Shown here piece after piece: positions 1-64,000 of a DNA stretch of 64,000 bases (positions within the stretch are counted from its first letter, which is position 1; each line of letters opens with the position of its first letter). The notes beneath the pieces are model-generated. The model searched no databases. It saw nothing but the letters and a program-made list of their open reading frames with translations, and was not told where the DNA came from. This DNA comes from Planctomycetota bacterium (GTDB lineage: Bacteria > Planctomycetota > PLA2): contig JAJFFH010000042.1 of assembly GCA_021776735.1 (NCBI GenBank), positions 8,767 to 72,766 of the forward strand, given 5' to 3'. The position numbers and the translations under genes were made by a program.

Positions 1-894
1 TGCAGCGGAGAAGTCTTGTTCCGCGAAGTCGGCGAGCGCCTTGTCCAGGAAGTCGGCCTTCGGGTCTGCGCGCACCGCGGCCACAAACAGATTCACACCT
101 GCCCGCAGCTCGCCCGGCGCGATCCCCTCACGTTCGGCCACGACGCCCAACGCGCGATCAAACAGCTCCTTGTCGGTGAGCTTCAGCTCCGCGAGTTGCG
201 CTTTTTGTTCGGTGTAGACGTTCGCGACCCGTCGAATGTAGCGGCGCTGCCGATCCAACTCGGTCTCGACCTCCGCCAGGCGTGCCTCGGTCTTCCCGGT
301 CCGGCCGGTCACCCACCAAAGACCACCGCCCAGAACCGCAAGCACCACCAACGCGACCACGACACCACGCCCAAGCCACGAGCCCGCCCGCCGCAGTTCT
401 TCCGCGAGCTTGTCCACACGAGCCTGCAACGCATGGACCCGCGCCGCGAGCGCTTCCGGCGAGTCGATCTCCTCAAAGATCTCGTCGCCGGACGTCACGC
501 GAGTTCGATGCGCGCGCTGGAGCTCCTCGTGCTCACCCTCGACCGGCGGATGGTCGTCGTAAGCGAAACCCTCCACACAAACAAACACGTACACCGGTTT
601 GCCCAACTCGCGCGCCAGCTCGTACTCGAGCTGCGTGTAGCTGCGGCGCGCCTCCGATGGAGATCGCTCTACCGGCTCAAACCCGTAGCTGCGTCCGACT
701 ACATGAATCATCCCATCACAGGTCTCGATGCGCGCCCGCAACATCTCGCGCACCTTCGAACCGTCCGGCGAAAAACTAGTCTGCTCGACCGGAACACAAC
801 CAATCGTGAGCAGCGCATCCCGAATCAACGCACGGCTACTGCGCAGGTCCGCACTGGTCGCGCTGACAAAGATCAAGGGACGACGAGCTGCCAT
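1..894 (-). CDS. DUF4062 (TIR-like) domain protein with coiled-coil and TM segment; 3' end runs off window
   Basis: Reverse-strand translation from the ATG at 894 gives MAARRPLIFVSATSADLRSSRALIRDALLTIGCVPVEQTSF...CDGMIHVVGRSYG, matching the DUF4062 signature (FISxT..DL..R..I..AL...G..PV..E.F...CD..I.i.G.rYG). A hydrophobic helix and coiled-coil follow. No stop within window. The plus-strand 16..1095 ORF is its antisense artefact. Confidence 0.5.
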   Translation of the reverse strand, partial: MAARRPLIFVSATSADLRSSRALIRDALLTIGCVPVEQTSFSPDGSKVREMLRARIETCDGMIHVVGRSYGFEPVERSPSEARRSYTQLEYELARELGKPVYVFVCVEGFAYDDHPPVEGEHEELQRAHRTRVTSGDEIFEEIDSPEALAARVHALQARVDKLAEELRRAGSWLGRGVVVALVVLAVLGGGLWWVTGRTGKTEARLAEVETELDRQRRYIRRVANVYTEQKAQLAELKLTDKELFDRALGVVAEREGIAPGELRAGVNLFVAAVRADPKADFLDKALADFAEQDFSAA

Positions 895-1264
895 GGAATC
901 CCGGGAAGCGAAGCATCCTACAACAAACAGGTCAGGGGGCCCGGGGGCAACAAACATCGCCGTCCGTACGCTCCCTCAAGTTCAACCCTCCGTGTTCAAC
1001 TTCAAATCGCGAATCACGCGGCGGCCGAGCACGATTGCGCGCGCGCCGTCACCAGAGCGATCGGACTCGGGTTCGGGAGTCTGGGTCGGGTATGAACTCG
1101 CACTGTGGGCGTCAATATTGATCCCGCGCGTCAACTCATGTTCTCCCCTCCTACCTTCGTGTTTCTTCGCGCGCTTCGTGTTTTGATTTCAGGTCGACAG
1201 ACCACGCCGCGGTCTGTCGATACCCCGCCGTTCGCACGCCCGCACGCGCCCGCCCGCTACGACG

Positions 1265-1744
1265 CTACGACGAGTTCGGCGTGCGTGCGACCGCGAACGC
1301 GGCGGCGGTGGAGAGGAGGGCGGCCGCGCCGAACAGGTAGATTCCGTAATGCAGGCTTACGGTCGTGCCGCCGGGGAAGGTTTTTGCGGCCAAGACCACC
1401 AGCGCCAGAACGAATACGTCCGCCATCGAGAATTTTGAGACCCGCGCCATCCAGGTGTGGATGGGACCGCTTTGACCTTCGTTCAGGCACGCGCGGGCGA
1501 GGGCGAGCTTGGCGATGGGGAAGACCACCGAGAACACAAACAACACGAGGCCGATGCCGGGTTGGCCGTCGAGGACCAGGTGGCGGATGCCGCCCGCGAT
1601 CGAGTACGTCTTTGGTGCGTCGAGCATGCCCAGCCAGCGGGCGAGGTCGTTGTGCGGCGCAAGGCGCGGGGTGACCGTGAAGGCGGGGGCGAACAGGCCC
1701 GCGCCGAGCAGGCCGTGCGCGAGCCAGTTGACGGCGCGCCACAT
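1265..1744 (-). CDS. PqiA-like (paraquat-inducible protein A family) integral membrane protein
   Basis: MWRAVNWLAHGLLGAG...DVFVLALVVLAAK; multiple TM helices. TAATG overlap with the upstream gene suggests translational coupling. Confidence 0.5.
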   Translation of the reverse strand: MWRAVNWLAHGLLGAGLFAPAFTVTPRLAPHNDLARWLGMLDAPKTYSIAGGIRHLVLDGQPGIGLVLFVFSVVFPIAKLALARACLNEGQSGPIHTWMARVSKFSMADVFVLALVVLAAKTFPGGTTVSLHYGIYLFGAAALLSTAAAFAVARTPNSS

Positions 1745-2373
1745 TACCGCACGAGGGTTTCGAACTCGACGCGGTCGAGCGGCAGGACGCGACAGTGCGC
1801 CTGCACCAGCCGGCCTCCGGGATTCCCGGGACTTTGAAACACCTGGTCGCCGATCTTGAGCTGCGTGACCGGCACCTCCCACTCCGCCACGAGATCGTCG
1901 CGCATGATGTCGGCATCAAGGACCTTGAATGTCACGGACTGGCCGTCGCGCACGGTGATGCGCGCCGCCTTGATGCTGTCGTCGAGCGACACCGCGCGGA
2001 CGAGGTTTTTCCAGTCGACCGACACGTTGCTCCACTTCGCCAGCAGGGTGTCCGCTTTCTTCGAGCTCTTGAAGACCTGTTGGCCCTGCCAGTCCACCGT
2101 GTAGATGAGGTCGGGAGCGCTGCCGTCCGCGTCCCACCGGCTCCCCTTCGCGGTGCGCGGCGACGCCTCCACCATGGAAAGCAGGACGTAGTACGACTTG
2201 CCGACGACGACCGGTTGTGGCTTGGGCTGGGTCGCCGGCTCCGTGCCGCCGCCCGCATTCCCTTGCTGCTTTGCAGCGATCGCAGGGCTCGCGTCCGCGC
2301 GCGGCCACCAGAAAAACGCTCCGGCGGACGCGACGACAAGCAGAGTGGTCAGGACAATCCAGAAAGCACGCAC
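1744..2373 (-). CDS. membrane-anchored hypothetical protein (N-terminal TM, periplasmic domain)
   Basis: MRAFWIVLTTLLVVASAGAFFWWP then a mixed-composition domain; coupled to the PqiA-like gene. Confidence 0.5.
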   Translation of the reverse strand: MRAFWIVLTTLLVVASAGAFFWWPRADASPAIAAKQQGNAGGGTEPATQPKPQPVVVGKSYYVLLSMVEASPRTAKGSRWDADGSAPDLIYTVDWQGQQVFKSSKKADTLLAKWSNVSVDWKNLVRAVSLDDSIKAARITVRDGQSVTFKVLDADIMRDDLVAEWEVPVTQLKIGDQVFQSPGNPGGRLVQAHCRVLPLDRVEFETLVR

Positions 2374-2485
2374 GACCGGAGTATAAGCCGACCGAGGGAG
2401 CGTTATTCGTTCAACGGCCGCGCAAAGTCCGAAGACATCGCCGTCCGTCCGCTACCGACCGAAGACCGCCCGATAGCCTCTGCGC

Positions 2486-3727
2486 CTACGCCTTGCGCTT
2501 CGGAACCGACACCCCCCACTGGCTCGGCGACCAACCGGAGCCGGTGACGGTCGCGAGGACACCGGTGAACCAGAGCGCGAGGCCTGCCACCGCACCACTC
2601 GCCGCCGACGTGCTGCCGGCCAGGAGCGCCGCGGTGACAAGAGACGCCGTCGCGATGCCGCCCAGGAACGCGAGCGCGAGAACGACGATGCCGCCGCCGA
2701 GCACGGCGTTGGTCAGGCGCACGTTGTTGGTCGCGAGCGAGAGGAGTCCGACGATCAGCAGGCCGGCGCCGGTCCCCAGCAGCGCGGGAAGGCCCAGCAC
2801 CGTTCCGGCAAGCAGCAGCGGTCCGGAGAGCCGCCACGCGAGCCAGCCGCCGCGTGCCGACCCGTCCGCACGCGGGTGCGGCTCGTGCAGCGGCGCATGC
2901 TGCGCGAACCCGTTCAGCACGAACGCGATCACGGCACGGACCTTTTGCGGGCCGAACGCGCCCCAGCGGCGCAGCTCCCACAGCTTTTGCTGCAAATCCT
3001 TGCGAAAGCGCATCCGCAAGTCCCACGGCACGAGCGAACTCGCCGGTTTGACCAGACGATCCGCGAAGCCGTTCGGCTTCACCGGCCCGTTCGCCAGCTC
3101 CGGATCCATCGCCGCATCGTGTGCGGGGGCGACCTGCTCGCCGACCTCGATGCCGCACGCCTCGGGATCGAGGTCGGTCGCGGTATCGGCGTCGGGATCG
3201 AACGGCATTTCCGGCTCGGACAGTGTCTCGGATTGGGACACCCCCGAGCTGATGGAGCGTGTCGAGTCCGTTTCGGGGGGGGCGGGGGCCGGCGCCGGAT
3301 CCGAAACCGGGTCCGGAACAACGTCGACGTGCTCCGGAATGATGATGATCTTTTTTGCGGTCTCTTCTTCGACGGCCTTGGAGTCCGTGGCTTCGGCGTC
3401 GGCGGTTTCGGCGCCCGCGGCTTGATCTGCCACGTGCTCGTCTTGTCCGGCACCCGCATTCTCGGGCTGCTCGGCGATCCGCCGTGCAGACTCCGCAGCC
3501 CCGGAACGGTTGGCGACGACGGTGTCGATGCGCGTAAAGACATCTTCGCGGAGTTCGTCGGGCACGCGCTGCAGGAACTCCTTGAAGTCGGGGTTCCAGC
3601 CTTCGTCCAAAAGACGAATGTATTCGCGTACGAACGGCTCGGCAAAAAGTGCCTGCGCGCGCTGTTCTGCGTCCAGTCGGACTGCCATCTCCACCTCCGG
3701 GGGGCCTTGGCCCAATGGGCCCTTCAC
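2486..3727 (-). CDS. hypothetical membrane protein with acidic low-complexity region and C-terminal TM helices
   Basis: Balanced composition, D/E-rich linker, 4+ C-terminal hydrophobic helices; the overlapping 469-aa R-rich ORF is an artefact. Start may be the internal M at ~3688. Confidence 0.5.
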   Translation of the reverse strand: MKGPLGQGPPEVEMAVRLDAEQRAQALFAEPFVREYIRLLDEGWNPDFKEFLQRVPDELREDVFTRIDTVVANRSGAAESARRIAEQPENAGAGQDEHVADQAAGAETADAEATDSKAVEEETAKKIIIIPEHVDVVPDPVSDPAPAPAPPETDSTRSISSGVSQSETLSEPEMPFDPDADTATDLDPEACGIEVGEQVAPAHDAAMDPELANGPVKPNGFADRLVKPASSLVPWDLRMRFRKDLQQKLWELRRWGAFGPQKVRAVIAFVLNGFAQHAPLHEPHPRADGSARGGWLAWRLSGPLLLAGTVLGLPALLGTGAGLLIVGLLSLATNNVRLTNAVLGGGIVVLALAFLGGIATASLVTAALLAGSTSAASGAVAGLALWFTGVLATVTGSGWSPSQWGVSVPKRKA

Positions 3728-3818
3728 GTCTCTCCATCGGAAGACTACCCCACGGTTTTTCAGGGGAAAGTGGCACCGAAAGAATCGAATCGGGACGGTC
3801 CCCCGCTCCCACCCCCCG

Positions 3819-6800
3819 TCAGCGCGGTCGCGCGGGCAGCTTCACCTCGATCGGCGCGCCCGGTTTCAGGTCGTGCAGGTAGCGCTGATAGGCAAAGGTC
3901 GCGTCGACTTTGAGCTCGGCGTAGATCTGATGGAGCACCGTCGGGCGCCCCAGCAGGACAAACCAACCCTCCGTGTTGGACTTCGTCTCCGCGAGCTTGT
4001 CGCCGGTCTTGGTGCGCAGCACGATGCGAACCCCCGGCGCCACGCGTCCGTCTGCAAACCGCACTACGCCGGCGAACTCCGCGCCTTTCTCGAGCCGTAG
4101 CGTGACCATGCCCCGACCGGGCCTCGCCTCGACGGGCGCCGGCCCCACGAGCCCTGCGGAGCCGCCGGTCACCCTGATGCGGAAGCGCCGGCGCGCCAAC
4201 CGCTCGAAGCGGACCTTCCCGTCGCGGCCGGTCGTGCCACGCTGCGCCTGCGGATCGGGCCGGGGAAACCGAAGCGTGTTGTGCGCCTCGACCCGCACGC
4301 CGGCGACCGGCTTGCCCGCGGGATCGACCACGCGCACCGTCAGCGTACGGTCGCGCGGCATCGCGCCGGTCCGCACGGTGATGCCGCTTGCCGGCGCGCG
4401 CACGCCGGGCGCCGCGCCGTAGACGGCGAGCGTTTCGGTGGACGGATGCGGGCGAGTGCCGTCGATCGCGATGTCCACGGTTTCGCCGCTCCGGAGCGAC
4501 AGCGCGAACCGACCCTGCCCGTCGGTCGTCGCGCGTGCACGCGGCCGGCCGGTCGCGGGGTCGTAGCCGACGACGAGCACCGCGCCGAGCGGCTCGCCAT
4601 TCGGCCCGAGCACGCGTCCCTGCACCCTGACCGCCTTCTCCAGAACAATCGTGATTTCTTCTTCCGACGGCACGACACGCTTTTCATGCCCGGCGAAGTG
4701 CGGCGTCCGACCCGGGTAGACGTCGATGTCGTAGGGCCGATACTCGAGCCCGTTCACGATCGCGTGGCCCGAAGGGTCGGTCTCGGCGTGATGGCGCTGC
4801 GCCACGCGCACGTGTGCACCCGCGACCGCATCGCCGTCCGTATCCACGACTCGGACTCGAAGCATGGCCGCAACAGGCACGTCCACCTCGAATCCGGAAA
4901 CCGCGCCATCGATCTCGACGTTGTGGCGCACGGCGGGGCGCCCGAACGGATGGACGGCAAGTTCGTACGAACCCGGTCCCAGATCGACGAACCGGAACCG
5001 GCCCAGGTCGTCGGTCCGCCGTCGCTCGATCGTCCCGTAGAACGCTCCTAGATGGTGCGCCTCGAGCAATCGCAGTTCTAGGCGCACGCGCGCCCGCGGC
5101 ACGGAAGCCCCCGTAACGCGCCCAGCCAGCGACGACGGCACCGGTAGACGGATGTCGCCCACCATCACGCGCCCGGCCCGTTCGGGATGCGGCGAAAAAT
5201 CGACCAGCTTGCGCCCGTGCCCCGCCGCTTGCACGACGAGCGTGTGCGCCAGATCGCGCCGAAGGCTCGTCAACACGAACAGGCCACGCGCGTCCGTCCG
5301 GGCATGCCGCGAATCGATGTGCTGCATGACGTCGTCATGCCGGCTCGCCATCGCGACGACCCGCGCCCCGGCCAGGGGACGACCGCCCGCGTCCAGCACC
5401 CGTCCGCTGCACTCGTCGCCTTCGTGCAACAGGAAATCGATCGCGGCCCGCGCGCCCGCATGCTTCTGCGCGGTCCCGAACCCGTCCGCGAACGCGAACA
5501 GGATCGGCGCGCGCGTCCGCAACTCGTAGTGCCCCGACGCATCCGTCAACACCGAGCGCCTGAGTTCCCAACCCTCGCCGACCCGCGCGCCGACGATCAG
5601 ACGACCGTTCGCACCGCGCACAAACCCGGTCACGAGCCGTCCGGCAAGCGGCCGCAGTTCCACACGCCCCGGCACATGCGCTGTCGCGGTCGCGATCCCG
5701 CCAAGGGGATGCCGCGCCGTGACCGTCACGGGACCGACCGGCAGCTGCAAGACCGCGCGTCCGGTCTTGTCCGCATGTGCCTGCACCGAAGCATGGGGAA
5801 GCAAACGGACGGCGATGTCCGCGCCCTGGACGGTCTGTACGACGAGTTCGCCCGCCGCACGGCGCAAGACGATCCGCACGCGCTCGCCCGCCTGACAGGG
5901 CTGCGCGACTTCGGCGGGATAACCGTCCGCCGCAACCCGCAGCGTCGCGCGCGCACCCCGGGACAACCGCAGCCGGAACCGCCCCACCGAGTCCGTCACG
6001 CTGTGCGGGCCGGCCTCGGGAGCGCCGCCGTGTAGGAGCGCCGCGCGGCTGAACGGCAAGGTCGTAGACACGCGCGCGCCGACGATCGGCTGACCATCGC
6101 CGTCCACAACCACACCGAACAGGTCACGCTCACGATCGGGCGCAGGCGACGCCGTAGTCGCGCCATCGACGCGCTTCTCCGGTGTCGTGTTCACGGGATC
6201 GGCTCCGTTGTCGGACGCGGTCCGCTCGGCCGTACGCTCCTGTCGCTCCGCAGGCTTGTCGCCGTCTTTCCACAACCACAGCGCCCCCACCGCGAGCACC
6301 CCCGCCGCGACGAGCGCAACACGCAGCGACATCGCGGACAAGAACACGGGCCACGGACGCGGGCGAACAGCAAGCGGCAAGAGCGCAAGCTGCCAGCGCG
6401 CGCGGTCGCCATGGGTGGCGTCGAGCCGCTCGCGCAGCATCCCCAGGGCCTTTTGCACACGCGAACGCACGGTGGACGCGGGCACCCCCTGCCGCTTGGC
6501 AATCTCGGCCGCAGAGCAGTCCTCCAAAAAACGCAGGAACACGGTCTCGCGGTACGGCTCCGGCAGCTCGCGCACGGCGCGGGCGACGGATTCCTGGATC
6601 TCGAGCCGCTCCGCGACCTCGTCCGGGCGCGCCGGGCCAGCCGAACCGGCCAAAGACATCGCCGTCCGTTCCTGACGTACGCGTCGTCGCCCCTCCGAGC
6701 GCCACTGCATCTTCACGAGATTGCGCAGCGTGCCGGCGAGATAGCCTCGCAGCGAGGTGCGCGGCGGCGGCGCCCGCAACGCGGCCACCATGGCGTCCTG

Positions 6801-6902
6801 CGCAAGGTCGTCGGCCAAATGCGGGTCGGCCACAAGACGCCGCGCAAGACCGCGCAGAAACCGCCCATGAGCCACGAGTTCGTCGGTACTTCTGTGTGTC
6901 AC
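3819..6902 (-). CDS. ECF sigma-70 domain fused to TM helix and periplasmic carboxypeptidase-regulatory-like repeat array (ECF fusion paralog 1)
   Basis: The N-terminal ~190 aa carry sigma2 (DLAQDAMVAAL) and sigma4 (ETVFLRFLEDCSAAEIAKRQGVPASTVRSRVQKAL) motifs. A TM helix LRVALVAAGVLAVGALWLW follows, then repeated GRVxDxxGxPxAGARV beta-sandwich units. Confidence 0.8.
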   Translation of the reverse strand: MTHRSTDELVAHGRFLRGLARRLVADPHLADDLAQDAMVAALRAPPPRTSLRGYLAGTLRNLVKMQWRSEGRRRVRQERTAMSLAGSAGPARPDEVAERLEIQESVARAVRELPEPYRETVFLRFLEDCSAAEIAKRQGVPASTVRSRVQKALGMLRERLDATHGDRARWQLALLPLAVRPRPWPVFLSAMSLRVALVAAGVLAVGALWLWKDGDKPAERQERTAERTASDNGADPVNTTPEKRVDGATTASPAPDRERDLFGVVVDGDGQPIVGARVSTTLPFSRAALLHGGAPEAGPHSVTDSVGRFRLRLSRGARATLRVAADGYPAEVAQPCQAGERVRIVLRRAAGELVVQTVQGADIAVRLLPHASVQAHADKTGRAVLQLPVGPVTVTARHPLGGIATATAHVPGRVELRPLAGRLVTGFVRGANGRLIVGARVGEGWELRRSVLTDASGHYELRTRAPILFAFADGFGTAQKHAGARAAIDFLLHEGDECSGRVLDAGGRPLAGARVVAMASRHDDVMQHIDSRHARTDARGLFVLTSLRRDLAHTLVVQAAGHGRKLVDFSPHPERAGRVMVGDIRLPVPSSLAGRVTGASVPRARVRLELRLLEAHHLGAFYGTIERRRTDDLGRFRFVDLGPGSYELAVHPFGRPAVRHNVEIDGAVSGFEVDVPVAAMLRVRVVDTDGDAVAGAHVRVAQRHHAETDPSGHAIVNGLEYRPYDIDVYPGRTPHFAGHEKRVVPSEEEITIVLEKAVRVQGRVLGPNGEPLGAVLVVGYDPATGRPRARATTDGQGRFALSLRSGETVDIAIDGTRPHPSTETLAVYGAAPGVRAPASGITVRTGAMPRDRTLTVRVVDPAGKPVAGVRVEAHNTLRFPRPDPQAQRGTTGRDGKVRFERLARRRFRIRVTGGSAGLVGPAPVEARPGRGMVTLRLEKGAEFAGVVRFADGRVAPGVRIVLRTKTGDKLAETKSNTEGWFVLLGRPTVLHQIYAELKVDATFAYQRYLHDLKPGAPIEVKLPARPR

Positions 6903-7005
6903 GCCAAGGAGTTGCCGCCGCCGCCCGAAGTGTCCATGATTATTCTGGATTGTCCTGCCGATCCGTTCAGCCGTGGTGACCCGGGCACTTCGCGCCCCGG
7001 CCCCC

Positions 7006-8520
7006 CTACTTCAACTGCTTGAGGGCTTGGGCGCAGCGCTTGCCGCTGCGGTGTTCCGGGGACTTTTTGACCACCGCTTCGTGCAGCGCGATGGCCTGCG
7101 CGCGGCGTTGCGGGTTCTTGTCCGCGAGCACCGTCTTCAGCGACCGTGCGTACAGGTCGTTGGACGCGTAGACCGTCAGGCAAAACGCCAGCGCGCGGTA
7201 GTACGGATCAAACCACGACTCGTCCTTGACCAGCCCGACGAGGTTGTCGAAAAGGCGCGGATTGTCGGTCGTCTCCAGGGTCTCGCGCGTCCACTTCTTC
7301 CAGCGCTCCTTGAAGTACGTTGTCGCGACTTGACTTGCGGGGCGCACATGGCCGGCGACATTCTCGCCGTACAACTTGGCGATCCACTCAAACAACTCGT
7401 CCTCGGGCGGGTGGCCGCGCCTGTAGGCGAGCTGATACATCCGCAGCGCCAGGGCCGGTTCCCTGAGCTTGCGCAGCCGGCGGGCCGCGGCGAGAGGAAC
7501 GGACGGCGATGTTGCGTAGCGGCGCGCGACCTTGTGGCAGTTCTCGAAAGGCTTGTCCGACTCGGCGGCTTCCTCGGCCTCGAGCTCCGGCACGCGCTTG
7601 CGCAACGGCTCCAGGAACGAACGGCGCTTCATCTCTGTGCGCAGCCACGCCAGCGCCTCGCGGCCGCTCTTTTGACGCAGCCCCTCGAGCCGACGGTCCG
7701 CGGCCTCCAGCGCGAACGCGCGCAGGCCCTTGTGTCCCGGTTCCTCGGCGAGCCCGCCGGCCGCGATGTCGAGTGCGCTCGCCGGATCAGATGCCGCCCG
7801 CGCTTCGTCCAGAGCGGTCTCGCCCGCGCTCGGCCGCAGTCCGAAAAACAGCGCGGCTCCGACAGCCGCCACGATGACGACCGCGGCGATCGCAATCACA
7901 GCGCGTCGGTTTCCCCCGGCGTCCACCCGATCCCGAAACCCGGTGATGACCGGCCCGCGCGGCGTGAGGCGCACGCCCGCGCGCACCCGCTGGCGCAGCG
8001 GACTGTTGTCGGGCTGCACGACGGAGAACACCTTCACGGGATACGGAATACCCTTGAACGTGTGCTCCCCGGCCGAGGCGGCGGGCGCCTCCTTGCGGTT
8101 CATCGTGAGATACACGGCTTCGGTGAAATAGACCTCACCGGGCTCGGCGATGGCCTCGAGCCGCGCCGCGATGTTGACCGGCTCGCCGAGGATGTCACCG
8201 TCGAGAAGCTCCACATCGCCGGAGTTGATCGCCACCCGAACGTGCAACCGTTCCTGCTCCGCGACCGTGCCGTTGTGCTGGCGCAGCACTTCCTGCACGG
8301 CGACCCCGCACATCACGGCGTTGGTCGAACTGTCGAAGCGGACCAGGAACGCGTCCCCGATCTCCTTGACGACCGTCCCCCCGAAGTGCCGAAAGACCGG
8401 CTGCAGCAGGTGCGCGTGCTGTTCCAGCAGGGTATTCAGATCGTCCCGACTCGAATCCGAGACCCGGGCCGTGAAGCCCTGGATGTCGGTGAACATGATC
8501 GTGAGATGCCGCGTCGCCAC
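7006..8520 (-). CDS. class III adenylate/guanylate cyclase with TM segment and C-terminal helical domain
   Basis: IMFTDIQGFTA...GDAFLVRF...EPVNIAARLE catalytic motifs. Confidence 0.85.
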   Translation of the reverse strand: MATRHLTIMFTDIQGFTARVSDSSRDDLNTLLEQHAHLLQPVFRHFGGTVVKEIGDAFLVRFDSSTNAVMCGVAVQEVLRQHNGTVAEQERLHVRVAINSGDVELLDGDILGEPVNIAARLEAIAEPGEVYFTEAVYLTMNRKEAPAASAGEHTFKGIPYPVKVFSVVQPDNSPLRQRVRAGVRLTPRGPVITGFRDRVDAGGNRRAVIAIAAVVIVAAVGAALFFGLRPSAGETALDEARAASDPASALDIAAGGLAEEPGHKGLRAFALEAADRRLEGLRQKSGREALAWLRTEMKRRSFLEPLRKRVPELEAEEAAESDKPFENCHKVARRYATSPSVPLAAARRLRKLREPALALRMYQLAYRRGHPPEDELFEWIAKLYGENVAGHVRPASQVATTYFKERWKKWTRETLETTDNPRLFDNLVGLVKDESWFDPYYRALAFCLTVYASNDLYARSLKTVLADKNPQRRAQAIALHEAVVKKSPEHRSGKRCAQALKQLK

Positions 8521-8602
8521 GCGCGGGATTCTACCTCCGGAGCCCCCTCGACAAATACAACGGAGACAACGGAAAAAAGCAGACGGACGGCGATGTCCTG
8601 GG

Positions 8603-9148
8603 CTATCGCCAATCGACGAGGTCGATCATCACCGCGTTCTTTGGACAATAGCGCTCGCCGTCCAGATAGCCGTCGAGATCGTCTTCCACGTCGGATGGCA
8701 GGCCATCGCACGGGCCCACGGCGTCGTCGGCAGCAATGATCGCGAAGTCCTCGTTGTCGAGATGCCAGGTCCACGGTCCGTTGTGGTCGTCCTGCCCACC
8801 GCCTTCCACGACGAATCCGTCGGGGATGCCATCGGTCACGCCGTCCCAGAGATCCAGCAGTTCGTCGATGCCGTCTTCGTCCGTCACCCAGACGCTGAAC
8901 AACTCGCCCTCGACGTCGAACGTCGCGACGACGCCGCCCTCAAGATAGATCGGACCCGGGAAGGGACCCGGCACCGGTACGGGTACGGGCACCGGAACGG
9001 GAACGGGGACGGGTGCCGGCCCCGGACCGCCGCCACCACCGTCAACCGGTATGACGACCTCGTCGTTCGAGCCGGTCGGCAGCGTCGTCTTGCCGGAGCC
9101 GCACGCGACCAGACCGAGAGCCAAAGCGATCGCAGCCAAGCAGCGCAT
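8603..9148 (-). CDS. lipoprotein with PV-repeat linker
   Basis: Internal start MRCLAAIALALGLVACGS (lipobox LVAC); PVPVPVPVPVPVPG repeat; acidic C-terminus. The longer 288-aa ORF has an R-rich N-terminal extension judged spurious. Confidence 0.55.
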   Translation of the reverse strand: MRCLAAIALALGLVACGSGKTTLPTGSNDEVVIPVDGGGGGPGPAPVPVPVPVPVPVPVPGPFPGPIYLEGGVVATFDVEGELFSVWVTDEDGIDELLDLWDGVTDGIPDGFVVEGGGQDDHNGPWTWHLDNEDFAIIAADDAVGPCDGLPSDVEDDLDGYLDGERYCPKNAVMIDLVDWR

Positions 9149-9426
9149 GGCGGGTTCTCCTGTTGCCGAGTCCGCGCGAGGCGTGGCACCGTCCGGCGCG
9201 CGGATGTATTCGGGCATAGGGATCGTTGGCGCACTTCCGGACCCGCAAGACGGCTGTTTTGCGGGGGTCTTGCGCCGTTTTGGAGCGCTTGTTGCGTCTT
9301 CGCGTCGATTGCGGGTGAAGGTGTCACCCGAAAGAATCGCCGTCCGTGTGCTGACTCGGCTCGACCCGGTTATCTTGGCGGCTGGCGGTGCGCCCCTAAC
9401 GGCAGCACATCTACCAGGAGGTCTCC

Positions 9427-10521
9427 ATGCGGTTTGTTGTTTTGGTCTTGGCTTTGGTCGCGTTCGCACCGGTTGTCGCGGCGCAAAGTCTCACGCCGGG
9501 CGCGGACGTACCCACGCTCGAGATCGAGAAGTGGGTCAAGGGCGACGCGTTCAAGTTCGAGAAGGGCAAGGTCTACGTCGTCGAGTTCTGGGCGACGTGG
9601 TGCGGGCCGTGCATCGCGAGCATGCCGCACCTGAGCGAGCTGCAGGAGCACTACGGCGATGTCACGTTCGTCGGGGTCACGAAAGAGGATCCGAACAACA
9701 GCCTCGCCGCCGTCGAGGAGATGGTCAGGGACAAGGGGCCCGGGATGGGCTACACCGTCGCCTGGGACGCGGCGGGCAAGACGTACGACAACTTCATGAC
9801 CGCGTCGGGGTCGCGCGGCATTCCAACGTCGTTCATCGTCGACCAGAACTCAAAGATCGCGTACATCGGGCATCCGATGGGACTCGACATTCCGCTCAAG
9901 ATGGTCGTCGCCGGCAAATGGGATCCGGCCAAGGCGCAGGAAATCATGGCGCCGATCAACGAGCGCATCCGCGACGCCGTCATGAAGGGCCGCGAGGATC
10001 CGCAGGCGGGCGTCGCGGCGATCGACGCGATCGTGAAGGACACCCCCGAGCTGGCGAACATGCTCGATCAGTTCAAGAATGCATTCCTGCTCAAGGCCAA
10101 GATGTGGGACGCGTACGATGCCCACGCCAAGAAGGCCGTCGCCAAGGCGATCAAGTACCGCAACCCGCAGACGCTCAACCAGGTTGCCTGGACAATCGTC
10201 GATCCGGCCGGCGAGATCGAGAAAAAGAACCTCGATCTGGCGCTGCGCGCCGCCCAAAAGGGCGTGGAGTTCACGCACGAAAAGGACGCCGCGATCCTCG
10301 ACACACTCGCGCGCGTGTGGTTCTTGAAGGCCAAGTTCGACAAGGCGGTCAAGCTCCAGGAGCAGGCCGTCGCGCTCCAGGTCGAAACGCTCAACAAAGC
10401 CAAGAAGAGCGGCGGCGCCAAGGCCGCCGAGCAACACCTCGGGTTGTTGATGGACCTCAAGAAAACGCTCGCCGAGTTCAAGGCGAAGGCCGGCGCGGGC
10501 GATGCCAAGAAGGTCGGCTAG
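9427..10521 (+). CDS. TlpA/ResA-family periplasmic thiol:disulfide oxidoreductase with C-terminal helical extension
   Basis: Signal peptide, WATWCGPC active site, GGAGG RBS 8 nt upstream. Confidence 0.85.
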   Translation: MRFVVLVLALVAFAPVVAAQSLTPGADVPTLEIEKWVKGDAFKFEKGKVYVVEFWATWCGPCIASMPHLSELQEHYGDVTFVGVTKEDPNNSLAAVEEMVRDKGPGMGYTVAWDAAGKTYDNFMTASGSRGIPTSFIVDQNSKIAYIGHPMGLDIPLKMVVAGKWDPAKAQEIMAPINERIRDAVMKGREDPQAGVAAIDAIVKDTPELANMLDQFKNAFLLKAKMWDAYDAHAKKAVAKAIKYRNPQTLNQVAWTIVDPAGEIEKKNLDLALRAAQKGVEFTHEKDAAILDTLARVWFLKAKFDKAVKLQEQAVALQVETLNKAKKSGGAKAAEQHLGLLMDLKKTLAEFKAKAGAGDAKKVG

Positions 10522-10593
10522 CGTCACGGGACGCCGAATCGCAATCGTTCATTCGGGGAGCGGCCACATGGTCGCTCCCTTTTTTTTTGACGC

Positions 10594-11676
10594 TCAACGC
10601 ATCAGGGCGGCGCGGGTCTTTTTGTCGTACACCTTCGGGAACGAGCGCTTGTCGCCGATCGCGCGGTGGATTCGCTTGGCCAGGCCGACGCAGGCGCGGT
10701 GCATTCGGTCGCCCGCCGGAACCGGTTGCGGATAGCCGCGCTTGAGCAAGGTGCGGACCCGCTTGCCTGCTTTCTTGTGGCGCTTTGCGATGGCGGCCAG
10801 GGCATCGACCGAGATGCCGGTCAGGCCGTTACGGATCGCGCCGCTGGTGGCATGCGGTGCGATCACGTCGATCGAACGCGCGTCGCCGCACGTGGCCAGC
10901 GCCTGCACCGCACGGATGCGCAGCACGTTCGGGTTCAGGCTGTTTTTTGGTTCGTGCACGAGGCTTTCAAGCGCTTCGCGCGCCTCGGGCCGCCCGAGTT
11001 TTCCAAGCAGTGCACACACGCGGTAGCGAAACGGGTCGTTCGGGGTCGCCAGGAGCGCACCCGCCCGCTCCGCGACGAGTCCGGGTTTTTTGTCGGTCAA
11101 GACCCCGAGCGCCACGTAACGCACGACGATGTCTTGGTCCTCGAGCCCCGCGCGCGCGAGCTTGACCGACTTCTTGGTTTCGATCGCGTCCGCCCGTTTC
11201 TCCGCTGCCGCCGCATCCTTGAGCACCGCGCGCGAGCGCGTCTTGGCAACCCGCGTGGCGCGGACCGCCGCCAGAAACGACGCCGTCTTGCGTCCCGTGT
11301 GCCGCAGAATCCGCAGCGTCGCCGGATCGGCCAGAAAAAGCTGCGGCCAGCTCGACACCCCGAACCGCCAATGCGTCCGGGTCGCCGCGCGGTCGGCGCC
11401 GGTGCCGCTGAAATCGGTGTAGACGTAGAGCCAGACCGCCTTGTCGTAGACCGCCCTGAGCTCCGGATTCGGAAGCAACTGCTTCTCGACGATGACGCAG
11501 TGCGGTCAGTAGGTCTTGGTGAAGTACATAAAAAGCGGCAGGCCCTTTTCGAGCGCCTGTGCCCGCGCCCGAGCCAGATCGCGCACCCAGGGCGGACCGA
11601 CGGGCGGCGTCTCGCTCTTGCCCGCCCAGGCGGACGTCCCCAGCACCAACAAGATAGGCAACGCACGCATTCGCAT
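10594..11676 (-). CDS. candidate selenoprotein: secreted thioredoxin-fold (Thioredoxin_7/DUF255-like) domain with UPHC redox motif fused to HEAT-repeat domain; in-frame TGA at 11506-11508
   Basis: Translation from ATG 11676: signal peptide MRMRALPILLVLGTSAWAG, then ...GLPLFMYFTKTY-[TGA]-PHCVIVEKQLLPNPELRAVYDKAVWLYVYTD, continuous in frame with the 294-aa ORF. The TGA sits exactly at the first Cys of a CxxC motif. A 5-bp hairpin (GAAGC AGTT GCTTC) lies ~20 nt downstream. Confidence 0.55.
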
Positions 11677-11774
11677 GCGGGCACTCTACGGGACTCACCG
11701 GCACAAGAGTATCGCCGTCCGTTCCTGTCCGCAGGGTTTGTCGCCGAACCCGACCGATCATCCATAGTGGCGCC

Positions 11775-12224
11775 GTGGAAACCCACACGTTCACCTTCTC
11801 TCTTTGGGCCTGCCTCATTCCGATCGCGATCTCGCTCGTACCGCTCCTCTTTGGCATCCGCAGCCTTCGCCGCCGAAGCCGCCCCCTCGGCTGGTTTCTC
11901 GTCGGCTCCGGGGTCGTGCTCGCCCTGGTCTTCGGACCGATGCTCTTCACCGACCGCATCGTGATCGACGACCGGCACATCGAACACACCACCGGATTCT
12001 GGTTCGCGCCGACCCGCAAGGGATTCGTGTTCGCCGAAACCGAGAGGGTCCGGATACGCACGGAGCGGGTCGCGGATCCGCGCTCAAGCCACAACGTGGA
12101 CGCTTGGTACGTGTATCTGAAGACGGGGAAAACCCGCCGCCTCGTCGCCGGCGATCTGTGGTCGAGCCATCACGACGAGATCCTCGAGCTGCTACGCGCC
12201 CGCGGCGTGGACGTTTCGCGTTGA
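11775..12224 (+). CDS. hypothetical small membrane protein
   Basis: GTG start, two N-terminal TM helices, GC3-rich codon usage. Confidence 0.45.
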   Translation: METHTFTFSLWACLIPIAISLVPLLFGIRSLRRRSRPLGWFLVGSGVVLALVFGPMLFTDRIVIDDRHIEHTTGFWFAPTRKGFVFAETERVRIRTERVADPRSSHNVDAWYVYLKTGKTRRLVAGDLWSSHHDEILELLRARGVDVSR

Positions 12225-12269
12225 TCGGGTCCGTTCCGGAAAAGGGGATCGGCAGAAACAGCGAAAAAA

Positions 12270-12405
12270 GCGGACGGACGGCGACATCTGCCGTCCGCCG
12301 GGGGCGCGCTGCGGCGCGCCCCCCCCCCCCATTAACAGGAAACCGGGGCCGCCCGGCCAAATCTGCCGTCCGCGGGGGGCGCGCGGGGGCGCGCCCCCGC
12401 CCCCC
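12270..12405. repeat. tandem ~45-bp units, each an ATCTGCCGTCCGC box followed by a perfect GC hairpin (GGGGGCGCGC...GCGCGCCCCC), preceded by a motif-containing hairpin
   Basis: Unit 1 at 12286-12330 and unit 2 at 12361-12405, separated by a 30-nt spacer; GCGGACGGACGGCGACATCTGCCGTCCGCC self-complementary at 12270-12299. Confidence 0.8.
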
Positions 12406-12569
12406 TTTACCTGTATCCCGGGTCCGCCGGGGAACCGGCTCCGCTTGTTTTTCCGCGATTCCGTGGGACACTGGCCGCGGATTGGATATGAGCGGCGGCC
12501 GCTGGCCTGCCGATATCCCTTCAAGGACCGAGGCGGCTATCCTGAATATCTGCGCCTCGAAGGCACTTC

Positions 12570-14027
12570 ATGACCCAAGAGACTCAACGGCGGCGGACGA
12601 ACCGCGCCGCCCCCGACAACGACAACAACAGTAGCGAGAGCGCGTTTGCCGCGCTCGGACTCTCGCGCCGGCTTTGCGACACCGTGGCCAACGCGGGCTA
12701 CACAACGCCGACGCCGATTCAGAAAAAGGCCATTCCCGACGTGCTCGCCGGACGCGACCTGCTGGGTTGCGCACAGACCGGCACCGGCAAGACGGCGGCG
12801 TTCGCGCTGCCGATTCTGGATCAGCTTTCCGGGCACCGTCGCGATCACGGGCGCCAGCGCGGACGCGGACCTTGTGTCCTCGTGCTGGCACCGACGCGCG
12901 AACTTGCGGCGCAGATCGGTGACAGCTTTCGTACCTACGGACGCGGCACCGGCTTGCGCGGCCATGTGATTTTCGGCGGCGTCGGCAAGGGACCGCAAAA
13001 AAAGGCACTGCGCGACGGCCTTGAGATTCTCGTCGCCACGCCGGGCCGCCTGCTCGACCTGATGGGCGAGGGCCTCGTCGATCTCTCCGGCATCTCGCAC
13101 TTCGTGCTCGACGAGGCGGATCGCATGCTCGACATGGGATTCATCCGCGACGTCCGGCGCATCATCCGCGAGATTCCGCGCGAGCGTCAGACACTCCTCT
13201 TTTCCGCGACGATGCCGACGCAAATCCGAACGCTGTCGCGCGAGATTCTCAACGATCCGCTCCACGTCGCGGTCGATCCCGTCTCCTCGACATGCGAGCC
13301 GACCTCGCAAGGGGTCCACTTCGTCGACCAAAACGAAAAGACGAACCTGCTGCTCGAGCTCTTGAACGACGCAGAGGTCGCCATTGACCGCGTGCTGGTG
13401 TTTACTCGCACGAAGCACCGCGCCAACCGCGTGACAAAACAACTCTGCCGCGCGGACGTCCCGGCTGCCGCGATCCACGGCAACAAGTCGCAGGCAGCAC
13501 GCGAGCGCGCGCTGGCCGGCTTCAAGCGGGGCGACCTGCGGGTTATGGTCGCCACCGACATCGCGGCGCGTGGCATCGACATCAAGGATCTGTCGCACGT
13601 CGTCAACTACGACCTGCCGAACGAGCCGGAGAGCTACGTCCACCGCGTCGGTCGCACCGGACGCGCCGGCCTCGCCGGAGCTGCCATCGCGTTTTGCTCT
13701 CCGGACGAGCGCGACTACCTGCGCGACATCGAGCGCCTGACCAAGCGGCCGCTGGACCGGATCGGCGGCATCGACCGCGCGCCGACCAAGCCCGCCCCGC
13801 GCCCCCAAAGCCGTGGCGGAAACCGCAACGCTCCCCGTAGTACTTCCCGGAATGGAGACCGAACCCGGAACGGAAACGGAAACGGCAACCGCAACGGGAA
13901 TCGGGACGGCGGACGGAACGGCGACCAAGGCGACCGCGCGAGCAGCCAGAACGGGGACCGCAACGCACCCCGAAACGGCGACGGCCCGCGACCGAGCCGC
14001 GGCGGACAGCGCCGACGCAGACGGTAG
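12570..14027 (+). CDS. rhlE: DEAD-box ATP-dependent RNA helicase (RhlE-like) with C-terminal RGG/NG-rich tail
   Basis: Q-motif, AQTGTGKT, DEAD, SAT and HRVGRTGRAG motifs. Confidence 0.9.
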   Translation: MTQETQRRRTNRAAPDNDNNSSESAFAALGLSRRLCDTVANAGYTTPTPIQKKAIPDVLAGRDLLGCAQTGTGKTAAFALPILDQLSGHRRDHGRQRGRGPCVLVLAPTRELAAQIGDSFRTYGRGTGLRGHVIFGGVGKGPQKKALRDGLEILVATPGRLLDLMGEGLVDLSGISHFVLDEADRMLDMGFIRDVRRIIREIPRERQTLLFSATMPTQIRTLSREILNDPLHVAVDPVSSTCEPTSQGVHFVDQNEKTNLLLELLNDAEVAIDRVLVFTRTKHRANRVTKQLCRADVPAAAIHGNKSQAARERALAGFKRGDLRVMVATDIAARGIDIKDLSHVVNYDLPNEPESYVHRVGRTGRAGLAGAAIAFCSPDERDYLRDIERLTKRPLDRIGGIDRAPTKPAPRPQSRGGNRNAPRSTSRNGDRTRNGNGNGNRNGNRDGGRNGDQGDRASSQNGDRNAPRNGDGPRPSRGGQRRRRR

Positions 14028-14030
14028 CCA

Positions 14031-14108
14031 ACGGACGGCGATACTCAGGGGGCGCTCCGGAGCCCCTGCAGCTCCCCCGGTCCACGGCCAAACGACATCG
14101 CCGTCCGT
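14031..14108. repeat. inverted pair of the dispersed ACGGACGGCGAT motif forming a long hairpin downstream of the DEAD-box helicase gene
   Basis: ACGGACGGCGAT at 14031-14042 and ATCGCCGTCCGT at 14097-14108, separated by 54 nt; candidate terminator-like structure. Confidence 0.7.
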
Positions 14109-14198
14109 ACGCTCCCTCAAGGACGCGCGCCCGTCCCCGCGAACCGGATACACTTCCGTTCATCGGTGCCCCACCACGAACGGCGAAGGAGCGGGTTC

Positions 14199-14876
14199 AT
14201 GTTCACCAGCAAGGCGTTCGCGTTTCTCAAGGAACTCGAGCACAACAACGACAAGGCGTGGTTTCACAAGAACCGTGGGCGCTACGAAGAGCATCCTCTT
14301 GAGCCGATGCTCGCGTTCATTCGCGCGATGGAGCCGCGGCTCGCGAAGATCTCGCGACACATCCGGGTGAGCGACAGAAAGGTCGGCGGCTCGTTGATGC
14401 GCTTTCACCGAGACGTACGGTTCTCGAAGGATAAATCGCCGTACAACACGTTCCTGGCGGCACGGTTCGGGCACGAAGCGGGCAAGGACGCGGGCGGCGT
14501 CGGATTCTATTTTCGGATCACGGCGAACGACTGCGCGCTCGGGACCGGCATCTGGAAACCCGAAACCGCATTGGCCCGGACGATCCGCGAGCACATCGCA
14601 AACGATCCCCAGGCGTGGAAGTCGGCGACGACGGGCAAGGCGTTTCGCGATGCGTTCGGCGGACTCGCGGGCGAAAGCCTGAAGCGACCGCCCAAGGGGC
14701 TTGATCCCGAACACAAGTTCATCGAGGACCTGAAGCGCAAGGACTTCGTCGCGTTCGCCGAGTGGAAGACGGCCGCGGCAAAGAAGCCGGATCTCGACAA
14801 GACGGTCGCACAGGCATACCGCGCGTCGTCGAAGCTGATCGCATTCTTGTGCGCGGCCATGGATCTGCCGTTTTAG
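14199..14876 (+). CDS. DUF2461 (TIGR02453) family protein
   Basis: AAGGAG RBS 7 nt upstream of ATG; FLKELEHNNDKAWFHKNRGRYE signature. Confidence 0.75.
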   Translation: MFTSKAFAFLKELEHNNDKAWFHKNRGRYEEHPLEPMLAFIRAMEPRLAKISRHIRVSDRKVGGSLMRFHRDVRFSKDKSPYNTFLAARFGHEAGKDAGGVGFYFRITANDCALGTGIWKPETALARTIREHIANDPQAWKSATTGKAFRDAFGGLAGESLKRPPKGLDPEHKFIEDLKRKDFVAFAEWKTAAAKKPDLDKTVAQAYRASSKLIAFLCAAMDLPF

Positions 14877-15367
14877 CGCGCGCCGCGAATGGCTTTCTTG
14901 AGGAGCGCGACCTGGCCCATGTGGTAGGCGTCGTGTTGCGCGAGGCCGTGAAGCATCACGGTGTAGGTCACACCCGAGCCCGCCGCCTGGTCACGCTTTG
15001 TTCCGAATCGTTCGGCCAAACGTGACGACGAGAGTCCCGCCAGACGCTCGACGAGAGTCCGGTGCGCTTGCTCGTGCGCGTGCAGCGTACTTTTCCACGC
15101 TGCGTCTGTGGTCTCCAATACGGGCGGCCAATCGCCGTCTTCGAACGCGTCTGTCGGGGTACCGGTCAAGAGCCGTTGCGCGACTTCGTTCGTCCACGCG
15201 GTGAGATGCACGAGGATCTCCCGGATCGTGTGCGCGCCAGGAATTGGGCGCGCTACAGCCTCCCGCGCCGTGACATCATCGAGGACCGCACGCGCTGAAG
15301 CCCCGTGCCACGGGTCACCGTCGTGTCCCCGCCGCAACTCGTCAAGCAAGACCTCGATTTCAGCCAT
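14873..15367 (-). CDS. DinB/YfiT-like (DinB_2) metal-dependent hydrolase superfamily protein
   Basis: H..H...H spacing (HLTAW, HAHEQAH, HDAYHMGQ). Confidence 0.7.
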   Translation of the reverse strand: MAEIEVLLDELRRGHDGDPWHGASARAVLDDVTAREAVARPIPGAHTIREILVHLTAWTNEVAQRLLTGTPTDAFEDGDWPPVLETTDAAWKSTLHAHEQAHRTLVERLAGLSSSRLAERFGTKRDQAAGSGVTYTVMLHGLAQHDAYHMGQVALLKKAIRGAR

Positions 15368-15857
15368 GCCGACATTTTAGCTGGGCGGACGAGGAGAAGT
15401 TCTTGCCACCGAGATCATAGAGGTCGCAGAGATGAGAGACGATCACGATTACTTCTTGGCCCGAGTCCCGTCCTACCTGAAAAGCACAGGGCTAGAGCGT
15501 GACATAGCCATCAACGTTGGTAGTCGGCGATTGGTGAATGGCATTCAGCGAGTCTCTCTGTGATCTCGGTGTCCTCTGTGGCTGAGACCCGGTTCCCGGC
15601 GCGGCCGCCCAACAAGCCGATGCAGCGGACGGCCCTTCGGGCCGCCGCTGATCAGCAAGGCGATCTACATTACTGTCATCCGAACCCGAACCGACGGTCA
15701 TGTCGCCTCCGAGTCACCGAGAACTCCCGGCGTTTCTGGGTGTCGCACACGATTTCCGCTCGCAACCTGGGTGCGCCGACCTGGCAGCGGCGGCGCGGCA
15801 GGACGGATTCCGCATCTGGTACTCTCACGATGTGGTGCGAATGTGGATGGTTCGCCG

Positions 15858-16877
15858 ATGAGCGCCCGAGTCGGCGTGTTCGGGGCCGGCTACTGGGGTG
15901 CGATCGCGGAGGCGGCGGCACGTTGGCTGCCGGACGACCTGTCCATCGACCGCGTCTGGTCGCGCCGCGGGGAGCGCGCCGACGCGCTGGCATCGCGGAT
16001 CGGATGCCGTGTCGCCCGTTCGCTCGATGACGTCGCGGATCTGGACGTGGCCGTCGCGGGCGTTCCGCCCACCGCGATCACTCCGGTGACCGAGGCGTGT
16101 CTCGAGCACGGCGTGCGCTGTATCTTGGAAAAACCCGTGTCGCTCGACCCGGCGCGGATTCGCCAGTGGGCGGCGTGGTTCGACGCTGCAGACCTGTCCA
16201 CCGCCGTCCACCTTCAGGGACGGTTCGTCCCGGCCATGCATGCCGTGCGCACAGCGGTCGCATCGGGGCGGTATGGACGCCTCCTCGAAGTAGACGTCAC
16301 GGCCCTGGGCAACCGCGGCTGCGACGCCTCGAAGGACCCGCACTCCTGGATCCACCGGGTCGAAGACGGGGGTGGCATCGCCGGGATCTCGGGGCCGCAT
16401 GCGGCCGAGTTCCTGCTCGCGCTCGCCGGAAACGGCGAAGCCGTGTTCTCGCGATCCTGGACGGAGGTGGCGAGCCGGCCCGATCGCGATGGCATCATGC
16501 AAGCGTGCACGGCCGACGACAACGTGGAGGTCCTGACGGCGCACGACAATGGCGTCCGCGGGCGTCTGCGGCTGGGCACGACGGCACGCAGGAAGGAAGA
16601 GACGTGGTCCGCGCGCTGCGAGGAGGGCACGCTGCGGATCGGTGCGGACGATCGCGCCGTGATCGTCGAGAACTTCGGAAAGACGACCCCACTGCCGTCG
16701 GACCGACACGACGTGCTGGCGAGCGTCGGCCTCGCCGACCACCCCGGGCTGTGCGAGTGCCCCGACGGCGTCTTTCCTGCGCTGGTATTGCTCACCGTGT
16801 TTGTGCGTAGCGAGGCGCCGCTGCCCGATCTCCCGCTCATGGCGAAGTGCATGGACCTGTTGTCCGCCCGCGCGTGA
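15858..16877 (+). CDS. Gfo/Idh/MocA family oxidoreductase
   Basis: VGVFGAGYWG Rossmann motif, EKP motif. Confidence 0.75.
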   Translation: MSARVGVFGAGYWGAIAEAAARWLPDDLSIDRVWSRRGERADALASRIGCRVARSLDDVADLDVAVAGVPPTAITPVTEACLEHGVRCILEKPVSLDPARIRQWAAWFDAADLSTAVHLQGRFVPAMHAVRTAVASGRYGRLLEVDVTALGNRGCDASKDPHSWIHRVEDGGGIAGISGPHAAEFLLALAGNGEAVFSRSWTEVASRPDRDGIMQACTADDNVEVLTAHDNGVRGRLRLGTTARRKEETWSARCEEGTLRIGADDRAVIVENFGKTTPLPSDRHDVLASVGLADHPGLCECPDGVFPALVLLTVFVRSEAPLPDLPLMAKCMDLLSARA

Positions 16878-16898
16878 CAAGCGGGGAATCGATACAGC

Positions 16899-18104
16899 GT
16901 GACCAAGGACTTTCGGCGCTTCTGGGCATCGCAGACGATTTCCGTGATCGGCACCCAGGTGCGCGAGATCGCGCTGCCGCTGGCCGCGATCACGCTGCTA
17001 CACGCGAGCGCGGCCCAGATGGGCTGGCTCGTTGCCATGCGGCACCTCCCCATGGCGGTGCTCGGACTCGCCGCGGGCGTGTGGGTCGATCGGCTGCGGC
17101 GCCGGCCGATCATGGTCGTCGCGGACCTCTCGCGCGCGCTGCTGGTCGGCTCGGTTCCCGTCGCGTTCCTCGTGTTCGATCGCCTCTCGATGATGCACCT
17201 CTATGCGGTGGCCCTGGGAACCGGCGCGTTCAAGGTCGTGTACGCCGTGGCCGACCGCGCCTACCTGCCGACGCTGCTCCCGCGCGATCAGCTCGTCGCC
17301 GCAAACAGCCGCATCTTTTTCAGTTTCTCGTTCGCGCGGACGGTCGGACCGGGTCTCGGTGGGCTGTTGGTCAAGCTCGCCACGGCGCCGCTGGCGCTGC
17401 TGATCGACGCGTTCTCGTTTCTGCTCTCGGGCGTGCTACTGCTGTTCATCCGCAAGGCAGAAGCGCCGCCGCGGTCGAAGACATCGGTCCCCATGGTGGC
17501 CGGAATCCGCGAAGGCCTCGGCCGCGTATGGCGCGACCCACTGCTGCGGCCACTCGTCCTGTGCGGCGGCACCCACAACATCTGCAGCACGGCGATCGTC
17601 GCACTCTATTTCTTGTACCTGTCCCGGTACCTCGGGTTTTCGGCAGCCGTGCTCGGCACCGTACTGCTGGTCGGCGGGGCCGGCGCGATCCTGGGATCGA
17701 TGGTGGCGGGCCGCCTGGCGCGGCGTCGCGGCATCGGTCCGACCCTGATCGTCGCCCAGGTGTTCAGCGGCATCGCGCGGCTGCTGGTCCCGCTCGCCGC
17801 CGGCCCCTCCCCCTGGGCGCTGGTCGTCCTGGCCGTTTCGGAACTCATGCTCGGCACGATGCGCGCGATCTTCAACATCACGCAGATCAGCCTGCGCCAG
17901 GCGATCACGGCCGACGCGTGGCAGGGCCGGGTCAACGGCACGATCGGATTTCTGCTGTGGGTGCTCACGCCGCTCGGAGCACTCGCCGGCGGCTACCTCG
18001 GTGACGCGTTCGGTCTGCGCCCGACGCTCTTCGGCGCAGCCCTCGGCGTGACCGCTTCCACTCTTTGGATGTGGCGATCGCCCTTGCGCACATACCGCGG
18101 CTGA
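16899..18104 (+). CDS. MFS transporter
   Basis: 12 predicted TM helices; FRRFWASQTISVIG N-terminus typical of MFS_3/enterobactin-exporter-like family. Confidence 0.85.
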   Translation: MTKDFRRFWASQTISVIGTQVREIALPLAAITLLHASAAQMGWLVAMRHLPMAVLGLAAGVWVDRLRRRPIMVVADLSRALLVGSVPVAFLVFDRLSMMHLYAVALGTGAFKVVYAVADRAYLPTLLPRDQLVAANSRIFFSFSFARTVGPGLGGLLVKLATAPLALLIDAFSFLLSGVLLLFIRKAEAPPRSKTSVPMVAGIREGLGRVWRDPLLRPLVLCGGTHNICSTAIVALYFLYLSRYLGFSAAVLGTVLLVGGAGAILGSMVAGRLARRRGIGPTLIVAQVFSGIARLLVPLAAGPSPWALVVLAVSELMLGTMRAIFNITQISLRQAITADAWQGRVNGTIGFLLWVLTPLGALAGGYLGDAFGLRPTLFGAALGVTASTLWMWRSPLRTYRG

Positions 18105-18216
18105 ACCCCGGACGGAAGCAGACGGACGGCGATTTCGCGGTGCACCGGCTCTGTGCCCCCGCCCCCCCATTCCACACATGGTTCTCGTCCCACGCGCTAC
18201 AGTGGCCCACAGTTCC

Positions 18217-18999
18217 ATGAGCACGTTCCCGGACAACTTCTCGGACCAGGCGGGCGCGTACAGCCGCCACCGGCCGCGCTATCCGGCCGCGATCTTTATG
18301 CATGTCGCCGGGCATGCGCCCGCCACCGATCGGGTGTGGGACTGCGCGACCGGCAACGGCCAGGCTGCACTCGGGCTCGTCGAGCATTTCGCAGAGGTCA
18401 TCGCGACGGACGCGAGCGCGGCGCAGCTCGAAAACGCGGTCCCGCATCCGGGCGTCACGTACCGCGAGGCACCGGCGGAGGAAAGCGGACTCGACGACGC
18501 GTCGGTCGATCTCGTCTACGTCGCGCAGGCGCTGCACTGGTTTGACTTCGACCGGTTCTACGCCGAGGTGCGACGCGTGCTGCGGCCCGGCGGTCTCGTC
18601 GCCGCCACGCTCTACCAGCAGACCGAGATCACCCCCGAAGTCGACGTCATCCTGCGCCGGTTCCACGACGACATCGTCGGCGCCCACTGGCCGCCGCAGA
18701 CCAAGTGGTCGCACGCGTACTACAAGACGATCCCGTTTCCCTTCGACGAGCCGCGCAAGCTGCAAGCACCGGCCGGCCTCGCAGCCGAGGCCGTATGGAC
18801 GTACGCGGACGCTCTGGGATACATCGAGAGCTGGTCGGCAACACAGCGCTACAAGCGCGCGCTCGACAAGAACCCGGTCGACGAAATCCGCACGGACCTC
18901 GAAGCCGCATGGGGACCGCCGGACATCCAACGCGCCGTTCGCTGGCCCCTGGTGGCCCGAATCGGAAGAGTAGAGAACCGCAGCGAAGAGAACCGGTAG
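18217..18999 (+). CDS. class I SAM-dependent methyltransferase (Methyltransf_11-like)
   Basis: VWDCATGNGQAA motif I; LVYVAQALHW. Confidence 0.8.
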   Translation: MSTFPDNFSDQAGAYSRHRPRYPAAIFMHVAGHAPATDRVWDCATGNGQAALGLVEHFAEVIATDASAAQLENAVPHPGVTYREAPAEESGLDDASVDLVYVAQALHWFDFDRFYAEVRRVLRPGGLVAATLYQQTEITPEVDVILRRFHDDIVGAHWPPQTKWSHAYYKTIPFPFDEPRKLQAPAGLAAEAVWTYADALGYIESWSATQRYKRALDKNPVDEIRTDLEAAWGPPDIQRAVRWPLVARIGRVENRSEENR

Positions 19000-19035
19000 C
19001 AAACGGACGGCGATTCTTGCGATTGCCGTTCGTCC

Positions 19036-19506
19036 ATGCCCAAGAAGACATCCAAGCCCTTTACTAAGCGTGTGCTCAAGCGTTACGCGGAAATGTTACT
19101 GCGCCACATCCACCAGTGCGGCGGACGCGACCGGTACGTTTCGGTCGAGGAGATCGAGGACGCCCTCGGGCTGGAAGCGTGGCTGGTGCTGCGTCTGTGC
19201 CGCACTCACCTGCGCGCCGACGTCCATGTGGCGCGGCGCGCGCCCGTACGGCTCGCCGACAGCGGCGATTTCCAGTCCACGCTCGAACGAGAGTGGATGC
19301 GCTGCCTGGTCGCCGAACCCCACGTCCGCATCCGCCCCTGCGCGGTGCGCCTGACGGAGAAGGAGCTGCTGCGTCCCAAGAAGCGCCCCCGGAGGAGCAA
19401 GCGCAAGAGCCGCAAACAGAGGAGTATCGCCGTCCGTCTGCTTTGGCCTGGGGGCTTGCCGTTTCGCAAGATATCGGGGATCGTGGGTGCGTGGCTGACG
19501 AACTGA
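19036..19506 (+). CDS. hypothetical basic protein
   Basis: ATG ORF of balanced composition until a lysine/arginine tail; the 3' end overlaps a dispersed-motif copy. Confidence 0.3.
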   Translation: MPKKTSKPFTKRVLKRYAEMLLRHIHQCGGRDRYVSVEEIEDALGLEAWLVLRLCRTHLRADVHVARRAPVRLADSGDFQSTLEREWMRCLVAEPHVRIRPCAVRLTEKELLRPKKRPRRSKRKSRKQRSIAVRLLWPGGLPFRKISGIVGAWLTN

Positions 19507-19874
19507 AGTTTCGGATCCGCGACGGCGTGCTTGCCGACGAAGGCTCGTGGCTCTACGTTTGGCGCCGTCCCGACACGGGCGAGATCGTCTACGTCGGGAC
19601 CACCGGCCTGCCGCCGGTCGTTCGGGCGTGGCTGCACATCAACGACAATGATCCGTCGATCGGCCGCATTCGCGCCGTACAGCCGGACGCGCTGTCCGGC
19701 GACATCGTCGTGCACGCGTTCCGAGTCCGTCCCGATCTCGACCGGCGCGACGTGAAGCGCGCGTTGCTGCGGCTTCTGGACGGGGAGAGCCGCGGCGAAA
19801 CCGACGCGTGGCGGGCGGCTGGGGCCATCCGGATACGTCTCGATGAGGCCGCGGCACAGCCGCCGGACGGCTAG
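19491..19874 (+). CDS. hypothetical protein
   Basis: GTG start; mixed composition MADELKFRIRDGVLADEGSWLYVWRRPDTGEIVYVGTTG; the upstream 252-aa ORF extension is R-rich. Confidence 0.4.
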   Translation: MADELKFRIRDGVLADEGSWLYVWRRPDTGEIVYVGTTGLPPVVRAWLHINDNDPSIGRIRAVQPDALSGDIVVHAFRVRPDLDRRDVKRALLRLLDGESRGETDAWRAAGAIRIRLDEAAAQPPDG

Positions 19875-19888
19875 GGGTGAGAGGCAAC

Positions 19889-20452
19889 ATGGACGGACAG
19901 CACTGGCTTGACGACGTGCGCAGACGGTACGACCGCTACCGGCGCCGGACCGAAAACGCTTCGGAGCAGGTGAACGACGAACAGTTCTTCGCGGTCCCGG
20001 GCGGCAACCCGAACAGCATCGCGGTCTTGATGAAACACGTCGGCGGCAACCTGCACGCGCGCTGGCGCGACTTCCTGACCACGGACGGCGAGAAGCGGGA
20101 CCGCAACCGCGACGCGGAGTTCATCGTCGATGGCGAAACACGGGCGTCGGTGCTCGGGCACTGGCAGCGCGGATGGGACACGGCGCTTGCGGAGCTCGAA
20201 CAGCTCGGGCCCGACGACCTCGAGCGAACGGTGACGGTGCGCGGGCAACCGCTCTCGGTTGTCGAAGCCATCCACCGCAACCTCGACCATGTCGTCTATC
20301 ACACGGGCCAGGTTGTCTGCCTGGCGCGCGGGTTCGCGGGCAACGATTGGCAAACGCAAAGCATCGCCCGGGGAGCCTCGGACGCACACAACGCGATGAT
20401 GCAGGAGCGCCACGGCGACTGGTGGTCCCCGCGCCCAGGCTCAGGCGTCTGA
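19889..20452 (+). CDS. DinB_2/DUF1572 family protein
   Basis: HVGGNLHARW...HRNLDHVVYHTGQ histidine triad. Confidence 0.7.
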   Translation: MDGQHWLDDVRRRYDRYRRRTENASEQVNDEQFFAVPGGNPNSIAVLMKHVGGNLHARWRDFLTTDGEKRDRNRDAEFIVDGETRASVLGHWQRGWDTALAELEQLGPDDLERTVTVRGQPLSVVEAIHRNLDHVVYHTGQVVCLARGFAGNDWQTQSIARGASDAHNAMMQERHGDWWSPRPGSGV

Positions 20453-23092
20453 CAGCGACCAGCGCCCGGCGCGCTCGATGCGTCCGAGCGCGAGTTGAGC
20501 CAGCGCGGTCTGGCAGCGCGCGCTCGGACCGGCCGGATCATGGTCCAGCAGGGCACGCGAGAGACTCGCGGTCTTGCTCGAGCCGCGAACCGCGTCCAAC
20601 ACGCCGCGGGCGGACTGGCCGACCGGGCAGGCGAGACCGATCAGGAGCTCGCGCAACAGTCCAAGTACATGCAGCGTGCCGCGGGGAAGCCCGGGCCCCG
20701 GGTCCAGATTCGCCAAGGAATCCTCGATGGTGTTCGCGACCACGAGTTCGTGCAACGGGGATGCCGCGGCGATTTCTTCCAGCGCCTTGGCAAGCCGACC
20801 GGGCTTGAGCCAGCCGTGCGGCGCAAGGCGTGCGAGCATGCGACCAAACGGTTCGGGGTGGCAGCGCCCGTCGTCGACGGCGTCCAGGAACACATCGATG
20901 GCGACGCCTTTCGCGTCCGCGTCGCGACCGGTCAGGGACAGGCACGCGACCAGCCACGCGAGGTCGCCCCAGTCGCGATCCGACGGTGCGATCAGATCCA
21001 CGCAGGCGTGCGTCGGCTCCATCGACGACGCCGTGTGATTGCGCCTTCCGGCGATGTTCTTGGCGCCGTGCGCGAGAACGTCGTCCAAGTCGGCAGGTTG
21101 CGCGCTGGCGATCCAGCCCAGCGCCCACGGCATGTGCGGGTACAGGGTGCGCCGCTTCTCGATGCTCATCCGCACCCAGCGGTAGATCTCGTCGCGAAAG
21201 CGGGACGTGCCCGGCTTGAGATGCCACGCACGAGTTCCGCTCCCGCCTCGCGTGTCGTCTTTCGCGAGCGCCTCGCGCAGAGCCTCGCCGCCCGGACCGT
21301 CGAGCTTCGCTGCCACGGCACGCGCCGCGGTCCACCCGTCTGGTGCCAAGCGAAGCAGCGCCTGCTTGAAGTCGGCCGATTCCGGGTCGCCGTCGCTTTC
21401 ACGCAGACGTTCCACCAAAACAGCGGCGTCGATCCAGCCCCCGGCATGGGTCGGAGCCGCCAAGAGCGGGCGAGGCTGACGGCGCTGAACCCAACCGATC
21501 ATCTCGCCCATTCGTTCTCCCAGCAACGGGACCGCCCAGCCCCAATCCGCCTCGAAGTCGATCTCCGGCGCCAGCCACGCTCTCAGCACGGCAGCGATTG
21601 CGGACATCCCCTCCGTGGTCAAGAGCCCACGCCCGGTCTCGGATGTCTTGATCGTCAGGATGCGCTTTCGCAGCGGCGCCGTTTTCGTCTCGAAGTCGGC
21701 CGGCCGCGCAGCGCAGAAACGACAGATGCCGTCGAGGACCCGTTCGACCTCGTCGGCGTTCGAGACCGTCTCTACAGCTTGCGCGGTGGTCTCGATCAGC
21801 TCGTCGAGTGTTGTGATCGGTTCGACCGGCGCGATTCCGGTCAACAACGGGACTTCGAGGGTGCGAAACGACAGGGGCGGCGGGAACGGCCCGCCTGCGA
21901 GCGCGCGGAGCGATGCATCGACGCCGGCGAACTCACGCCATCGCGGCGCGAGTGCGAGCGCGCGCGTCGCCAGCTCGGCAGAGTCCGGCGCGGCGGACTC
22001 CGGAGCGGAAGGCGCGGGATCAACGCGAAGCGAAGCGGGCATATCGGTGGCGTGTTCTTCGAGCCAGGCGGTATCGGCCAAGTCGGACGTCGCCCGGCAG
22101 ATCGTGACGGCGAGTCCCTGCACGTCGCGGTGTTCGTGCTTGAGTGCTGCCGCCAGCGCAGGACGCGCGACCGCGGCCAGATCCGGCTCCCGCTTCAGAG
22201 CACGCCGGAGGAGCGAGAGCGCGGCCACGCACGTTCCCTTGGTTTGCTGGAAAAACAACCGCGGCGCTGCTCGCAGAAACGCCTGCATGTCGAGCCGCCC
22301 CGTGCGTTCGAGCTTGCGCACCTCTCGCATCGCAAACGCCATCACCCGCGGCGTGCGGACAGCGAGCAGATCGAGATAGACATCATGGCGCGCGTCGATC
22401 TCGGCTGGCGTCGGCTTGAGCTGCTCGTGCAAGTCGGCGTAGCCCGAGAGAGTCGTCACCTTGAACCCGGACGACAACCCGCGCAGACAACCGTCGAGCA
22501 GCCGCTGCCGGTCGATTCGATCCTCGGCCGCGAGGTCCACCAGCGCCGGGACCCAGCCGTAGTGGGTAAACGCCTGCGTATCGACCTCGAAGAACCGCCA
22601 GACCTCGTCGATCCATTCTGGATACGCCCACATACGCCGTTGGATGCGCCTCTCGGTATCCTTCCGACGCCAACCGGGTCCGTGAATGAGCGCAAAGTAG
22701 TGGACAAACGCCTCCGATCGCGGTCGCGGACACGCCCCTTCGCGAACAAGCGTGTCCACGACCTCCCAGGAGAGACCGACAATATCTCGGTAGAACTTCC
22801 CCTCCAACCACGCGGGCAGCCAGCGGGGGCGGCGGTCGCTGAGAATCCGGGCGGCATGGACTGCGAAGTCGTCGCGCACCCACATGGCGGCTGCGTCTTT
22901 TGCAGTGCCGCAGGCAAGCAACGCCAGCGCCGGCAGGTCCCGGGATTCGAGCCAGGCAGCCGACGCCGGTCGGAGTGCGCGCACGCGCGGCCGCAACGCT
23001 CGGCGCTCCGACTCGGTGAGCGACGCGACCTCTTTCGCCAGCGCCGCCCCGTCCCCTGTGCGGATCAGTTCCTCTAGGCGATCCGGCGTCAC
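20441..23092 (-). CDS. large helical hypothetical protein of the type paired with SWIM zinc-finger proteins (DUF6493-like)
   Basis: 883 aa, W/Y-rich balanced composition; ATGA overlap with the upstream SWIM gene; the plus-strand 860-aa ORF is an antisense artefact. Confidence 0.55.
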   Translation of the reverse strand: MTPDRLEELIRTGDGAALAKEVASLTESERRALRPRVRALRPASAAWLESRDLPALALLACGTAKDAAAMWVRDDFAVHAARILSDRRPRWLPAWLEGKFYRDIVGLSWEVVDTLVREGACPRPRSEAFVHYFALIHGPGWRRKDTERRIQRRMWAYPEWIDEVWRFFEVDTQAFTHYGWVPALVDLAAEDRIDRQRLLDGCLRGLSSGFKVTTLSGYADLHEQLKPTPAEIDARHDVYLDLLAVRTPRVMAFAMREVRKLERTGRLDMQAFLRAAPRLFFQQTKGTCVAALSLLRRALKREPDLAAVARPALAAALKHEHRDVQGLAVTICRATSDLADTAWLEEHATDMPASLRVDPAPSAPESAAPDSAELATRALALAPRWREFAGVDASLRALAGGPFPPPLSFRTLEVPLLTGIAPVEPITTLDELIETTAQAVETVSNADEVERVLDGICRFCAARPADFETKTAPLRKRILTIKTSETGRGLLTTEGMSAIAAVLRAWLAPEIDFEADWGWAVPLLGERMGEMIGWVQRRQPRPLLAAPTHAGGWIDAAVLVERLRESDGDPESADFKQALLRLAPDGWTAARAVAAKLDGPGGEALREALAKDDTRGGSGTRAWHLKPGTSRFRDEIYRWVRMSIEKRRTLYPHMPWALGWIASAQPADLDDVLAHGAKNIAGRRNHTASSMEPTHACVDLIAPSDRDWGDLAWLVACLSLTGRDADAKGVAIDVFLDAVDDGRCHPEPFGRMLARLAPHGWLKPGRLAKALEEIAAASPLHELVVANTIEDSLANLDPGPGLPRGTLHVLGLLRELLIGLACPVGQSARGVLDAVRGSSKTASLSRALLDHDPAGPSARCQTALAQLALGRIERAGRWSLSDA

Positions 23093-24438
23093 GGTGTTTC
23101 AGGAGACTCGGGGGCCTCGGCAGACTCGGCAAAAAGACGCGCGGCGAGAACGTGCTTGCACGGACCGCGCTGTCCGCGGTACTTCGAAAACCAGGGACAG
23201 GTGCAGCGGTCCTGTCCGTCGCGGAGGCGCACGACATGCAAAACACCGGTGCCGCCGACGCCGAACACGGCCTGGCCCTCCGTGCTTTCATCGAGGCGAG
23301 ACACGCGATCCTGCTCGAGGAGCCGCCGCGCATTGCGCAGCCGGGGCTGGAGGAGTTCGACCCGGTCCAGATCGAACGGCAACTCGCGGTGGAAGTATGC
23401 GGCCGCCGCAACGTCGTAGCCGACCAGCCCCCGCGCCCCCAAAGCCGCCAGCGCGGCTGCAACGTCGTGCCCGCCGCGACCCACCGAACGCGCGAGCGCA
23501 TCCGCATCGACGCGGGCCTGCCACCGCAAGAGTCCCTGCACGCTCGCCACCAGCGGCTCTCCCCCAGCGCCGGCCAGATCGTGAAGCAACCCGCCCTCGC
23601 CGGAAAAGCCGCGGTAGACGCCGGGGCTCAGCAACAGAAAAAAACACCCACACCCGACGTCGAGCTGCCACGCGCTCGTGCCGTGCGCATCGTCCGCCCA
23701 CACCCGCAGAGAACGCGCCGAGGCAAGCAGAGGCTCGAGCAGACGCAGGCGATGGACCCCCTCGACGCGCACACGCCCGGCGCCGTCCCGTCGTGAAAAG
23801 CGCGGCCCGGTCCCGGTCGTCAACACGGGCAGTTTCGCGGTCCCGGTGCGCGGAAGCGAACGCAGCAGCGCGCGCGCCGCAAACCCCGCGAACTCCGCAT
23901 GAGGCCGCAACCGCTGCTGACACGCCTGCACCTCGCCGAACCCGGACAGCCAGCGCGCGGGTAACTTCACTTTCTTCTCGACATGAACCTCGCCACCATG
24001 GTCCAGCTCAACGGAGTCGGGCCCCACGGCAAGCCGGCACGGCTCGTCCTCGCGCACTCGCGTCAGCGCCGCGCGCATGGGATCGTTGAAATCGACATTG
24101 GTCGTGCCACGGCCGAGGATGCGGGCCGAAAACGAATCCGCGGGCAGGTCGATTCGCGCGTAGACCCCGGCACAACTGCTGAACGCCTCGAAACGCAGGA
24201 GTTCTTCGCTGGCCGTCACGACGGGATCGAATAGGTCGGGGTCGGGAATCCGAAAGTCGCTGCGCACAACATCGGTCAGCGCCAACAAGAGATCGCAGAC
24301 CGCCCGAGGCTCGTGCAACAACCCGTCGAAGAACCGCGGGTGCTTGAGCCGCGCGTCGCACGTGGCCAACCGAACGGCCGCCGCCCCCTCCCGCCGCTCG
24401 ACGAGCGAAGCAAACGGATAGCGGTAACAAAACTCCAT
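23089..24438 (-). CDS. SWIM zinc-finger family protein
   Basis: C-terminal CTCPWFSKYRGQRGPCKHV (CxCxnCxH); start placed at MEFCYRYPFASL, as the upstream 180 aa are R-rich. Confidence 0.65.
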   Translation of the reverse strand: MEFCYRYPFASLVERREGAAAVRLATCDARLKHPRFFDGLLHEPRAVCDLLLALTDVVRSDFRIPDPDLFDPVVTASEELLRFEAFSSCAGVYARIDLPADSFSARILGRGTTNVDFNDPMRAALTRVREDEPCRLAVGPDSVELDHGGEVHVEKKVKLPARWLSGFGEVQACQQRLRPHAEFAGFAARALLRSLPRTGTAKLPVLTTGTGPRFSRRDGAGRVRVEGVHRLRLLEPLLASARSLRVWADDAHGTSAWQLDVGCGCFFLLLSPGVYRGFSGEGGLLHDLAGAGGEPLVASVQGLLRWQARVDADALARSVGRGGHDVAAALAALGARGLVGYDVAAAAYFHRELPFDLDRVELLQPRLRNARRLLEQDRVSRLDESTEGQAVFGVGGTGVLHVVRLRDGQDRCTCPWFSKYRGQRGPCKHVLAARLFAESAEAPESPETP

Positions 24439-24522
24439 CGCCGGCGCGGAACCCACATGTACAGGATACGACAGATTCAGGGGCAGGAACGGACGGCGAT
24501 GTCTCCGCCTACAATCTGAGGG

Positions 24523-25086
24523 ATGAACGTAGCGGCGCGCGTGCTCACCTCCGACATGTGGAACGATGTGGTCGAGGTCTTTTCGGAGACCGCGGGTTGC
24601 GATGGTTGTTGGTGTTTCAACCACCACATCGCTCCGGGCCGGCCGGACGTGCGCGATGACGCGGCGCGCGCAGCCAAGGAGCTTGCAGTGCGTGATGGCC
24701 GTGCGTCTGGAGTTGTGGGCTATCTCGACGGCACGCCGGTCGGCTGGTGCGCGGTCGATCGGCGCCGGGACATTCCGGGGCACGACTGCGTGACGGAAAC
24801 GGGCGACGACGCGGCCGGCAACGTGTGGGCGATCCATTGTTTTTTTGTGCGGGAGACGGCGCGCGGGCACGGCGTGGCTCGCGCGATGTTGCAAACGACG
24901 GTGTCGTGGTTGCGCGACGCGGGCGCCAGCGAGGTCGAAGCGTTCCCGTCGCCGCCGGACCGCGAGCCGTTCTTTCACGGATTCGGCGGGCCGTTCACGC
25001 TGTATTCATCGCTGGGTTTCGAGCAGACCGACGATGTCGACGAGAACTACTGCCGCGTTGTTTGCATGCTCGAAGCCGCACGCTGA
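24523..25086 (+). CDS. GNAT family N-acetyltransferase
   Basis: FVRETARGHGVARAML acetyl-CoA binding motif. Confidence 0.8.
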   Translation: MNVAARVLTSDMWNDVVEVFSETAGCDGCWCFNHHIAPGRPDVRDDAARAAKELAVRDGRASGVVGYLDGTPVGWCAVDRRRDIPGHDCVTETGDDAAGNVWAIHCFFVRETARGHGVARAMLQTTVSWLRDAGASEVEAFPSPPDREPFFHGFGGPFTLYSSLGFEQTDDVDENYCRVVCMLEAAR

Positions 25087-25147
25087 CCGCTCCGCCACTT
25101 CGGCCCCCGCCCCCACCACCAACGCCCGGAATCGGTCCACGCCACGG

Positions 25148-26650
25148 TCAAGCCGGCGGCGGGATACCCGCGGCGGAGACCGTAGTGCAAAAACGCTCCG
25201 CGCGTTCTCGAGCGGCGCGTGCGGTGGCCGAGCGACGTCGCGGTCCGTCCAGCGCGAGGACATTTCCGGCGTGAATCCAACGTTCCCGGATCGGCGGCAA
25301 AACGCCATCGGGCAAGGCCGCCAGGGCTCGCTCGGCGGCCTCGAGTTGCGGCCACGCGTGCCGCGCCGAGACCCGCCGGGCGATCTGGCAGGCGGCCGCG
25401 GCTGCGACGAACTGCTCGCGGGGATCGGCGGAGTTCGCGGCCTCCTTGATGATCGGGTTCGATCGGTAGGCGCGCCACGCGGATCCCGCCCGGCCCTCGA
25501 GTGCTTCGGCAAGAGCGTGCGCCCGCGGCACCAGGGAGGCCAGGCGCGGTATCCCGGCCTGGGCGAGTGGAGCCTCCGCGAACGCGAGCAGACCACGCAG
25601 GATGGTCGCGTCTTCGCGCGAGAGAGCCATCCGGAGATACACGACGGCGTCCACGAACCGCGCCGGCGGTGTTCGCGTAGACCACGTCGCCGGCAGTCCG
25701 TCCGCCGCGGCGGCAGAGTCCTGAACTCCCATCAATTCGTGCGCGTTGACGAGAGCGGCACGGTTGATGAGCGCCCAATCGCCGAGGAGCGGCCACGCGT
25801 CGTGGATCAACTGCAAGGCACGAGGGCCGCGTTCCGGCATTTCCAACATCGCCAGCCCCTGCGCCGCCCGGAACGGCGCCCGCGCCGCCGGGCCGTCGTC
25901 CAGGTGCAGTGCGTCGAGCGCCCGCGCGACTCGTCGTGCCTCGCGGTAGCGCCCCACGCGCACGAGCGTCATCATGGTGTTGAGTTCCTTTTGCCGCTCC
26001 AGTTCCGTTTGCGCCGGACCACGCGCGAGATGACGGCGAAAAACGCGCCGCTGCCGCGTCAACGCCTCGTCGAGCCGCCCTCGCTCAAAGGCGATGTAGG
26101 CACGCGACTGTTCCAATTCCAGGCACAGGTCTTCGTCGTCGCAAAGACGCGCGACCTGGCCGGCCGCCTGCGCCAACTCCTCGCCGCGTTCCAGGCGCCC
26201 GGCTTCCAGCGTCCGCTCGAGATCCGCCACGACCCGGGCGAGGATCGGCTGCGTACGCTCGTGGAGCTTGGCGCGGGTCCGCTCGTAGGTCTCTAGCTGT
26301 CGATTCAACTCGCGCAGCACCTGCGCGTGGTCGCGTCCGGCGAGGGCTCCGAATCTCAGGCGCGTGACCCGCCCCATGGCCTGCACCAACTCAAGCAGCT
26401 CCCCCGCCATCCGCGCCGTGGCGCCCGTGATATCGGTCAGGTACGGCTCCCCTTCGCCGGCAAGCAGCCAGGCCGGATTCACGTCGAAATGCCGCACGAG
26501 CGCCACGCAAAAGGCAGCGGGAATGCGGCGGTCCTTGGCGTAGCGACTCACGCTGCTCTGGGGTACGCCCGTTGCACGCGCCACCTTCGCTTGCCCGTGC
26601 TCGTCCATGATGCGCGCCACGCGGGCACGCAGGGTTTTGGTCTCTCGCAT
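25148..26650 (-). CDS. XRE-family HTH transcriptional regulator with TPR-like C-terminal domain
   Basis: Start at MRETKTLRARVARIMDEHGQAKVARATGVPQSSVSRY (HTH); ~450 aa helical repeat region; divergent from the LRR gene. Confidence 0.7.
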   Translation of the reverse strand: MRETKTLRARVARIMDEHGQAKVARATGVPQSSVSRYAKDRRIPAAFCVALVRHFDVNPAWLLAGEGEPYLTDITGATARMAGELLELVQAMGRVTRLRFGALAGRDHAQVLRELNRQLETYERTRAKLHERTQPILARVVADLERTLEAGRLERGEELAQAAGQVARLCDDEDLCLELEQSRAYIAFERGRLDEALTRQRRVFRRHLARGPAQTELERQKELNTMMTLVRVGRYREARRVARALDALHLDDGPAARAPFRAAQGLAMLEMPERGPRALQLIHDAWPLLGDWALINRAALVNAHELMGVQDSAAAADGLPATWSTRTPPARFVDAVVYLRMALSREDATILRGLLAFAEAPLAQAGIPRLASLVPRAHALAEALEGRAGSAWRAYRSNPIIKEAANSADPREQFVAAAAACQIARRVSARHAWPQLEAAERALAALPDGVLPPIRERWIHAGNVLALDGPRRRSATARAARERAERFCTTVSAAGIPPPA

Positions 26651-26737
26651 AGGGGTCTGCTCCAGATCGTCATGCGTTTTAGCATGACAAAACCACAATC
26701 GTGCCCCCGGATACATGCGGATCGCGTTCAGAAGGTC

Positions 26738-28084
26738 ATGCGAATCCTGCCCGTCCTTGCTGTTCTCGCCCTCTCGTCCCTGGCACCCGCGTCTCTGGCA
26801 TCCGCCGAAGAGGTCGAGCCGGAGGACGGGTTCGCTTTCGTACGCCATGCCGCCGACGTAGACGCCCTGCTCGAGAGCACTACGCGTGTGCAGTTCTCGC
26901 GCAAGGCCGGCGACAAGGCCCTGGCCGCGCTGCGCGCCAAGCCGGCGGTCACCGAGCTGCTCCTGCGCGTCAACGACGCGATCACGCCCGACGGCACCAA
27001 GGCGCTTGCCGGTCACCCTGGACTCGCGATCATCGAATGGACCCACGCGTCCGGCGTTCGCGATGAGACCTTGGCGCCGCTCGCGAAGTTGCCGGCCCTC
27101 ACCACGCTGCTGCTCTCGGGATGTAGCGGACTGACCGCCGGCGCGGCCTCCCACCTCGGCGAAATCCCCACGCTGACGAAGCTCGATCTCTCGCACGCGA
27201 CCTGGATCAACCGGGACACCCTTGTCGAGCTCGCGAGCGCACCTGCGCTCCAGGACCTTTCATTGGCGGACTGCAGGCCGCTGCACGCCAAGGACCTTGC
27301 CGGGCTCGCGCGATCGAAGACTCTCCGGAAACTCGACCTGCGCAACACCGGCCTGGGGGACGAAGCGGTCAAGAGTCTGCTCAAACTCCGCAAGCTCACC
27401 CACTTGCGGCTCGGAAACTGCCGCGGACTGACCGACGCGGGCCTCGGCCGCCTGCGCAAGCTCGGGCAGCTTGAGTCGATCGACCTTTCTCTTTGCAGCG
27501 GTCTCACACGCGAGGGTCTTGCCGGACTCGCCAAGTGGCGCAAGCTGAACGCGCTCCAACTCGAGAGTCTCCCCATCGACGACGCGCTCCTGATGCGCTA
27601 CTGTCGCATGCGCAACCTTCGCGAGCTGCGACTTCGAGGCGCGAAACGGGTCACCGAGGCGGGACTCCTCAAGCTGAGCAAGGCGAAGAACCTGGAAGTG
27701 CTCGTCCTCGTACGCGTGCCGGCGTGCACCGATCGGGTTGCCGGCGCGCTCACAGATTGCCGCTCGCTTCGTGTTCTGGAACTCAGCCAGTGCCGTGCGC
27801 TGACGAACGCGGCCGCAGCACACCTCGCCCGGATCGCCACGTTGGAAGAGCTCGATCTCTCGGGCGCCAAGCTCCTTACGGACGCATGCCTCCGCGACCT
27901 CGGGAAGCTGACATCCTTGACCAGACTCGTGCTCGCAAGCACGCCCGTCACGGACAACGGCCTCATGCACCTAAACGACCTCAAGCGCCTCCGCACGCTC
28001 TACCTGTGGTTTTGCGAAGGCGTGAGCGAGCAGGGCATGGATCCGTTGCGCGCAGCTCTTCCCGAGTGCCGGATCGAAAAGTAA
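26738..28084 (+). CDS. secreted leucine-rich repeat protein
   Basis: Signal peptide MRILPVLAVLALSSLAPASLASA; repeated LxxLxLxxCxxLTD units. Confidence 0.8.
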   Translation: MRILPVLAVLALSSLAPASLASAEEVEPEDGFAFVRHAADVDALLESTTRVQFSRKAGDKALAALRAKPAVTELLLRVNDAITPDGTKALAGHPGLAIIEWTHASGVRDETLAPLAKLPALTTLLLSGCSGLTAGAASHLGEIPTLTKLDLSHATWINRDTLVELASAPALQDLSLADCRPLHAKDLAGLARSKTLRKLDLRNTGLGDEAVKSLLKLRKLTHLRLGNCRGLTDAGLGRLRKLGQLESIDLSLCSGLTREGLAGLAKWRKLNALQLESLPIDDALLMRYCRMRNLRELRLRGAKRVTEAGLLKLSKAKNLEVLVLVRVPACTDRVAGALTDCRSLRVLELSQCRALTNAAAAHLARIATLEELDLSGAKLLTDACLRDLGKLTSLTRLVLASTPVTDNGLMHLNDLKRLRTLYLWFCEGVSEQGMDPLRAALPECRIEK

Positions 28085-28099
28085 CGCCCTTGCCGGGGC

Positions 28100-29035
28100 T
28101 CACCGAGTGCGCACGTGGTCGTCGAGGACCTCGCGCATCGTGTGACGGGCCCAGCGAACGATCGCCGGATTGGTGTCGCGGTAATAGTCCAGCGCGATCA
28201 ACGCCATGGACAGCGCGAGGCCACGTCCGCGGAGCCAGGTGGCGTCATCGACTTGGAGCGACGTGCGAAACGCCTGGCGGCTCTCACCCGCAAACAGGTT
28301 CCACGCCGGAAGCAACTCGACCGCGGGATCGCCGACGCCCAAGCCGCCCCAGTCGATGACGGCGGAGAGCCGCCCGTTTGCCGCCAGCAGATTCCCCGGC
28401 GCGAGATCCCCATGGACCCAAACGGGAGACGCCGCCCAGACGGGCGCGTTCAGATCGGCCTGCCACGCCGCCGTTACCGCGACCGTATCGATGAGCCCAT
28501 CGCAGTTCGCGATCGCCTCGCGGGTCCGCGCATCGCGCCGCGCCAGCGGCACGCCCCGCAAGAAGTTGTGCGCGCCGGGCGCCGGCCCCGCACTCGGATC
28601 GATCCGCTGCAACGCAAGAATGAACTGCGCAAGATCGGCGGCCGCCTGCACGGGATCGGCAAGGCCATCCAGGGTCGGATTTTCCCCGTCGAGCCAGTCG
28701 CAAACCGTCCACGGCGCCGGATAGCCCTCGCCCGGCGCGCCCTTCGCAAGCGGTACCGGAAGAAGAAGCGGCAAGTTCGCGGCGAACTGCGGGAGCCACC
28801 GGTGCTCCTTGTCGATCTGCTCCAACTTGCCCGGACCTAGCTGAAGTGGCATACGGACGGCGATGCCGGGAAGAGCACCAAGCGGGCCGAGCCTGTAGAT
28901 CGCGTTCGACGTGCCGTCGGACGCCACGGGTTCTACGGCGAGATCCGCCCACTGCGGAAACTGCGCGCGCAAGAGCCGACGGACAAGCTCGGCGTCCGAC
29001 ACGAGCTGATCGGCGTGCATTCTCCTTTGACTCAT
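28100..29035 (-). CDS. aminoglycoside phosphotransferase (APH) family kinase
   Basis: DGTSNAIYRL, HGDLAPGNLL, IDWG motifs. Confidence 0.85.
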   Translation of the reverse strand: MSQRRMHADQLVSDAELVRRLLRAQFPQWADLAVEPVASDGTSNAIYRLGPLGALPGIAVRMPLQLGPGKLEQIDKEHRWLPQFAANLPLLLPVPLAKGAPGEGYPAPWTVCDWLDGENPTLDGLADPVQAAADLAQFILALQRIDPSAGPAPGAHNFLRGVPLARRDARTREAIANCDGLIDTVAVTAAWQADLNAPVWAASPVWVHGDLAPGNLLAANGRLSAVIDWGGLGVGDPAVELLPAWNLFAGESRQAFRTSLQVDDATWLRGRGLALSMALIALDYYRDTNPAIVRWARHTMREVLDDHVRTR

Positions 29036-29056
29036 CTGCCCCCGCCCCCCTAAACC

Positions 29057-29803
29057 CTACGCCCCCGCACGCCCGTACACCGACACGTGACGCGAGGCCG
29101 CGGCGGTGAACGGCGAGCGGTCCCACGACGCCCATCGATCGCAGAGCTCCAGACCAGCCAAACGTGCCATGAGATCGAGCTCGCTCGGCCACGCGTAGCG
29201 CATTGCAAGCGGCGCCATGCGCGTTCCGTTTTCGGTGAAAACGATGCGCTGGTAGTCGATCGTTTGCGCGACCGGATCGTGCCTGCGGATGTCGAGGCCG
29301 GCGGCGTCCCTGGTGACCCCCATGCCGTTCACGGCATGGCCATCGACGAAGGCGGAGAGGTCGGGCACGAACGTCTCGACGAGGAACACGCCGCGGGCGG
29401 TCAGACGGCGCGCCACGTTGCGAAAGCAGCACACCTGGGCTTCTTGCGACGTCATGTTGAAGATCGTGTTGAACAGCAGGAAGACCAGGTCGAACGTACC
29501 GTCGACAGAAACGTCCGCCATGTCGCCGATGGTTACCGGGATCGCGTCGCCCCCTGGCTTTTCGCGCAGCTTCGCGACCATCTTGTCCGACGCCTCGAGA
29601 CCGTGGACCGCCAAACCCCGCGCGGCGAGCGGCAGCGCCACGCGCCCGGTTCCGATCGCGAGCTCGAGGACCGTTCCGCCGGCGGCGAGGTCGGTGAGCA
29701 ACTCCACGGATTCCCGCGTATCCGCATCCATCGTGGTCCCCAGCTCCGCGTCATAGTCCTCGGCGTACAGATCGCCAAACGTCTCAGCTCCAAAGCCCTT
29801 CAT
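29057..29803 (-). CDS. class I SAM-dependent methyltransferase
   Basis: GAGGAG RBS before MKGFGAE; LELAIGTGR motif I. Confidence 0.8.
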   Translation of the reverse strand: MKGFGAETFGDLYAEDYDAELGTTMDADTRESVELLTDLAAGGTVLELAIGTGRVALPLAARGLAVHGLEASDKMVAKLREKPGGDAIPVTIGDMADVSVDGTFDLVFLLFNTIFNMTSQEAQVCCFRNVARRLTARGVFLVETFVPDLSAFVDGHAVNGMGVTRDAAGLDIRRHDPVAQTIDYQRIVFTENGTRMAPLAMRYAWPSELDLMARLAGLELCDRWASWDRSPFTAAASRHVSVYGRAGA

Positions 29804-29962
29804 CCGATTCTCCTCATCTTGATTCTCCGCGTCGGGGGAGTCTCCGCGTCGCGCACCGGTTGCTCGCGACGATAGTACCGGTGCGCGGATCGAAAGCACG
29901 GTGCCGGAGGCAGGATGCCGGAAGAAGGATGCCAAGAGAAGGATGCAAGAGAGGGATGTACG

Positions 29963-30487
29963 ATGCGAGCGATGTCGATCGCCATTCGGAAACTCACGCC
30001 GGCCGATGCCGCGGCGTATCACGCCCTCCGCTTGCGGGCCCTGGAAGAACACCCGGAGTCGTTCCTCATTACGCCAGACGAAGAGGCCGACGTCGATGCG
30101 CAGCGGGAGCGGCTGGCGAAGACGGAGGGGCGCGAAGACGATGTGATCTTCGGGGCGTTCGACGACGCATTCCTGGTCGGCATGTCGGCCACATTCCGCC
30201 AGACCCCGAACCGAATCCGGGGTCGCCATAGAGCGATGATCTGGGGAGTCTATGTCGCTCCAGAGGTCCGGGGCCAAGGGGTCGGGCGGCGTCTGACCGG
30301 GGCCGCGATCGACGTCGCGCGCAACGCCGAGGGCATCGAGCTGATCCACATCGGCGTTGCGGTGGAGAGTGTGCCGGCGCGCGCGCTCTACGCGAGCCTC
30401 GGGTTCGAGACGTGGGGCGTCGAAAGGAACTCGGCTCGGCTGGACGGTCGCTACATTGACACCGAGATGATGGTGCTGTTTCTCTAG
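29963..30487 (+). CDS. GNAT family N-acetyltransferase
   Basis: VAPEVRGQGVGRRL motif. Confidence 0.8.
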   Translation: MRAMSIAIRKLTPADAAAYHALRLRALEEHPESFLITPDEEADVDAQRERLAKTEGREDDVIFGAFDDAFLVGMSATFRQTPNRIRGRHRAMIWGVYVAPEVRGQGVGRRLTGAAIDVARNAEGIELIHIGVAVESVPARALYASLGFETWGVERNSARLDGRYIDTEMMVLFL

Positions 30488-30670
30488 CCCCGGGCCGGCC
30501 GGTACGCGCATTGTGATTCCGTTCGTCGAGGAAGAGAACATCCTGCGCGAAATCGGCAAGCGCAACAAGCGGCTCCGCATCCAGATCCACTGCGTCGCCC
30601 TGGGCTACGGTTCGTCCCTGCTCGAAAAACTCGCGGAACAGTCGGGCGGCACATACGTCGTGCGCCAGTG
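30471..30670 (+). pseudogene. C-terminal remnant of a von Willebrand factor A (vWA) domain gene
   Basis: Open frame with no plausible upstream start: ...RIVIPFVEEENILREIGKRNKRLRIQIHCVALGYGSSLLEKLAEQSGGTYVV*, typical of a vWA C-terminus. Confidence 0.45.
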
Positions 30671-30711
30671 ACCGGTCCCCCTTCCGTTCGCGGTCGTGCT
30701 AACGTGCGCGC

Positions 30712-31500
30712 GTGAGTCAGGACTCGGAGCACGGCGACCGCACCGGCGCGTCGTACTGGAACCGCCACTGGAAGGCCAGCCGCGGACTGCACAAGGCCCC
30801 GCACACCTCGCGCGCATTCCGTCGCTTCCTCACCGAGGTCCTCGACGCCGCAGGCCCGGGTGCGCACGACGTGCTCGAACTCGGCTGCGCACCGGGCACG
30901 ATGATCGGCCTCATGCATGCGCTGCGCCCCAACCACCGCTACGCCGGGCTGGACTACGACGCGGAACATCTCGCCGCCGCCGGGAAACACCTCGAGAGCG
31001 TCGGCATCTCGTGCGACCTCGTCCACGGCGACCTCCGCCAGGTCGAACCGCAACGGCGCTACGACATCGTGGTCTCGTTCGGACTCGTCGAACATTTCGA
31101 CGACCCCGCGTCGATCCTGCGCCATCACGCGCGGCTCGCCGAGCCCGGCGGCCTCGTCGCGGTCACGATCCCGAACTACACCTCGGCGCTCAACCGCTTC
31201 TTCATCCAGCGCATGGACCCAAAAGCACTCGAAGCGCACAACCTCGCGATCATGAGCGTGGACGCGCTGCACAATGCCGCCACGGCCGGCGGCCTCGCCG
31301 AACCGACGGCCGGCGGCTTCGGCCCCTGCAAGATTCGCAGCCGCTACGAAGGCCGCACGGTCAAGAACCGCGCCATGCGCTTGGCCGCCGTCGCGTGGAA
31401 CGGGGTCACGGCGGTGGTTCCCGGCCGCATCACCTGGCACGGCACGCTGTGGGCCCGCGGACGCGCGCCGGCCGAAGACGTCGTCCCCGGTCCGAGCTAA
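30712..31500 (+). CDS. class I SAM-dependent methyltransferase
   Basis: VLELGCAPGT motif I; GTG start. Confidence 0.8.
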   Translation: MSQDSEHGDRTGASYWNRHWKASRGLHKAPHTSRAFRRFLTEVLDAAGPGAHDVLELGCAPGTMIGLMHALRPNHRYAGLDYDAEHLAAAGKHLESVGISCDLVHGDLRQVEPQRRYDIVVSFGLVEHFDDPASILRHHARLAEPGGLVAVTIPNYTSALNRFFIQRMDPKALEAHNLAIMSVDALHNAATAGGLAEPTAGGFGPCKIRSRYEGRTVKNRAMRLAAVAWNGVTAVVPGRITWHGTLWARGRAPAEDVVPGPS

Positions 31501-31626
31501 GAACAGCACACGGACGGCGATATGGGCGTCGTACGCCCGGCCGCCTCCTGCCCGAAATGGGATGTGGGACTCCGTGCCGAGCCGACCGATCTGCCGAGGA
31601 AAGCGCACTCTGCGAGGAAAAACAAC

Positions 31627-32046
31627 ATGCGACCCACCCCCACTCTCGCGATCCTGCTCGCCTGTCTCGCGGGATGCCAGACCTTCGTCCCCGACGAAGA
31701 GAACACGGACAAGAAGACCGCCGCCGTTCCGACACAGGAAGAAATGATCGGGATGTGGCACGGCACATCGTCGCGCAGGGCGGACTGCCTGCTGACGCTT
31801 GACCCGGGCGGCACGGGCACCATCGCCCATGGCGGACCCTTCGCCGACATCACTCTTTGGCGGATCGAATCGAGCGGCACGCTCTCGATTCAGACGAACG
31901 AACCACTCGGTCCCCGTGTTCGTCGTTTCGACGCGACCGCCCGCGGCGAGATCATCGTGCTGCGCTATCTCGCGGCGGATGGTGCGGAGGTCGATCGGGC
32001 CGCCCTACGAAGATTCGCGCCAAAACAACCACGGACGAAGCCATGA
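31627..32046 (+). CDS. lipoprotein
   Basis: AGGAAA RBS; MRPTPTLAILLACLAGCQ lipobox. Confidence 0.7.
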   Translation: MRPTPTLAILLACLAGCQTFVPDEENTDKKTAAVPTQEEMIGMWHGTSSRRADCLLTLDPGGTGTIAHGGPFADITLWRIESSGTLSIQTNEPLGPRVRRFDATARGEIIVLRYLAADGAEVDRAALRRFAPKQPRTKP

Positions 32047-33176
32047 ACGTGCGGATACGACTTCTTCTCTTCGGAACCGGCGTGATTTCGCTCACCGCAT
32101 GTGGCCCGCGCTCACGCGAGGAAACGACAACCACCGCCGTCGCGAAAGCGCACACGGTCCGAATATCCTTCGAGAACGCGGGGCAGGACAAGGACTCCGT
32201 GCGCAGCCGCTACGTGCAACTCGCGGACCACACCGTCCACGGCAAGGAACCGGTCAAGAACTCTTGGGACATGGAATGGAGCTCGCTCCCCGACTCGGGA
32301 ATCCTCATCGAAGGAAACGGCGAACAAAACATCCTGTATCTCGGCACCGGTACAGAGGAGAGCTTCCGCCAGATCACCCTGTCAGCGAAGTGGTGGGTTC
32401 TTCGAAACCTCGAACGCGCTGCCGCCCATGAGGGCGTTGATCTATCGCAGTGCCGATGGCCGTGGAGTACACGGGTTCTGCCGCATGCCGAGACCGGGAT
32501 GATGTTCGCAACGCGACACGAGAGCGGTATCGGCGCCGGTGCCTTGGTGTTTGTCCGCACGGTCGTTCCGAAGCGCACCGTGACGATGCTCATCGCGGAC
32601 GCTCCAAGGAAGCTCACGCTGTCCGATCACAGGAGCGAACCGGGCCCGTCGATGCATTCCAAAGTGCATGTAGTGCCCGTGTTCTTCGACGAGCGGCACG
32701 GATCAGGCGATCGTTGTCTAAACGTCGCCGATCACACGGTACGCTCCCCGGATCAGCTCAAGGCAGCCCTCCCAAGCAAGCGTGTGTGTGACCTGGCGCT
32801 CGGCTTGATCGATGCCGCAAGGGCCAGAATCTCCGGGGACGGAACGCGCAACGTCATGCTCGTTGGCGAGGCCACGGAGCAAGGTTTCCGCAACATTGTC
32901 GCGTCTCCGAAATGGTGGGTTCTCAAGAATCTCGGGTCGGCGGCGACGCGCGAGGGCGTCGATCGTTCGAAGGGTCGGTCCTATTGGAGTCCGGGCGTTG
33001 CTCCGGAAGCACGCGCCGGAATGCTGATCGCCACGCGCCACAAGAGCGGCGTCGGCGCGAGCGGACTCGTGTTTGTCCAACGAGTCGGCCCAAAAAACAC
33101 GATGGCCCTTCTGGTGGCAAGCGCGCCGGCGGCCCTAGACAACCCCGATCACCGAGCCTCCAACAACGCGAAGTAG
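32043..33176 (+). CDS. lipoprotein with internal tandem domain duplication
   Basis: ATGA overlap with the preceding gene; LTAC lipobox; two ~110-aa repeats (..KWWVLRNLERAAAHEGVD.. and ..KWWVLKNLGSAATREGVD..). Confidence 0.7.
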   Translation: MNVRIRLLLFGTGVISLTACGPRSREETTTTAVAKAHTVRISFENAGQDKDSVRSRYVQLADHTVHGKEPVKNSWDMEWSSLPDSGILIEGNGEQNILYLGTGTEESFRQITLSAKWWVLRNLERAAAHEGVDLSQCRWPWSTRVLPHAETGMMFATRHESGIGAGALVFVRTVVPKRTVTMLIADAPRKLTLSDHRSEPGPSMHSKVHVVPVFFDERHGSGDRCLNVADHTVRSPDQLKAALPSKRVCDLALGLIDAARARISGDGTRNVMLVGEATEQGFRNIVASPKWWVLKNLGSAATREGVDRSKGRSYWSPGVAPEARAGMLIATRHKSGVGASGLVFVQRVGPKNTMALLVASAPAALDNPDHRASNNAK

Positions 33177-33373
33177 CGCATGGGCGGCGACCCATGAGTT
33201 ACCGGGCCATCCCGCCGGTCGGGGCGGGCCGCCAACCGGCTGAACGGCGCCAACCCCCGCCTTGCCGATCTCCGCGTTCGATGTACGCGCGCGCCAAAGG
33301 CGCCCGCATCACGGACCATCGCCCCCCGGACAGCACCGGTCGATACAATGACGCGAGAGGACAGGAGTTGCCC

Positions 33374-34309
33374 ATGACCGTCGAAGCGTTCAAGTCCGAG
33401 TTGGTCGATCAGGCTCTGAGCAGGGTGGCGCTGATCCATCACCAACACAGCATCAAGTGCTGTTTGGCGATCCACAGGCTGCTCGACCGGTTTCCCCACT
33501 GGGGACTGGAAGTCGGCGGACAACTCGCCGAGATCATGGACGAGGAACCGCGAGTTCCGGCGCTCGGAGATTTGCTCTCCTATGACATGGACTTCGGCGG
33601 GGACGCCACGGCCGTTGTAGAGAAAGGCCTGTTTCCGGCGGCGTATGTTGCCATGCGCCATCGCGTGGACCAGTCGTCGCTGGACGAGGTGCTCGCCGAG
33701 TATCTCGACATCGCCGTGAACAACCCGGAATACCTCGGCCACAACGTGTCGATCATGTGCGCGTTCATCGGCATGAGGCCGTTGATCGAGGGAAGCGACG
33801 AGCGACGAGGCCTGTTTCTCGATCGCCTCGCGGAGCTTGCGACGGCCGCGTTCCACAACACGCAAAACCGAATCGTCTTCGAACCACGGCCCGCCGGGCT
33901 CGCGGAAGAACTCTCGGAGCTGGAAGTGCTGCGATCAGGATTCCGGCAACCGGGCTACTTTGGGCACCAGCTGCTCACATTTGTCTGGTCACGGCGATAT
34001 CGTGATCAGCTTGGCAGCGCGGGCTATCGAGGTGCACTGCGCAGCATCTGGGAGACTTCCCACTGGGAGATCCCGGAGAAAAACAAGTTCTCGATCGAGC
34101 CGACGACCCGGCCTTTGGATGATCGTGCGTTCGAGAACGCAGTCAAAGGCCTGGCGTTGACCGGTCCGCGCAACATCCATCGAGTGACTCTGGCCGAAGC
34201 GCTTGTGGATCTCTGGGATCAAGAACAGGACGAGACAATCCGCGCACAGGTGTACGCGGCCGCGCTGCGATTCACGAAGTCCGCACGTCCGGTCACGGCA
34301 TCCGCTTAG
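33374..34309 (+). CDS. conserved hypothetical protein, paralog A (HSIKCCLAIHRLLDRFP family)
   Basis: AGGAG RBS; ~70% identical to the 59789..60721 product. Confidence 0.7.
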   Translation: MTVEAFKSELVDQALSRVALIHHQHSIKCCLAIHRLLDRFPHWGLEVGGQLAEIMDEEPRVPALGDLLSYDMDFGGDATAVVEKGLFPAAYVAMRHRVDQSSLDEVLAEYLDIAVNNPEYLGHNVSIMCAFIGMRPLIEGSDERRGLFLDRLAELATAAFHNTQNRIVFEPRPAGLAEELSELEVLRSGFRQPGYFGHQLLTFVWSRRYRDQLGSAGYRGALRSIWETSHWEIPEKNKFSIEPTTRPLDDRAFENAVKGLALTGPRNIHRVTLAEALVDLWDQEQDETIRAQVYAAALRFTKSARPVTASA

Positions 34310-34332
34310 CAGGCCCGGCGTGAAGCCAATCC

Positions 34333-34560
34333 ATGAGAGTCGTCAGCATAAACATCGGACAACGGGGAAGTCGTGCGGGGGCCCAAATTCGAAACGGAAA
34401 GCGGGATCAACAAGCCCCCCGTATCCGCACGGGTTGCCGTCGGGAAACTGGGGCTGGAATCGGACGAGATCGTCCACACCGAACACCATGGCGGCGAGGA
34501 TCAGGCGGTCTACATCTATCGATCCGCACACGCTCATGTACGGCAACGGCCTCGGGCATC
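34333..34560 (+). pseudogene. frameshifted N-terminal fragment of a MOSC-domain gene
   Basis: MRVVSINIGQRGS then, in the +1 frame, FETESGINKPPVSARVAVGKLGLESDEIVHTEHHGGEDQAVYIYR; parallels the N-terminus of the intact MOSC gene at 36232. Confidence 0.55.
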
Positions 34561-34889
34561 ACCTCGTGTGGAACGGGAGGCGCGCTGGGGCTCAAAGGAA
34601 CTCCGGGAGACCCATCGAAAGAACACGTCCTTTACGGTGTGCCGCCTCTACCTCGGACGCGTTCTCGTCGCGGAAGGACCCGCCGACGAGCGCTACGGAG
34701 CGTTCAGGTGCTATCCGGGCTTCCGCCCAGCTATCGCGAGGGACGGGGAGACATCGGTTGGGCCTTGCCATCGCGGGCCAGGTGAGCAAGGCCCGGGAGA
34801 AGCTCGCGGACCTCGAACAGCGTGCGGCCTCCCGCGGGAGAACGTTCGCCCCCGGTGTTCTCGCCGTCCGTCCGAAAAGGCACGCGGCA

Positions 34890-35981
34890 CTACTCGAAAT
34901 CCGTCGGTTTGAGCCAGGCCTTGAACCGCCAGCGGTTGCCGCTCGACCAGTGCAGGCCCTTGTCGTCCCAGTAGATCGTAAAGCGCTTCTTCGACTCCAG
35001 GTCATGGACCGACAGCGTGTTGGCCAGGATCGGCAGGAAGAAGAGCCGACCGGAATAGCGAATGCGACCGACGGCGCGGGTCCGGCCCTTCGTGCGCAAC
35101 GGTGCAGCCATGATCTTCTTCATGGCGCTCCTCGCGCCGGCGAGCCAGTACACGACACCGTGACGCGCGACGATGTACGAGCGGTCGGGAACCAGATCGC
35201 CCTCGTCCTCCTTGCGAACGGCGACGACGCGCCGGGCGCCGACGACGTAGCGGCCGTCGAACGCTTGAACGGTTTCGGGGCCCGGAGGCGTCGCGTACGG
35301 CTTCCACCCGCCCGGCGTCAAGGAGTAGACGCCCTGCGGCGTCGCGATTTTGTCGCCGTGCCGGACCACGTCGATGCTGAAGGTCTCGCGCGATCGGGGA
35401 TAGGAACACATCTTGCGCGCCTTCTTCATGTCCGCGCCGCGAGCGCCCCAGGGGACCCAGTACAGCGTGGTGGTCTTCCCCCCCTTCTTCCACCTGTGCG
35501 GATGATAGGCGACCATCCCGTCCGGGTACAACGCAACCACGCCGGCCCGGGTCTTGTTCACGACACATGTCTCGAAGTGCCTGAGGCCGCTCGCCCGGAC
35601 GAACGCCAGCTTGTGCTGGAGGGAATCGAGGAACACGAGGACGCCGTCGTCGCGCACCGTGACGGGCTTCATGGTGATGATGGCCGCGTCCTTGGGATCG
35701 CCGGACATCGACAGCTGCTGAACCGGAACCACGCGCACGTCCTTGGGCCGGCCCGTTCTCTGCAGAACGTAGACGTCCCGGAACTTTTCCATGACCTCGG
35801 CGGCCTTCGAGCGGGGGAACCTCGGTCCGCCGCCCCCTTCGAGGGACGCACCCTTGTCGTCGGGCTTCCAGAGCAACCACTTCGACGTGGCGTGGACGAG
35901 CCGGGCCTCTCCCGGCTTGTACGTGTGTTCCTGCGCGAGGGTCAACGTCGAGAGCAGGGCTACGAGAGCGAGGCGCGACAT
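34890..35981 (-). CDS. secreted hypothetical protein
   Basis: Signal peptide MSRLALVALLSTLTLA; balanced composition; overlapping R-rich ORFs are artefacts. Confidence 0.65.
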   Translation of the reverse strand: MSRLALVALLSTLTLAQEHTYKPGEARLVHATSKWLLWKPDDKGASLEGGGGPRFPRSKAAEVMEKFRDVYVLQRTGRPKDVRVVPVQQLSMSGDPKDAAIITMKPVTVRDDGVLVFLDSLQHKLAFVRASGLRHFETCVVNKTRAGVVALYPDGMVAYHPHRWKKGGKTTTLYWVPWGARGADMKKARKMCSYPRSRETFSIDVVRHGDKIATPQGVYSLTPGGWKPYATPPGPETVQAFDGRYVVGARRVVAVRKEDEGDLVPDRSYIVARHGVVYWLAGARSAMKKIMAAPLRTKGRTRAVGRIRYSGRLFFLPILANTLSVHDLESKKRFTIYWDDKGLHWSSGNRWRFKAWLKPTDFE

Positions 35982-36231
35982 ACGGCCACACTAACCGATG
36001 GAGCCTTCGCCGGAACCTGCTTCTTCGGCGCACCTCCCGAACCAGGAAACCGGAACACGGGAAACGAGGTGCGCATGCAGGATCGAATGATCGGACGCAG
36101 GGCGCTGGACGCGCGCTCGAAGCGCATCTCGCGGGACCGCACGTACTCGTCGGTGGCAACGGCACCTGACCGCGGGGTCGGCGCGAAGCAAAAACCGAGA
36201 TCGCAAACGGACGGCTGTAGCATCGACGGCG

Positions 36232-36885
36232 ATGAAAGTCGTCAGCGTCAACGTAGGCCGTTGTGAAACCGTCACCGGCCCCGGCTTCGAGGCGGAAAGC
36301 GGAATCGTCAAGCGCTCCGTGCCCGGGCCTGTAGCGGTCGGCAGCCTCGGTCTTGAATCGGACGAAATCGTCCATTTGGAGCACCACGGCGGACCGGATC
36401 AGGCCGTCTACGTCTACCGCACGGAGGATTACGACTGGTGGTCAACCGAACTCGGGCGAACGCTCGACCCCGGCCTGTTCGGCGAGAACCTCACGCTGTC
36501 CGGACTCCCCGGCGCGGACCCGGTGATCGGCACCCGGATCAGGTTCGCAAACCTGGAACTCGAGGTGACGGCGCCGCGGATTCCATGCGCCACGTTTTCC
36601 GCCCGCATGAACGACCCCGACTTCATCAAGCGCTTCAAGGACGCCGCGCGGCTCGGTGCGTATTGCCGCGTGATCGCGCCCGGTCATGTGGAAGCGGGCG
36701 AATCGTTCACGTTCTCGGCGCCCGCCGATAGCGACACCGCGGTCTCGGTCGTCGATCTGTTCCGCGCGCACTATCGCGGACTCGACGCCGACGAAGTCCG
36801 TCGTTTCCTGGCCGCTCCCATCGACCACCGAACCCGCACGTGGCTGGAACACAAGCTGCGCGAGCTGCGAAAAAGCAACCAGTAG
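36232..36885 (+). CDS. MOSC domain-containing protein (YiiM-like)
   Basis: MKVVSVNVG...ESDEIVHLEHHGGPDQAVYVY...C-terminal MOSC beta-barrel. Confidence 0.8.
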   Translation: MKVVSVNVGRCETVTGPGFEAESGIVKRSVPGPVAVGSLGLESDEIVHLEHHGGPDQAVYVYRTEDYDWWSTELGRTLDPGLFGENLTLSGLPGADPVIGTRIRFANLELEVTAPRIPCATFSARMNDPDFIKRFKDAARLGAYCRVIAPGHVEAGESFTFSAPADSDTAVSVVDLFRAHYRGLDADEVRRFLAAPIDHRTRTWLEHKLRELRKSNQ

Positions 36886-36902
36886 CCGTCTCGTGCCGAG
36901 AC

Positions 36903-37340
36903 CTACGCGCTGAGGAAGTCCCGGAGCGCATCGCGCAACGCACCGTCGGCCTCGGGGTCGAACCGGCGCGCGGTCTTCCAGTCGTAGCCGACGAACGCCG
37001 GGTGGGCGCGGATCTTTGGCTCTTCCCATTCATAGCGGGCGGTGACGTGAGCGTGCAGCGCCTGTTCCGTGTTGCCGAGGATCTCGTAATTGATGCGGTA
37101 GGCGTCGGTGCAGGCCAGCAGTCCATCGCCCAGTCGCACCATGTCCCGCAGGTACTGTTCCCTTACCGCCCCCTCGAGGTCGTTGATGCCTGCCACGACC
37201 GGGTCCGGCAAGAGCAGCGTGTAGCCCGGCACGGGCTGCACGTCTCCCATGACCGCCCAACCCGACGGCATCCTGGTGATCACATACGGGTTCTCGCCTC
37301 GGCGCGCCGCCTCGACACGGTCATGGATCATCGTCCGCAT
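36903..37340 (-). CDS. HIT-like family protein
   Basis: Start at MRTMIHDRVEAARRGENPYVI; C-terminal ALHAHVTARYEW resembles a histidine-triad motif. Confidence 0.5.
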   Translation of the reverse strand: MRTMIHDRVEAARRGENPYVITRMPSGWAVMGDVQPVPGYTLLLPDPVVAGINDLEGAVREQYLRDMVRLGDGLLACTDAYRINYEILGNTEQALHAHVTARYEWEEPKIRAHPAFVGYDWKTARRFDPEADGALRDALRDFLSA

Positions 37341-37551
37341 CGGGCTAGGGTAGCAACCGCGGCGGGGAACACGCTCCACCTCCGCGGTCGCGATCGGCGG
37401 CTTCGCCGTCCGCGGATCCGCCGGGTTCCGAGCACCCGGCCATAGCTGGGGCATCTCCCGTCGTGGATGTGCTTGAGGCCAGCGCCATGAGCGCGATAGT
37501 GCCCCGTGTCGCATGGAAGCTCCCTTGTTCAGGGGAGCGATCCCGAGATGG

Positions 37552-38109
37552 ATGCAAGAACATCCGCTGGCGATACCTCAGGCCGAAGTGGTATCCTTGG
37601 CGTTCGTGGAGTCTCTCGCGCGAACGTGGTTCCGGCGGGTCTGGACCGAACTCGATGCAACGGCCATCGACGAACTGTTCGCCGAGGACGGCGAGGCCTA
37701 CGGCATCCACGGCGAGACCATCGAAGGACCGCGCGGATTCCGCGAGTTCCACACGTCGTTTTGCGCCGTCTTCTCCGACATCGCCATCGAGGTCGTCAAG
37801 GAGGTTGCGAACAGCGACGAGTCGGCCGCCCAGTGCCGGGCGACGATGGTTCACCGCATGACCGGCGCGCCGGTCGTGATGACCGGTACCGTCTTCTTCG
37901 CGTTTCGCGGCGAGCAAATCCACCGCGCCTGGAACCACTGGGATTTCCTCGGCCTCCTCGAGTCGATGCAGCTCATGCCAGCGCGCTCGTTCGAGCTCGC
38001 CGTCTCGGGGCGCCTCGCGGCGCACCCCGGCGAAGCCTCGACTGCGCACCCCGGCGAAGCCTCGACTGGGCACCCCGGCGAAACCTCGGCGGGCTTCGCC
38101 GAGGCCTGA
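37552..38109 (+). CDS. SnoaL-like (NTF2-fold) protein with C-terminal AHPGEAST tandem repeats
   Basis: NTF2-like core; three copies of the 8-aa repeat encoded by 24-nt tandem units at 38019-38090. Confidence 0.6.
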   Translation: MQEHPLAIPQAEVVSLAFVESLARTWFRRVWTELDATAIDELFAEDGEAYGIHGETIEGPRGFREFHTSFCAVFSDIAIEVVKEVANSDESAAQCRATMVHRMTGAPVVMTGTVFFAFRGEQIHRAWNHWDFLGLLESMQLMPARSFELAVSGRLAAHPGEASTAHPGEASTGHPGETSAGFAEA

Positions 38110-38126
38110 ACCCGCGGACCCGGTCT

Positions 38127-38606
38127 TCAGGAAACGAGCCGGTCCAGGATCGCCAAGTAGGCAGCCGCCAGTCCGCCCCCCAGCGCCGCAATCAGCACGA
38201 AGCAGGTCACGACCCACTTCTTGGTCGCAACCGCCGCCGTGACGACTCCGGCATCTACTCCGAGACCGGCCTTCGCCTCGCCCGCCAGCAGGACCACAAG
38301 GGCCGTCGGGCCGAGTCGCCGGCGCAGCTCCGCGAGCCCACGCCGAACGCGCGCCTTGGCGGCGGCCTCCGAGACACGCTGGGCCTCCGCAACCTCACGG
38401 AATGTGCGTCCGGTGAGATAGCGTGTTTCGCAAAGGGCGGAGAAGTCGATCCCACGATCGCCGGAGAGACCGCTTGGCAACTCGTGCTGGCGCCGGACCC
38501 GGTCCCAGAGCCCAGTACGCTGCTCCTGACGGGGCTCGCGGGCGCGGGCCTTTTGTGGCGCCTCCGCCGCAAGATGTAGCCGGACCCACCAACGGGCGAC
38601 AGCCAA
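38127..38606 (-). CDS. ECF sigma region-4 plus TM fragment (possible remnant or anti-sigma-like protein)
   Basis: ETRYLTGRTFREVAEAQRVSEAAAKARVRRGLAELRRRL (sigma4 HTH) followed by two hydrophobic helices; no sigma2 region. Confidence 0.4.
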   Translation of the reverse strand: MAVARWWVRLHLAAEAPQKARAREPRQEQRTGLWDRVRRQHELPSGLSGDRGIDFSALCETRYLTGRTFREVAEAQRVSEAAAKARVRRGLAELRRRLGPTALVVLLAGEAKAGLGVDAGVVTAAVATKKWVVTCFVLIAALGGGLAAAYLAILDRLVS

Positions 38607-38642
38607 GGACGGCTGTGTCTTTGCCGCTACGGTCGGGGTTTC

Positions 38643-38677
38643 TTGACGTACTTACGTCGTAAGCCTACGGTGTAAGC
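38643..38677 (+). promoter_or_regulatory. sigma70-like promoter with embedded 13-bp palindrome (candidate TetR operator); likely leaderless transcript
   Basis: TTGACG at 38643-38648, 17-nt spacer, TACGGT at 38666-38671, ATG at 38678; palindrome CTTACGTCGTAAG at 38651-38663. Confidence 0.45.
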
Positions 38678-39718
38678 ATGACAGCCACCACCAGCCCCCG
38701 AACCCCCGAAACATCGCCGTCCTTGGCTGTCTCGGAGTCTTCCACGCCCATGACGGCCGCGCTGCAGGAGCGCTACGGCCGGCCGGACCAACTCTGCCTG
38801 GGACAAGTCGAACGGCCCGCGGTCGGTGACGACGACCTCGTGATTCGGGTGCACGCCGCCGCGGTCTGCCGCGGCGATTGGCACTTGCAGACCGGTCGCC
38901 CGTATCTCGTCCGCGCGGTCTTCGGGCTGCGCCGGCCGAGAATCCGCATCCCGGGGCAGGGTGTTGCCGGGCGGGTCGAGGTTGTCGGGCGCAACGTCAC
39001 CGGCTTTGAGCCGGGAGACGCGGTGTTCGGTGCGCTGCGGGGCGGCGCGTTCGCGGAGTACGCTTGCGCCTCGGCGGACGAGGTCGTGCACGTGCCGGCG
39101 AATCTCACGCTCGAGCAGGCGGCGGCGGTTCCGACCGGTGGTTTCACCGCTCTGCAGGGTCTGCGCGCGGGCGGGTCGATCGAGCCCGGGCAAGACGTGT
39201 TGATCAACGGTGCGTCCGGCGGGGTCGGTTCGCTCGCCGTTCAGATCGCGCGGCACTTCGGGGCGCGGGTGACCGGGGTGTGCAGCACGAAAAACGTCGA
39301 AGAGGTGTTGTCGCTTGGTGCCCATGACGTCATCGACTACACGCGCGAGGACTTCACGAAGAGCGACGCGCGCTTCGACCTGATGCTCGACCTCGTCGGC
39401 AAGCGGTCGCCGTCGCAGTGCCGGCGCGTGCTGAAGCCGAAGGGGACGTACGTTTCGTCGGCAGGACCGGCCGGGGATTGGATCGCGCCGCTGATTCAGC
39501 TGCTCAAGGTAGCCGTCGGCTCGCTCGTCGGAAGCCAACGGATGGTGTCGCTGCTGGCGAAGCCGAACCGCGAGGATCTGCTGGTGCTGCGCGAACTGCT
39601 CGCGTCCGGAGCGATCGTGCCGGTCGTCGGGCGGCGCAGAACCCTGGGCGACCTACCCGATGCGCTGCGCCAAGTGGGCGAGGGACACTCCCGGGGTACG
39701 GCCGTGTTGACGGTCTGA
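38678..39718 (+). CDS. MDR-family zinc-type alcohol dehydrogenase / NADPH:quinone oxidoreductase
   Basis: GASGGVGSLAVQIARHFGARV cofactor motif. Confidence 0.85.
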   Translation: MTATTSPRTPETSPSLAVSESSTPMTAALQERYGRPDQLCLGQVERPAVGDDDLVIRVHAAAVCRGDWHLQTGRPYLVRAVFGLRRPRIRIPGQGVAGRVEVVGRNVTGFEPGDAVFGALRGGAFAEYACASADEVVHVPANLTLEQAAAVPTGGFTALQGLRAGGSIEPGQDVLINGASGGVGSLAVQIARHFGARVTGVCSTKNVEEVLSLGAHDVIDYTREDFTKSDARFDLMLDLVGKRSPSQCRRVLKPKGTYVSSAGPAGDWIAPLIQLLKVAVGSLVGSQRMVSLLAKPNREDLLVLRELLASGAIVPVVGRRRTLGDLPDALRQVGEGHSRGTAVLTV

Positions 39719-39722
39719 CGCG

Positions 39723-40427
39723 ATGGGTGCGGCAAACGACAAGAACCGCGCGCACGACCGCCCCCCGCTGAACCGCAAGCGGGTGTTGCGTGCGGCGTTG
39801 CGCCTCGCCGACGAGGCGGGGATCGACGCGCTCACGATGCGGCGTCTGGGCCAGGAACTCGGCGTGCAGGCGATGTCGCTCTACAACCACGTCGCCAACA
39901 AAGACGACATCCTGGACGGCCTCGTCGAGGAAACTGTCGAGGAGATCGTGGGCGAAATCGATGCGCCGCCGGCGCAGGGTGTCGATTGGAGAGCCGCCCT
40001 ACGCCGGCGCGCGATCTCTGCCCGCAACGTCTTGCTCCGTCATCCCTGGGCGACGCACCTGATCGTGTCGCGGATCAACATCGGCCCCATGATGTTGGGC
40101 TACGTGGACCGCACCATCGGCACGTTACGACAAGCGGGTTTCTCGATCGCGATGGTCGATCATGCCTGGAACGCCATCGACAGCTACATCTACGGCTTTA
40201 CGCTCCAAAAGCTGAACTTCCCCATCGACCCGACAGAGTACGCGGACGCCGCCGCCGGCTACCTCCCGCAACTTTCGGACACGGAACACCCCCATCTCCG
40301 CGAAATGACCAAAGCGGTTGCAGAGCGCCGGCACGACGGCATGCCCGACTTCGAGTTCGGCCTGGACCTGATCCTCGACGGGCTGGGGAAGATCGCCGAC
40401 GCGCCGCGATCACGCGACGGTCCGTAA
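39723..40427 (+). CDS. TetR/AcrR family transcriptional regulator
   Basis: N-terminal HTH (LTMRRLGQELGVQAMSLYNHV); C-terminal TetR_C domain. Confidence 0.85.
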   Translation: MGAANDKNRAHDRPPLNRKRVLRAALRLADEAGIDALTMRRLGQELGVQAMSLYNHVANKDDILDGLVEETVEEIVGEIDAPPAQGVDWRAALRRRAISARNVLLRHPWATHLIVSRINIGPMMLGYVDRTIGTLRQAGFSIAMVDHAWNAIDSYIYGFTLQKLNFPIDPTEYADAAAGYLPQLSDTEHPHLREMTKAVAERRHDGMPDFEFGLDLILDGLGKIADAPRSRDGP

Positions 40428-40704
40428 GCAACCGTTCAAATCGGGAGCTAGTCGGCGCGCGTCAAGGTCGGCAAGTACCCGACATGGAGGCCCCGGGCAG
40501 CCGACGCGCAAGGGTCCGCGTAAGGCGTCGTCCTCAAGCAGGCGGGCGGCATCCAGCGATTCCATGGTTCTCAACAGGCTGTGGTCGAGGGGTCCGGAAA
40601 TGTCCCACCGAGAAGACGCTTCGCCCCGAATCCGCAAGCCGCGACCGGGCGGCTGACCCCGAGAACAGCCGTCGTGCGCGGCGCAACCGCAACCCGTAGG
40701 CGGC

Positions 40705-43700
40705 TCAGCGCGCGCGTTCGAGACGCACTTCGATCGCCCGCGGCTGGCCCGGTTCGAGCGTGACCGTGCGCGTCTTCGTCCGGAAGCCCTCGGCGGCGAT
40801 CGAAAGCTGCACCGGCCCGAGCGGCAGGAACGGCTTGCGCAGGATCCCATCGCCTCCGGTACGGGAGCAGCCGTGCCCCTCCGGCTCCCGCCATGGCATG
40901 GTCGAGGAGTCCATCGGAGCAAGGGCCGGGCACGTCCACGTCAATTCGGCGTTCGCCAGGGGCCGGGATCGGTCGTCGACGACACGAATGGTGAGCGGCG
41001 CCGGCGCTGCGAGCTGTACCGCGACCTCGTTCGTCACGCCGCCCTCCACATCGACCGAGTGCACCGCAAACGGATGCCGCGGCGACAGTACGCACACCGC
41101 GTATCGTCCCGGCCGCAACAGCCACACGGTCGAGTGCCCCCGTTGGTTCGTCAGCGTGCCAGGGAACCCGGTCTCGCGCCCGGGCGGCAGCGCGTACACG
41201 GCAGCCCAGCGCACCGCGTTGCCGAGCGGGTCCGTCACTTTGGCCGACACGCGCCCTTCATCGCCCAGACGGATCCCGCCGAGGTCGACCGTCTTGCCCG
41301 CCGTGACCCGCAACGGCTCGGAGAGAAACGGCGCATGACTCTCCGCCGCGATTTCGATCACCCACTTCCCGGGCGGGACCGCGGTCAAGAAGGTACCGCT
41401 CTCGCTTTCAATGTCCTCGACGTTTTCCTCGACCCGCACCAGCTTCGACATCCGGTACAGCGCCACGACGTAGCTCGTCAACGGCAGGCCGGTGCGTTTC
41501 GACCGGACGCGTCCCTTCACGTACCCGCCGGCGAACGGCACAACAAGCGTTACGTCCCGCCCGCCGGCCTCGACGGTCCAGGGTTCGAACGCGGGATCAA
41601 ACTGGAGAGCGAGGTCGGTGCGGCTGACGCCGACCTTGTACAGGCCGGGCAACAGGCTCCGGAACGTGAACGTGCCGTCGCGGCGCACCTCATTCGGCCC
41701 GAACGCTTCGCCCGCATAGTCGCGGTAGGGCTGCTTCGCATCCGAGCTGACGATCATCACGTACCGACCGCGAACCGGCTCGCCCGCGGGCATGACAACG
41801 CGCCCGGTGATCGACTTGCACTCCCGCACCTCGAGTACGGTGGTGCCGGACGCTTCGGAGCCGGCCTCCACCTCCACGCTCGGGCTGCGGTTGCCGTCGC
41901 GATCGAACGCGACCAGCCACGCGGCTCCGACTCGCAAGCCGCGGATCTCGAACGAACCGTCCGGCAGGATGGCTGAGGACTTGCCGCCCGTCGAATCCAC
42001 GCGACCGGCTCGAACGGGGTTGCCGTCCGGGCCCAACACCCGCCCCTTGACCGTGCAACGCCCTGCTCCCTTGCGTGTCCCGACGTCGAGCTCTTGACCC
42101 GGCTCGACTCGCACGCCCGGGCCGGGCTGCGAAAAGAAGTGGGTATCCGACTGGAGAAGCACGAAGATTTCGGACGCATTCTGTAGCGCGAACGGTCCCA
42201 GCCTGAATCGACCCTCCTTGTTCGAGTACGCCACGGTGTCAACCCACCGGTCCTCGCGTAACACGACGCTCGCGCGAACTCCGGCGACCGGCTGGCCCCT
42301 TTCGTCGGTGACGCGGCCCGTGATCGTCGTCGGGGACGAGAGCACGATGTCGATTCCGGTCTCGACGTCGCCGGACGGCAGGTTCAACGCGATCGGACCT
42401 CCCCACCCGAGGCCCGGTCCGAAGTAGCCAGGCGCGAAGCCATCGGCTTCGGCTCGAATATAGGCCTCCCATGGGGGGATAGCCGGGAGCCGATAGCGTC
42501 CGTTCGCATCGGAGTGCACGACAGTGACGCGCCGGCCCTGTACATGCACGCGAGCGCCGGCGACCGGGTTGCCGTCCGGATCGGTAACTCGTCCTTCCAC
42601 TACGCCGCCCGGGTCCAGCTCCAACCTCACGTCGGCCGGGGCCGCGGGGACCGTTTTCGAAGCCGACACGAAGCCGAGCTGGTGGGCGAAGACGGTGACG
42701 GAGCCGCGCACCGCGCCGAGGCGCGCGCGCCCTTCTGCGTCGGTCGTCCGGGGGGCGAAGCTCTCGTCGTCCTCGTCCTCGCCCGTTGCGCTGAACCAGC
42801 CCGTCACGATCGCGCCGGCGACAGGTTCGCCGTCGACAGTTGTGACGACCACCGCGAGCGGAGTACCGCGGTTCAGGACCATCCGCACGTCCCCGGCGGC
42901 CTGCGTATCGACCCAGCGCTCCGCGGTGAAGCACTCCGGGTGCGAGACCCGCAAGAGTACGTAGCGCGACGGCCCTGCGTTCGCTTCGAAATCGCCGGAC
43001 GGGCCCGTGCGAACGGCGGCTCCGTCCAAGGCTCGCACCTGCGCGCCTTCGAGCGGCTGGTCCCGGTCGTCCACGACGACACCGCGCATCGGGCCGACGT
43101 TCCGCTCTGCATCGCCCGCGACTGCCTTAGACAACAAGGCGGCGCCGCGGTCTATGCGCATGCGCGGCCGCTCGTCCGCGGTGTGCGGCACCAGCACGAT
43201 CGTGAGTACCGTGACTGCCGCCAAGAGTCCCATCACGAGACGGGCCCCGCCGAAAGCGACCGCGGGTGCAGCGGACGCCCGGGAGGACGCGAGAAGCCCG
43301 ACCAGCGCGGCGCACCACGCACCGCGCCCGCGAAACACCCGGTCGAGCGCCCCGCGCAACTTCGCAAGCCCGCGCTGCTGGCGGCTCTTGACCGTTTCGA
43401 CGGAGACGCCCAGCCTCTTCGCGATGCGACGCGGCGGAAGATCCTCGAAGAACCGCATCACGATGACCGTGCGGTGCTCCCGATCGAGTTTACGTACGGC
43501 TTCGACGAGGCGCCGCTGGGCCTCGAGGCGGGCTAGATCGTCCACCGTAGCCGGCACACCCTCGCTCTTTGCCCGCCTTCGCTCGCGCGCCGCGCGCCGT
43601 TCGCGGGAACGAAGCGAGACGCCGACACGATTCCGAACGACGCCGCGCAGCCACGCACGCAGCGAGCGCCGCGGCGCGTCCTGGTCCTCCATCGCGATGA

Positions 43701-43815
43701 CGAGAGCGTCCTGCGCAACATCGGCCGCCTCGTGTTCATCGAACAAGAGCCTCCGGGCGAGCGCGTGCACGAATCGCGAGTGCGCAACGAATTCGTCCGA
43801 CGTCGGGTCTGTCAT
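40705..43815 (-). CDS. ECF sigma-70 domain fused to TM helix and periplasmic carboxypeptidase-regulatory-like repeat array (paralog 2)
   Basis: MTDPTSDEFVAHSRFVHALARRLL..DVAQDALVIAM (sigma2), RTVIVMRFFEDLPPRRIAKRLGVSVETVKSRQQRGL (sigma4), TM helix, then GRVTDPDGNPVAGARV-type repeats. Confidence 0.8.
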   Translation of the reverse strand: MTDPTSDEFVAHSRFVHALARRLLFDEHEAADVAQDALVIAMEDQDAPRRSLRAWLRGVVRNRVGVSLRSRERRAARERRRAKSEGVPATVDDLARLEAQRRLVEAVRKLDREHRTVIVMRFFEDLPPRRIAKRLGVSVETVKSRQQRGLAKLRGALDRVFRGRGAWCAALVGLLASSRASAAPAVAFGGARLVMGLLAAVTVLTIVLVPHTADERPRMRIDRGAALLSKAVAGDAERNVGPMRGVVVDDRDQPLEGAQVRALDGAAVRTGPSGDFEANAGPSRYVLLRVSHPECFTAERWVDTQAAGDVRMVLNRGTPLAVVVTTVDGEPVAGAIVTGWFSATGEDEDDESFAPRTTDAEGRARLGAVRGSVTVFAHQLGFVSASKTVPAAPADVRLELDPGGVVEGRVTDPDGNPVAGARVHVQGRRVTVVHSDANGRYRLPAIPPWEAYIRAEADGFAPGYFGPGLGWGGPIALNLPSGDVETGIDIVLSSPTTITGRVTDERGQPVAGVRASVVLREDRWVDTVAYSNKEGRFRLGPFALQNASEIFVLLQSDTHFFSQPGPGVRVEPGQELDVGTRKGAGRCTVKGRVLGPDGNPVRAGRVDSTGGKSSAILPDGSFEIRGLRVGAAWLVAFDRDGNRSPSVEVEAGSEASGTTVLEVRECKSITGRVVMPAGEPVRGRYVMIVSSDAKQPYRDYAGEAFGPNEVRRDGTFTFRSLLPGLYKVGVSRTDLALQFDPAFEPWTVEAGGRDVTLVVPFAGGYVKGRVRSKRTGLPLTSYVVALYRMSKLVRVEENVEDIESESGTFLTAVPPGKWVIEIAAESHAPFLSEPLRVTAGKTVDLGGIRLGDEGRVSAKVTDPLGNAVRWAAVYALPPGRETGFPGTLTNQRGHSTVWLLRPGRYAVCVLSPRHPFAVHSVDVEGGVTNEVAVQLAAPAPLTIRVVDDRSRPLANAELTWTCPALAPMDSSTMPWREPEGHGCSRTGGDGILRKPFLPLGPVQLSIAAEGFRTKTRTVTLEPGQPRAIEVRLERAR

Positions 43816-43912
43816 CTCACACTCTTAGTTACCGTGGATCGCGAATCGAGTTCAAACGCTCACGTCCGGAGCGCGCGTGGCCCGCAGACGTCCCCGGTCA
43901 GGTCCGCTTCGG

Positions 43913-44290
43913 TCATCCCCTCCCGGAAGGGACGGTGCACAGCCGTCGAAAAGACGTAGATGGCCACGATACACCGCCGCGGCCCGCCGCGGCGAAGAGC
44001 TTGGACGCGACGCTTGTGTCCCGCCGTTCAAAGTCCTCGTCCGGCTCGTCCCACATCAGGGCCGCGTGGACACGATCTGTGTGATCCCGGACACCGCTGA
44101 AGAACGAGTCCAACAACCGCGCAGCTCATGTCGACCACTCGCAGATTCTGCAAGAACTTCGCGCTGCCATAGGCCATGGCCGCAGCGATGCGTATGCCGC
44201 GCATGAGCAGCTCCATATCTTTCTCGCTCGGGGTCACCTGACCTTTCTTGATGAAGATGGTCTCGGTGCCGTCGGATCATGGCAAGTCGC
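43913..44290 (-). pseudogene. degraded gene remnant (frameshifted), lower GC
   Basis: Two frame fragments: DGTETIFIKKGQVTPSEKDMELLMRGIRIAAAMAYGSAKFLQNLRVVDMS and LDSFFSGVRDHTDRVHAALMWDEPDEDFERRDTSVASKLFAAAG; no intact ORF. Confidence 0.4.
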
Positions 44291-44438
44291 CGCTATTTTT
44301 TTGGCACACTCAGCCGGTCGATGGCGCATGGGAGAGGTAAACGCGAGTCCGGTCGGCGGCTGAATGGCCTGGCATCGCGGGTCGGTATCTGGTCTTCTTA
44401 GCATGCGGCGCTTTCGGCGGCCCGGAAAGGAGCAACGA

Positions 44439-45182
44439 ATGTCAATGCAGTGGATTTCGTTCCCGAGTGTGAACCCCTACAGCGAGTGGCCCATCACCTT
44501 CGCGGGGGCCAATGCGCCGCCGGGCACGACACCGGTGGGTGCGTTCTTCTTCTTGAGTGGACAGTTCCAGCGCAACTCGCCGGGGATGTTCGGGATAGAC
44601 ATCGTGCTGAATGGCAACGTGCTCGGTACGGCGTGGGCGTACGTGGACGCCACGGAGGGGTACCAGCTCATCAACGAGGTGCTCGTGCCCATCTCGCCGA
44701 TCGCCCCGAGCTACGAGATCGGCCTCCAGCCTCATCCGGGGCCGTTGACGTTCGGTCAACTGACCCCGGAGTGCTCCATGTCGGGCACGCTCGTGACGCT
44801 CTTCGGGCCGCAGGGGCTGGGCCAGATCCAGACCGCGAATGCCCGCGCGTCGTCCAACCCTCCGATCGAAGCCAGCGTCGGCATCCCGCCGGCGGGCCCT
44901 GCCATCGACGCGTTCATGCTGCTCTCGGGCCAGGTACTCCATCTGCAGTCGGCTCCCGGCGAGACGATTCTGCAGGTCGACAGCCCGAGTGGAAGCGGCA
45001 CGTCGCAAGGCTATGCGGCGATTTCGAGCCAGTCGCCCATGGCGCCGTTCTTGTTGGCGGCGGAGCAGCTGCCGCCGGACGGGCAATACCAGGCGCTCTT
45101 CAGCACGCCGACACCGGGGATCGTCGGAGCCACGTCGTCCCAGACCGCGAGCGTGGTCGAACTCGAACAGCCCGACAGGTAG
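44439..45182 (+). CDS. hypothetical protein P1 (two-domain), C-terminal tail ASVVELEQPDR
   Basis: AAGGAG RBS; ~55% GC; internal similarity to P2 (APFLLAAEQLPPDGQYQALF vs PAVLFAAAPNNGAYQLQF). Confidence 0.6.
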   Translation: MSMQWISFPSVNPYSEWPITFAGANAPPGTTPVGAFFFLSGQFQRNSPGMFGIDIVLNGNVLGTAWAYVDATEGYQLINEVLVPISPIAPSYEIGLQPHPGPLTFGQLTPECSMSGTLVTLFGPQGLGQIQTANARASSNPPIEASVGIPPAGPAIDAFMLLSGQVLHLQSAPGETILQVDSPSGSGTSQGYAAISSQSPMAPFLLAAEQLPPDGQYQALFSTPTPGIVGATSSQTASVVELEQPDR

Positions 45183-45191
45183 GAGGATCCG

Positions 45192-45551
45192 ATGAACTAC
45201 TTCAAATCCGCAATGGTCAATCAACAGGCCAATCAGAACGGCATTCAGACGATCACGCTGGAGACCGGAACGAACTCCTCCGCAAGCGCGCTCGTTCTCG
45301 TGTCACCGATGGTCCTCGTCACGGCAATCGGGCCTGTGGCAGTGGATATCGAATGCGACGGCGTGACTTGGGAAACCTACGGTCAGGCGGCCGAGACCGG
45401 CTACTTCCGGCTGCCAGCCGTGCTGTTCGCGGCTGCACCGAACAACGGCGCGTACCAATTGCAGTTCAGAGTTTCCATGACCAGCTCCACCTTCGACGAC
45501 AGCTGCTGGATCACCGCCAGCGTCGTCGAACTCGAACAGCCCGACAGGTAA
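45192..45551 (+). CDS. hypothetical protein P2 (single-domain paralog of P1), identical C-terminal tail ASVVELEQPDR
   Basis: Lies 9 nt after P1; its last 33 nt are 31/33 identical to the P1 3' end. Confidence 0.6.
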   Translation: MNYFKSAMVNQQANQNGIQTITLETGTNSSASALVLVSPMVLVTAIGPVAVDIECDGVTWETYGQAAETGYFRLPAVLFAAAPNNGAYQLQFRVSMTSSTFDDSCWITASVVELEQPDR

Positions 45552-45556
45552 CGCGC

Positions 45557-48500
45557 CTATCCGGGCGGCAGGGCATCGTCTGCCGCCCGGATCTTTTCCT
45601 CGAGCGGCGCGTAGCCCATCGCGACCGCCCCCGCGAGCCCTTCCGCGAACTCCCGGCGCGCGACATCCGTGTCCCCCAGATGCGCAGCGATCCTGCCAGC
45701 GAGGAAGTGGCCGATCGCGGCATGCGCGGCACGCCGGTACGCGACCGGAACCGCGCGGCGCGAATCCAGCATCGCGGCCAGGTCCGTCGCCGCCGGCGCC
45801 TCCGCGGCGAGCCCGTCCACGACCCGAAAGAGGAGGTGCCCGACTTCCCCGCCGTCAACTTTGCGGGCCCATTCCGGCCGCGGCGCGTCCAAGAGCAGCG
45901 CCATCGCCGCGCCCTCGGCCGTCGCGGAGGTCAAAGGAGGCGCGAGCTCTGCGAGTCGCGTCGCCGCATCGTCGCGGCGACCCTGGAGCATCGCGAGCTG
46001 CGCCTGGGCGACAATGACCTCGGCCTGGATCGCCTCGTTGTTCTGTTCGATGGCGAGCGCGCGCGCCTCCGCCAGAAGCGTCATAGCCTCGTCCGCGTCG
46101 CCGGTCGCCACGCTCAGCAGTCCCAGGTTCAGCAGCACGTGTACAAGGGCGAGCGTGTTGCGGGTCTCGCGCAGGACCGGCAGCGCGGTCTCGATTTCGC
46201 GCTTCGCGCCCGCCAAGTCGCCCTCCGCCTCCCGGACCTTCGCGAGAATCCACCGCGCCTGGGCGGCGTTACTGCGATGCCCTTCCAGCGCTAGCGTCCG
46301 GATCGCCCTCTCGAGCGCCGGCTTCGCCCCCTCGAGCTTTCCCGCCGATAACGTCGCGATGGCCAGGTTGACCCGGCTGCTCGCTGCGTTGCCCCGCCGG
46401 CCCGCCCGGTCCGCGAGATCGGCGGCTTCGGCGTAGAGCGCTGCTGCTTCGTCGAACTGCAGCCGTCGTAGCGCGACGGAGCCGAGTTGATCGACCGCGG
46501 CGGAGCGCAAGGCGACATCGTCGAGCCGCTTGAGCTGCGTGATCGCGAGCTGCAAGAACTCAGCGGCCTCTTCCAGCTCGTTGCGGCGTTTGAGCGCCGT
46601 ACCAAGGAGGAGGTTTGCATCGGCGCCGGCGCGCGTGTTCGCCAGCCGCTCGGCGCAGTCGCGCAACAGCGCCTCGTCCGCCCGGCCCTTCGTGGTGAGC
46701 TCCACCCGCTCCCGGCGCACGAGGCTGCGCAGCGCCAGCTCCTCGTCGCCGCGGTCGCGCGCGGCATGAGCGAGGCGTTCAAGCAGCGACAGCGCGGCGT
46801 CGCTCTCGCCCTCCTCGATCAGCGTGGAGGCGACGCGCTCGACCAACGTCGCCTGGTCGATCAACAGGTCGTCCGCGCAGTCGGCTTCGAGCAGGCCCGC
46901 TTGGCGCGCGAAGCGAAGGCACTCGCGGCGCCGCATCGCCTGCGCGGCCTCCTGCGACGCCCGCAGCAGGTGCGGCCGCGCGCGGCCCGCCTCGTTGCAG
47001 GCGGTCCAGTGGCGGGCGAGTCGCTTCGGGTCGATCTCTTCGCGCGGCTCAAGATGCGTCGCAAGCGCCCGGTGCGTGGCTGTCCGCAGCTCGGGCGCCA
47101 TCTGCTCGTAGAGCGCCTCTTGCAGGATCGGGGTCGCGAAGAGGTAGCCTGAAGGCGCGGTGCGCAGGACGGCCGGCGCGCGACAGAGACGCTGCAGATG
47201 CCGCAGCGTGGCGAGGAGTGGCAGGCCCGCGACGGCCGCGACCGCCTGACCCTCGACTTCGACCCCGTCGACGGCCGCGACCTCGAGGAGCAGCCGATCC
47301 TCTTCGGCGAGGCGAACGATGCGGGCTTCCGCAAGGTCGCGAAAGCGCGCCGGAAGCGCCTCCTCGCGCCAGCCCGGCCGAAGCGTGAACCGGTTGGCTT
47401 CGCGGACGATCGCCCCCGACGCCTCGAGGTCCTCGAGCAGTTCGATTCCGAAGCGGGGGTTGCTCGCGCAGCGCTCCGCGATGGTCTGCGCAAGCTCGGG
47501 CGGGAGCGCCACGCCGGCGCGCTCTTCGAGGAGCGAGAAGAGAGCCTCGGCCGCGAGCCCTTCGAGCTCGAGCCGGAGCGACCCATCGACCTCGGCCAGC
47601 TCGGTGGCGGCGCCGGGACGGGCGCCGACCCAGATCCGCCAACCGGAGCCGGCGAGCCGGCGGACCAGCGTAGTGAGCAAAGCGAGCTCGTCCGCCTGGA
47701 GGTGTTCGACGTGGTCGCAACAGAGGTCCGCGGGTGCGCCGCCCGACCAGCGGTGGAGCGCCGCCTCCGCCGCTTCGGCGAAGACCGCCGGCGACTCCGA
47801 CGACAACGCGCGGTGCAGCGCCGATCGGAGGCCGCCCGCGAGGCCGCCGCCCGCGGTGAACTCGAGGTCGCACCAGTGGCGGCCGTGCTCGCGAACGCGC
47901 CGCCGCGCGTCGACGAGGAGAGCGGTCTTGCCAACGCCCGACTCGCCGGTGACCAGAACGAGGCCGGCCCGTCCCTCCCGGATCCAGCCGTCGATCCGGT
48001 CGGTCTCGGACTCGCGACCGAACAGTGGCGCGCCGGAGTCGTCGCGCGGCGCCAGGGTCGCGAGGGGCCGGTCGAGGATGTCGAGCAGCTCCGCGCTCGA
48101 TTGCGCGCGCGCGACGGGGTCTGCGACCAGACAGCGCTCGATCACGCGCGCGACTCCCGGGTCGATGTCGCGGGGCGGCTCGTATTCGGCCGACTGCACG
48201 GCGCGGAAAAGCGCGCTCAGGTCGGTGCGCGGGAAGGGCGGCTCGCCGCAGGCGAGTTCGTAGGCCAGCACGCCGATGCTCCAGAGGTCCGAGGCGATAC
48301 TCGCGGACCTGCCGAGCAGGATCTCGGGCGCCATGTAGCTCGGCGTTCCGACGGGACCGCGCGCCTCGGTCGCGCCCGCGAGATCGGCGACGGTGAGCGC
48401 GAGGCCGAAGTCCGTCAGCCGCGGCGCGCCGTCAGCCGCGAGGAGCACGTTGGCCGGCTTGACATCGCGATGGAGGATGCCCGCGTCGTGGGCCGCAGCC

Positions 48501-49045
48501 AGGCCTGCCAGAACACCGCGCAGCATCTCACGCACGCGGGCGGCCGGAAGCGGGCGGCCGCTCGCGACGATGTCGTGCAGAGTCCCGCGCGGCACGTACT
48601 CCATCTCGAGCATGACGTCGCCGTCGCTCTCGTGCAATCGCAGCAGCGTGACGATGTGCGGCGACTGGAGCCGCGCCACCAGCCTCGCCTCCACCAGGAA
48701 GGGCGCCGGATCGGTGTGCGCGGTGTGCACGACCTTGAGCGCCACGCGTCGCCCGAGTTTTTCGTCGCGCGCGAGGTAGACGACGCCGAAGCCGCCGCGC
48801 CCCAGCTCCCGTTCGATCACCAGGTGTCCAGCGCCGGCGATCCGCGTCGCTTCCCCCTGCGGTGGATCCGACGGCGCCGTCACTTCCGAAAGAAACGGTC
48901 CCGCCCGGTCGTGGGCGTCCAGCAGCTCGTCGACCGCCCGGCGGAGCGCAGCGTCACTCCCGCAGAGGCGCTTCAGCGCACGCGCCCGCTCCTCACCGTC
49001 CAGGTCGAACACCCCCGTGAAGATTGAACGAGCGGAATCGGTCAC
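45557..49045 (-). CDS. Ser/Thr protein kinase fused to AAA (STAND-like) ATPase and TPR repeats
   Basis: HRDVKPANVLL, DFGLA, SYMAPE kinase motifs; GESGVGKTAL P-loop; long TPR region; GTGA overlap with the upstream ECF sigma stop. Confidence 0.85.
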   Translation of the reverse strand: MTDSARSIFTGVFDLDGEERARALKRLCGSDAALRRAVDELLDAHDRAGPFLSEVTAPSDPPQGEATRIAGAGHLVIERELGRGGFGVVYLARDEKLGRRVALKVVHTAHTDPAPFLVEARLVARLQSPHIVTLLRLHESDGDVMLEMEYVPRGTLHDIVASGRPLPAARVREMLRGVLAGLAAAHDAGILHRDVKPANVLLAADGAPRLTDFGLALTVADLAGATEARGPVGTPSYMAPEILLGRSASIASDLWSIGVLAYELACGEPPFPRTDLSALFRAVQSAEYEPPRDIDPGVARVIERCLVADPVARAQSSAELLDILDRPLATLAPRDDSGAPLFGRESETDRIDGWIREGRAGLVLVTGESGVGKTALLVDARRRVREHGRHWCDLEFTAGGGLAGGLRSALHRALSSESPAVFAEAAEAALHRWSGGAPADLCCDHVEHLQADELALLTTLVRRLAGSGWRIWVGARPGAATELAEVDGSLRLELEGLAAEALFSLLEERAGVALPPELAQTIAERCASNPRFGIELLEDLEASGAIVREANRFTLRPGWREEALPARFRDLAEARIVRLAEEDRLLLEVAAVDGVEVEGQAVAAVAGLPLLATLRHLQRLCRAPAVLRTAPSGYLFATPILQEALYEQMAPELRTATHRALATHLEPREEIDPKRLARHWTACNEAGRARPHLLRASQEAAQAMRRRECLRFARQAGLLEADCADDLLIDQATLVERVASTLIEEGESDAALSLLERLAHAARDRGDEELALRSLVRRERVELTTKGRADEALLRDCAERLANTRAGADANLLLGTALKRRNELEEAAEFLQLAITQLKRLDDVALRSAAVDQLGSVALRRLQFDEAAALYAEAADLADRAGRRGNAASSRVNLAIATLSAGKLEGAKPALERAIRTLALEGHRSNAAQARWILAKVREAEGDLAGAKREIETALPVLRETRNTLALVHVLLNLGLLSVATGDADEAMTLLAEARALAIEQNNEAIQAEVIVAQAQLAMLQGRRDDAATRLAELAPPLTSATAEGAAMALLLDAPRPEWARKVDGGEVGHLLFRVVDGLAAEAPAATDLAAMLDSRRAVPVAYRRAAHAAIGHFLAGRIAAHLGDTDVARREFAEGLAGAVAMGYAPLEEKIRAADDALPPG

Positions 49046-49611
49046 GCCGCGCCACCCGTCATAAGCTGGTAGAGGCGCGCCCGCGCGTAGGACCACTCGC
49101 GGTGGACGGTGCGCCGCGAACGCTTTAGCGCGAGCGCGGTCTCGTCCACGCTCAGGCCCGCGAAGAAGCGGAGCCGGACGACACGGGCGAGGCCCTCGTC
49201 TTCCGTCGCGAGCTTTGCCAGGGCGTCGTCCACCGCGAGGATGTCGATGGCGTCGCCCTCCGACGCGAGGTCGATGAGGCCGAGGGGCAGCCGCGCGGCA
49301 CCGCCCCCCCGCTTGTCCCGGCCGCGCGCACGGGCGTGCTCGACGAGGATGCGGCGCATCGCCTCCGCGGCAGCGCCATAGAAGTGCGCGCGGTTCTCCC
49401 AGGCGACATCGGGCGCGTGGACGAGGCGAAGGTAAGCCTCATGGACAAGCGCGGTCGTCTGCAGCGTGTGATCGGCACGCTCCTTGGCCATGCGGTGTTG
49501 CGCGATCTTGCGGAGCTCGCCGTAGACGGCGTCGAAGAGCGGCGCGGAGACATCGCGCCCGGTCGTTGCGTCGCGCAACAGATTGGTCACGTCCTCGGGG
49601 CCGGCCGTCAT
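49042..49611 (-). CDS. ECF sigma factor, TIGR02999 (kinase-associated) type
   Basis: LFDAVYGELRKIAQHRMAKERADHTLQTTALVHEAYLRL and C-terminal ETALALKRSRRTVHREW; start placed at MTAGPEDVTNLL. Confidence 0.8.
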   Translation of the reverse strand: MTAGPEDVTNLLRDATTGRDVSAPLFDAVYGELRKIAQHRMAKERADHTLQTTALVHEAYLRLVHAPDVAWENRAHFYGAAAEAMRRILVEHARARGRDKRGGGAARLPLGLIDLASEGDAIDILAVDDALAKLATEDEGLARVVRLRFFAGLSVDETALALKRSRRTVHREWSYARARLYQLMTGGAA

Positions 49612-49915
49612 CGCGCGAATGATAGCGAATCCGCCCCGAAACGGATCGCCGCAGGGTGTGGGGACAGGCGGATCGCGACCGGACAACGAGGGCCGCGAGT
49701 TCACAGGAGATCGTCTCCGTCATCTTCCTCGGGGTCGAATCAATGCCCCCACTGTGCCGCCCCCGGCGCGCGGCTGCGAATGATCGACTTCCCGGGACCG
49801 CTCATGCTCGACCTGAGGCGCGTCCAGCGGACCGCCTTCGACCACGGACAGCGATGCGGCGCCCTGTTTCGAGAGACCGACGCAGACTCAGCCAGTAGAA
49901 TCCCGAGTTCGAGAC

Positions 49916-49951
49916 GACCCCGTAGCTCAGCTGGATGGAGCGGCTGATTCC
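49916..49951 (+). other. tRNA-Arg 5'-half pseudo-copy (positions 1-35, 1 mismatch)
   Basis: GACCCCGTAGCTCAGCTGGATgGAGCGGCTGATTCC matches the tRNA at 62114 through the anticodon-loop base 35, then diverges. Confidence 0.7.
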
Positions 49952-50147
49952 CAGTACTCGCGGCGCGCCCCCGGTTGGCACTGAGTAACCCCGGATTGGT
50001 GACGACTTCAGCTGTTTCGTGAGGGGAATCTCGCGTGCAACCCCGGCGGCCCCTGGTTAGCCCCGGACACTCGCCTTGCTATCGCCTTGTTCCGAGAGAG
50101 CGCCGGTTCCCGTCTGCGAAGCTCGACCGACTTGAGAGACTCTTGGA

Positions 50148-51074
50148 GTGACAAACGCGATCCTCGAGACCATTGGTGACACGCCGGTTGTGAGGCTCCA
50201 ACGCCTCCCGGCTCAAGACTCCGGGGCCGTGTTCGTCAAAATCGAAGGGATGAACCCCACCGGCTCGTACAAGGATCGAGTCGCGCTTGCGATGGTCGAT
50301 GGAGCCGAAGCTGCCGGGTTCCTCACACCGTTCACGCGACTCTTGGAGTGCACGGGCGGCAGCACGGGCACCTCACTCGCCTTCGTCTGCGCCGCGAAAC
50401 AGATCCCGTTGACGATCATCTCTTCGGACGCCTACGCGAGCGCGAAGCTACACTCCATGACGGCTCTAGGAGCCGAGCTTCTTGTTGAGCCAAGCGTGGG
50501 GGGAATGGTCACGCCTGACCTCTGGCCGAGGATGCGTAAGCGTGCCGAGGCACTGGTTGCGGCAGGTACTCACCACTGGGTCGATCAGTTCAACAACCCA
50601 CACGCACTCGGAGGCTATGCCGCGATGGGTATCGAGCTGGTTGAGCAGGTCAACCAGCGCATCGACGCGTTCTGTGGATGTGTCGGGACTGCGGGCATGA
50701 TCGTCGGGGTCGGAAGCGTCGTGCGCGAACACTATCCGGACGCGCAGGTGATCGCGTTGGAACCGGACACGTCTCCGGTGCTTTCCGGTGGATCGCCGGG
50801 AGCACACGGGATCGACGGTACGGCAGCCGGATTCGTGCCTCCGTTGTTTGACCGCGAGGTCGTAACGAGCGTGCAAGCACTATCCGAAGCGGGCGCGCGC
50901 AAGATGGCGAGACGCCTGGCGAACGAGGAAGGCATCTTCGCAGGGACATCCAGCGGCATGAACGTCATGGCTGCGCTTGAACTTGCGGAACGACTCGGAC
51001 CAGATTCGACTGTGGTGACGGTCGCGTGCGACACCGGTTTCAAATACCTGCAAGAAGACCTGTTCCGGCTGTAA
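50148..51074 (+). CDS. PLP-dependent cysteine synthase family enzyme
   Basis: NPTGSYKDRVA lysine motif; GTSSG; ~58% GC. Confidence 0.8.
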   Translation: MTNAILETIGDTPVVRLQRLPAQDSGAVFVKIEGMNPTGSYKDRVALAMVDGAEAAGFLTPFTRLLECTGGSTGTSLAFVCAAKQIPLTIISSDAYASAKLHSMTALGAELLVEPSVGGMVTPDLWPRMRKRAEALVAAGTHHWVDQFNNPHALGGYAAMGIELVEQVNQRIDAFCGCVGTAGMIVGVGSVVREHYPDAQVIALEPDTSPVLSGGSPGAHGIDGTAAGFVPPLFDREVVTSVQALSEAGARKMARRLANEEGIFAGTSSGMNVMAALELAERLGPDSTVVTVACDTGFKYLQEDLFRL

Positions 51075-51158
51075 TCAACCGGCGACTTCGATCGTCGCGC
51101 ATCTTGATGCGGAACGGCTGTGCGCTACTGGCAACGAGTCATCGGCGCCGACACTTCG

Positions 51159-52103
51159 TTACGGGGATCGAGTTCCAGGAGGAAGCGATTCAATGATGTT
51201 CCACGCCTTCTCGCACGGCCCGACCCGTAATCGCCGGAGAGCCAACGCCAGAGCAGCTATATTGCGTTTGCGCTTCGCGCACTCCGATGCCAGGTCTAGT
51301 AGTGCCGCGGGTACCGCATGCCTGTCAGGATCCCTTGAATGTTGTCCCTTGCGCACTGATGTCACTAGCCAACTGAAGCGCTCCTCGCCCGTCGCGAGGG
51401 TTGACGCCTCCCAGTAGGCGCGAGCACTGGACGCGGCCGGGCGCAAACTTCGCCGGTAGATCCCAAGCGAGCGCATGCGGGCTGCTCGAGCTCGTCTGCG
51501 ATCCCGATCGTTGAGAGAGTCCTCTCTCAACCAACTCGCCGCTGTCAACTCCAGCCCAACGGTGGCGAGCAGCGTGATATACCGCAGATTGCGGTCGCCG
51601 CGTAGTCGCCCGGCGAGCCTCCGAGCGCAGCGCAGGAGATACTCTCGCGGCGCGTCTCGACGCTTGGCTGCCCCGGAGAGCGCCTTGAGCGACTTGCGCG
51701 TTTCGCCTGTCCGGGAGTAGGCGTCGCCAAGATATGTGAGAGCGATCCCGGTCTCCTTCTTCGCAATGGCCTCGACAAGCACCTCGATCGCTCTCGTCGA
51801 GTTTCGTGCCCGAAGATAAAGGTAGCCGGCGCTCTCCAGCGATTCGTGAGTCCGAGTGCGACCCGGGAGGTCCATGATCCAGTCCGCTGCAGCCGCCGGA
51901 GTCTTGAGCACGCCCCGCATCCGAACCACTTCGCGAACGACGCCGGCAACGTGCGTGGAGCCGGCCGCGATCGTCGACGTCATCAGCGAGCGCCCGTCCG
52001 AGGCACGTTCCACGGCCTCCCGGTATGCTCCGCGCCGGATTTGCTCGTCGAGGCTCTCCGCTTGCCAGCCGACGAGCAGGAGGACCAGTGTCGCTACTTG
52101 CAA
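51159..52103 (-). CDS. hypothetical helical protein
   Basis: Overlaps the upstream gene stop; lower GC; last gene of the putative 5-gene minus-strand operon. Confidence 0.45.
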   Translation of the reverse strand: MQVATLVLLLVGWQAESLDEQIRRGAYREAVERASDGRSLMTSTIAAGSTHVAGVVREVVRMRGVLKTPAAAADWIMDLPGRTRTHESLESAGYLYLRARNSTRAIEVLVEAIAKKETGIALTYLGDAYSRTGETRKSLKALSGAAKRRDAPREYLLRCARRLAGRLRGDRNLRYITLLATVGLELTAASWLREDSLNDRDRRRARAARMRSLGIYRRSLRPAASSARAYWEASTLATGEERFSWLVTSVRKGQHSRDPDRHAVPAALLDLASECAKRKRNIAALALALRRLRVGPCEKAWNIIESLPPGTRSP

Positions 52104-53092
52104 AAGTGCGCCATCCAGTTCCGCGCGTCCGCGCCAAGGTCCGTACCGACAAGGTCGGCGAGGGCGGCGCGCACCTCCGGCCCGTCGACAGGATGACCGA
52201 GAGCGTCAAGGAGTGCCTGCAGGTGAGACGTGTCGCCCGATCGAAGTGCGCGAAATGCCGTCCTCAAGCGCGGGTCGTGCGGCGGTGGGACCTTGGCGGG
52301 CTTTCCCTTCAGTCGCTGCTTCCACCACGCACCGCGCTTGGGATCGATCGCTGCCGCAATTTCGAGATAGGCGGGACCGTCTTCCACGTAGAGCCGGACG
52401 AGGGCGAATGCGGATCGCGGAGACTCCTTCAGCGCCGCGAACCACTTCGGGCTCGGCGCCGCCTCACAGAGGAGGAGCAGCACCGCGGGTGCGAGTGGAT
52501 CGTCACGCTTCAGGTACTCGATCGGACTCAGACCTCCGCGAAGTTCTCGCATGACCCCGCGTCGGGTTCCGCTTGCGAGTGCTAGGGCCCGAGCAGGCGC
52601 GACCTTGACGAGCGCGAGCTCGCACGCTCTCTGCAGTTCACCCTCCTCTATCGCGAACTCTTTGCGCCAGAGCAATGTTCCGTCGGGAGCGAGGATGACG
52701 TGTTGGGGGGAGATAATCTCGTTGTCGTTCGACCAACGCTGCAGCGAGAGATTCAGAACATCACGGTGAGTTCCGCAATCCGTGGATCCATAACGCGCGC
52801 ACGTTCCGTCTCGATCGTGATCGTGGGGATTCGCAACCAAGCAGATCATCGGCCGAGCCGCCGCAACAAGACCGTGGCTCGCGTACGCGTTCGACATCGC
52901 AGCGTCACGGCCGCGGGCACGGTCAAGCGCGTTGATCACGATCAGGATTGGCCGCCCTTCATTCTGTGCTCGCGTAACACTACCCCTAAGTCCACGGGCC
53001 CACTGGATGCGCTTTGCGGACTCCGTGGCTCCGATTTGGTGCGGTGATAGGAGCGCACATAGGATCAGGGAGCACGCAAGCCGCGTTGTCAT
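52094..53092 (-). CDS. secreted thioredoxin-fold-like protein lacking CxxC (noncatalytic paralog) with helical C-terminal domain
   Basis: Signal peptide; RPILIVINALDRARG...QHVILAPDGTLLWRKE resembles the Thioredoxin_7 scaffold with the CxxC replaced; ATGA overlap with ECF fusion 3. Confidence 0.45.
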   Translation of the reverse strand: MTTRLACSLILCALLSPHQIGATESAKRIQWARGLRGSVTRAQNEGRPILIVINALDRARGRDAAMSNAYASHGLVAAARPMICLVANPHDHDRDGTCARYGSTDCGTHRDVLNLSLQRWSNDNEIISPQHVILAPDGTLLWRKEFAIEEGELQRACELALVKVAPARALALASGTRRGVMRELRGGLSPIEYLKRDDPLAPAVLLLLCEAAPSPKWFAALKESPRSAFALVRLYVEDGPAYLEIAAAIDPKRGAWWKQRLKGKPAKVPPPHDPRLRTAFRALRSGDTSHLQALLDALGHPVDGPEVRAALADLVGTDLGADARNWMAHFCK

Positions 53093-56055
53093 CGCTCGCC
53101 CTCAAACCGAAACCGTAGCAGCGCTGCCACGCCCGACTTGACGGTGATCGGCGCACTTCCGTCCTGTAACCACCGACCGTCCCGGAGGAACCAGAGAGTC
53201 GCGCTGTACTTGCCCGGCCCAACCTTGGCGAACTCGAACTTACCTGCCGCGTCCGCCTTCACCGGCGCGAGGCTGCGATCGACCGCTCGCGACATCAGGG
53301 TTGACTCGCTCATGTCATACTTTGGTACAAGTCGAATACGTGCCGACCCACCGAGGCCAACATCGACTCTCCCGTGAACGGTGCCAGGCGATTCGAACTC
53401 CACCCTTACTGACGTCGTTCGATTTGCGGCTGCCACGTACGGAACCGCTCTCCATCCATGACCGCGCGCTCGAACCAGAACTACGCCGGCCCCAGGTGTC
53501 ATGGGTCGCGTTGCCCGGCCGTCATACTTGACGAAACCGGATCCCTGTGGAATCCCCAGTCCGCGCTCCGTAGTCACCGCGTACTCCAAGGATTTCTCAT
53601 CCGCGCCGCGGACGATCAACTTCAGCCTCGCTGGACCACTGGGCAGTCGAATAGCGGCCTCGGAATCCAAGGCAACTGGCACTCGCAGCGCGGCGACGAT
53701 CGGGTCCTTCTTCGCCGAGAGTGAGTACGGACCAGGAGCCAGGTCGTCGAACCGAAACGCACCATCTGCAGAAGTCGAAGTCATTCCCGGGCTCGGTCCG
53801 TGAAGTGTGACGGTGAGTCCGGGGACCGGCTCACCGGCCCCGTCAAGAACTCGGCCGTACACCGATCTACCACCTCCCCGAGCGACGCGAATACGCCTGA
53901 ACTCTCCGGCTCCAATCGCAAAGTGCCGGCGGAGTGAGCCCGCGCAAACGAGATACTCGCCGGCGGGAAGTCGATCGAATTCAACGTGCCCTTCTTTGTC
54001 TGTCGTCGATAGAGATTCGTGCTCCAACGCGAACAGAAAGGCCTCGTAGCGGCGGGGCTCGTCTTCGCGTGCTTTCACTCGGCGCGTGAGCGACACGGTG
54101 GCGTCAGAGACCGGGTGACCGGAGACCTCGTGAACTTCCAGAGAGACGCGACTGGATTCTGTGCCGACGAGTTCCACCGACACTCGCGTTCCGGGCCGGA
54201 CGTCAAGGCCATCGAGGAGGGCCGGAGCGCTGCCCGGTATCAGCGCAGCCAACGTACTCGCCCCACTGGACGAAACATGGGACGCGCCTATCAGCTTGAC
54301 TTCAACTTCAAAGCGGCCGTTCGGATCCGACCACCCGTGAACGACCGGGAGGCCAACCAGCGCTCTCGCAAAGATGCGCTGACGGAATAGTAGGAGGGGG
54401 GCATCGACAACCTCATCGCCACGCGAGTTCCGAACCACGCCATTGATGTACATCGAATGTCGCAACCGAACTTCTGCGCCTCGGACTGGCAGCAGCTCGT
54501 ACCCCGGCGCAGAGACGAAACACGTCGAGTATTCACGCTGTACCGGGTATCGGATCAGCCCATCGGCGTTCGCAACAAGTCGCCGTCGCGCAATCTCCTG
54601 TCCGTACACCGCGCCGCGGCCGGCTGAACTCGCAACGATGAGATACGCATCTGGTATGGGTGCACCAGAAGTGGCCGAGACCGCGCGCACGGTACGGGTC
54701 CTGACTTCTTGAAGAACGATCTCGATCATGCCGCGGTCCGTGAGATAGCTCTGTTCCACATAGGCCAGGCCCGCCTGCAGTGGGACAATGGAGAGGCGAA
54801 ATCGATGTGAGGGGGCCGACGGAAGGCGCGCGAGCCCTCGTGCATCGGTCACTGTCTCAGCGAAGACCTGGCGAGCGACACCGCCAAGATGCAACGTCAC
54901 GACTTGGATTGTCACGCGCTCCACCGGTCTTCCGCTCGTCTCACGCACACGAATCTCGACAGGATTCTGTTCGCGCACGGTAATCGTCGATTCGTCGCCC
55001 GGGCGGATTGACCCGACAAACGCGGGCGCGAATCCCTTGGCGCTGACGGTCACACCGTGCCGAGCGCCACCCGTTCGCTTGAAGGAAAACTGCCCATCCG
55101 AACCTGTCACAGTCTCGAACGGCCTCCGCCTTTCGCGTTCCCGTCTCAACACTGCGGCTGGCGCGACAAGTGATCCGCCGCGGACCTCCGTGGAGAGATA
55201 GACCAACCGGACTCGGGCCCCAGGCACCCCTTTCCCAGCTTCGTCGACAACCCGTCCCTCATAGCCACTCGTAGCGGGGTCAGTTTCGTCCCTCGCAGGA
55301 GGAGCGATCACAGTTTCCGCGTGTGTCGGGTCACGGCCGGGAGTTCGCGTTCGCGCCCCGTAGTCTGCAACGCGCTCCACTTCTGCTCCGCCGCTGACCC
55401 ACATCGCAACTCCCACGCCGAGGACTCCGAACACGGCTGCGCCCAGTGCACCGAGCCGGAACCATGCCGAGTCAGTCACGGCGGGACTCGTACGCACGGT
55501 CTCGCGCGAAGGCAGCCCCCAGAGTGCGACGACAGGCAACCAAGCGTGACGCTTACCGTCGTAAGCGCGATCAAGTGCATCTCGCAGCTCCGAAAGCGCG
55601 CGGTATAGCCTTGACTCCACCGTCCGAACCGAGATCGACTCTGATTGCGCAATTTCCGTAGGTGTGCGGCCGTCAAGGTAGCGGTAGACGATCATCGACT
55701 GATAGGGTTCTCGGAGCGAGTAGACGGCCGCAACCACTCGCTTCTGCAGTTCGATCTTCGCCGCTACATCTTGGGTCGACGGGGACGTTGCGCTCTGTGC
55801 GACAGCCAGCTCGCGACGGCGCCGCCTTCCCCGTGTCCGATGGGAGCGCTTGGCCAAGTTTCGCGCGATCGTTGCCAACCAACCGCGAACGTTGGTCTGG
55901 GTCTTCAGGGGTCGCTCGAGGGCGACTAGAATCGTCTCGTGCGCCAAGTCTTCCGCGTCGTTGAAGTCGACGACGAGTCCGCGGGCGAGCCTTCGCACGA
56001 ACTCGAAGTGATTCCCGAGTTCCTCGGGCGGGAGCAGCGGCCGCGGTCCATTCAT
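53089..56055 (-). CDS. ECF sigma-70 domain fused to TM helix and periplasmic carboxypeptidase-regulatory-like repeat array (paralog 3)
   Basis: DLAHETILVAL (sigma2), QSMIVYRYLDGRTPTEIAQSESISVRTVESRLYRAL (sigma4), TM helix, GRVVDEAGKGVPGARV-type repeats. Confidence 0.8.
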   Translation of the reverse strand: MNGPRPLLPPEELGNHFEFVRRLARGLVVDFNDAEDLAHETILVALERPLKTQTNVRGWLATIARNLAKRSHRTRGRRRRRELAVAQSATSPSTQDVAAKIELQKRVVAAVYSLREPYQSMIVYRYLDGRTPTEIAQSESISVRTVESRLYRALSELRDALDRAYDGKRHAWLPVVALWGLPSRETVRTSPAVTDSAWFRLGALGAAVFGVLGVGVAMWVSGGAEVERVADYGARTRTPGRDPTHAETVIAPPARDETDPATSGYEGRVVDEAGKGVPGARVRLVYLSTEVRGGSLVAPAAVLRRERERRRPFETVTGSDGQFSFKRTGGARHGVTVSAKGFAPAFVGSIRPGDESTITVREQNPVEIRVRETSGRPVERVTIQVVTLHLGGVARQVFAETVTDARGLARLPSAPSHRFRLSIVPLQAGLAYVEQSYLTDRGMIEIVLQEVRTRTVRAVSATSGAPIPDAYLIVASSAGRGAVYGQEIARRRLVANADGLIRYPVQREYSTCFVSAPGYELLPVRGAEVRLRHSMYINGVVRNSRGDEVVDAPLLLFRQRIFARALVGLPVVHGWSDPNGRFEVEVKLIGASHVSSSGASTLAALIPGSAPALLDGLDVRPGTRVSVELVGTESSRVSLEVHEVSGHPVSDATVSLTRRVKAREDEPRRYEAFLFALEHESLSTTDKEGHVEFDRLPAGEYLVCAGSLRRHFAIGAGEFRRIRVARGGGRSVYGRVLDGAGEPVPGLTVTLHGPSPGMTSTSADGAFRFDDLAPGPYSLSAKKDPIVAALRVPVALDSEAAIRLPSGPARLKLIVRGADEKSLEYAVTTERGLGIPQGSGFVKYDGRATRPMTPGAGVVLVRARGHGWRAVPYVAAANRTTSVRVEFESPGTVHGRVDVGLGGSARIRLVPKYDMSESTLMSRAVDRSLAPVKADAAGKFEFAKVGPGKYSATLWFLRDGRWLQDGSAPITVKSGVAALLRFRFEGER

Positions 56056-56119
56056 GGGTCACCCCCATTAGAAGCCCGCGAACGAGATTGACACTGCACG
56101 CTCCTCGGAGATTTGGCTG

Positions 56120-57862
56120 TTAGCGATCGCAATCCACCACCAACTCCAACGACGTGTTCTTGTCCTTGACCCTCCATTCCGCGGTGGCCCTCGCTCGGCC
56201 ACGACGGGCTTCGAGTCTCAGCTCACGGTGCTTTTCATCAACCTCCACGACGTATCGGCCCCGACTGTCGGTGCGGCCCCATGTGAGTTCGCGCGCGCGC
56301 GGATCTACGGGGTAGACGCGTACCATCACGTTTGCGAGTGCGATCCCCTCCGGGGTTCGCACGGCACCCTCGATGCGGCGCACAACGCCGAGCTGCACTT
56401 TCAGAGTCTCCGTTCCCGAACCCGGGAGCCGTCGTTCGAAGGCCCGCACGGCGAGGAACCCTCTGCAACGAACGCCGATTCGCACAGTTGTATTGGCTTC
56501 GCTTGTGATGACTACGGTGCCGCGGGCGTCGGTCCGATAGGGGACCGGCTCCATCAGTGCATAAAAGGGCAAGTTTGCCGTGCCGAATTTCAACAACGTG
56601 TTGGGCACGATGGTCACGATCGCGTCTGGCAACGGCTCCTTCTTTGGTCCGACCACCGAGATCTTGAGAGACCCGGCGGAAGTTCGTCGCAGCATGGCCT
56701 CCGTCTCGCTACCCGGCTCGCCGGTAACACCAAATTGGGCGGCGTTCCGCATGCGCCCCGACGGATTGACGCGAACGACGAAACGCGCATGCGGGACCAC
56801 ACCACGAAACTCGTAACGGCCGTCCGCTGAAAGGCGGACGACTGAGTGTGTTCTCACGCCCAGATTCGGAACCGGAAACGAGAGCGTGGCAAGCTCAACG
56901 AGTGTCTTCGTCCCGCGAGCACCCTGGGCTCGGCCGCGTAGAGTGACGGGCTTCTTGAGCGTAACTGTCGCGACGCCGTCGATCGTTGAGCAGGGCTGAA
57001 TCCCGTTCGGCATGACCTTGAGAAGCGCGACGCCGCCTGCCGCGTCGACGAGTTCGACCGTGGCGTAGTTTGGGAAACTCGGTAGCGAGAACTTGCCGTC
57101 GCGCCCTCGGATGAGCCGGTGGCCGTCCGCATCAGTCAACCCGACGACACGGATTCGAACACTCTGGGCTGGCTTTCCGTTTGCAAGCACTACCTCCAGC
57201 GGGTGCGTGCGCCCGTGCCCAACAACAGTCGATTGCCTCGACGCGGAATCGGCGTCGACAGCGAACTCCGATACAGACGTTCGCTCGTACCCCCACGCGT
57301 CGATGGAGCCGTCGTACCGCCCCGGCATCACGCCCTCGAACACGGCGGTGCCTTTGGAGTCGGCTCGGGTTGAGACCGCTCGCACACCTCGGCGGCGCGG
57401 AGTGGGCCGGATGCTGACGATTGCATGTGGAACCGGGCCACCGGCAGGACTCACGACCTGTACAACCACTTGGCTGCCCGGACGCACAGTGATCGTGACC
57501 GGGTCGCCGGAACGAACCCCCTCGACCTCACCTGCTGCCCGAGACCCGGCGTGCTGAGCGCGCAGCCGCATCGAAAACGCTGTAGGACCGGCCAACTGCA
57601 CGGTCCCGTCCTTTCCGGTCGTGTCCGGAGCTGACCGTTTCGACCACCAGTGCCTGTGCGGTACGGTCCGCGTGATTCGCACGGTAGCGCCCTGTAGCGG
57701 CCGCCCATTAACATCAACGACCGTTACGATCGTGCGCCGGTCATCTTCGGCTGCAGCAGCTGTGAGCAGAGAGAACAGCACGAAGATCACGAGGCACACT
57801 CGTGCGCCGTTCCTAGCGGTCGGCATGCTGCCCACCCTTCTTTTCATCCGCGCTCTCAGCAA
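56120..57862 (-). CDS. secreted/membrane-anchored protein made of carboxypeptidase-regulatory-like beta-sandwich repeats
   Basis: N-terminal hydrophobic segment; repeats such as VVDVNGRPLQGATVRI and VVSPAGGPVPHAIVSI. Confidence 0.7.
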   Translation of the reverse strand: MLRARMKRRVGSMPTARNGARVCLVIFVLFSLLTAAAAEDDRRTIVTVVDVNGRPLQGATVRITRTVPHRHWWSKRSAPDTTGKDGTVQLAGPTAFSMRLRAQHAGSRAAGEVEGVRSGDPVTITVRPGSQVVVQVVSPAGGPVPHAIVSIRPTPRRRGVRAVSTRADSKGTAVFEGVMPGRYDGSIDAWGYERTSVSEFAVDADSASRQSTVVGHGRTHPLEVVLANGKPAQSVRIRVVGLTDADGHRLIRGRDGKFSLPSFPNYATVELVDAAGGVALLKVMPNGIQPCSTIDGVATVTLKKPVTLRGRAQGARGTKTLVELATLSFPVPNLGVRTHSVVRLSADGRYEFRGVVPHARFVVRVNPSGRMRNAAQFGVTGEPGSETEAMLRRTSAGSLKISVVGPKKEPLPDAIVTIVPNTLLKFGTANLPFYALMEPVPYRTDARGTVVITSEANTTVRIGVRCRGFLAVRAFERRLPGSGTETLKVQLGVVRRIEGAVRTPEGIALANVMVRVYPVDPRARELTWGRTDSRGRYVVEVDEKHRELRLEARRGRARATAEWRVKDKNTSLELVVDCDR

Positions 57863-59627
57863 CCCTCGGTCGAGTCGCGCGCAGGTACGTCGCCTTGGCG
57901 TCCGCGCGGAGAAGCGAGCGCCAACGCGCGGGCCACTTCTTGGGCTCGCGTCCCCGGTACATCTCGACCGGTTTCACCGTGAAGTCGTAGATTCTCGCGC
58001 GCGTGGGCAGCACGACTCGCATTTCATCGTCCGTGGTGGACGGGCGTGCCTTCCGCACTCGCATGATCTCGACGGAGACAAGGCTGTCGGAGAGCGAACT
58101 CGCGTTCCGAAGTTGGACGACGAGAACCGGGAAGAGATAGCCGCCCCAGTCGCCGTAAACGGCGAACCCGAGGGTTCGAAAACCCTCGTCGTTCGGCAAG
58201 CGGGGAGGACCGCCCTTCATTGCTGCCGGCGCGGCGGATCGTCCCCACACGATCGGCAACCCGCTCGCTGAGCAGTGGATCGACTTGTCGCTCTTGACAC
58301 CGAGTTGCCAGACCCCTTTCGTCACATAGGAGTCCGCGATTATCGTCGCGGCCCCGCCAAAGGGCAGAGGCGCTAGAAGGACTGGAGGGCGACTGGTTGT
58401 GCCTGCTTGACCTGCAGGCAGTATCTGCACCGAGTTGCGGTTCTCGGAAAACAGAATCGCGAACTCGGGGGTGGAGAGCAACTGCTGGCGTTGGATGGCG
58501 CGGCCGTCGGTGAGATTGGGCGCGAGACGGTCACCAAGAAGCTTCGGCGTCAGCAGCTTCGTGACATCGATTCGAGCCACCTCCAAGAATCGAACTCCAT
58601 GACTCAGCATCGTCACGTCCCGGATCCCCGCGTGACCCGGAAAGACGGGACCGACTGACTCGGCGCTCGTCTCAAAGGCCCCGGCCTTTGGTTTCTGGAT
58701 CAGGACCGCCTGGATTTCCTTCCAGAGTTCCTCCACGGTTGACTCGCGAGCAGACTGCAGTTTCGCGCCAGCCGCCTGGACGCGGACCAAGAGGCCGGCA
58801 AATCGATTGCCGTCCACGAGTTTCCAAGGCACCATCTGCCCGACCACACTCATCTCCACGAGGGAGTTCTTCAGCGACTTGACATCGTTCGGCCACCGCT
58901 CCGCGAATCTACCAAGTGCCTGTCGTGCCACCCCGCGGTCTCCGGGCGATGAGCGGAATTCAACGCGGCTTCGCGGCTGGAGCTTAGGTTGGCCCGAGAC
59001 CCGGCGCGCTGGCCGAAGGTTCTTCCGGGCATCAGCGAGCTTCACCCGGTGGTTCCTGCTGGCCGCTGCATAGGCCTTGAGGAAGGCGACCTCAGAGGAG
59101 CTTGAGTCGAAGACCCTCTGTGCGACCTCTACAACGGCATCGACTCGTCTAAAGTAGTTCAGCAGTGTGTGGCAGTGCGCGGCAGCGTCAACCCACCGCT
59201 GCTCGTTCTGTGCTTCGATCATCGCTCTCTGAACCGGCGATGCGAGGGCCTGCACAAACTGTTCAGGCCCCGGCCCGCCCGCGCTGTTCAGGAGCACGGT
59301 TCCGGTGGGGTCCATGAGCACCAACGTCGGGAAAGCGCTGACGTCAAATCTCTTGCGAAGTCGTACTTTGGCCGCCGCTCTTCCATCCTTGACCTTCAAG
59401 CACACGAGGCGATCCAGGAACTCCCGCACATCACGGCGCGGAAACGTACGCAATTCCATTGCGCGGCAGGCGCCTCACCAGTCTGCGTCGAAGTCGATGA
59501 ACAGTAGCTTTCCCTCTTTCACAGAGCGCTCGCGAGCACGTTCGAAATCGGTCTCCCACTTGATCTCCTCGGCATGGGACCAGGCGACGAAGAGGAGCAG
59601 GACGGTCAGGGTCTTGATAATGCGCAT
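57813..59627 (-). CDS. candidate selenoprotein: secreted thioredoxin-fold domain with WUGAC motif (in-frame TGA at 59475-59477) plus ~530-aa C-terminal domain
   Basis: From ATG 59627 (GGAGA 8 nt upstream): MRIIKTLTVLLLFVAWSHA EEIKWETDFERARERSVKEGKLLFIDFDADW-[TGA]-GACRAMELRTF..., continuous with the 548-aa ORF. The TGA replaces the first Cys of WCxxC. A 6-bp hairpin CGCAAT-GGA-ATTGCG starts 12 nt after the TGA. Confidence 0.6.
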
Positions 59628-59788
59628 GAGTGTCTCCGAGCAAGACTGCCGCACGACACGGCTGGCTGCTCACGTAGATAAGCCCGCGAACGGCATCGAG
59701 ACTGCACGAAAGACACCGCCGACCGTGTCGGGGTCTCTGATAGCGACAGAGTCGATCGGCTAGAAGGACGGGAGGAGGCTGAAAACTC

Positions 59789-60721
59789 GTGGATCTCGAA
59801 AAGTTCAAGGAGGAACTCGTGGATCAGGCTGTCGGCCGAGTCGCCTTGTTCCATTGCCAGCACAGTATCAAGTGCTGCCTCGCGATCCACCGCCTGCTTG
59901 ATCGTTTCCCCGACTGGGGAGTCGATGCGGGCACTCGGCTGGCGGACACTATGGGCGAGGAACCGCCCGTCGATGCGCTCGGCGATCGTCTCCCTCACGA
60001 CCTTGATTGGGGCGGAGATTGCAGAGGGATCCTGGAGAAGGGGCTCTTTGCCGCCGCCTACGTCGCGATGCGAAATTTGGTGAGGGACTCGTCGCTCGAC
60101 GCGGTCCTGTCCGAGTATGTCGATCGCGCGTGCAACGACCCGGAACACCTTGGCCACAACGTGTCGATTCTCTGCGCGTTTCTCGGCATGCTGCCGCTGC
60201 TCGAAGGGCGAGACGATCGCCTCGGGCTGTTCCTCGACCGCCTCACCGAGTTCGTCACGGCGGCGTTCCACAACATCCAGAATCGCCTTGTCTTCGACGC
60301 GCGCCCCATGCCCGATCACGAGCCGACCCAACAGGAGGTGCTGCGGGCAGCGTTCAAGCAGCCGGGCTACTTCGGGCACCAACTTCTCACGTCCGTGTGG
60401 TCGCGACGTTACCGGGGCCAGTTGGGCGCGGACGGGTACAGCAACGCGATCCGAGGGATCTGGGAGACGTCCCACTGGGAGATACCCGAGAAGAACCGTT
60501 TTTCGATCGAGCCCACGGAACGTCCCCTGGACGACGAGCGATTCGCCGAAGCCGTGAGGGGACTGGCCCTCCACGGCCCTAAGAACATCCACCGGGTCAC
60601 CCTTGCCGAGGCTCTCGTGGACCTGTGGGACCAGGCGGAGGACGACGCGACGCGCGCACGGGCGTTCTCGGCCGCGGAGCGCTTTAGTCAGTCGGCGCGT
60701 CCGGTCGCGACATCCGCGTAG
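59789..60721 (+). CDS. conserved hypothetical protein, paralog B (HSIKCCLAIHRLLDRFP family)
   Basis: ~70% identical to the 33374..34309 product. Confidence 0.7.
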   Translation: MDLEKFKEELVDQAVGRVALFHCQHSIKCCLAIHRLLDRFPDWGVDAGTRLADTMGEEPPVDALGDRLPHDLDWGGDCRGILEKGLFAAAYVAMRNLVRDSSLDAVLSEYVDRACNDPEHLGHNVSILCAFLGMLPLLEGRDDRLGLFLDRLTEFVTAAFHNIQNRLVFDARPMPDHEPTQQEVLRAAFKQPGYFGHQLLTSVWSRRYRGQLGADGYSNAIRGIWETSHWEIPEKNRFSIEPTERPLDDERFAEAVRGLALHGPKNIHRVTLAEALVDLWDQAEDDATRARAFSAAERFSQSARPVATSA

Positions 60722-60752
60722 TCTCTAGAAGACAATCGGACGCCGCTAGTCA

Positions 60753-61481
60753 TCACGAGGCTCCGACTCCGCCCGAAAGGCGGTACGCCGAGTAGTGAAT
60801 ATTTGCGCCAAGCGAGCGCCGCTCTCCGAACGCCGCGAGTTCACTTGTCAATGCCGGGAATGGATCCGCGGCGCCGTAGTTTTGCTCAAACGCTGCGTGG
60901 CGTCGGGCGTTCGACAGCAAGACGTGAGCGAGTTCTTCCACGGTGACTTCCAGCGTCACCCGCTCTTCACGGACAACGGTCTCGACGAAATTGTCGACAT
61001 CGGAGAAGTTCACGCGGTAGTCATATGTCGGTGCAGCGTCGGGCAGCAGGACGCCAAGCTGGCGCAAGACATCGCCCAACAGCACGTCGAAGTCATAGGG
61101 AATCACCAGCGCAGGCCGGCGACAGACCCTTTCCAACTCTGCGACCAGCGCGGCAGACTTCGTGTAATACAGCGACCCCGCGAATGTAACCACGTCCACG
61201 GAGTTCGCCGCGAGCAGGATTCTCTCTCCGGCGCCGCAGAGGTACGTCACGCGGTCGTGCGGGACTGCCTGATCGAGCATCGATTGGGCGGGTTCCAGAC
61301 CATGGACGTGCCGACAGTACTTGGCCAACGCGACCGAAGAACGCCCCGTGCCACAACCAATGTCCAATCCATCGCTAAACGACTCACGCTCTGACAGAAC
61401 GCGAGCCAGAATCAAACGATGGAGTGGCGGTCGATAAGACGAGTAGTGATTGGCGACGGACTCGTTGTACTGTTCGCTCAT
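60753..61481 (-). CDS. class I SAM-dependent methyltransferase
   Basis: LDIGCGTGR motif I; start at MSEQYNESVANHY. Confidence 0.75.
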   Translation of the reverse strand: MSEQYNESVANHYSSYRPPLHRLILARVLSERESFSDGLDIGCGTGRSSVALAKYCRHVHGLEPAQSMLDQAVPHDRVTYLCGAGERILLAANSVDVVTFAGSLYYTKSAALVAELERVCRRPALVIPYDFDVLLGDVLRQLGVLLPDAAPTYDYRVNFSDVDNFVETVVREERVTLEVTVEELAHVLLSNARRHAAFEQNYGAADPFPALTSELAAFGERRSLGANIHYSAYRLSGGVGAS

Positions 61482-61612
61482 GGTCGGAAGGTGCCCTCCA
61501 CGCGGCCGAGGATCGAAGCACAGACGTCGTAAGTGTAATCCCGGAAAGTGCGAAGCGCGTACCGAGACCCGACGAACCATGATGCGGCACGGCATTCACC
61601 GTGGAGAACGCG

Positions 61613-62008
61613 ATGGCACACGACGAGGCGCGAACCAGTTTCGAACGATGCGAGGCCGCGGGCGACTTCGCGGAGCGGTTCTACGAGATCTTCCTGAACT
61701 CGTCGCCCGAGATCGCGCCCCTCTTCGCGCAGACCGACTTCGAGAAGCAGCGCAAGCTCCTCGGGGCCACTGTCTACATCACGGTCACGCGCGACGTCGA
61801 CGACCCGAAGGCGCGGGAGGCGCTGGAAGAGGATTGGCCGGTCGCACGCGCGCTCGCAGCTCGACATCAAGCCGAGCTCTACGAACTGTGGCTCGACGGC
61901 GTCTGCGAAACGGCGAAGCGCATGGACCCCGTGTGGACGTCCGAGGTGGAGGCTGCGTGGAGGCACCAGCCCCGGCCCGGCATCGCGCTGATCACGTCGC
62001 TCTATTGA
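61613..62008 (+). CDS. bacterial globin-like protein
   Basis: FAERFYEIFLNSSPEIAPLF..KQRKLL pattern typical of the globin fold. Confidence 0.6.
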   Translation: MAHDEARTSFERCEAAGDFAERFYEIFLNSSPEIAPLFAQTDFEKQRKLLGATVYITVTRDVDDPKAREALEEDWPVARALAARHQAELYELWLDGVCETAKRMDPVWTSEVEAAWRHQPRPGIALITSLY

Positions 62009-62113
62009 AGCGGGCGTTATGCCCTCATCGCCGAAGGACTGAACCCGCGCGCAGCATGGACACGCGGCACTTCCTGACGAAGTGCGGCCGGCGCGATAGA
62101 ATCACCGGCCGAC

Positions 62114-62187
62114 GACCCCGTAGCTCAGCTGGATAGAGCGGCTGATTCCTAATCAGCAGGTCGCAGGTTCGAGTCCTGCCGGGGTCG
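62114..62187 (+). tRNA. tRNA-Arg (anticodon CCT)
   Basis: Acceptor GACCCCG/CGGGGTC, D-arm GCTC..GAGC, anticodon stem GCTGA/TCAGC with loop TTCCTAA, T-arm GCAGG TTCGAGT CCTGC, discriminator G. Confidence 0.85.
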
Positions 62188-62332
62188 CTTGATCACGAAC
62201 GTGGGGGGTAGGGGATGGCCGGAGCCAACAAGCGCAGCGAGTTGGCGCAGGACAGATCCGTAGGGGGGACGCTGTCCCCCCTGAAAAGCTGCGCCCCGCG
62301 AAGCGTCTGCGCAGCGAAGCGCAGCATGCGTG

Positions 62333-62362
62333 AGCAGGTTCGAGTCCTGCCGGGGTCGCCAC
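62333..62362 (+). repeat. duplicate of tRNA-Arg 3' end (T-arm, acceptor, discriminator, CCA), att-like
   Basis: GCAGGTTCGAGTCCTGCCGGGGTCGCCA identical to tRNA positions 49-73 and followed by CA. Confidence 0.75.
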
Positions 62363-62932
62363 GCAATACGACCGCGGCCAGCCGTTTCTCGCTGCAGAAA
62401 CATGGCCTCCCCCATTGGCAGCAATCCCGAACCCGCTCACCTGAGTACGACGCACTCGCGTCGACGAGGCCGTGCGTGCACTTCTTCCCGAGTTGGCCAA
62501 TGTCGACCAAGGAGCGCGAGCCCCAGGAAAACGCCAGTCATGGCATGGAGGTAAGTCTCGGCGTCTTCATATCGGCTCACTCGGATCCCGTGATGGCTGG
62601 CTTCGATCTCTCCTGTCTAAACACGGGAACCAACACGAAGTTGCGCGAGAGGCGCCCTTAAGATCAACTTCAGGACTGGGGCGCTGAGCCAGGAGGCAGG
62701 TTCGCCGGGCCATCGGCCCATCTGTTCCTGGAACCCATCGGTCCCGACTGCGGTGAGCTCCTCCCGGGTTCGGCACCGATGCGGAGCGCGTGCGCCCTCA
62801 CCAGGTACCGAGACGGGAGGTACCGAGGCGGGAATGGTCGTCGCATCTTGAAGCGCTGGGTCAGCTCAACCTGCGACGACCATTCCCGCCCCGTCCTGAA
62901 CAACTGGTGCGCGCGCTAGTAAGATCGCCGCC

Positions 62933-63601
62933 ATGAACACGAAGCAGGTGATGGCCCGACTCGACGAGTTGGGCGACGAGAAGCGGCGCGCCTTTAACGC
63001 CAAGCGCGGGGCGGGCGACAACCAGTTCGGCGTCAAGACCGGCGACATCCGCAAGCTGGCCAAGGAGATCAAGGTCGACCACGAACTCGGTCTTTCGCTC
63101 TGGGAGACCGGCAACGCGGACGCGCAGATGCTCGCCATCCTGCTCGTGCGCCCCAAGGACCTCGACGCGAAGCAACTCGCCACGATGGCCAAGGAAGGCA
63201 CCTGCGAGTGGGTCGCGGACTGGCTGAACTCCTATGTGATCAAGAAGCACCCGGACAAGGAGTCGTTGCGCGAGAAGTGGATGAAGTCGAAGGACGCGAT
63301 GACCAAGCGCGCGGGTTGGAGCATGACCTCGGAGCGGATCGCCAAGAACCCGGACGGGCTCGACCTCGATGCGCTGCTCGATCGCATCGAGAAGGAGATG
63401 CCCAAGGCCGCGCCCCAGGCCCAGTGGACGATGAACGTGTGCCTGGCCAACATCGGCATCCACCACGCGGAGCACCGCGACCGCGCCCTCGCGATCGGCG
63501 AGGCGTTGGGGATCTACCGGGACTATCCGGTGTCGAAGGGCTGCACCTCGCCGTTCGCGCCGATCTACATCAACGAGATAGTGAGCCGACGGAAGGCGTA
63601 G
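62933..63601 (+). CDS. DNA alkylation repair protein (AlkD/AlkC HEAT-like repeat family)
   Basis: Helical repeats; family-typical RAFNAKRGAGDNQFGVKTGDIRKLAKE. Confidence 0.7.
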   Translation: MNTKQVMARLDELGDEKRRAFNAKRGAGDNQFGVKTGDIRKLAKEIKVDHELGLSLWETGNADAQMLAILLVRPKDLDAKQLATMAKEGTCEWVADWLNSYVIKKHPDKESLREKWMKSKDAMTKRAGWSMTSERIAKNPDGLDLDALLDRIEKEMPKAAPQAQWTMNVCLANIGIHHAEHRDRALAIGEALGIYRDYPVSKGCTSPFAPIYINEIVSRRKA

Positions 63602-63797
63602 AGAGCGCAGCAGAGGTGCAAGCCGCAACTCACCGAACGACCTCCTCTCCCTTCGCAGAAGTACCGAACCGGGTGCAACGTCGTCACAAACCCGCCGACG
63701 GTGAGCCAACAAGCGCAGCGAGTTGACGTAGGACAGACCCGCAGGGGCATTACCCGTACGCCATCCTGGACGTCGATCTCGAGTGCTTGGCCGTGCC

Positions 63798-64000
63798 GTT
63801 CAGCGAACGGACCGCGGCGCGCTCGCTCCTTGCGGTGCCGCGCGGTAGTTCGATTCCACTCCCGAGCGGACGGGTCGTCCGCTTGTTTCTGCATTGGGCC
63901 CAGCCCGACCGCATTCGCGTCGATCTCGACCTCTCGGTGTCGTTCTACGATGCCGCCTGGGAGTTCCTCGGTGCATGCGACTACACCAACCTTCGATTCC
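63798..64000 (+). CDS. hypothetical protein, 5' partial call (continues past window end)
   Basis: Open frame with mixed composition (...SSIPLPSGRVVRLFLHWAQPDRIRVDLDLSVSFYDAAWEFLGACDYTNLRF); no in-frame ATG, possible GTG start at ~63798. Confidence 0.3.

What the first reader, a model, noticed from the sequence alone, without database searches (positions are those of the whole stretch)
954..36232. Dispersed 12-18 nt motif ACGGACGGCGAT (consensus AGGAACGGACGGCGATGT / AGCAGACGGACGGCGAT): 18 copies, all in the first 36 kb
Copies (plus-strand coordinates): 956-967, 2437-2448, 6658-6669, 7499-7510, 8583-8594, 9335-9346, 11711-11722, 12271-12282 (within a hairpin), 14031-14042, 14097-14108, 18120-18131, 19003-19014, 19426-19437, 24489-24500, 28863-28874, 31510-31521, 36205-36232 (split copy), 34861-34872 (1 mismatch). 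A specific GC-rich 12-mer is expected well under once by chance in 64 kb. Fourteen copies are intergenic, and ten of those sit on the coding strand 0-100 nt upstream of a start codon. Three lie inside CDSs in different frames (ECF fusion linker, cyclase, APH), so the constraint is at the DNA/RNA level. A 27-nt extended version, ACATCGCCGTCCGTACGCTCCCTCAAG, is identical at 954-980 and 14095-14121. None occur after 36.3 kb, including in the lower-GC blocks. It could be a regulator or alternative-sigma binding site, a 5'UTR RNA element, a REP/DUS-like genomic repeat, or the scar of a miniature mobile element. The many artefactual ORFs encoding IAVR or TDGD peptides stem from this motif.
Basis: seen in the sequence. 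Interest (0 to 1): 0.65.

Follow-up and report, generated by a model that had tools for sequence, protein, structure and literature searches.

The report
Dispersed 12-base planctomycete DNA signature motif
One exact 12-base sequence, ACGGACGGCGAT, occurs 17 times in the first 36 kb of a planctomycete genome fragment. It sits mostly between genes, in either direction, and looks like a recognition tag read on the DNA, but its function is still unproven.

Summary
ACGGACGGCGAT occurs 17 times exactly (0.06 expected), all at or before position 31521. Two further family members lie at 12274 and 38713, and a split copy at 36205-36233. It is the only strongly over-represented 12-mer in the window.

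The invariant core sits in a non-palindromic motif of about 20 nt, A-G-C-A-n-core-g-T-y, with an alternative AGGA prefix. Copies are about ninefold denser in non-coding DNA (1.85 versus 0.20 per kb). Orientation does not follow transcription: 8 sense and 6 antisense where it can be judged.

Five or six copies lie inside genes. There they replace codons without an indel; in the APH gene the motif overlies a conserved AVR.

Three copies pair with an inverted partner to form significant hairpins just after stop codons. Nothing supports a MITE or IS scar, a palindromic REP, a known RNA family, or a fixed promoter geometry.

The source is an uncultured, Gemmataceae-like planctomycete MAG. No relative, metagenome, virus or plasmid sequence I could reach carries the repeat.

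My best reading, at low confidence, is a DNA-level, orientation-independent protein-recognition tag, closest in anatomy to DNA uptake sequences. The main difficulty is its absence from the adjacent 28 kb (9.45 copies expected). A regional operator array and a selfish, locally copied repeat remain live rivals.

The parts
956..967 (-). Exact copy (gagcgtACGGACGGCGATgtttg). Non-coding, sense, 61 nt upstream of the DUF4062 start (ATG 894).
   Evidence: The start is fixed by full-length P0123 and its homologues. It shares 27 identical nt (43 nt at 84%) with the 14097 copy.
2437..2448 (-). Exact copy between two minus-strand genes, 37 nt after the stop at 2486 and 63 nt before GTG 2373. Sense.
   Evidence: The gene calls come from the independent Logan contig L294.
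4830..4841 (-). Exact copy inside the ECF sigma-CarboxypepD_reg fusion gene (3819-6902, minus strand). Sense, read as T-D-G-D within a CarboxypepD_reg repeat.
Evidence: There is no indel against the paralogues.
5805..5816 (+). Exact copy inside the same ECF fusion gene. Antisense, read as I-A-V-R.
6658..6669 (-). Exact copy in the linker between sigma regions 2 and 4 of the ECF fusion gene. Sense, read as (E)-R-T-A-M.
   Evidence: it aligns without a gap to RRRAKS and LAVAQS in the paralogues. The 21 nt at 6654-6674 are the exact reverse complement of 24484-24504.
7499..7510 (+). Exact copy inside the adenylate/guanylate cyclase gene (7006-8520, minus strand). Antisense, in the C-terminal region that has no Pfam domain.
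8583..8594 (+). Exact copy, antisense, 8 nt beyond the stop of the BP74_N-domain gene (8603-9148, minus strand) and 62 nt upstream of the cyclase start. On the minus strand it is followed by CTGC and TTTTTT.
   Evidence: The local fold is not significant (z = -0.5).
9336..9347 (-). Exact copy in the divergent spacer between the BP74_N gene (start 9148) and the thioredoxin-like gene (ATG 9427).
11711..11722 (-). Exact copy in a divergent spacer, 34 nt upstream of ATG 11676 of a thioredoxin-like/HEAT-repeat gene.
12274..12285 (+). One-mismatch family member (aagcggACGGACGGCGAC). It is the 5' arm of a hairpin with GCCGTCCG at 12290-12297. It lies 49 nt after the stop of ORF 11775-12224 and 284 nt before the DEAD-box helicase ATG.
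   Evidence: It scores 24.1 bits in the position-weight scan. The fold is -46.5 kcal/mol, z = -4.7. On the minus strand, 12305-12262 is a canonical terminator-like hairpin followed by six U.
14031..14042 (+). Exact copy 3 nt after the helicase stop codon (its AGC prefix overlaps the TAG stop). It is the left arm of an inverted pair.
   Evidence: The pair fold of 14026-14113 is -45.6 kcal/mol, z = -3.9.
14097..14108 (-). Exact copy, the right arm of the inverted pair (54 nt between arms). Antisense to both flanking plus-strand genes.
   Evidence: The independent Logan contig L081 has the same sequence.
18122..18133 (+). Exact copy 17 nt after the MFS transporter stop and 44 nt before the methyltransferase ATG 18178. 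Sense.
19003..19014 (+). Exact copy 3 nt after the methyltransferase stop (TAGCAA prefix) and 21 nt before ATG 19036. It forms a hairpin with a degenerate inverted partner, ATTGCCGTTCGT, at 19022-19033.
   Evidence: The fold of 18998-19038 is -18.4 kcal/mol, z = -3.3.
19426..19437 (-). Exact copy, antisense, in the last 27 codons (read as IAVR) of ORF 19036-19506 and 53 nt upstream of a possible next start (GTG 19491).
24489..24500 (+). Exact copy in a divergent spacer, 22 nt upstream of the GNAT acetyltransferase ATG 24523 and 9 nt upstream of a TACAAT box.
28853..28864 (+). Exact copy inside the APH phosphotransferase gene (28100-29035, minus strand). Antisense, read as I-A-V-R over a conserved (A/V)-V-R-(L)-P with an invariant Arg.
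   Evidence: In the alignment with 15 homologues there is no gap at the motif, and a 5-residue insertion (PLGAL) lies just N-terminal to it. The Arg uses CGT, a 10% codon.
31510..31521 (+). Exact copy, the last one in the window. It lies 9 nt after the methyltransferase stop (31500) and abuts ATG 31522 of a weakly supported ORF.
36205..36233 (+). Split or degenerate copy (aACGGACGGCtgtagcatcgACGGCGATG). Its final ATG is the start codon of the MOSC-domain gene.
38713..38724 (-). One-mismatch copy with family-type flanks (acagccAAGGACGGCGATgtttc). It is the only family member beyond 36.3 kb.
   Evidence: position-weight scan 17.9 bits.

Best explanation
ACGGACGGCGAT is the invariant core of an asymmetric DNA motif of about 20 bp, specific to this lineage. 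I propose that it works on double-stranded DNA as the recognition sequence of one sequence-specific binding factor. Its effect would depend on how densely it is present, not on its orientation or its exact distance from genes.

Selection or biased short-patch copying keeps it exact. Non-coding DNA tolerates it best, so it accumulates there. Inside genes it is written into compatible codons by substitution. Where two copies face each other they double as terminator-like hairpins.

The closest working model is a DNA uptake or 'self-tag' sequence (DUS in Neisseriaceae, USS in Pasteurellaceae): a receptor prefers DNA that carries the tag, and recombination then spreads it.

Shown: the existence, anatomy, statistics, DNA-level nature and non-insertional origin of the motif. 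Inferred: that a protein reads it. Speculative: that the process is uptake or recombination.
For: - Exactness. There are 17 exact copies against 0.06 expected. One-mismatch copies number 5 against 1.3 expected, and two-mismatch copies show no excess. This sharp profile is expected for a strict recognition sequence kept exact by drive or selection. It is not the profile of an ordinary degenerate regulator site.
- Architecture. An invariant 12-mer has semi-conserved flanks (AGC at -5 to -3, T/C at +13) and no further conservation.
- Orientation. Both orientations occur, 8 plus-strand and 9 minus-strand. Relative to transcription the split is 8 sense to 6 antisense where it can be judged.
- Location. 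Density is 1.85 per kb in non-coding DNA against 0.20 per kb in coding DNA (p = 1e-5).
- Copies inside genes arose without insertion. In the APH gene the motif encodes IAVR over a conserved AVR with an invariant Arg, using the 10% codon CGT. The ECF fusion copies align to the paralogues without a gap.
- Even spacing. Across the long genes between 4830 and 9336, copies recur every 0.75-1.1 kb whether the DNA is coding or not.
- Hairpins. Three inverted pairs form significant hairpins directly after stop codons (z = -3.3 to -4.7). One is a canonical hairpin followed by a U-tract. DUS are reported to sit in permissive regions, within genes as well as between them, and often as inverted pairs at terminators (PMC3630211).
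- Some copies share 21-43 nt of flank, which indicates copying between sites.
- The motif was absent from everything else I searched. That fits a lineage-private tag.
Against: - Regional restriction. No exact copy lies in the adjacent 28 kb, where 9.45 are expected (P = 8e-5).
  - That half has a similar tetranucleotide signature up to 54 kb.
  - It carries the same lineage-typical gene families.
  - Its proteins are just as 'orphan' at 90% identity as those of the first half.
  - It also shows no integrase.
  - So a foreign island or a chimeric join is not supported. A genome-wide tag should be present there.
- The genome-wide frequency could not be measured.
- Natural competence is not known in Planctomycetes (my own knowledge), and the window contains no competence genes.
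- Short contigs of relatives lack the motif (DUF2461 at 78% and 74% identity, an ECF sigma at 94%; 5.7 kb in all). This sample is too small to be decisive.
Confidence: 0.3

Rival explanations
1. Regional operator or roadblock array. The motif would be the binding site of one DNA-binding regulator or architectural protein that acts on a chromosomal domain of at least 38 kb. The model is the 13-bp asymmetric stoperators of Cluster A mycobacteriophages, or the KorB operators spread over IncP plasmids.
For: - It explains the regional restriction directly: copies run from 956 to 38724, with none in the rest of the contig.
- About 60% of the promoter-containing spacers in the first 36 kb carry a copy, against none of about 15 in the second half (my gene map).
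- The motif is an asymmetric core of 12-13 bp at a density of about 1 per 2 kb. [quoted passage not shown]
- At the GNAT gene the motif lies 9 nt upstream of a TACAAT box, which is an operator-like position.
Against: [quoted passage not shown] Here the split is 8 sense to 6 antisense.
- The region holds ordinary, unrelated chromosomal genes. It has no phage, plasmid or ICE hallmark apart from one XRE/CI-like HTH protein at 25148-26650, and that gene has no motif at its own promoter.
- A third of the copies lie inside genes.
- The distance to -10-like boxes varies (9, 22, 35 nt).
Confidence: 0.25
2. Selfish or neutral short repeat that spreads locally. Spread would be by short-patch gene conversion or by a REPIN-like, RAYT-type mechanism. 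Any function would be incidental, such as hairpins that terminate or stabilise transcripts.
For: - Subsets of copies share identical flanks of 21, 27 and up to 43 nt, which points to copy-and-paste.
- Local clustering is what short-range copying would produce.
- The inverted doublet at 14031/14097 (78 nt overall, z = -3.9) looks like a REPIN. Three hairpins lie after stop codons.
- The copies are strongly enriched outside genes.
Against: - The core is not palindromic, and most copies are singletons. REPs are palindromic and REPINs are doublets (PMC3116915).
- The copies inside genes have no indel.
- The window contains no RAYT or other transposase.
- Flanks diverge within about 5 nt in most copies.
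- A neutral repeat would be expected to show decayed copies with two or more mismatches. None are in excess.
Confidence: 0.2
3. RNA-level element in 5' leaders. The motif would be the target of a small RNA or an RNA-binding protein, or one half of a 5'-3' UTR pairing that closes the mRNA.
For: - Seven exact copies plus the split copy lie on the sense strand 0-63 nt upstream of a start codon.
- Three genes are bracketed by a sense copy upstream and an antisense copy at the 3' end: BP74_N (9336/8583), ORF 19036 (19003/19426) and the helicase (12274/14097).
- Strict 12-nt identity would suit recognition by base pairing.
Against: - Orientation relative to transcription is not biased (8:6).
- Three antisense copies lie inside genes.
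- The distance to the start codon is not fixed (0-187 nt).
- Putative -10 boxes lie downstream of the motif at two or three genes, which would leave the motif outside the transcript.
- There is no Rfam match and no conserved structure around single copies.
Confidence: 0.1
4. Promoter element of an alternative (ECF) sigma factor. Four copies read GGAAC, which resembles an ECF -35 box.
For: The window encodes several ECF sigma factors. The prefix variant AGGAACGG contains GGAAC.
Against: - Only 4 of 17 copies have GGAAC.
- No conserved position lies 16-18 nt downstream or upstream of the block.
- Copies occur inside genes and in antisense.
- No copy lies upstream of any ECF gene.
Confidence: 0.04
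5. Scar or end of a MITE or IS element, or a sequencing or assembly artefact.
For: A short repeat in many non-coding places is superficially like a solo terminal repeat.
Against: - There is no longer shared element, no target-site duplication and no transposase.
- Copies inside genes are in frame and overlie conserved residues.
- The independent Logan assemblies L081 and L294 contain the same genes, and L081 shows the same two copies.
- The motif resembles no adapter sequence I know of.
Confidence: 0.03

Closest known systems
DNA uptake sequences (DUS of Neisseriaceae, USS of Pasteurellaceae)
   Same: - A short, non-palindromic, invariant core (10-12 nt) with semi-conserved flanks.
- Both orientations occur.
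- Density is on the order of one per 1-2 kb.
- Copies favour permissive non-coding DNA but also occur inside genes without disrupting them.
- Copies are frequently arranged as inverted pairs that form terminator-like hairpins (PMC3630211).
- Stretches without the tag are known in those genomes and mark mobile elements (PMC7371117).
- From memory, the reverse complement ATCGCCGTCCGT resembles the Neisseria 12-mer ATGCCGTCTGAA (shared GCCGTC). I treat this as coincidence.
   Different: - The phylum differs, and competence is not known in it.
- The genome-wide distribution is untested.
- The motif is absent from 28 kb of the same contig, and that stretch does not look foreign.
- No receptor or competence genes are in view.
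- Uptake bias has not been tested.
Stoperators and operators of Cluster A mycobacteriophage repressors (L5 gp71 type)
   Same: An asymmetric site of 12-13 bp is read by one protein. More than twenty near-identical copies are spread over about 50 kb, in promoters and in short intergenic spaces, and are confined to one genomic entity (PMC9283540).
   Different: - Stoperators are oriented with transcription and lose function when reversed. Here orientation is unbiased.
- The carrier here is ordinary chromosomal DNA, not a phage.
- No cognate repressor has been identified.
REP sequences and REPINs mobilised by RAYT transposases
   Same: Short, abundant repeats outside genes. The inverted doublet at 14031/14097 forms a long hairpin. 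Repeats often lie at 3' ends of genes (PMC3116915).
   Different: The core has no internal palindrome. Singletons dominate. Copies occur inside genes by substitution. The window contains no RAYT.
HIP1-type highly iterated short sequences of cyanobacteria (from my own knowledge)
   Same: A lineage-specific oligomer, over-represented in coding and non-coding DNA alike. It arises by substitution and its function is unresolved.
   Different: HIP1 is an 8-bp palindrome spread evenly over the genome. This motif has a 12-bp asymmetric core, favours non-coding DNA about ninefold, and is regionally clustered.

Membership tests
DUS/USS uptake sequences | A short exact core, greatly over-represented, with both orientations used. 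| tested here: met
   17 exact copies against 0.06 expected; 8 on the plus strand and 9 on the minus strand.
DUS/USS uptake sequences | Genome-wide distribution at roughly even density, except in foreign DNA. | tested here: inconclusive
   Only 64 kb is available. Density is 1 per 2.1 kb in the first 36 kb and zero in the next 28 kb, and that second stretch does not look foreign. The rest of the genome could not be reached.
DUS/USS uptake sequences | Copies inside genes arise by substitution at permissive or compatible positions. | tested here: met
   APH alignment A2 and ECF paralogue alignment A1 show no gap at the motif. In the APH gene it overlies a conserved AVR.
DUS/USS uptake sequences | Inverted pairs at terminators. 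| tested here: met
   Three significant hairpins lie directly after stop codons. One is followed by a U6 tract on the minus strand.
DUS/USS uptake sequences | Sequence-biased DNA uptake by a competent host with a cognate receptor. | not testable with these tools
   This needs uptake or transformation assays and the full gene inventory of the genome.
DUS/USS uptake sequences | Shared, as the same sequence or as a dialect, by related species. | tested here: inconclusive
   The motif is absent from contigs of relatives: L082, L083 and L381 (5.7 kb together) and L379, L292, L293 and L380 (57 kb together, distant relatives). No contig with multiple copies appeared in the metagenome scan.
REP / REPIN | The repeat unit is an imperfect palindrome (hairpin). 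| tested here: not met
   ACGGACGGCGAT and its 20-nt extension have no self-complementarity. Single copies show no recurrent local fold.
REP / REPIN | Located strictly outside genes. | tested here: not met
   Five or six of the 17 copies lie in coding sequence.
REP / REPIN | An associated RAYT (Y1 transposase) gene. | tested here: inconclusive
   None among the window ORFs scanned against Pfam. The rest of the genome was not seen.
MITE / IS remnant | A longer shared element with terminal inverted repeats and target-site duplications. | tested here: not met
   Information content falls to background within about 5 nt of the core. The repeat search finds no longer family. I saw no duplications at the inverted pairs.
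Phage-type stoperators | An asymmetric site of about 13 bp in many copies within one genomic entity. | tested here: met
Phage-type stoperators | Orientation tied to the direction of transcription. | tested here: not met
   8 sense to 6 antisense in the informative contexts.
Phage-type stoperators | The carrier is a temperate phage that encodes the cognate repressor. | tested here: not met
   PHROGs and Pfam show no phage structural or replication genes, only one XRE/CI-like HTH protein.
ECF sigma promoter | Bipartite -35 and -10 elements with a spacer of 16-18 nt. | tested here: not met
   There is a single conserved block of about 20 nt and no second element.
Known structured RNA (Rfam) | A match to a curated covariance model. 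| tested here: not met
   The only hit in the window is tRNA-Arg.

The most novel reading that the evidence does not exclude
The motif is a genuine 'self-DNA' tag of a planctomycete lineage. A dedicated receptor or repair and recombination factor would read it, and biased uptake or gene conversion would spread it. That would be the first DUS/USS-like system outside Neisseriaceae and Pasteurellaceae, in a phylum not known to be naturally transformable.

Planctomycete genomes carry very large families of type IV pilin-like proteins (my own knowledge), and the Neisseria DUS receptor belongs to that protein class. The motif-free half of the window would then mark DNA with a different history.

An alternative novel reading is a stoperator-like silencing array acting on ordinary chromosomal genes.
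Probability: 0.15. Interest if true: 0.85.

Novelty: new variant of a known kind. Interest (0 to 1): 0.55.

Why it matters
Strictly conserved, asymmetric, dispersed oligomers are rare in bacteria. Where they are understood (DUS/USS, Chi, KOPS, stoperators), each revealed a dedicated molecular machine.

A private 12-mer maintained at about one per 2 kb, and written even into conserved codons, implies an unknown factor that reads it in a poorly studied, uncultured planctomycete lineage.

If it proves to be genome-wide, it would suggest sequence-selective DNA uptake or recombination in Planctomycetes. If it proves to be regional, it would be a chromosomal counterpart of phage and plasmid global operator arrays.

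Either way the 21-bp consensus is a ready probe for finding the binding partner. In practice, the motif also explains spurious ORFs (IAVR and TDGD peptides) and could serve as a binning marker for this lineage.

Tried and rejected
- Genome collection scan. I used the single genome-contig scan with the DEAD-box helicase. The patterns were too universal, and it returned 80 unrelated loci with no close relative. These served only as a negative control, with 0 motif copies in 80 loci.
- Metagenome scan with AGCNNACGGACGGCGATGTC. It returned 88 loci, each with a single copy, mostly chance matches inside genes encoding ELTDGDV-type peptides. L264/L269, L267 and L277/L279 had suggestive flanks, but each holds only one exact copy, and L277 has no Rfam match.
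- Viral contigs (three scans) and PLSDB/INPHARED blastn gave only single, chance-level hits.
- Attempts to reach more of the source genome. The Logan contigs only re-cover window 909-9600 and 13610-15567. Look-ups of three ORFs failed (9427-10521, 12570-14027 and the right-edge 62933-63601). The full-length left-edge protein is held only in the NCBI record, which the look-ups did not return.
- Relatives' contigs L082, L083, L292, L293, L379, L380 and L381 have no motif and no analogous dispersed 12-mer. An apparent repeat in L379 is a 150-nt tandem repeat that encodes TPR units.
- Chimeric contig or foreign island as the reason for the motif-free half. This is not supported by the tetranucleotide signature, by gene content or by 90%-identity cluster sizes, which are all singletons in both halves.
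- Prophage idea. PHROGs and Pfam show no phage genes.
- Sigma-70 promoter scan. It found no consensus promoters in 1-20 kb.
- A small GNRA hairpin within the motif (GGACG-GCGA-UGUCU). It is not kept in copies whose core is followed by A or T instead of G.
- Literature search for the sequence itself returned only unrelated primers.

Full report
**Observation.** An exact search finds 17 copies of ACGGACGGCGAT, 8 on the plus strand and 9 on the minus strand, all between 956 and 31521. Dinucleotide-preserving shuffles expect 0.06 and never give more than 1. Third-order Markov simulations expect 0.07 exact, 1.3 one-mismatch and 17.5 two-mismatch copies. I observe 17, 5 and 13, so the excess lies almost entirely in exact copies. 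No other 12-mer is comparably over-represented.

A position-weight matrix built from the copies recovers all 17. It adds only 12274 (one mismatch, 24.1 bits) and 38713 (one mismatch, 17.9 bits) above noise. A split copy at 36205-36233 ends in the start codon of the MOSC gene.

**Anatomy.** When the copies are aligned on the core, information content is high only from -5 to about +14. The consensus is A-G-C-A-n-ACGGACGGCGAT-g-T-y, and four copies carry an AGGA prefix instead. A is avoided for five positions downstream. Nothing is conserved 16-18 nt away on either side. The motif is not self-complementary.

Subsets of copies share longer identical flanks:
- The 21 nt at 6654-6674 are the exact reverse complement of 24484-24504. 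One of these is in a gene and the other is in a spacer.
- 938-980 and 14079-14121 share 27 identical nt, and 43 nt at 84%.

**Host and context.** GC content is 62-72%. The genes include three ECF sigma-CarboxypepD_reg fusions, a PF07638 ECF sigma next to a Ser/Thr kinase, DUF1572, DinB-like proteins, a DEAD-box helicase, DUF2461 and methyltransferases. Named homologues are from Planctomycetota MAGs. I infer an uncultured, Gemmataceae-like planctomycete.

The window proteins occur on one 73,241-bp NCBI contig and in Logan assemblies of SRR15505515, and all are singletons at 90% identity. The region shows no phage, plasmid, transposase or integrase genes. The only such hit is one XRE/CI-like HTH protein.

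**Position relative to genes.** I built the gene map from codon statistics, Pfam, the independent Logan gene calls and homologue N-termini. Non-coding DNA makes up 16.4% of the first 36.3 kb but holds 11 of the 17 copies. That is 1.85 against 0.20 per kb (p = 1e-5).

Seven exact copies and the split copy lie on the sense strand 0-63 nt upstream of a start codon. However, three of the upstream copies are in divergent spacers, where any orientation is sense to one gene. In the 14 informative contexts the split is 8 sense to 6 antisense, which is not a bias.

Distances to -10-like boxes vary:
- 9 nt to TACAAT at the GNAT gene;
- 22 nt to TAGAGT at the thioredoxin/HEAT gene;
- 35 nt to TAGGAT at the DUF4062 gene.

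This argues against a fixed promoter element or a 5'-UTR element.

**Copies inside genes.** Five copies lie well inside genes, in different frames and on both strands.
- In the APH phosphotransferase, aligned with 15 homologues of 48-55% identity, the motif encodes IAVR. It lies exactly over the family's conserved (A/V)-V-R-(L)-P, whose Arg is invariant, and there is no gap at the motif. That Arg uses CGT, a 10% codon in this genome.
- In the ECF fusion, the three copies align to the two in-window paralogues without a gap at the motif.

These copies therefore arose by substitution or by short-patch conversion that preserves length, not by insertion of an element. Between 4830 and 9336 copies recur every 0.75-1.1 kb across long genes. 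That suggests pressure for density rather than for position.

**Hairpins.** Three copies have an inverted partner close by:
- 14031/14097 has 54 nt between the arms, starts 3 nt after the helicase stop, and folds at -45.6 kcal/mol (z = -3.9).
- 19003 pairs with a degenerate partner at 19022. It lies 3 nt after a methyltransferase stop and folds at -18.4 kcal/mol (z = -3.3).
- 12274 pairs with 12290-12297, and 12265-12339 folds at -46.5 kcal/mol (z = -4.7). On the minus strand this region is a canonical hairpin followed by six U.

Single copies show no recurrent structure. Rfam finds only a tRNA in the window.

**Regional restriction.** From the class densities, 9.45 copies are expected in 36.3-64 kb, and no exact copy is there (P = 8e-5). 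The tetranucleotide signature is similar from 1 to 54 kb. The same lineage-typical gene families occur in both halves. Proteins of both halves are equally without close relatives. I therefore have no evidence that either half is foreign or that the contig is chimeric, although read-level checks were not possible.

**Elsewhere.** The motif does not occur as a repeat in any other sequence I could reach:
- 80 unrelated genomic loci;
- 88 metagenome loci selected for an 18-nt version of the motif, each with a single copy;
- viral contigs;
- plasmid and phage records;
- contigs of relatives at 59-94% protein identity.

These relative contigs are short or distant, so loss or gain among close relatives remains untested. 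The literature search found only unrelated primers.

**Interpretation.** The data show a signal that acts on the DNA and is independent of orientation. It is kept exact, tolerated best in non-coding DNA, written into genes by substitution, and reused as hairpin arms.

This anatomy matches that described for DNA uptake sequences, which sit in permissive regions inside and between genes and often form inverted pairs at terminators (PMC3630211). I therefore take a protein-read 'tag' of the DUS/USS type as the leading model, at a confidence of 0.30.

Its weak point is the motif-free 28 kb. A regional operator or roadblock array would explain that directly. The model would be the 13-bp asymmetric stoperators of Cluster A mycobacteriophages (PMC9283540). 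It conflicts, however, with the unbiased orientation and with the ordinary gene content (0.25).

A selfish repeat that copies itself locally, or a REPIN-like element, fits the shared flanks and the clustering. It does not fit the non-palindromic core, the copies inside genes, or the lack of decayed copies (0.20).

RNA-level, sigma-promoter, MITE-scar and artefact readings are unlikely.

**Verdict.** The feature is real, statistically robust and specific to this lineage. It fits no curated family and its function is unresolved. Counting the motif over the whole genome would separate the two leading models.

Noticed in passing
window 10594-11676 (-), in-frame TGA at 11503-11505: A signal-peptide, thioredoxin-like/HEAT-repeat gene carries an in-frame TGA in the context FTKTY-U-PHC, a UxxC redox motif. 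A hairpin starts just downstream (GAAGCAguUGCUUC; the fold of 11508-11440 is -26.8 kcal/mol, z = -2.8), and coding potential continues across the stop. This is a candidate selenoprotein with a bacterial SECIS-like element.
   Followed up: partly
window 12265-12414 (+): A 75-nt tandem duplication (79% identity) lies in the 346-nt leader of the DEAD-box helicase. Each unit has a GC-rich hairpin (GGGGGCGCGC...GCGCGCCCCC) followed by a C-run. Only the first unit keeps the motif arm. It may be a structured, cold-shock-type leader.
   Followed up: partly
window 28865-28885 (-), APH gene: The APH protein has a 5-residue insertion (PLGAL), absent from all 15 aligned homologues, immediately N-terminal to the motif-encoded IAVR. 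A 2-residue insertion lies shortly after it.
   Followed up: no
window 49612-49660 and L381:598-642: A relative with 94% protein identity (ENA ERZ25073596) shares the ECF sigma and kinase genes at about 93% DNA identity. It also shares about 45 nt upstream of the ECF ATG, including a TATCAT box 8 nt before the start codon. Homology then stops abruptly, which marks a synteny break. The true ECF start is ATG 49611.
   Followed up: partly
window 34379-34521 and 36277-36419: A 143-nt direct repeat at 73% identity. The second copy lies inside the MOSC gene, so the first looks like a fragment of a MOSC paralogue. It sits in the 32-34.9 kb stretch, which has low coding potential and no Pfam hits.
   Followed up: no
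window 38020-38091 (+): Three tandem 24-nt units (two of them identical) near the 3' end of the SnoaL-like gene.
   Followed up: no
window 3819-6902, 40705-43815, 53089-56055 (all -): Three paralogous ECF sigma factors are fused to long CarboxypepD_reg/Ig-like repeat regions (28-33% identity). Further CarboxypepD_reg proteins lie at 56120-59459, and an ECF/Ser-Thr kinase pair at 45557-49611.
   Followed up: partly
L267:1024-1049; L264:1491 and L269:130; L277:741 and L279:2847: Three sets of metagenome contigs have suggestive flanks around a single copy of the motif. L267 has a near-perfect palindrome, ACGGACGGCGATgtcATCGCCGTCCG. L264 and L269 share 51 nt (80%) with the window copy at 2437, in a non-coding position about 70 nt upstream of an ATG. 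L277 and L279 carry AGCCAACGGACGGCGAT inside a long non-coding stretch, flanked by CGAGGGGGGA/TCCCCCCTCG. They may be distant relatives of the family or chance matches.
   Followed up: partly
window 10555-10580 (+): A textbook intrinsic terminator (11-bp stem followed by eight T) lies in the convergent spacer after the thioredoxin-like gene 9427-10521. This organism therefore does use canonical terminators.
   Followed up: no

What the first reader, a model, noticed from the sequence alone, without database searches (positions are those of the whole stretch)
3819..56055. Three paralogous ~1000-aa one-component ECF sigma fusions (sigma2-sigma4-TM-periplasmic carboxypeptidase-regulatory-like repeat array) in one 64-kb window
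Genes 3819..6902, 40705..43815 and 53089..56055 share the same unusual architecture. Each has a complete ECF sigma domain at the N-terminus, one TM helix around residue 190-215, then 700+ aa of repeated GRVxDxxGxPxxGARV beta-sandwich (CarbopepD_reg-like) units predicted periplasmic. A sigma factor permanently tethered to the membrane with its own giant sensor domain would act like a ToxR/CadC-style one-component system, or would need regulated proteolysis for release. A related sigma4-TM stub sits at 38127..38606. Paralog 3 is preceded by a stand-alone 580-aa protein made of the same repeats. Paralog 1 sits in an apparent operon with a nucleotidyl cyclase and PqiA-like membrane proteins.
Basis: partly seen in the sequence, partly recalled or inferred. 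Interest (0 to 1): 0.75.

Follow-up and report, generated by a model that had tools for sequence, protein, structure and literature searches.

The report
Membrane-anchored ECF sigma factors with Ig-like rods
The window encodes three old, diverged copies of an uncharacterised but widespread protein family in which a complete alternative sigma factor is fused, through one membrane helix, to a long outward-facing rod of 8-9 beta-sandwich domains, so sensor and transcription factor appear to be one polypeptide.

Summary
ORFs 3819-6902, 40705-43815 and 53089-56055 (all minus strand) each encode a full ECF sigma core (sigma2 and sigma4 above Pfam and NCBIfam cut-offs). A conserved post-sigma4 motif follows, then one N-in/C-out TM helix. 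The ectodomain is tiled end to end by 8-9 transthyretin-like CarboxypepD_reg domains.

It is a real family. There are 382 50%-identity representatives at E<=1e-30. Of the 150 closest sigma cores, 110 sit in proteins of 600 aa or more. 48 of 54 sampled carry PF13620. At least 370 copies occur in GTDB species genomes of Planctomycetota and Myxococcota, including cultured Minicystis rosea.

No anti-sigma domain lies between sigma4 and the membrane, and no neighbouring gene is conserved. Some Myxococcota members end in a PDZ or DsbA domain, so the rod looks like a stalk for a distal sensor.

Membrane-tethered ECF sigmas are already known as a concept (ECF57, ECF52/53, IutY). This family lacks ECF57's defining cysteine pair, and I found no description of it.

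Most likely mechanism, inferred rather than shown: an anchored pro-sigma released by regulated proteolysis.

The "PqiA-like" claim is unsupported. The sigma4-TM stub is a truncated family fragment.

The parts
3819..6902 (-). Paralogue 1, 1027 aa: ECF sigma core, conserved motif, TM helix and 9 CarboxypepD_reg repeats
   Evidence: ORF and translation. Pfam and NCBIfam. Repeat tiling. AF2 of residues 1-260.
6684..6872 (-). Paralogue 1 sigma2 (residues 11-73)
   Evidence: PF04542, 47.1 bits against a cut-off of 24. AF2 helices 6-86. Foldseek hits to SigH, SigL and sigmaE.
6429..6593 (-). Paralogue 1 sigma4 (residues 104-158)
   Evidence: PF08281, 48.9 bits against a cut-off of 25.7. AF2 helices 93-164.
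6366..6425 (-). Family-specific post-sigma4 motif RLDxxHxGDRxAWxxALxPLA (residues 160-179)
   Evidence: W170 is invariant; G165, R167 and P176 are nearly invariant. Family statistics, n=218. Predicted helix 167-178. It lies outside the part that matches solved ECF sigmas.
6258..6332 (-). Paralogue 1 transmembrane helix (residues ~191-215)
   Evidence: Kyte-Doolittle peak at 186-204. AF2 helix 191-215. Positive-inside charge bias across the family.
3831..6125 (-). Paralogue 1 ectodomain: 9 tandem transthyretin-like beta-sandwich repeats (residues 260-1024)
   Evidence: PF13620, 7 stretches, E=6e-56. Repeat HMM tiling.
40705..43815 (-). Paralogue 2, 1036 aa. Sigma2 at residues 11-73, sigma4 at 101-154, W167 motif, TM at ~187-209 (window 43189-43257), 9 repeats at residues 242-1034 (window 40714-43092). 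Stand-alone gene with a 548-nt upstream intergenic region.
   Evidence: Repeat unit 404-495 modelled at pLDDT 80.8 and matched to the carboxypeptidase D/N transthyretin-like domain and the SusC NTE domain.
53089..56055 (-). Paralogue 3, 988 aa. Sigma2 at residues 18-78, sigma4 at 109-158, TM at ~197-222 (window 55390-55467), 8 repeats at residues 265-987 (window 53095-55263).
56120..57862 (-). Stand-alone secreted protein of 6 CarboxypepD_reg repeats with an N-terminal signal/anchor, 64 nt upstream of paralogue 3 on the same strand
   Evidence: PF13620 E=3e-25. Hydrophobic segment at residues 20-38. Repeats at residues 43-576. Similar stand-alone repeat proteins lie in the flanks of ~9 of 79 homologous loci.
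38127..38606 (-). Truncated family fragment (sigma4.2, linker and TM only); probably a pseudogene remnant
   Evidence: Family N-terminal HMM positions 125-221, E=1e-8. Pfam sigma r4 below cut-off. TM at residues 121-139.
7006..8520 (-). Membrane-anchored class III nucleotidyl cyclase, 103 nt upstream of paralogue 1 on the same strand. The neighbourhood is specific to this genome.
   Evidence: PF00211 E=2e-16. TM at residues 208-226. Not recurrent in 79 homologous loci.

Best explanation
SHOWN. Each gene encodes one polypeptide made of these parts:
- A canonical ECF (group 4) sigma factor with intact sigma2 and sigma4.
- A family-specific 20-residue helix, GDRxAWxxALxPLA.
- A 20-30-residue Pro/Ala/Gly linker.
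- One N-in/C-out TM helix.
- An extracytoplasmic rod of 8-9 back-to-back transthyretin-like (CarboxypepD_reg) beta-sandwich domains.

The fusion defines a large family in Planctomycetota and Myxococcota. In that family the sigma core is the best-conserved part and the ectodomain is variable. No anti-sigma domain and no conserved partner gene exist.

INFERRED. These are self-contained signal transducers ('one-component' ECF systems). At rest the sigma is kept at the membrane, and possibly also held closed by the conserved juxta-sigma4 helix. An envelope signal acts on the rod or, in relatives, on a distal PDZ or DsbA module. That signal leads to trimming of the ectodomain by a site-1 protease, and then to intramembrane cleavage by a site-2 protease. 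A ~20-kDa soluble sigma is released, binds RNA polymerase and switches on a paralogue-specific regulon. The repeat array mainly acts as a rigid stalk that sets the distance of the sensing end from the inner membrane.
For: Sigma identity:
- Pfam and NCBIfam scores are above cut-off.
- A profile search of PDB sequences gives M. tuberculosis SigE at 1e-24 and B. subtilis SigW at 1.5e-22.
- AF2 plus Foldseek returns ECF sigmas.
- The canonical motifs DDxxQ, WL..RN, EPYR and the TVRxR recognition helix are nearly invariant across 120 members.

Topology:
- There is a single TM segment.
- The six residues before the TM are 14% K+R and 1% D+E.
- The 40 residues after it are 15% D+E and 9.5% K+R.

No anti-sigma domain:
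- Only ~31 residues lie between the invariant W and the TM.
- There is no FecR, zf-HC2 or RskA hit.

Family:
- 382 representatives at E<=1e-30, and 110 of the best 150 are 600 aa or longer.
- PF13620 is present in 48 of 54 sampled members.
- At least 370 loci in GTDB genomes of two phyla.

Modular sensor end:
- 4 of 10 scanned Myxococcota members, including Minicystis rosea, have a C-terminal PDZ.
- DsbA-like domains are in L063 and P0032.

No conserved neighbour.

Precedent for release by proteolysis: IutY is cleaved by Prc and RseP; SCO4117/ECF52; and the prediction made for ECF57 (PMC8999054; 10.1101/2019.12.11.873521 supplement).
Against: - No cleavage, release or regulon was observed; all of that is inference.
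- No site-1 or site-2 protease gene is linked. S41 peptidases occur next to only 2 of 30 putative operon partners. The rhomboid and LonC genes near the closest homologue are not recurrent.
- The TM helices are only moderately rich in helix breakers: Gly is 10% of TM residues, and 40% of helices contain GG, GxG or Pro.
- No autoregulatory promoter motif was found upstream of 78 family genes.
- I could not read contacts or PAE of the AF2 model, so an autoinhibitory role for the conserved helix is untested.
Confidence: 0.55

Rival explanations
1. The sigma works while still tethered, in the manner of ToxR or CadC. The holoenzyme forms at the inner membrane. Ligand binding or oligomerisation of the rod switches the sigma between a closed and an open state, with no proteolysis.
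For: A flexible 20-30-residue linker lies between the conserved helix and the TM. There is no linked protease. The conserved post-sigma4 helix could be a reversible latch.
Against: No sigma factor is known to act while membrane-anchored. Every experimentally studied TM-tethered ECF system (IutY, SCO4117) points to proteolytic release (PMC8999054). Several paralogues per genome would hold RNAP at the membrane.
Confidence: 0.2
2. These proteins are simply members of the already defined planctomycetal group ECF57, perhaps subgroup s3, for which a carboxypeptidase regulatory-like domain was noted. Nothing new is present beyond three more copies.
For: ECF57 is described as follows (10.1101/2019.12.11.873521 supplementary text and Table S2; PMC7826278):
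- Planctomycetes-specific.
- A C-terminal extension with TM helices.
- ~5.3 copies per genome.
- 'Carboxypeptidase regulatory-like' conserved in ECF57s3.
- Release from the membrane proposed.
Against: ECF57 is defined by a completely conserved cysteine pair, one in sigma2 and one in sigma4. It also has ~2 TM helices and an N-terminus ~20 aa longer. Here no cysteine is conserved in the core: paralogues 2 and 3 have none, most of the 67 GTDB members have none in residues 1-170, and none appears in the conserved-column lists. There is one TM helix, sigma2 starts at residue ~10, and the family also occurs in Myxococcota.
Confidence: 0.2
3. The sigma domain is a relic or an adaptor. The protein is mainly an envelope structural or adhesin-like protein anchored by the TM helix, or a decoy that titrates RNAP or a regulator.
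For: The ectodomain has no recognisable ligand-binding or catalytic domain in the window copies. Stand-alone secreted repeat proteins lie nearby.
Against: The sigma core is the most conserved part: 41-55% identity against ~25-30% for the whole length. Its canonical core-binding and DNA-binding motifs are nearly invariant. The ectodomain is exchangeable, including PDZ, DsbA and short versions.
Confidence: 0.05

Closest known systems
ECF57 (originally ECF01-Gob) of Planctomycetes
   Same: An ECF core fused to a long C-terminal extension that contains TM helix(es) and extracytoplasmic repeats. Multi-copy per genome. No anti-sigma gene. Release from the membrane has been proposed. A CarboxypepD_reg domain is noted for subgroup s3.
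   Different: ECF57 has a fully conserved Cys pair in sigma2 and sigma4, ~2 TM helices, an N-terminus ~20 aa longer, and WD40 or homeodomain-like extensions. The present family has no conserved Cys and one TM helix. It has its own GDRxAWxxALxPL motif and CarboxypepD_reg arrays, and it spans Planctomycetota and Myxococcota.
IutY of Pseudomonas putida (ECF243 sigma/anti-sigma hybrid)
   Same: A single polypeptide with an N-terminal ECF sigma, one TM helix and a periplasmic domain. It is the experimentally shown case of activation by site-1 (Prc) and site-2 (RseP) proteolysis.
   Different: IutY carries a complete FecR-type anti-sigma domain between sigma4 and the TM, and it signals from a TonB-dependent receptor. 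Here there is no anti-sigma domain, no FecR domain and no receptor gene.
ECF52, ECF53 and ECF48 of Actinobacteria (e.g. SCO4117)
   Same: A sigma fused to TM helix(es) and an extracytoplasmic Pro-rich linker plus a carbohydrate-binding-type domain. Proteolytic activation has been proposed.
   Different: Those groups have a zinc-finger (ZAS) anti-sigma module before the TM. None is present here. The phylum and the ectodomain also differ.
ECF255 anti-sigma factors (Bacteroidetes), and RsgI-type anti-sigma factors with extracellular binding modules
   Same: Single-pass proteins that expose CarboxypepD_reg or other beta-sandwich modules outside the cell and control an ECF-type sigma inside.
   Different: There the sensor and the sigma are separate proteins linked by an anti-sigma domain. 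Here they are one chain.
ToxR/CadC membrane-bound one-component regulators
   Same: Cytoplasmic DNA-targeting domain, one TM helix and a periplasmic sensor in a single protein.
   Different: The DNA-binding module there is an OmpR-type winged helix that recruits RNAP. Here it is a sigma subunit that must enter RNAP. This is an analogy only, not homology.

Membership tests
ECF (group 4) sigma-70 family | Sigma2 and sigma4 domains present, with no sigma1 or sigma3 | tested here: met
   PF04542 and PF08281 are above gathering scores. TIGR02937 scores 61-78 bits against a cut-off of 42.9. AF2 fold and Foldseek hits to ECF sigmas. PDB profile hits to SigE and SigW.
ECF57 | Completely conserved cysteine pair, one in sigma2 and one in sigma4 | tested here: not met
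   No Cys column is conserved in 120- and 28-sequence alignments. Paralogues 2 and 3 have no Cys in the core. Most GTDB members have 0 Cys in residues 1-170.
ECF57 | C-terminal extension with TM helices (~2) and extracytoplasmic repeats | tested here: inconclusive
   An extension with a TM helix and repeats is present, but most members have one TM helix: 78 of 110 have one hydrophobic segment and 23 have two. The repeats are CarboxypepD_reg, not WD40.
ECF57 | Restricted to Planctomycetes | tested here: not met
   Members occur in Polyangia, Haliangiales, Kofleriaceae and Minicystis rosea.
ECF57 or any other ECF Hub group (e.g. ECF220, ECF216) | Score above the group's trusted threshold with the ECF Hub group HMM | not testable with these tools
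   The ECF Hub HMMs are not available here. Only the published group descriptions could be read.
Sigma/anti-sigma hybrids (IutY-type; ECF48/52/53) | A recognisable anti-sigma domain (FecR, or ZAS HxxxCxxC) between sigma4 and the TM helix | tested here: not met
   There is no FecR, zf-HC2 or RskA Pfam hit. Only ~31 residues lie between the invariant W and the TM, with no Cys/His motif.
CarboxypepD_reg (PF13620) / transthyretin-like beta-sandwich | Profile match above cut-off and a seven-strand beta-sandwich fold | tested here: met
   187, 204 and 120 bits against a cut-off of 32.3. AF2 of one repeat gives pLDDT 80.8. Foldseek matches carboxypeptidase D, N and M domains and the SusC NTE domain, with TM-scores of 0.6-0.72.
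PqiA (claimed for the neighbours of paralogue 1) | Match to the PqiA profile and its multi-pass topology | tested here: not met
   No Pfam family at E<=1 for 2486-3727 or 1744-2373. There are only 3 C-terminal hydrophobic segments and 1 N-terminal segment, respectively.
ToxR/CadC one-component regulators | OmpR-type winged-helix DNA-binding domain at the N-terminus | tested here: not met
   The N-terminus is a sigma factor and there is no Trans_reg_C hit. The resemblance is architectural only.

The most novel reading that the evidence does not exclude
These proteins would define a distinct, undescribed class of anti-sigma-less ECF sigma factors shared by Planctomycetota and Myxococcota. The conserved GDRxAWxxALxPL helix would be a built-in minimal anti-sigma latch. 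The 30-35-nm rod of Ig-like domains would be a periplasm-spanning ruler, or a mechanical or proteolytic bait. It would report the state of the outer envelope, or of a structure built from the co-encoded secreted repeat proteins, directly to RNA polymerase.
Probability: 0.25. Interest if true: 0.65.

Novelty: new variant of a known kind. Interest (0 to 1): 0.45.

Why it matters
ECF sigmas fused to their own sensors are the least understood branch of the 'third pillar' of bacterial signalling, and only one TM-tethered example (IutY) has been dissected.

This family is large: hundreds of 50%-identity clusters, several copies per genome, and two phyla known for complex envelopes and lifestyles. 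It has no anti-sigma domain at all, so it raises a clean question: is membrane tethering alone enough to silence a sigma factor?

It has a cultured host, Minicystis rosea DSM 24000, which makes the question testable. If release is proteolytic, the family would also offer compact, orthogonal, single-gene surface-to-transcription switches for synthetic biology.

Tried and rejected
1. Conserved gene neighbourhood. I ran all-against-all BLASTP clustering of 731 ORFs from 79 loci plus the window. Only the fusion family itself recurs, plus a Ser/Thr kinase family in 9 loci. A Pfam scan of 30 putative operon partners gave heterogeneous results.

2. Protease linkage. Rhomboid and LonC genes sit near the closest homologue but are absent from all other loci and from the window.

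3. Shared promoter. 5-mer enrichment upstream of 78 family genes shows only AT-rich intergenic bias. TGAAC lies 39 nt upstream of the paralogue 2 start and 67 nt upstream of the paralogue 1 start. This is too weak to count.

4. Sigma-70 promoter and terminator scans around all three genes are at or below the shuffle expectation.

5. The search for related loci with broad alignments (A1, A3) failed for lack of a conserved 7-mer. A narrower alignment (A4) worked.

6. Locating the source record by exact look-up. Paralogues 2 and 3 are in the protein collection, from one unnamed 73,241-bp NCBI contig, but the contig look-up found nothing. Assigning the organism to Planctomycetota therefore rests on the nearest homologues and on a DUF1572 gene.

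7. Key papers (Jogler 2012; Wiegand 2020; Pinto, Liu and Mascher 2019) are not held.

8. Gene-fusion artefact. Rejected because the same architecture recurs in hundreds of independent assemblies.
Full report
**1. Observation**

- Sigma core: Pfam finds Sigma70_r2 and Sigma70_r4_2 above gathering score at residues ~11-160 of each. NCBIfam's ECF superfamily model TIGR02937 is above its cut-off in all three.
- Repeats: CarboxypepD_reg (PF13620) scores E=6e-56, 3e-61 and 4e-35.
- Membrane helix: each protein has one strongly hydrophobic segment at about residues 185-220.
- Paralogy: the three are homologous but not recent duplicates. They share 32-34% identity over the sigma core, TM and first repeats. 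Each sigma core is closer to proteins of other genomes (45-55%) than to its window paralogues (35-43%).

**2. Anatomy**

I modelled residues 1-260 of paralogue 1 with AlphaFold, using an alignment of 28 family N-termini. Mean pLDDT was 81.6. The model shows, in order:

- sigma2 (helices 6-86);
- sigma4 (helices 93-164);
- a further confident helix at 167-178;
- a disordered stretch at 183-189;
- a TM helix at 191-215.

Foldseek against the PDB returns only ECF sigmas: SigH, SigL, sigmaE, AlgU and SigW. A sequence profile of the family N-terminus hits M. tuberculosis SigE at 1e-24 and B. subtilis SigW at 1.5e-22. Those matches end at profile position ~161-168. The helix at 167-178 is therefore a family-specific addition.

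Across 218 members the helix reads RLDxxHGGDRRAW-x-LALLPLA. G(-5) is 89% conserved, R(-3) 89%, L(+4) 83% and P(+6) 84%, counted from the tryptophan used as the anchor. That tryptophan is invariant in the alignments.

A variable Pro/Ala/Gly linker follows; the median distance from the W to the TM is 31 residues. Next come a basic residue and the TM helix. Charge distribution fits N-in/C-out: 14% K+R against 1% D+E before the helix, and 15% D+E against 9.5% K+R after it.

No FecR, zinc-finger or RskA anti-sigma domain is detected, and there is no room for a classical one.

**3. Ectodomain**

A repeat HMM trained iteratively on the window tiles the ectodomains with hardly any gaps:

| Protein | Repeats | Residues |
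|---|---|---|
| Paralogue 1 | 9 | 260-1024 |
| Paralogue 2 | 9 | 242-1034 |
| Paralogue 3 | 8 | 265-987 |
| Neighbouring 580-aa protein | 6 | 43-576 |

The E-values of that HMM are biased because it was trained on the same sequences. Pfam supports 7, 8, 2 and 2 units independently.

I modelled one unit (paralogue 2, residues 404-495) with the 32 window repeats as its alignment. It folds as a seven-strand beta sandwich with pLDDT 80.8. It matches the transthyretin-like domain of carboxypeptidases D, N and M and the N-terminal extension domain of SusC transporters.

The window copies therefore expose nothing but a beads-on-a-string rod. No C-terminal anchoring motif is visible in the translations.

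**4. It is a family, not a local oddity**

- An exhaustive phmmer search with residues 1-230 of paralogue 1 finds 382 50%-identity representatives at E<=1e-30. The best 150 are 41-55% identical in the core, and 110 of them are 600 aa or longer. Nearly all have a hydrophobic segment at residues 166-283.
- Of 54 sampled long members, 54 have Sigma70_r4_2, 51 have Sigma70_r2 and 48 have CarboxypepD_reg.
The best 80 come from Planctomycetota MAGs (the majority) and Myxococcota: Polyangia, Haliangiales, Kofleriaceae and the cultured Minicystis rosea DSM 24000.
- Sixty-seven complete ORFs measure 383-1433 aa.
- Ten Myxococcota members were scanned. Seven carry the repeat array, four of these end in a PDZ domain (including Minicystis), and one carries a DsbA-like domain instead. 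PDZ and DsbA variants also appear among metagenomic hits.

The conserved unit is thus sigma core, motif and TM helix. The outside part is modular, as expected for a sensor, and the repeat array behaves like a stalk that can carry a distal module.

**5. Context**

BLASTP clustering of all ORFs in 79 loci shows no conserved neighbour. Only about a third of the genes have a possible operon partner on either side, and those partners are heterogeneous.

Two things do recur:
- further copies of the fusion in the flanks of 6 loci, plus a tandem pair next to the closest homologue;
- stand-alone secreted repeat proteins in the flanks of ~9 loci, as upstream of paralogue 3 in the window.

In the window, paralogue 1 follows a membrane-anchored nucleotidyl cyclase. 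Two unannotatable ORFs follow paralogue 1. The 'PqiA-like' label for them has no support, even at E<=1.

Paralogue 2 stands alone. Paralogue 3 lies in a same-strand run of five ORFs of unknown function.

The stub at 38127-38606 is a truncated family fragment.

**6. Mechanism**

What is shown is the architecture, the topology signals, the conservation pattern, and the absence of an anti-sigma domain or a partner gene.

The best-supported inference is an anchored pro-sigma released by regulated proteolysis. Two lines support it:
- This is what was demonstrated for the sigma/anti-sigma hybrid IutY (Prc, then RseP). It was also proposed for SCO4117 (ECF52) and for ECF57 (PMC8999054; supplementary text of 10.1101/2019.12.11.873521).
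- The closest solved relatives, SigW and SigE, are themselves controlled by intramembrane proteolysis of single-pass partners (established knowledge).

The conserved post-sigma4 helix may be an internal latch, an interfacial helix or a protease determinant. I could not test this because model coordinates and PAE are not exposed.

The rival, action while tethered, is not excluded. A purely structural role is unlikely, because the sigma core is the most constrained part of the protein.

**7. Relation to what is known**

The concept is established. [quoted passage not shown]

ECF57 is defined by an invariant cysteine pair in sigma2 and sigma4, which this family lacks. It is also described with ~2 TM helices, a longer N-terminus and restriction to Planctomycetes.

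ECF220 (Polyangiaceae; extension with ~1 TM helix and 'no Pfam domain') and ECF216s1 are other possible homes for the myxobacterial branch.

None of the group descriptions I could read mentions a sigma fused to a CarboxypepD_reg array. Full-text searches found no paper on it. Assignment with the ECF Hub HMMs could not be done.

**8. Verdict**

This is a correct observation of a real, large and uncharacterised variant of a known kind of system. It is interesting mainly as a clean test case for anti-sigma-less, membrane-tethered sigma factors. It is not categorically new.

Noticed in passing
window 45557-49704 (minus strand): A second, different ECF system. ORF 49042-49704 matches the Planctomycete-type Sigma70_ECF family PF07638 (E=1e-51). 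It is followed immediately by a 1179-aa Ser/Thr kinase with AAA_16 and TPR regions. This is the known ECF-plus-kinase arrangement.
   Followed up: no
window 32912-34309 (+) and 59789-60721 (+): Two ORFs without any Pfam hit are 68% identical over 310 aa (E=6e-157). They are a dispersed duplicate of unknown function 26 kb apart.
   Followed up: no
window 44364-45182 (+), 45192-45551 (+), 45559-45592: Two adjacent ORFs with no family match end in the same peptide, ASVVELEQPDR. It is encoded by a 38-nt direct repeat that is 95% identical (45144-45181 and 45513-45550). A 14-bp-stem hairpin with a T tract follows.
   Followed up: partly
loci L026, L036, L040, L064 (PDZ); L063 and protein P0032 (DsbA): Myxococcota relatives of the fusion carry a PDZ domain at the far end of the repeat rod, or a DsbA-like thioredoxin domain in place of the repeats. 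This suggests that the rod is a stalk for a distal sensor.
   Followed up: partly
locus L080 1589-15444: The closest homologues of paralogue 1 form a tandem pair (1090 and 1105 aa, with overlapping stop and start). They are flanked by a rhomboid protease and a LonC-like protease. Neither protease recurs in the other 79 loci.
   Followed up: yes
window 57813-59459, 52094-53092, 9427-10521: Weak thiol-redox hints lie around the fusions. The 548-aa ORF upstream of the paralogue 3 cluster begins with the C-terminal half of a thioredoxin-like fold (E=0.05), so its start may be miscalled. The ORF downstream of paralogue 3 has an N-terminal hydrophobic, signal-like start by eye. An AhpC/Redoxin protein lies near paralogue 1.
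   Followed up: no
window 20441-24978 (minus strand): An overlapping gene pair: a SWIM zinc-finger protein (629 aa) followed by a DUF6493/DUF7824/DUF7825 protein (883 aa).
   Followed up: no
window 8603-9469 (minus strand): A BP74_N-domain ORF with a (PV)n tract. Its long Arg/Pro-rich N-terminal part looks non-coding, so the real start is probably near residue 107.
   Followed up: no

What the first reader, a model, noticed from the sequence alone, without database searches (positions are those of the whole stretch)
10594..11676. Second candidate secreted selenoprotein: thioredoxin-fold domain with Y-U-P-H-C motif fused to HEAT repeats
The ORF track shows only a 294-aa HEAT-repeat ORF starting at a TTG. 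Extending upstream through an in-frame TGA at 11506-11508 adds a signal peptide and the N-terminal half of a thioredoxin fold: KGLPLFMYFTKTY-[TGA]-PHC-VIVEKQLLPNPELRAVYDKAVWLYVYTD. The stop sits exactly where the first Cys of a CPHC (DsbA-like) motif is expected. Two independent cases of TGA at the first Cys of a CxxC in one window, with no listed precedent I can recall for this architecture, argue for real selenocysteine use and against pseudogenes. It is convergent with a conventional TlpA-like thioredoxin at 9427..10521.
Basis: partly seen in the sequence, partly recalled or inferred. Interest (0 to 1): 0.7.

Follow-up and report, generated by a model that had tools for sequence, protein, structure and literature searches.

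The report
Overlooked secreted selenoprotein: thioredoxin fold plus HEAT repeats
A gene annotated as a short "HEAT repeat protein" very likely encodes a longer secreted redox protein whose active-site cysteine is replaced by selenocysteine, read from a UGA "stop" codon with the help of a conserved RNA hairpin. The same gene is cut short in the same way in dozens of Planctomycetota genomes.

Summary
The minus-strand frame 11676..10594 is one 360-codon gene interrupted only by TGA at 11508..11506, in the context FTKTY-U-PHC.

- **Domains:** with Cys in place of U, the protein passes Pfam Thioredoxin_7 and HEAT_2.
- **Cys homologs:** full-length homologs carry TKTY-C-PHC at exactly this site.
- **Other genomes:** 42 of 47 related Planctomycetota loci carry TGA there and 5 carry TGT. 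All have a conserved signal peptide and N-terminal thioredoxin half upstream, in frame.
- **Hairpin:** it lies at nt 20-40 after the U of UGA (11489..11469), with tetraloop AGUU. It meets all four published bacterial SECIS criteria and shows compensatory changes (G-C/C-G 26/10; A-U/G-C/C-G 24/11/2). It is absent from the Cys forms.
- **Annotation:** database entries are about 295-aa truncations that start just after the TGA.

It is most likely a periplasmic selenol/thiol oxidoreductase. The thioredoxin module resembles DsbH and DsbD-gamma, and the HEAT solenoid is probably a docking surface.

No NCBIfam model and no entry in a 2026 selenoprotein inventory covers this architecture, so it looks like a new family of a well-known kind.

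Two things are untested: the Sec machinery of this genome, which is not in the window, and selenium incorporation itself. The second in-window candidate (TGA at 59477) has no homologs and stays unconfirmed.

The parts
10594..11676 (-). Full coding sequence of the Trx7-HEAT selenoprotein: 360 codons including Sec57. The true stop is TGA at 10596..10594.
   Evidence: Searches give the translation. One search gives the Pfam matches: Thioredoxin_7 at 37.3 bits (cut-off 27) and HEAT_2 at 44.5 bits (cut-off 27.7). Searches show full-length Cys homologs of 367-402 aa that are colinear over the whole length.
11623..11676 (-). Predicted Sec-type signal peptide, MRMRALPILLVLGTSAWA, with cleavage before GKSETPP (residues 1-18).
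   Evidence: Read directly from the sequence: n-region, hydrophobic core, then AxA. Every locus with enough upstream DNA has an equivalent hydrophobic leader followed by GSETPPxGPPW. No signal-peptide predictor was available.
11506..11508 (-). In-frame UGA, codon 57, proposed to encode selenocysteine.
   Evidence: It aligns with Cys of TKTY-C-PHC in all full-length homologs. 42 of 47 related loci have TGA here and 5 have TGT.
11497..11508 (-). Redox motif U-P-H-C (residues 57-60), at the start of helix alpha-1 of the thioredoxin fold.
   Evidence: Alignment. The AF2 model of Cys homolog P0002 places C63-P-H-C66 at the strand-1/helix-1 junction (E54-60, H64-74).
11469..11489 (-). SECIS hairpin. 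The lower stem is nt 20-22 pairing with 38-40, A23 is bulged, the upper stem is nt 24-28 pairing with 33-37, and the apical loop AGUU is at 11480..11477. Numbering starts at the U of UGA.
   Evidence: The hairpin folds at -9.3 kcal/mol, z = -3.3. Across 37 distinct Sec-form sequences 95.3% of cells are paired. Pair 21-39 is GC 26 / CG 10 / 1 broken, and pair 25-36 is AU 24 / GC 11 / CG 2. The covariation score is 0.290 against 0.118 in shuffles (0 of 500 reach it) and at most 0.10 in slid controls. RNAalifold finds the same helix on its own. Mean energy is -10.0 kcal/mol in Sec forms against -3.2 in Cys forms.
11257..11589 (-). Thioredoxin-fold domain, about residues 30-140, Thioredoxin_7 type. 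The invariant cis-Pro candidate is P111 (11346..11344) in the motif SSWPQ.
10597..11229 (-). C-terminal HEAT-like (PBS-lyase type) alpha-solenoid, about residues 150-360. Invariant polar motifs are PND-x-FR (D214, R217), C221, S-x-NPNVLR (N248-N250, R253) and NGLT (N283, T286).
11476..11478 (-). TTG taken by gene callers as the start of the truncated 294-aa 'HEAT repeat' ORF. It lies inside the SECIS hairpin, spanning the last two loop bases and the first base of the 3' arm.
   Evidence: In the 36 truncated database homologs aligned, the first residue corresponds to query residues 61-76, the first ATG, GTG or TTG after the TGA.

Best explanation
This is one gene for a secreted (periplasmic) selenoprotein.

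**How the UGA is read.** Translation starts at ATG 11676. A signal peptide exports the protein. At codon 57 the UGA is decoded as selenocysteine rather than stop, because the mRNA forms a bacterial SECIS hairpin 16 nt downstream (loop AGUU, bulged A). That hairpin would recruit SelB carrying Sec-tRNA(Sec).

**What the protein does.** The product has an N-terminal thioredoxin-fold domain of the Thioredoxin_7 (DsbH/DsbD-gamma) type. Its redox motif is U-P-H-C, with Sec in the N-terminal, solvent-exposed nucleophile position, and the domain has a cis-Pro loop. It most likely cycles between a selenol/thiol form and a selenenylsulfide form, and so catalyses thiol-disulfide exchange on extracytoplasmic clients.

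The C-terminal HEAT solenoid is modelled confidently as one unit with the redox domain (pTM 0.89, which suggests but does not show a fixed arrangement). It most likely acts as the docking surface that selects the client or redox partner.

**What is shown and what is inferred.**
- Shown: gene continuity, Sec/Cys pairing, conservation of TGA across genomes, the covarying hairpin, and the domain folds.
- Inferred: actual selenium insertion, export, the direction of the redox reaction (reductase or isomerase versus oxidase), and the role of the HEAT domain.
For: 1. **Sec/Cys pair.** The U aligns with the first Cys of TKTYCPHC in all full-length homologs.
2. **TGA in other genomes.** There are 15 TGA against 3 TGT among 18 species-representative Planctomycetota MAGs. 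With metagenome contigs the count is 42 against 5.
3. **Upstream region is coding.** No in-frame stop occurs in 39 loci. Pairwise differences at codon positions 1/2/3 are 0.29/0.21/0.46 upstream, against 0.23/0.16/0.38 downstream. All loci carry a leader plus GSETPPxGPPW.
4. **SECIS.** The hairpin meets all four criteria quoted from PMC13188914:
   - a 4-nt loop;
   - a 5-bp upper stem;
   - G at loop position 2 followed by U;
   - 25 nt between the UGA and the loop, and -9.3 kcal/mol.

   Compensatory changes occur at two pairs, and RNAalifold predicts the same helix independently.
5. **RNA-level constraint.** The peptide E-x-Q-L-L, encoded by the hairpin, occurs in 21 of 23 distinct Sec forms but only 1 of 24 Cys forms. 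Hairpin energy is -10.0 against -3.2 kcal/mol.
6. **Interleaved forms.** Cys forms are interspersed among Sec forms in a neighbour-joining tree, as is usual for selenoprotein families.
7. **TGA is an ordinary stop here.** It ends 15 of 33 likely genes in the window and also ends this gene. The recoding is therefore local.
8. **Fold.** AF2 gives pLDDT 93.5 and pTM 0.89. The thioredoxin domain matches DsbH, DsbD-gamma, AGR and ERp19, and the solenoid matches alphaRep and CpcE/F.
9. **Lineage.** Some Planctomycetes have complete Sec machinery (PMC4807772).
Against: - No selA, selB, selD or tRNA-Sec was found in the window or in the 467 kb of related loci held. That is a tiny fraction of these genomes, so the result is uninformative, but the trait is unproven for this organism.
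- No Rfam SECIS family matches, even at E = 10.
- One Sec-form locus (L012) has a hairpin in the same place with loop AACU, which lacks the consensus G. One (L045) has an A-A mismatch in the lower stem.
- There is no conserved gene neighbourhood and no redox partner nearby, so the function rests on domain homology alone.
- There is no proteomic or 75Se evidence.
Confidence: 0.85

Rival explanations
1. Pseudogene or split gene. The TGA is a real stop, and the cell makes a 56-aa leftover peptide, a leaderless 294-aa HEAT protein started at TTG 11478, or both.
For: This is how gene callers and NCBI/JGI annotation treat it. TGA is the commonest ordinary stop in the window.
Against: - The same 'nonsense' codon is kept in 42 loci from diverged lineages (38-65% protein identity), with the upstream frame intact and under coding-type constraint.
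- The split would cut a thioredoxin fold at its active site.
- Start codons of the truncated ORFs are not conserved: they fall at residues 61, 63, 67 or 76.
- A covarying hairpin sits at the right distance from the TGA.
Confidence: 0.03
2. Read-through of UGA without selenium. The hairpin is a general read-through stimulator, and a near-cognate tRNA inserts Trp, Cys or Arg, giving a non-seleno full-length protein.
For: The Sec machinery was not demonstrated for this genome. Structured RNA after a stop codon can promote read-through in general (established knowledge).
Against: - The codon sits exactly at the catalytic Cys of a CxxC motif, and the only alternative seen in homologs is Cys. This is the signature of Sec/Cys exchange.
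- The hairpin's geometry and loop G-U match the SelB-type bacterial SECIS consensus.
- Planctomycetes with Sec machinery are documented.
Confidence: 0.06
3. Selenium-gated switch. The UGA acts mainly as a terminator, and the full-length protein is made only when selenium is abundant. On this view the element is primarily regulatory rather than catalytic.
For: Sec insertion in bacteria competes with release factor 2 and depends on selenium supply (established knowledge). The Cys forms show that the chemistry can be done without selenium.
Against: This is not exclusive of the main explanation. The persistence of U over C in about 90% of loci argues that Sec itself is advantageous at the active site. 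No regulatory partner or conserved operon was seen.
Confidence: 0.05
4. Sequencing or assembly error that turned TGT or TGC into TGA.
For: The window comes from a metagenome-type assembly. An identical contig exists in an independent Logan assembly of run SRR15505515.
Against: The same TGA occurs in 37 distinct sequences from many independent assemblies.
Confidence: 0.01

Closest known systems
Selenoprotein family 'thiol:disulfide interchange protein' / 'Trx-like 2' (PF13098, cd02953 DsbD-gamma-like; UxxC), from Kryukov and Gladyshev and the GOS survey. Listed in PMC13188914 and PMC2398784.
   Different: The protein here scores below the PF13098 cut-off (23.3 against 27 bits) and is better described by PF13899. 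It carries a roughly 210-residue HEAT solenoid that neither paper's entry for that family mentions. It has the DsbA-type dipeptide PH, and so far it appears only in Planctomycetota. A reference sequence of the known family was not available for direct comparison.
NF041199 Trx7/PDZ domain-containing (seleno)protein (NCBIfam; from the GOS survey)
   Same: Both are Thioredoxin_7-type redox domains with Sec, fused to a protein-interaction module. This shows there is precedent for Trx7 selenoproteins with a docking domain.
   Different: The score is 20.6 bits against a cut-off of 300, over the first 45 profile positions only. Sec is in the second position there (CxxU) and in the first here (UxxC). 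The partner domain is PDZ there and HEAT here.
DsbH (Chlamydia, PDB 2ju5) and the DsbD gamma domain (1vrs, 2fwf): periplasmic Cys-based reductases
   Different: They use Cys, not Sec. They have a different dipeptide and no HEAT domain. DsbD-gamma is part of a membrane electron-transfer protein.
DsbA (CPHC oxidase)
   Same: The active-site tetrapeptide is identical, C/U-P-H-C.
   Different: There is no DsbA helical insertion domain in the model, no PF01323 match at E <= 1, and DsbA is not among the top structural matches.
PBS-lyase-type HEAT proteins (CpcE/F bilin lyases, NblB, alphaRep scaffolds)
   Different: The match to NblB is only 21.7 bits against a cut-off of 300. No bilin-lyase function is implied. 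Fusion to a redox domain has no counterpart among solved structures: the best whole-query TM-score is 0.37.

Membership tests
Bacterial selenoprotein gene (Sec-UGA plus bSECIS) | In-frame UGA that aligns with Cys in homologs (Sec/Cys pair) | tested here: met
   all full-length homologs have TKTY-C-PHC at the U; 5 loci have TGT at the same codon.
Bacterial selenoprotein gene (Sec-UGA plus bSECIS) | TGA-containing orthologs in other organisms, with conserved flanks on both sides | tested here: met
   42 loci (37 distinct sequences); the upstream frame is open and conserved in 39 of 39 loci.
Bacterial selenoprotein gene (Sec-UGA plus bSECIS) | bSECIS consensus: 3-9 nt apical loop, 4-16 bp upper stem, G in the first two loop positions, 16-37 nt from the UGA to the loop, and MFE <= -7.5 kcal/mol (PMC13188914) | tested here: met
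   loop AGUU, a 5-bp upper stem plus 2-3 lower pairs, 25 nt spacing, and -9.3 kcal/mol. Covariation is seen at two pairs.
Bacterial selenoprotein gene (Sec-UGA plus bSECIS) | Genome encodes selA, selB, selC (tRNA-Sec) and selD | not testable with these tools
   Only 64 kb of this genome is available. None of these genes is in the window or in 467 kb of related loci. The literature shows the trait exists in some Planctomycetes.
Bacterial selenoprotein gene (Sec-UGA plus bSECIS) | Selenium actually incorporated (75Se labelling or MS) | not testable with these tools
   This needs an experiment.
Pfam PF13899 Thioredoxin_7 | Score above the gathering threshold | tested here: met
   37.3 bits against 27, over residues 30-92 (with U replaced by C).
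Pfam PF13646 HEAT_2 | Score above the gathering threshold | tested here: met
   44.5 bits against 27.7, in two stretches.
DsbA family (PF01323) | DsbA domain match and an alpha-helical insertion in the thioredoxin fold | tested here: not met
   no PF01323 hit at E <= 1; a compact fold with no insert. DsbA is not among the top matches. Only the CPHC motif is shared.
NF041199 Trx7/PDZ (seleno)protein | Score >= 300 bits, a PDZ domain, and a CxxU motif | tested here: not met
   20.6 bits. There is no PDZ hit. The motif is UxxC.
Selenoprotein 'thiol:disulfide interchange protein' (PF13098/cd02953, UxxC) | PF13098 or cd02953 match with a UxxC motif | tested here: inconclusive
   The UxxC motif is met. 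PF13098 scores 23.3 bits, below the cut-off of 27. The domain is structurally similar to DsbD-gamma. A reference sequence of the family was not available for comparison.

The most novel reading that the evidence does not exclude
The Sec-thioredoxin module and the HEAT solenoid together form a dedicated periplasmic selenoenzyme specific to Planctomycetota. On this reading it has one defined client or small-molecule substrate, bound on the invariant NPN / PND-x-FR / NGLT face, possibly using the conserved Cys221 as a relay. It would then be a new enzymatic activity rather than a general Dsb-type oxidoreductase.
Probability: 0.2. Interest if true: 0.65.

Novelty: new member of a known kind. Interest (0 to 1): 0.5.

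Why it matters
**Annotation.** About a hundred database clusters of this family exist, and most of the best-matching ones are stored as N-terminally truncated 'HEAT repeat domain-containing protein' entries. Those entries lack both the signal peptide and the catalytic half of the thioredoxin fold. Recognising the Sec codon corrects all of them.

**Selenium biology.** It adds a selenoprotein family, and a clean covarying SECIS, for Planctomycetota, a phylum that none of the selenoprotein surveys read here mentions.

**RNA constraint on protein sequence.** The family is a clear example of a SECIS constraining the protein: the E-x-Q-L-L-P motif is kept only in Sec forms.

**Biochemistry.** A Sec-containing U-P-H-C centre fixed to a HEAT docking platform is an unusual design for an extracytoplasmic redox catalyst. 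Its natural Cys variants provide ready-made controls.

Tried and rejected
- **Rfam:** there was no SECIS or other match at gathering threshold over the window, or at E <= 10 over 11380..11580.
- **Sec machinery:** ARAGORN on the window and 26 loci found no tRNA-Sec. tblastn with E. coli SelA, SelB and SelD against the window plus all loci (467 kb) found nothing. This is uninformative, because these are small parts of multi-megabase genomes. Pfam scans of 25 other window ORFs found no sel genes.
- **Gene neighbourhood:** tblastn of window neighbours against all loci, and all-against-all clustering of flanking ORFs, found no conserved partner. The convergent TlpA-like gene is specific to this genome.
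- **Structure prediction of the window protein:** Model coordinates cannot be read, so distances such as Cys221 to the active site could not be measured.
- **AlphaFold database fold search:** the library was not available.
- **Second in-window candidate (TGA 59477):** a homolog search returned only the protein itself, so it cannot serve as independent comparative support.
- **Literature:**
  - No paper in the library combines selenoprotein with HEAT repeat in a relevant way.
  - The 2026 inventory (PMC13188914) has no PF13899 or HEAT entry.
  - The deep-Sep and GOS papers do not mention such a family.
  - Deng et al. 2026 (groundwater MAGs) was not looked up.

Full report
**Observation.** On the minus strand an ATG at 11676 opens a frame of 360 codons that ends at TGA 10596..10594. 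Its only interruption is TGA at 11508..11506, in the context GLPLFMYFTKTY-*-PHCVIVEKQLLPNPELRAVYDKAVWLYVYTD. The mechanical ORF list shows a 294-aa ORF from TTG 11478 and a 56-aa ORF at 11506..11676. A public gene call on an identical contig splits the gene the same way.

**What the protein is.** With Cys in place of the stop, the protein passes the Pfam thresholds for Thioredoxin_7 (37.3 bits, residues 30-92) and HEAT_2 (44.5 bits). Thioredoxin_2 falls just below threshold. The first 18 residues, MRMRALPILLVLGTSAWA, read as a Sec-type signal peptide; this is by inspection, as no predictor was available.

**Homologs.**
- A search of 5.8 billion proteins returned 123 relatives. About one in eight are full-length (367-402 aa) and carry the Thioredoxin_7 domain. 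The rest are about 295 aa, cover only some 80% of the query, and are named 'HEAT repeat domain-containing protein' or 'hypothetical protein' where a source names them (one JGI entry carries an unrelated ABC-transporter name).
- In the alignment, every full-length homolog has TKTY-C-PHC where the window has TKTY-U-PHC.
- The 36 truncated entries aligned begin at positions equivalent to query residues 61, 63, 67 or 76. That is the first ATG, GTG or TTG after the stop, the classic footprint of an unrecognised selenoprotein.

**DNA of related loci.**
- Eighteen species-representative genomes, all Planctomycetota MAGs (Pirellulaceae, Planctomycetaceae, Fuerstiella and unclassified), encode the gene. 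Fifteen have TGA and three have TGT at the site.
- Adding 29 metagenome contigs gives 42 TGA against 5 TGT, with 37 distinct TGA-form sequences.
- Upstream of the TGA, the 30 in-frame codons contain no stop in any of 39 loci. Pairwise differences at codon positions 1/2/3 are 0.29/0.21/0.46, against 0.23/0.16/0.38 downstream.
- Every locus with enough sequence encodes a hydrophobic leader followed by GSETPPxGPPW.
- The region before the TGA is therefore translated, in the same frame as the region after it.

**The RNA element.** Numbering starts at the U of UGA.
- Nt 20-22 pair with 38-40, A23 is bulged, nt 24-28 pair with 33-37, and the loop is AGUU (window 11489..11469, loop 11480..11477).
- In the window it folds at -9.3 kcal/mol, z = -3.3.
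- Across the 37 distinct Sec-form sequences, 95.3% of cells are paired. Pair 21-39 is G-C in 26, C-G in 10 and broken in 1. Pair 25-36 is A-U in 24, G-C in 11 and C-G in 2, with none broken. Pair 26-35 alternates between A-U and G-U.
- The covariation score is 0.290, against 0.118 for column shuffles (0 of 500 reach it) and at most 0.10 for slid registers. RNAalifold predicts the same helix unaided.
- The published bacterial SECIS model asks for a 3-9 nt loop, a 4-16 bp upper stem, a G in the first two loop positions (usually followed by G or U), 16-37 nt between UGA and loop, and MFE <= -7.5 kcal/mol (PMC13188914). All are met: a 4-nt loop A-G-U-U, 5 bp, 25 nt, and -9.3 kcal/mol.

**Constraint on the protein from the RNA.**
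- The hairpin is absent from Cys forms, at -3.2 against -10.0 kcal/mol.
- The peptide it encodes, E-x-Q-L-L, is present in 21 of 23 distinct Sec forms but only 1 of 24 Cys forms. That peptide conservation therefore reflects an RNA constraint, not a protein one.
- Exceptions are L012 (a hairpin in the same place with loop AACU) and L045 (an A-A mismatch in the lower stem).
- No Rfam family matches. [quoted passage not shown]

**Not a reassigned codon, an error or a pseudogene.**
- TGA ends 15 of 33 likely genes in the window, and it ends this gene too.
- The TGA recurs in many independent assemblies.
- In a rough neighbour-joining tree, Cys forms are scattered among Sec forms, which suggests repeated Sec/Cys exchange.

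**Structure.**
- AlphaFold2 on the Cys homolog P0002 (55% identical), with a 50-sequence alignment, gives pLDDT 93.5 and pTM 0.89. The model is a thioredoxin fold (beta-alpha-beta-alpha-beta-beta-alpha) with CPHC at the N-terminus of helix 1, followed by a long helix and a HEAT solenoid.
- No solved structure covers both domains; the best query TM-score is 0.37.
- Invariant residues include the cis-Pro candidate P111 (SSWPQ). In the solenoid they are D214, R217, C221, N248-P249-N250, R253, N283 and T286.

**Mechanism (inferred).**
- The protein is exported, and Sec57 is the attacking nucleophile of a U-P-H-C centre.
- The centre cycles between a selenol/thiol form and a selenenylsulfide form.
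- The HEAT domain, modelled confidently together with the redox domain, selects the client or partner.
- General selenium chemistry (my own knowledge, not tested here) says Sec has a lower pKa and higher nucleophilicity than Cys, and that selenenylsulfides have lower redox potentials. This favours a fast reductase or isomerase over a DsbA-like oxidase, despite the CPHC-type motif.
- No conserved neighbours point to a partner. The convergent TlpA/ResA-like thioredoxin at 9427..10521 is specific to this genome.

**Comparison with known families.**
- NCBIfam release 20 has no model that claims the protein. The best selenoprotein model, NF041199 (Trx7/PDZ, CxxU), scores 20.6 bits against a cut-off of 300.
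- A 2026 inventory of prokaryotic selenoproteins lists no PF13899 or HEAT entry. Its nearest entry is the 'thiol:disulfide interchange protein' family (PF13098, UxxC), which is 'Trx-like 2', cd02953 in the GOS survey.
- The deep-Sep paper does not list the family either.
- It is not a DsbA: there is no PF01323 match and no helical insert.
- I file it as a new family, and a new domain architecture, within the very well-known class of thioredoxin-fold UxxC selenoproteins.
- A profile search of 1.84 billion cluster representatives finds 96 clusters at E <= 1e-30. By my reading of the table, most of the top hits that cover the start of the profile begin at protein residue 1 or 2, which is the truncated pattern.

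**Limits.**
- The Sec machinery could not be checked for this genome. No tRNA-Sec, selA, selB or selD is present in the window or in the 467 kb of related loci held, which says little. Literature shows that some Planctomycetes have the full set (PMC4807772).
- Selenium incorporation, export and activity are untested.
- The other in-window candidate (59669..57813, TGA 59477, W-U-GAC) has a good Thioredoxin_7 match and a hairpin 10 nt after the UGA.

**Verdict.** This is very likely a genuine selenoprotein gene with a well-supported SECIS, and it is systematically mis-annotated across Planctomycetota. The evidence is solid. Interest is moderate, because new thioredoxin-fold selenoprotein families are still being added regularly, although the HEAT fusion and the phylum are unusual.

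Noticed in passing
It has a signal peptide and a Thioredoxin_7 domain (45.5 bits) with the motif W-U-GAC, followed by about 480 residues with no Pfam match. A hairpin GCGCAAU-GGA-AUUGCGU starts 10 nt after the UGA. The homolog search returned only the protein itself (548-aa truncated form), so there is no comparative support.
   Followed up: partly
L014 9416..11050, L015 9356..11071; proteins P0140, P0155, P0169: The most divergent Cys-form clade (TKTF-C-PHCVIVESE...) may carry an extra N-terminal region of roughly 200-260 residues. The ORFs are 544-571 aa, and the cluster representatives of 535-580 aa match the family profile only from residue 216-263 onward.
   Followed up: no
protein P0045: One full-length homolog has C-P-A-S instead of C-P-H-C, so the second Cys is lost. 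It still keeps the E-K-Q-L-L-P peptide typical of Sec forms. It may be a recent Sec-to-Cys convert or a monothiol variant.
   Followed up: no
L012 10162..10205: This Sec-form locus has a hairpin at the same distance from the UGA but a different sequence (GG..CGGG-AACU-CCUG.CC). Its loop lacks the consensus G.
   Followed up: partly
window 9427..10521 (+): A conventional Cys thioredoxin (WATWCGPC; AhpC-TSA/Redoxin, TlpA/ResA-like) with a sub-threshold C-terminal TPR match lies convergent to the selenoprotein gene. It is not syntenic in any of the other loci.
   Followed up: yes
window 3819..7010 (-): One 1063-codon stop-to-stop frame combines sigma-70 regions 2 and 4 (residues 47-194) with five CarboxypepD_reg repeats and Ig-like domains. 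It may be an ECF sigma factor fused to, or directly followed in frame by, a large extracytoplasmic protein.
   Followed up: no
window 16875 (+): There is an in-frame TGA between a GFO/IDH/MocA oxidoreductase (15564..16877) and an MFS transporter (16878..18104). These are two adjacent genes that happen to share a frame. It is not a recoding candidate, because there is no Cys context.
   Followed up: partly
window 20441..23098 (-) and 8603..9100 (-): A large protein of unknown function (DUF6493/DUF7824/DUF7825) and a small BP74_N-domain protein lie near the finding. Neither has an evident link to it.
   Followed up: no
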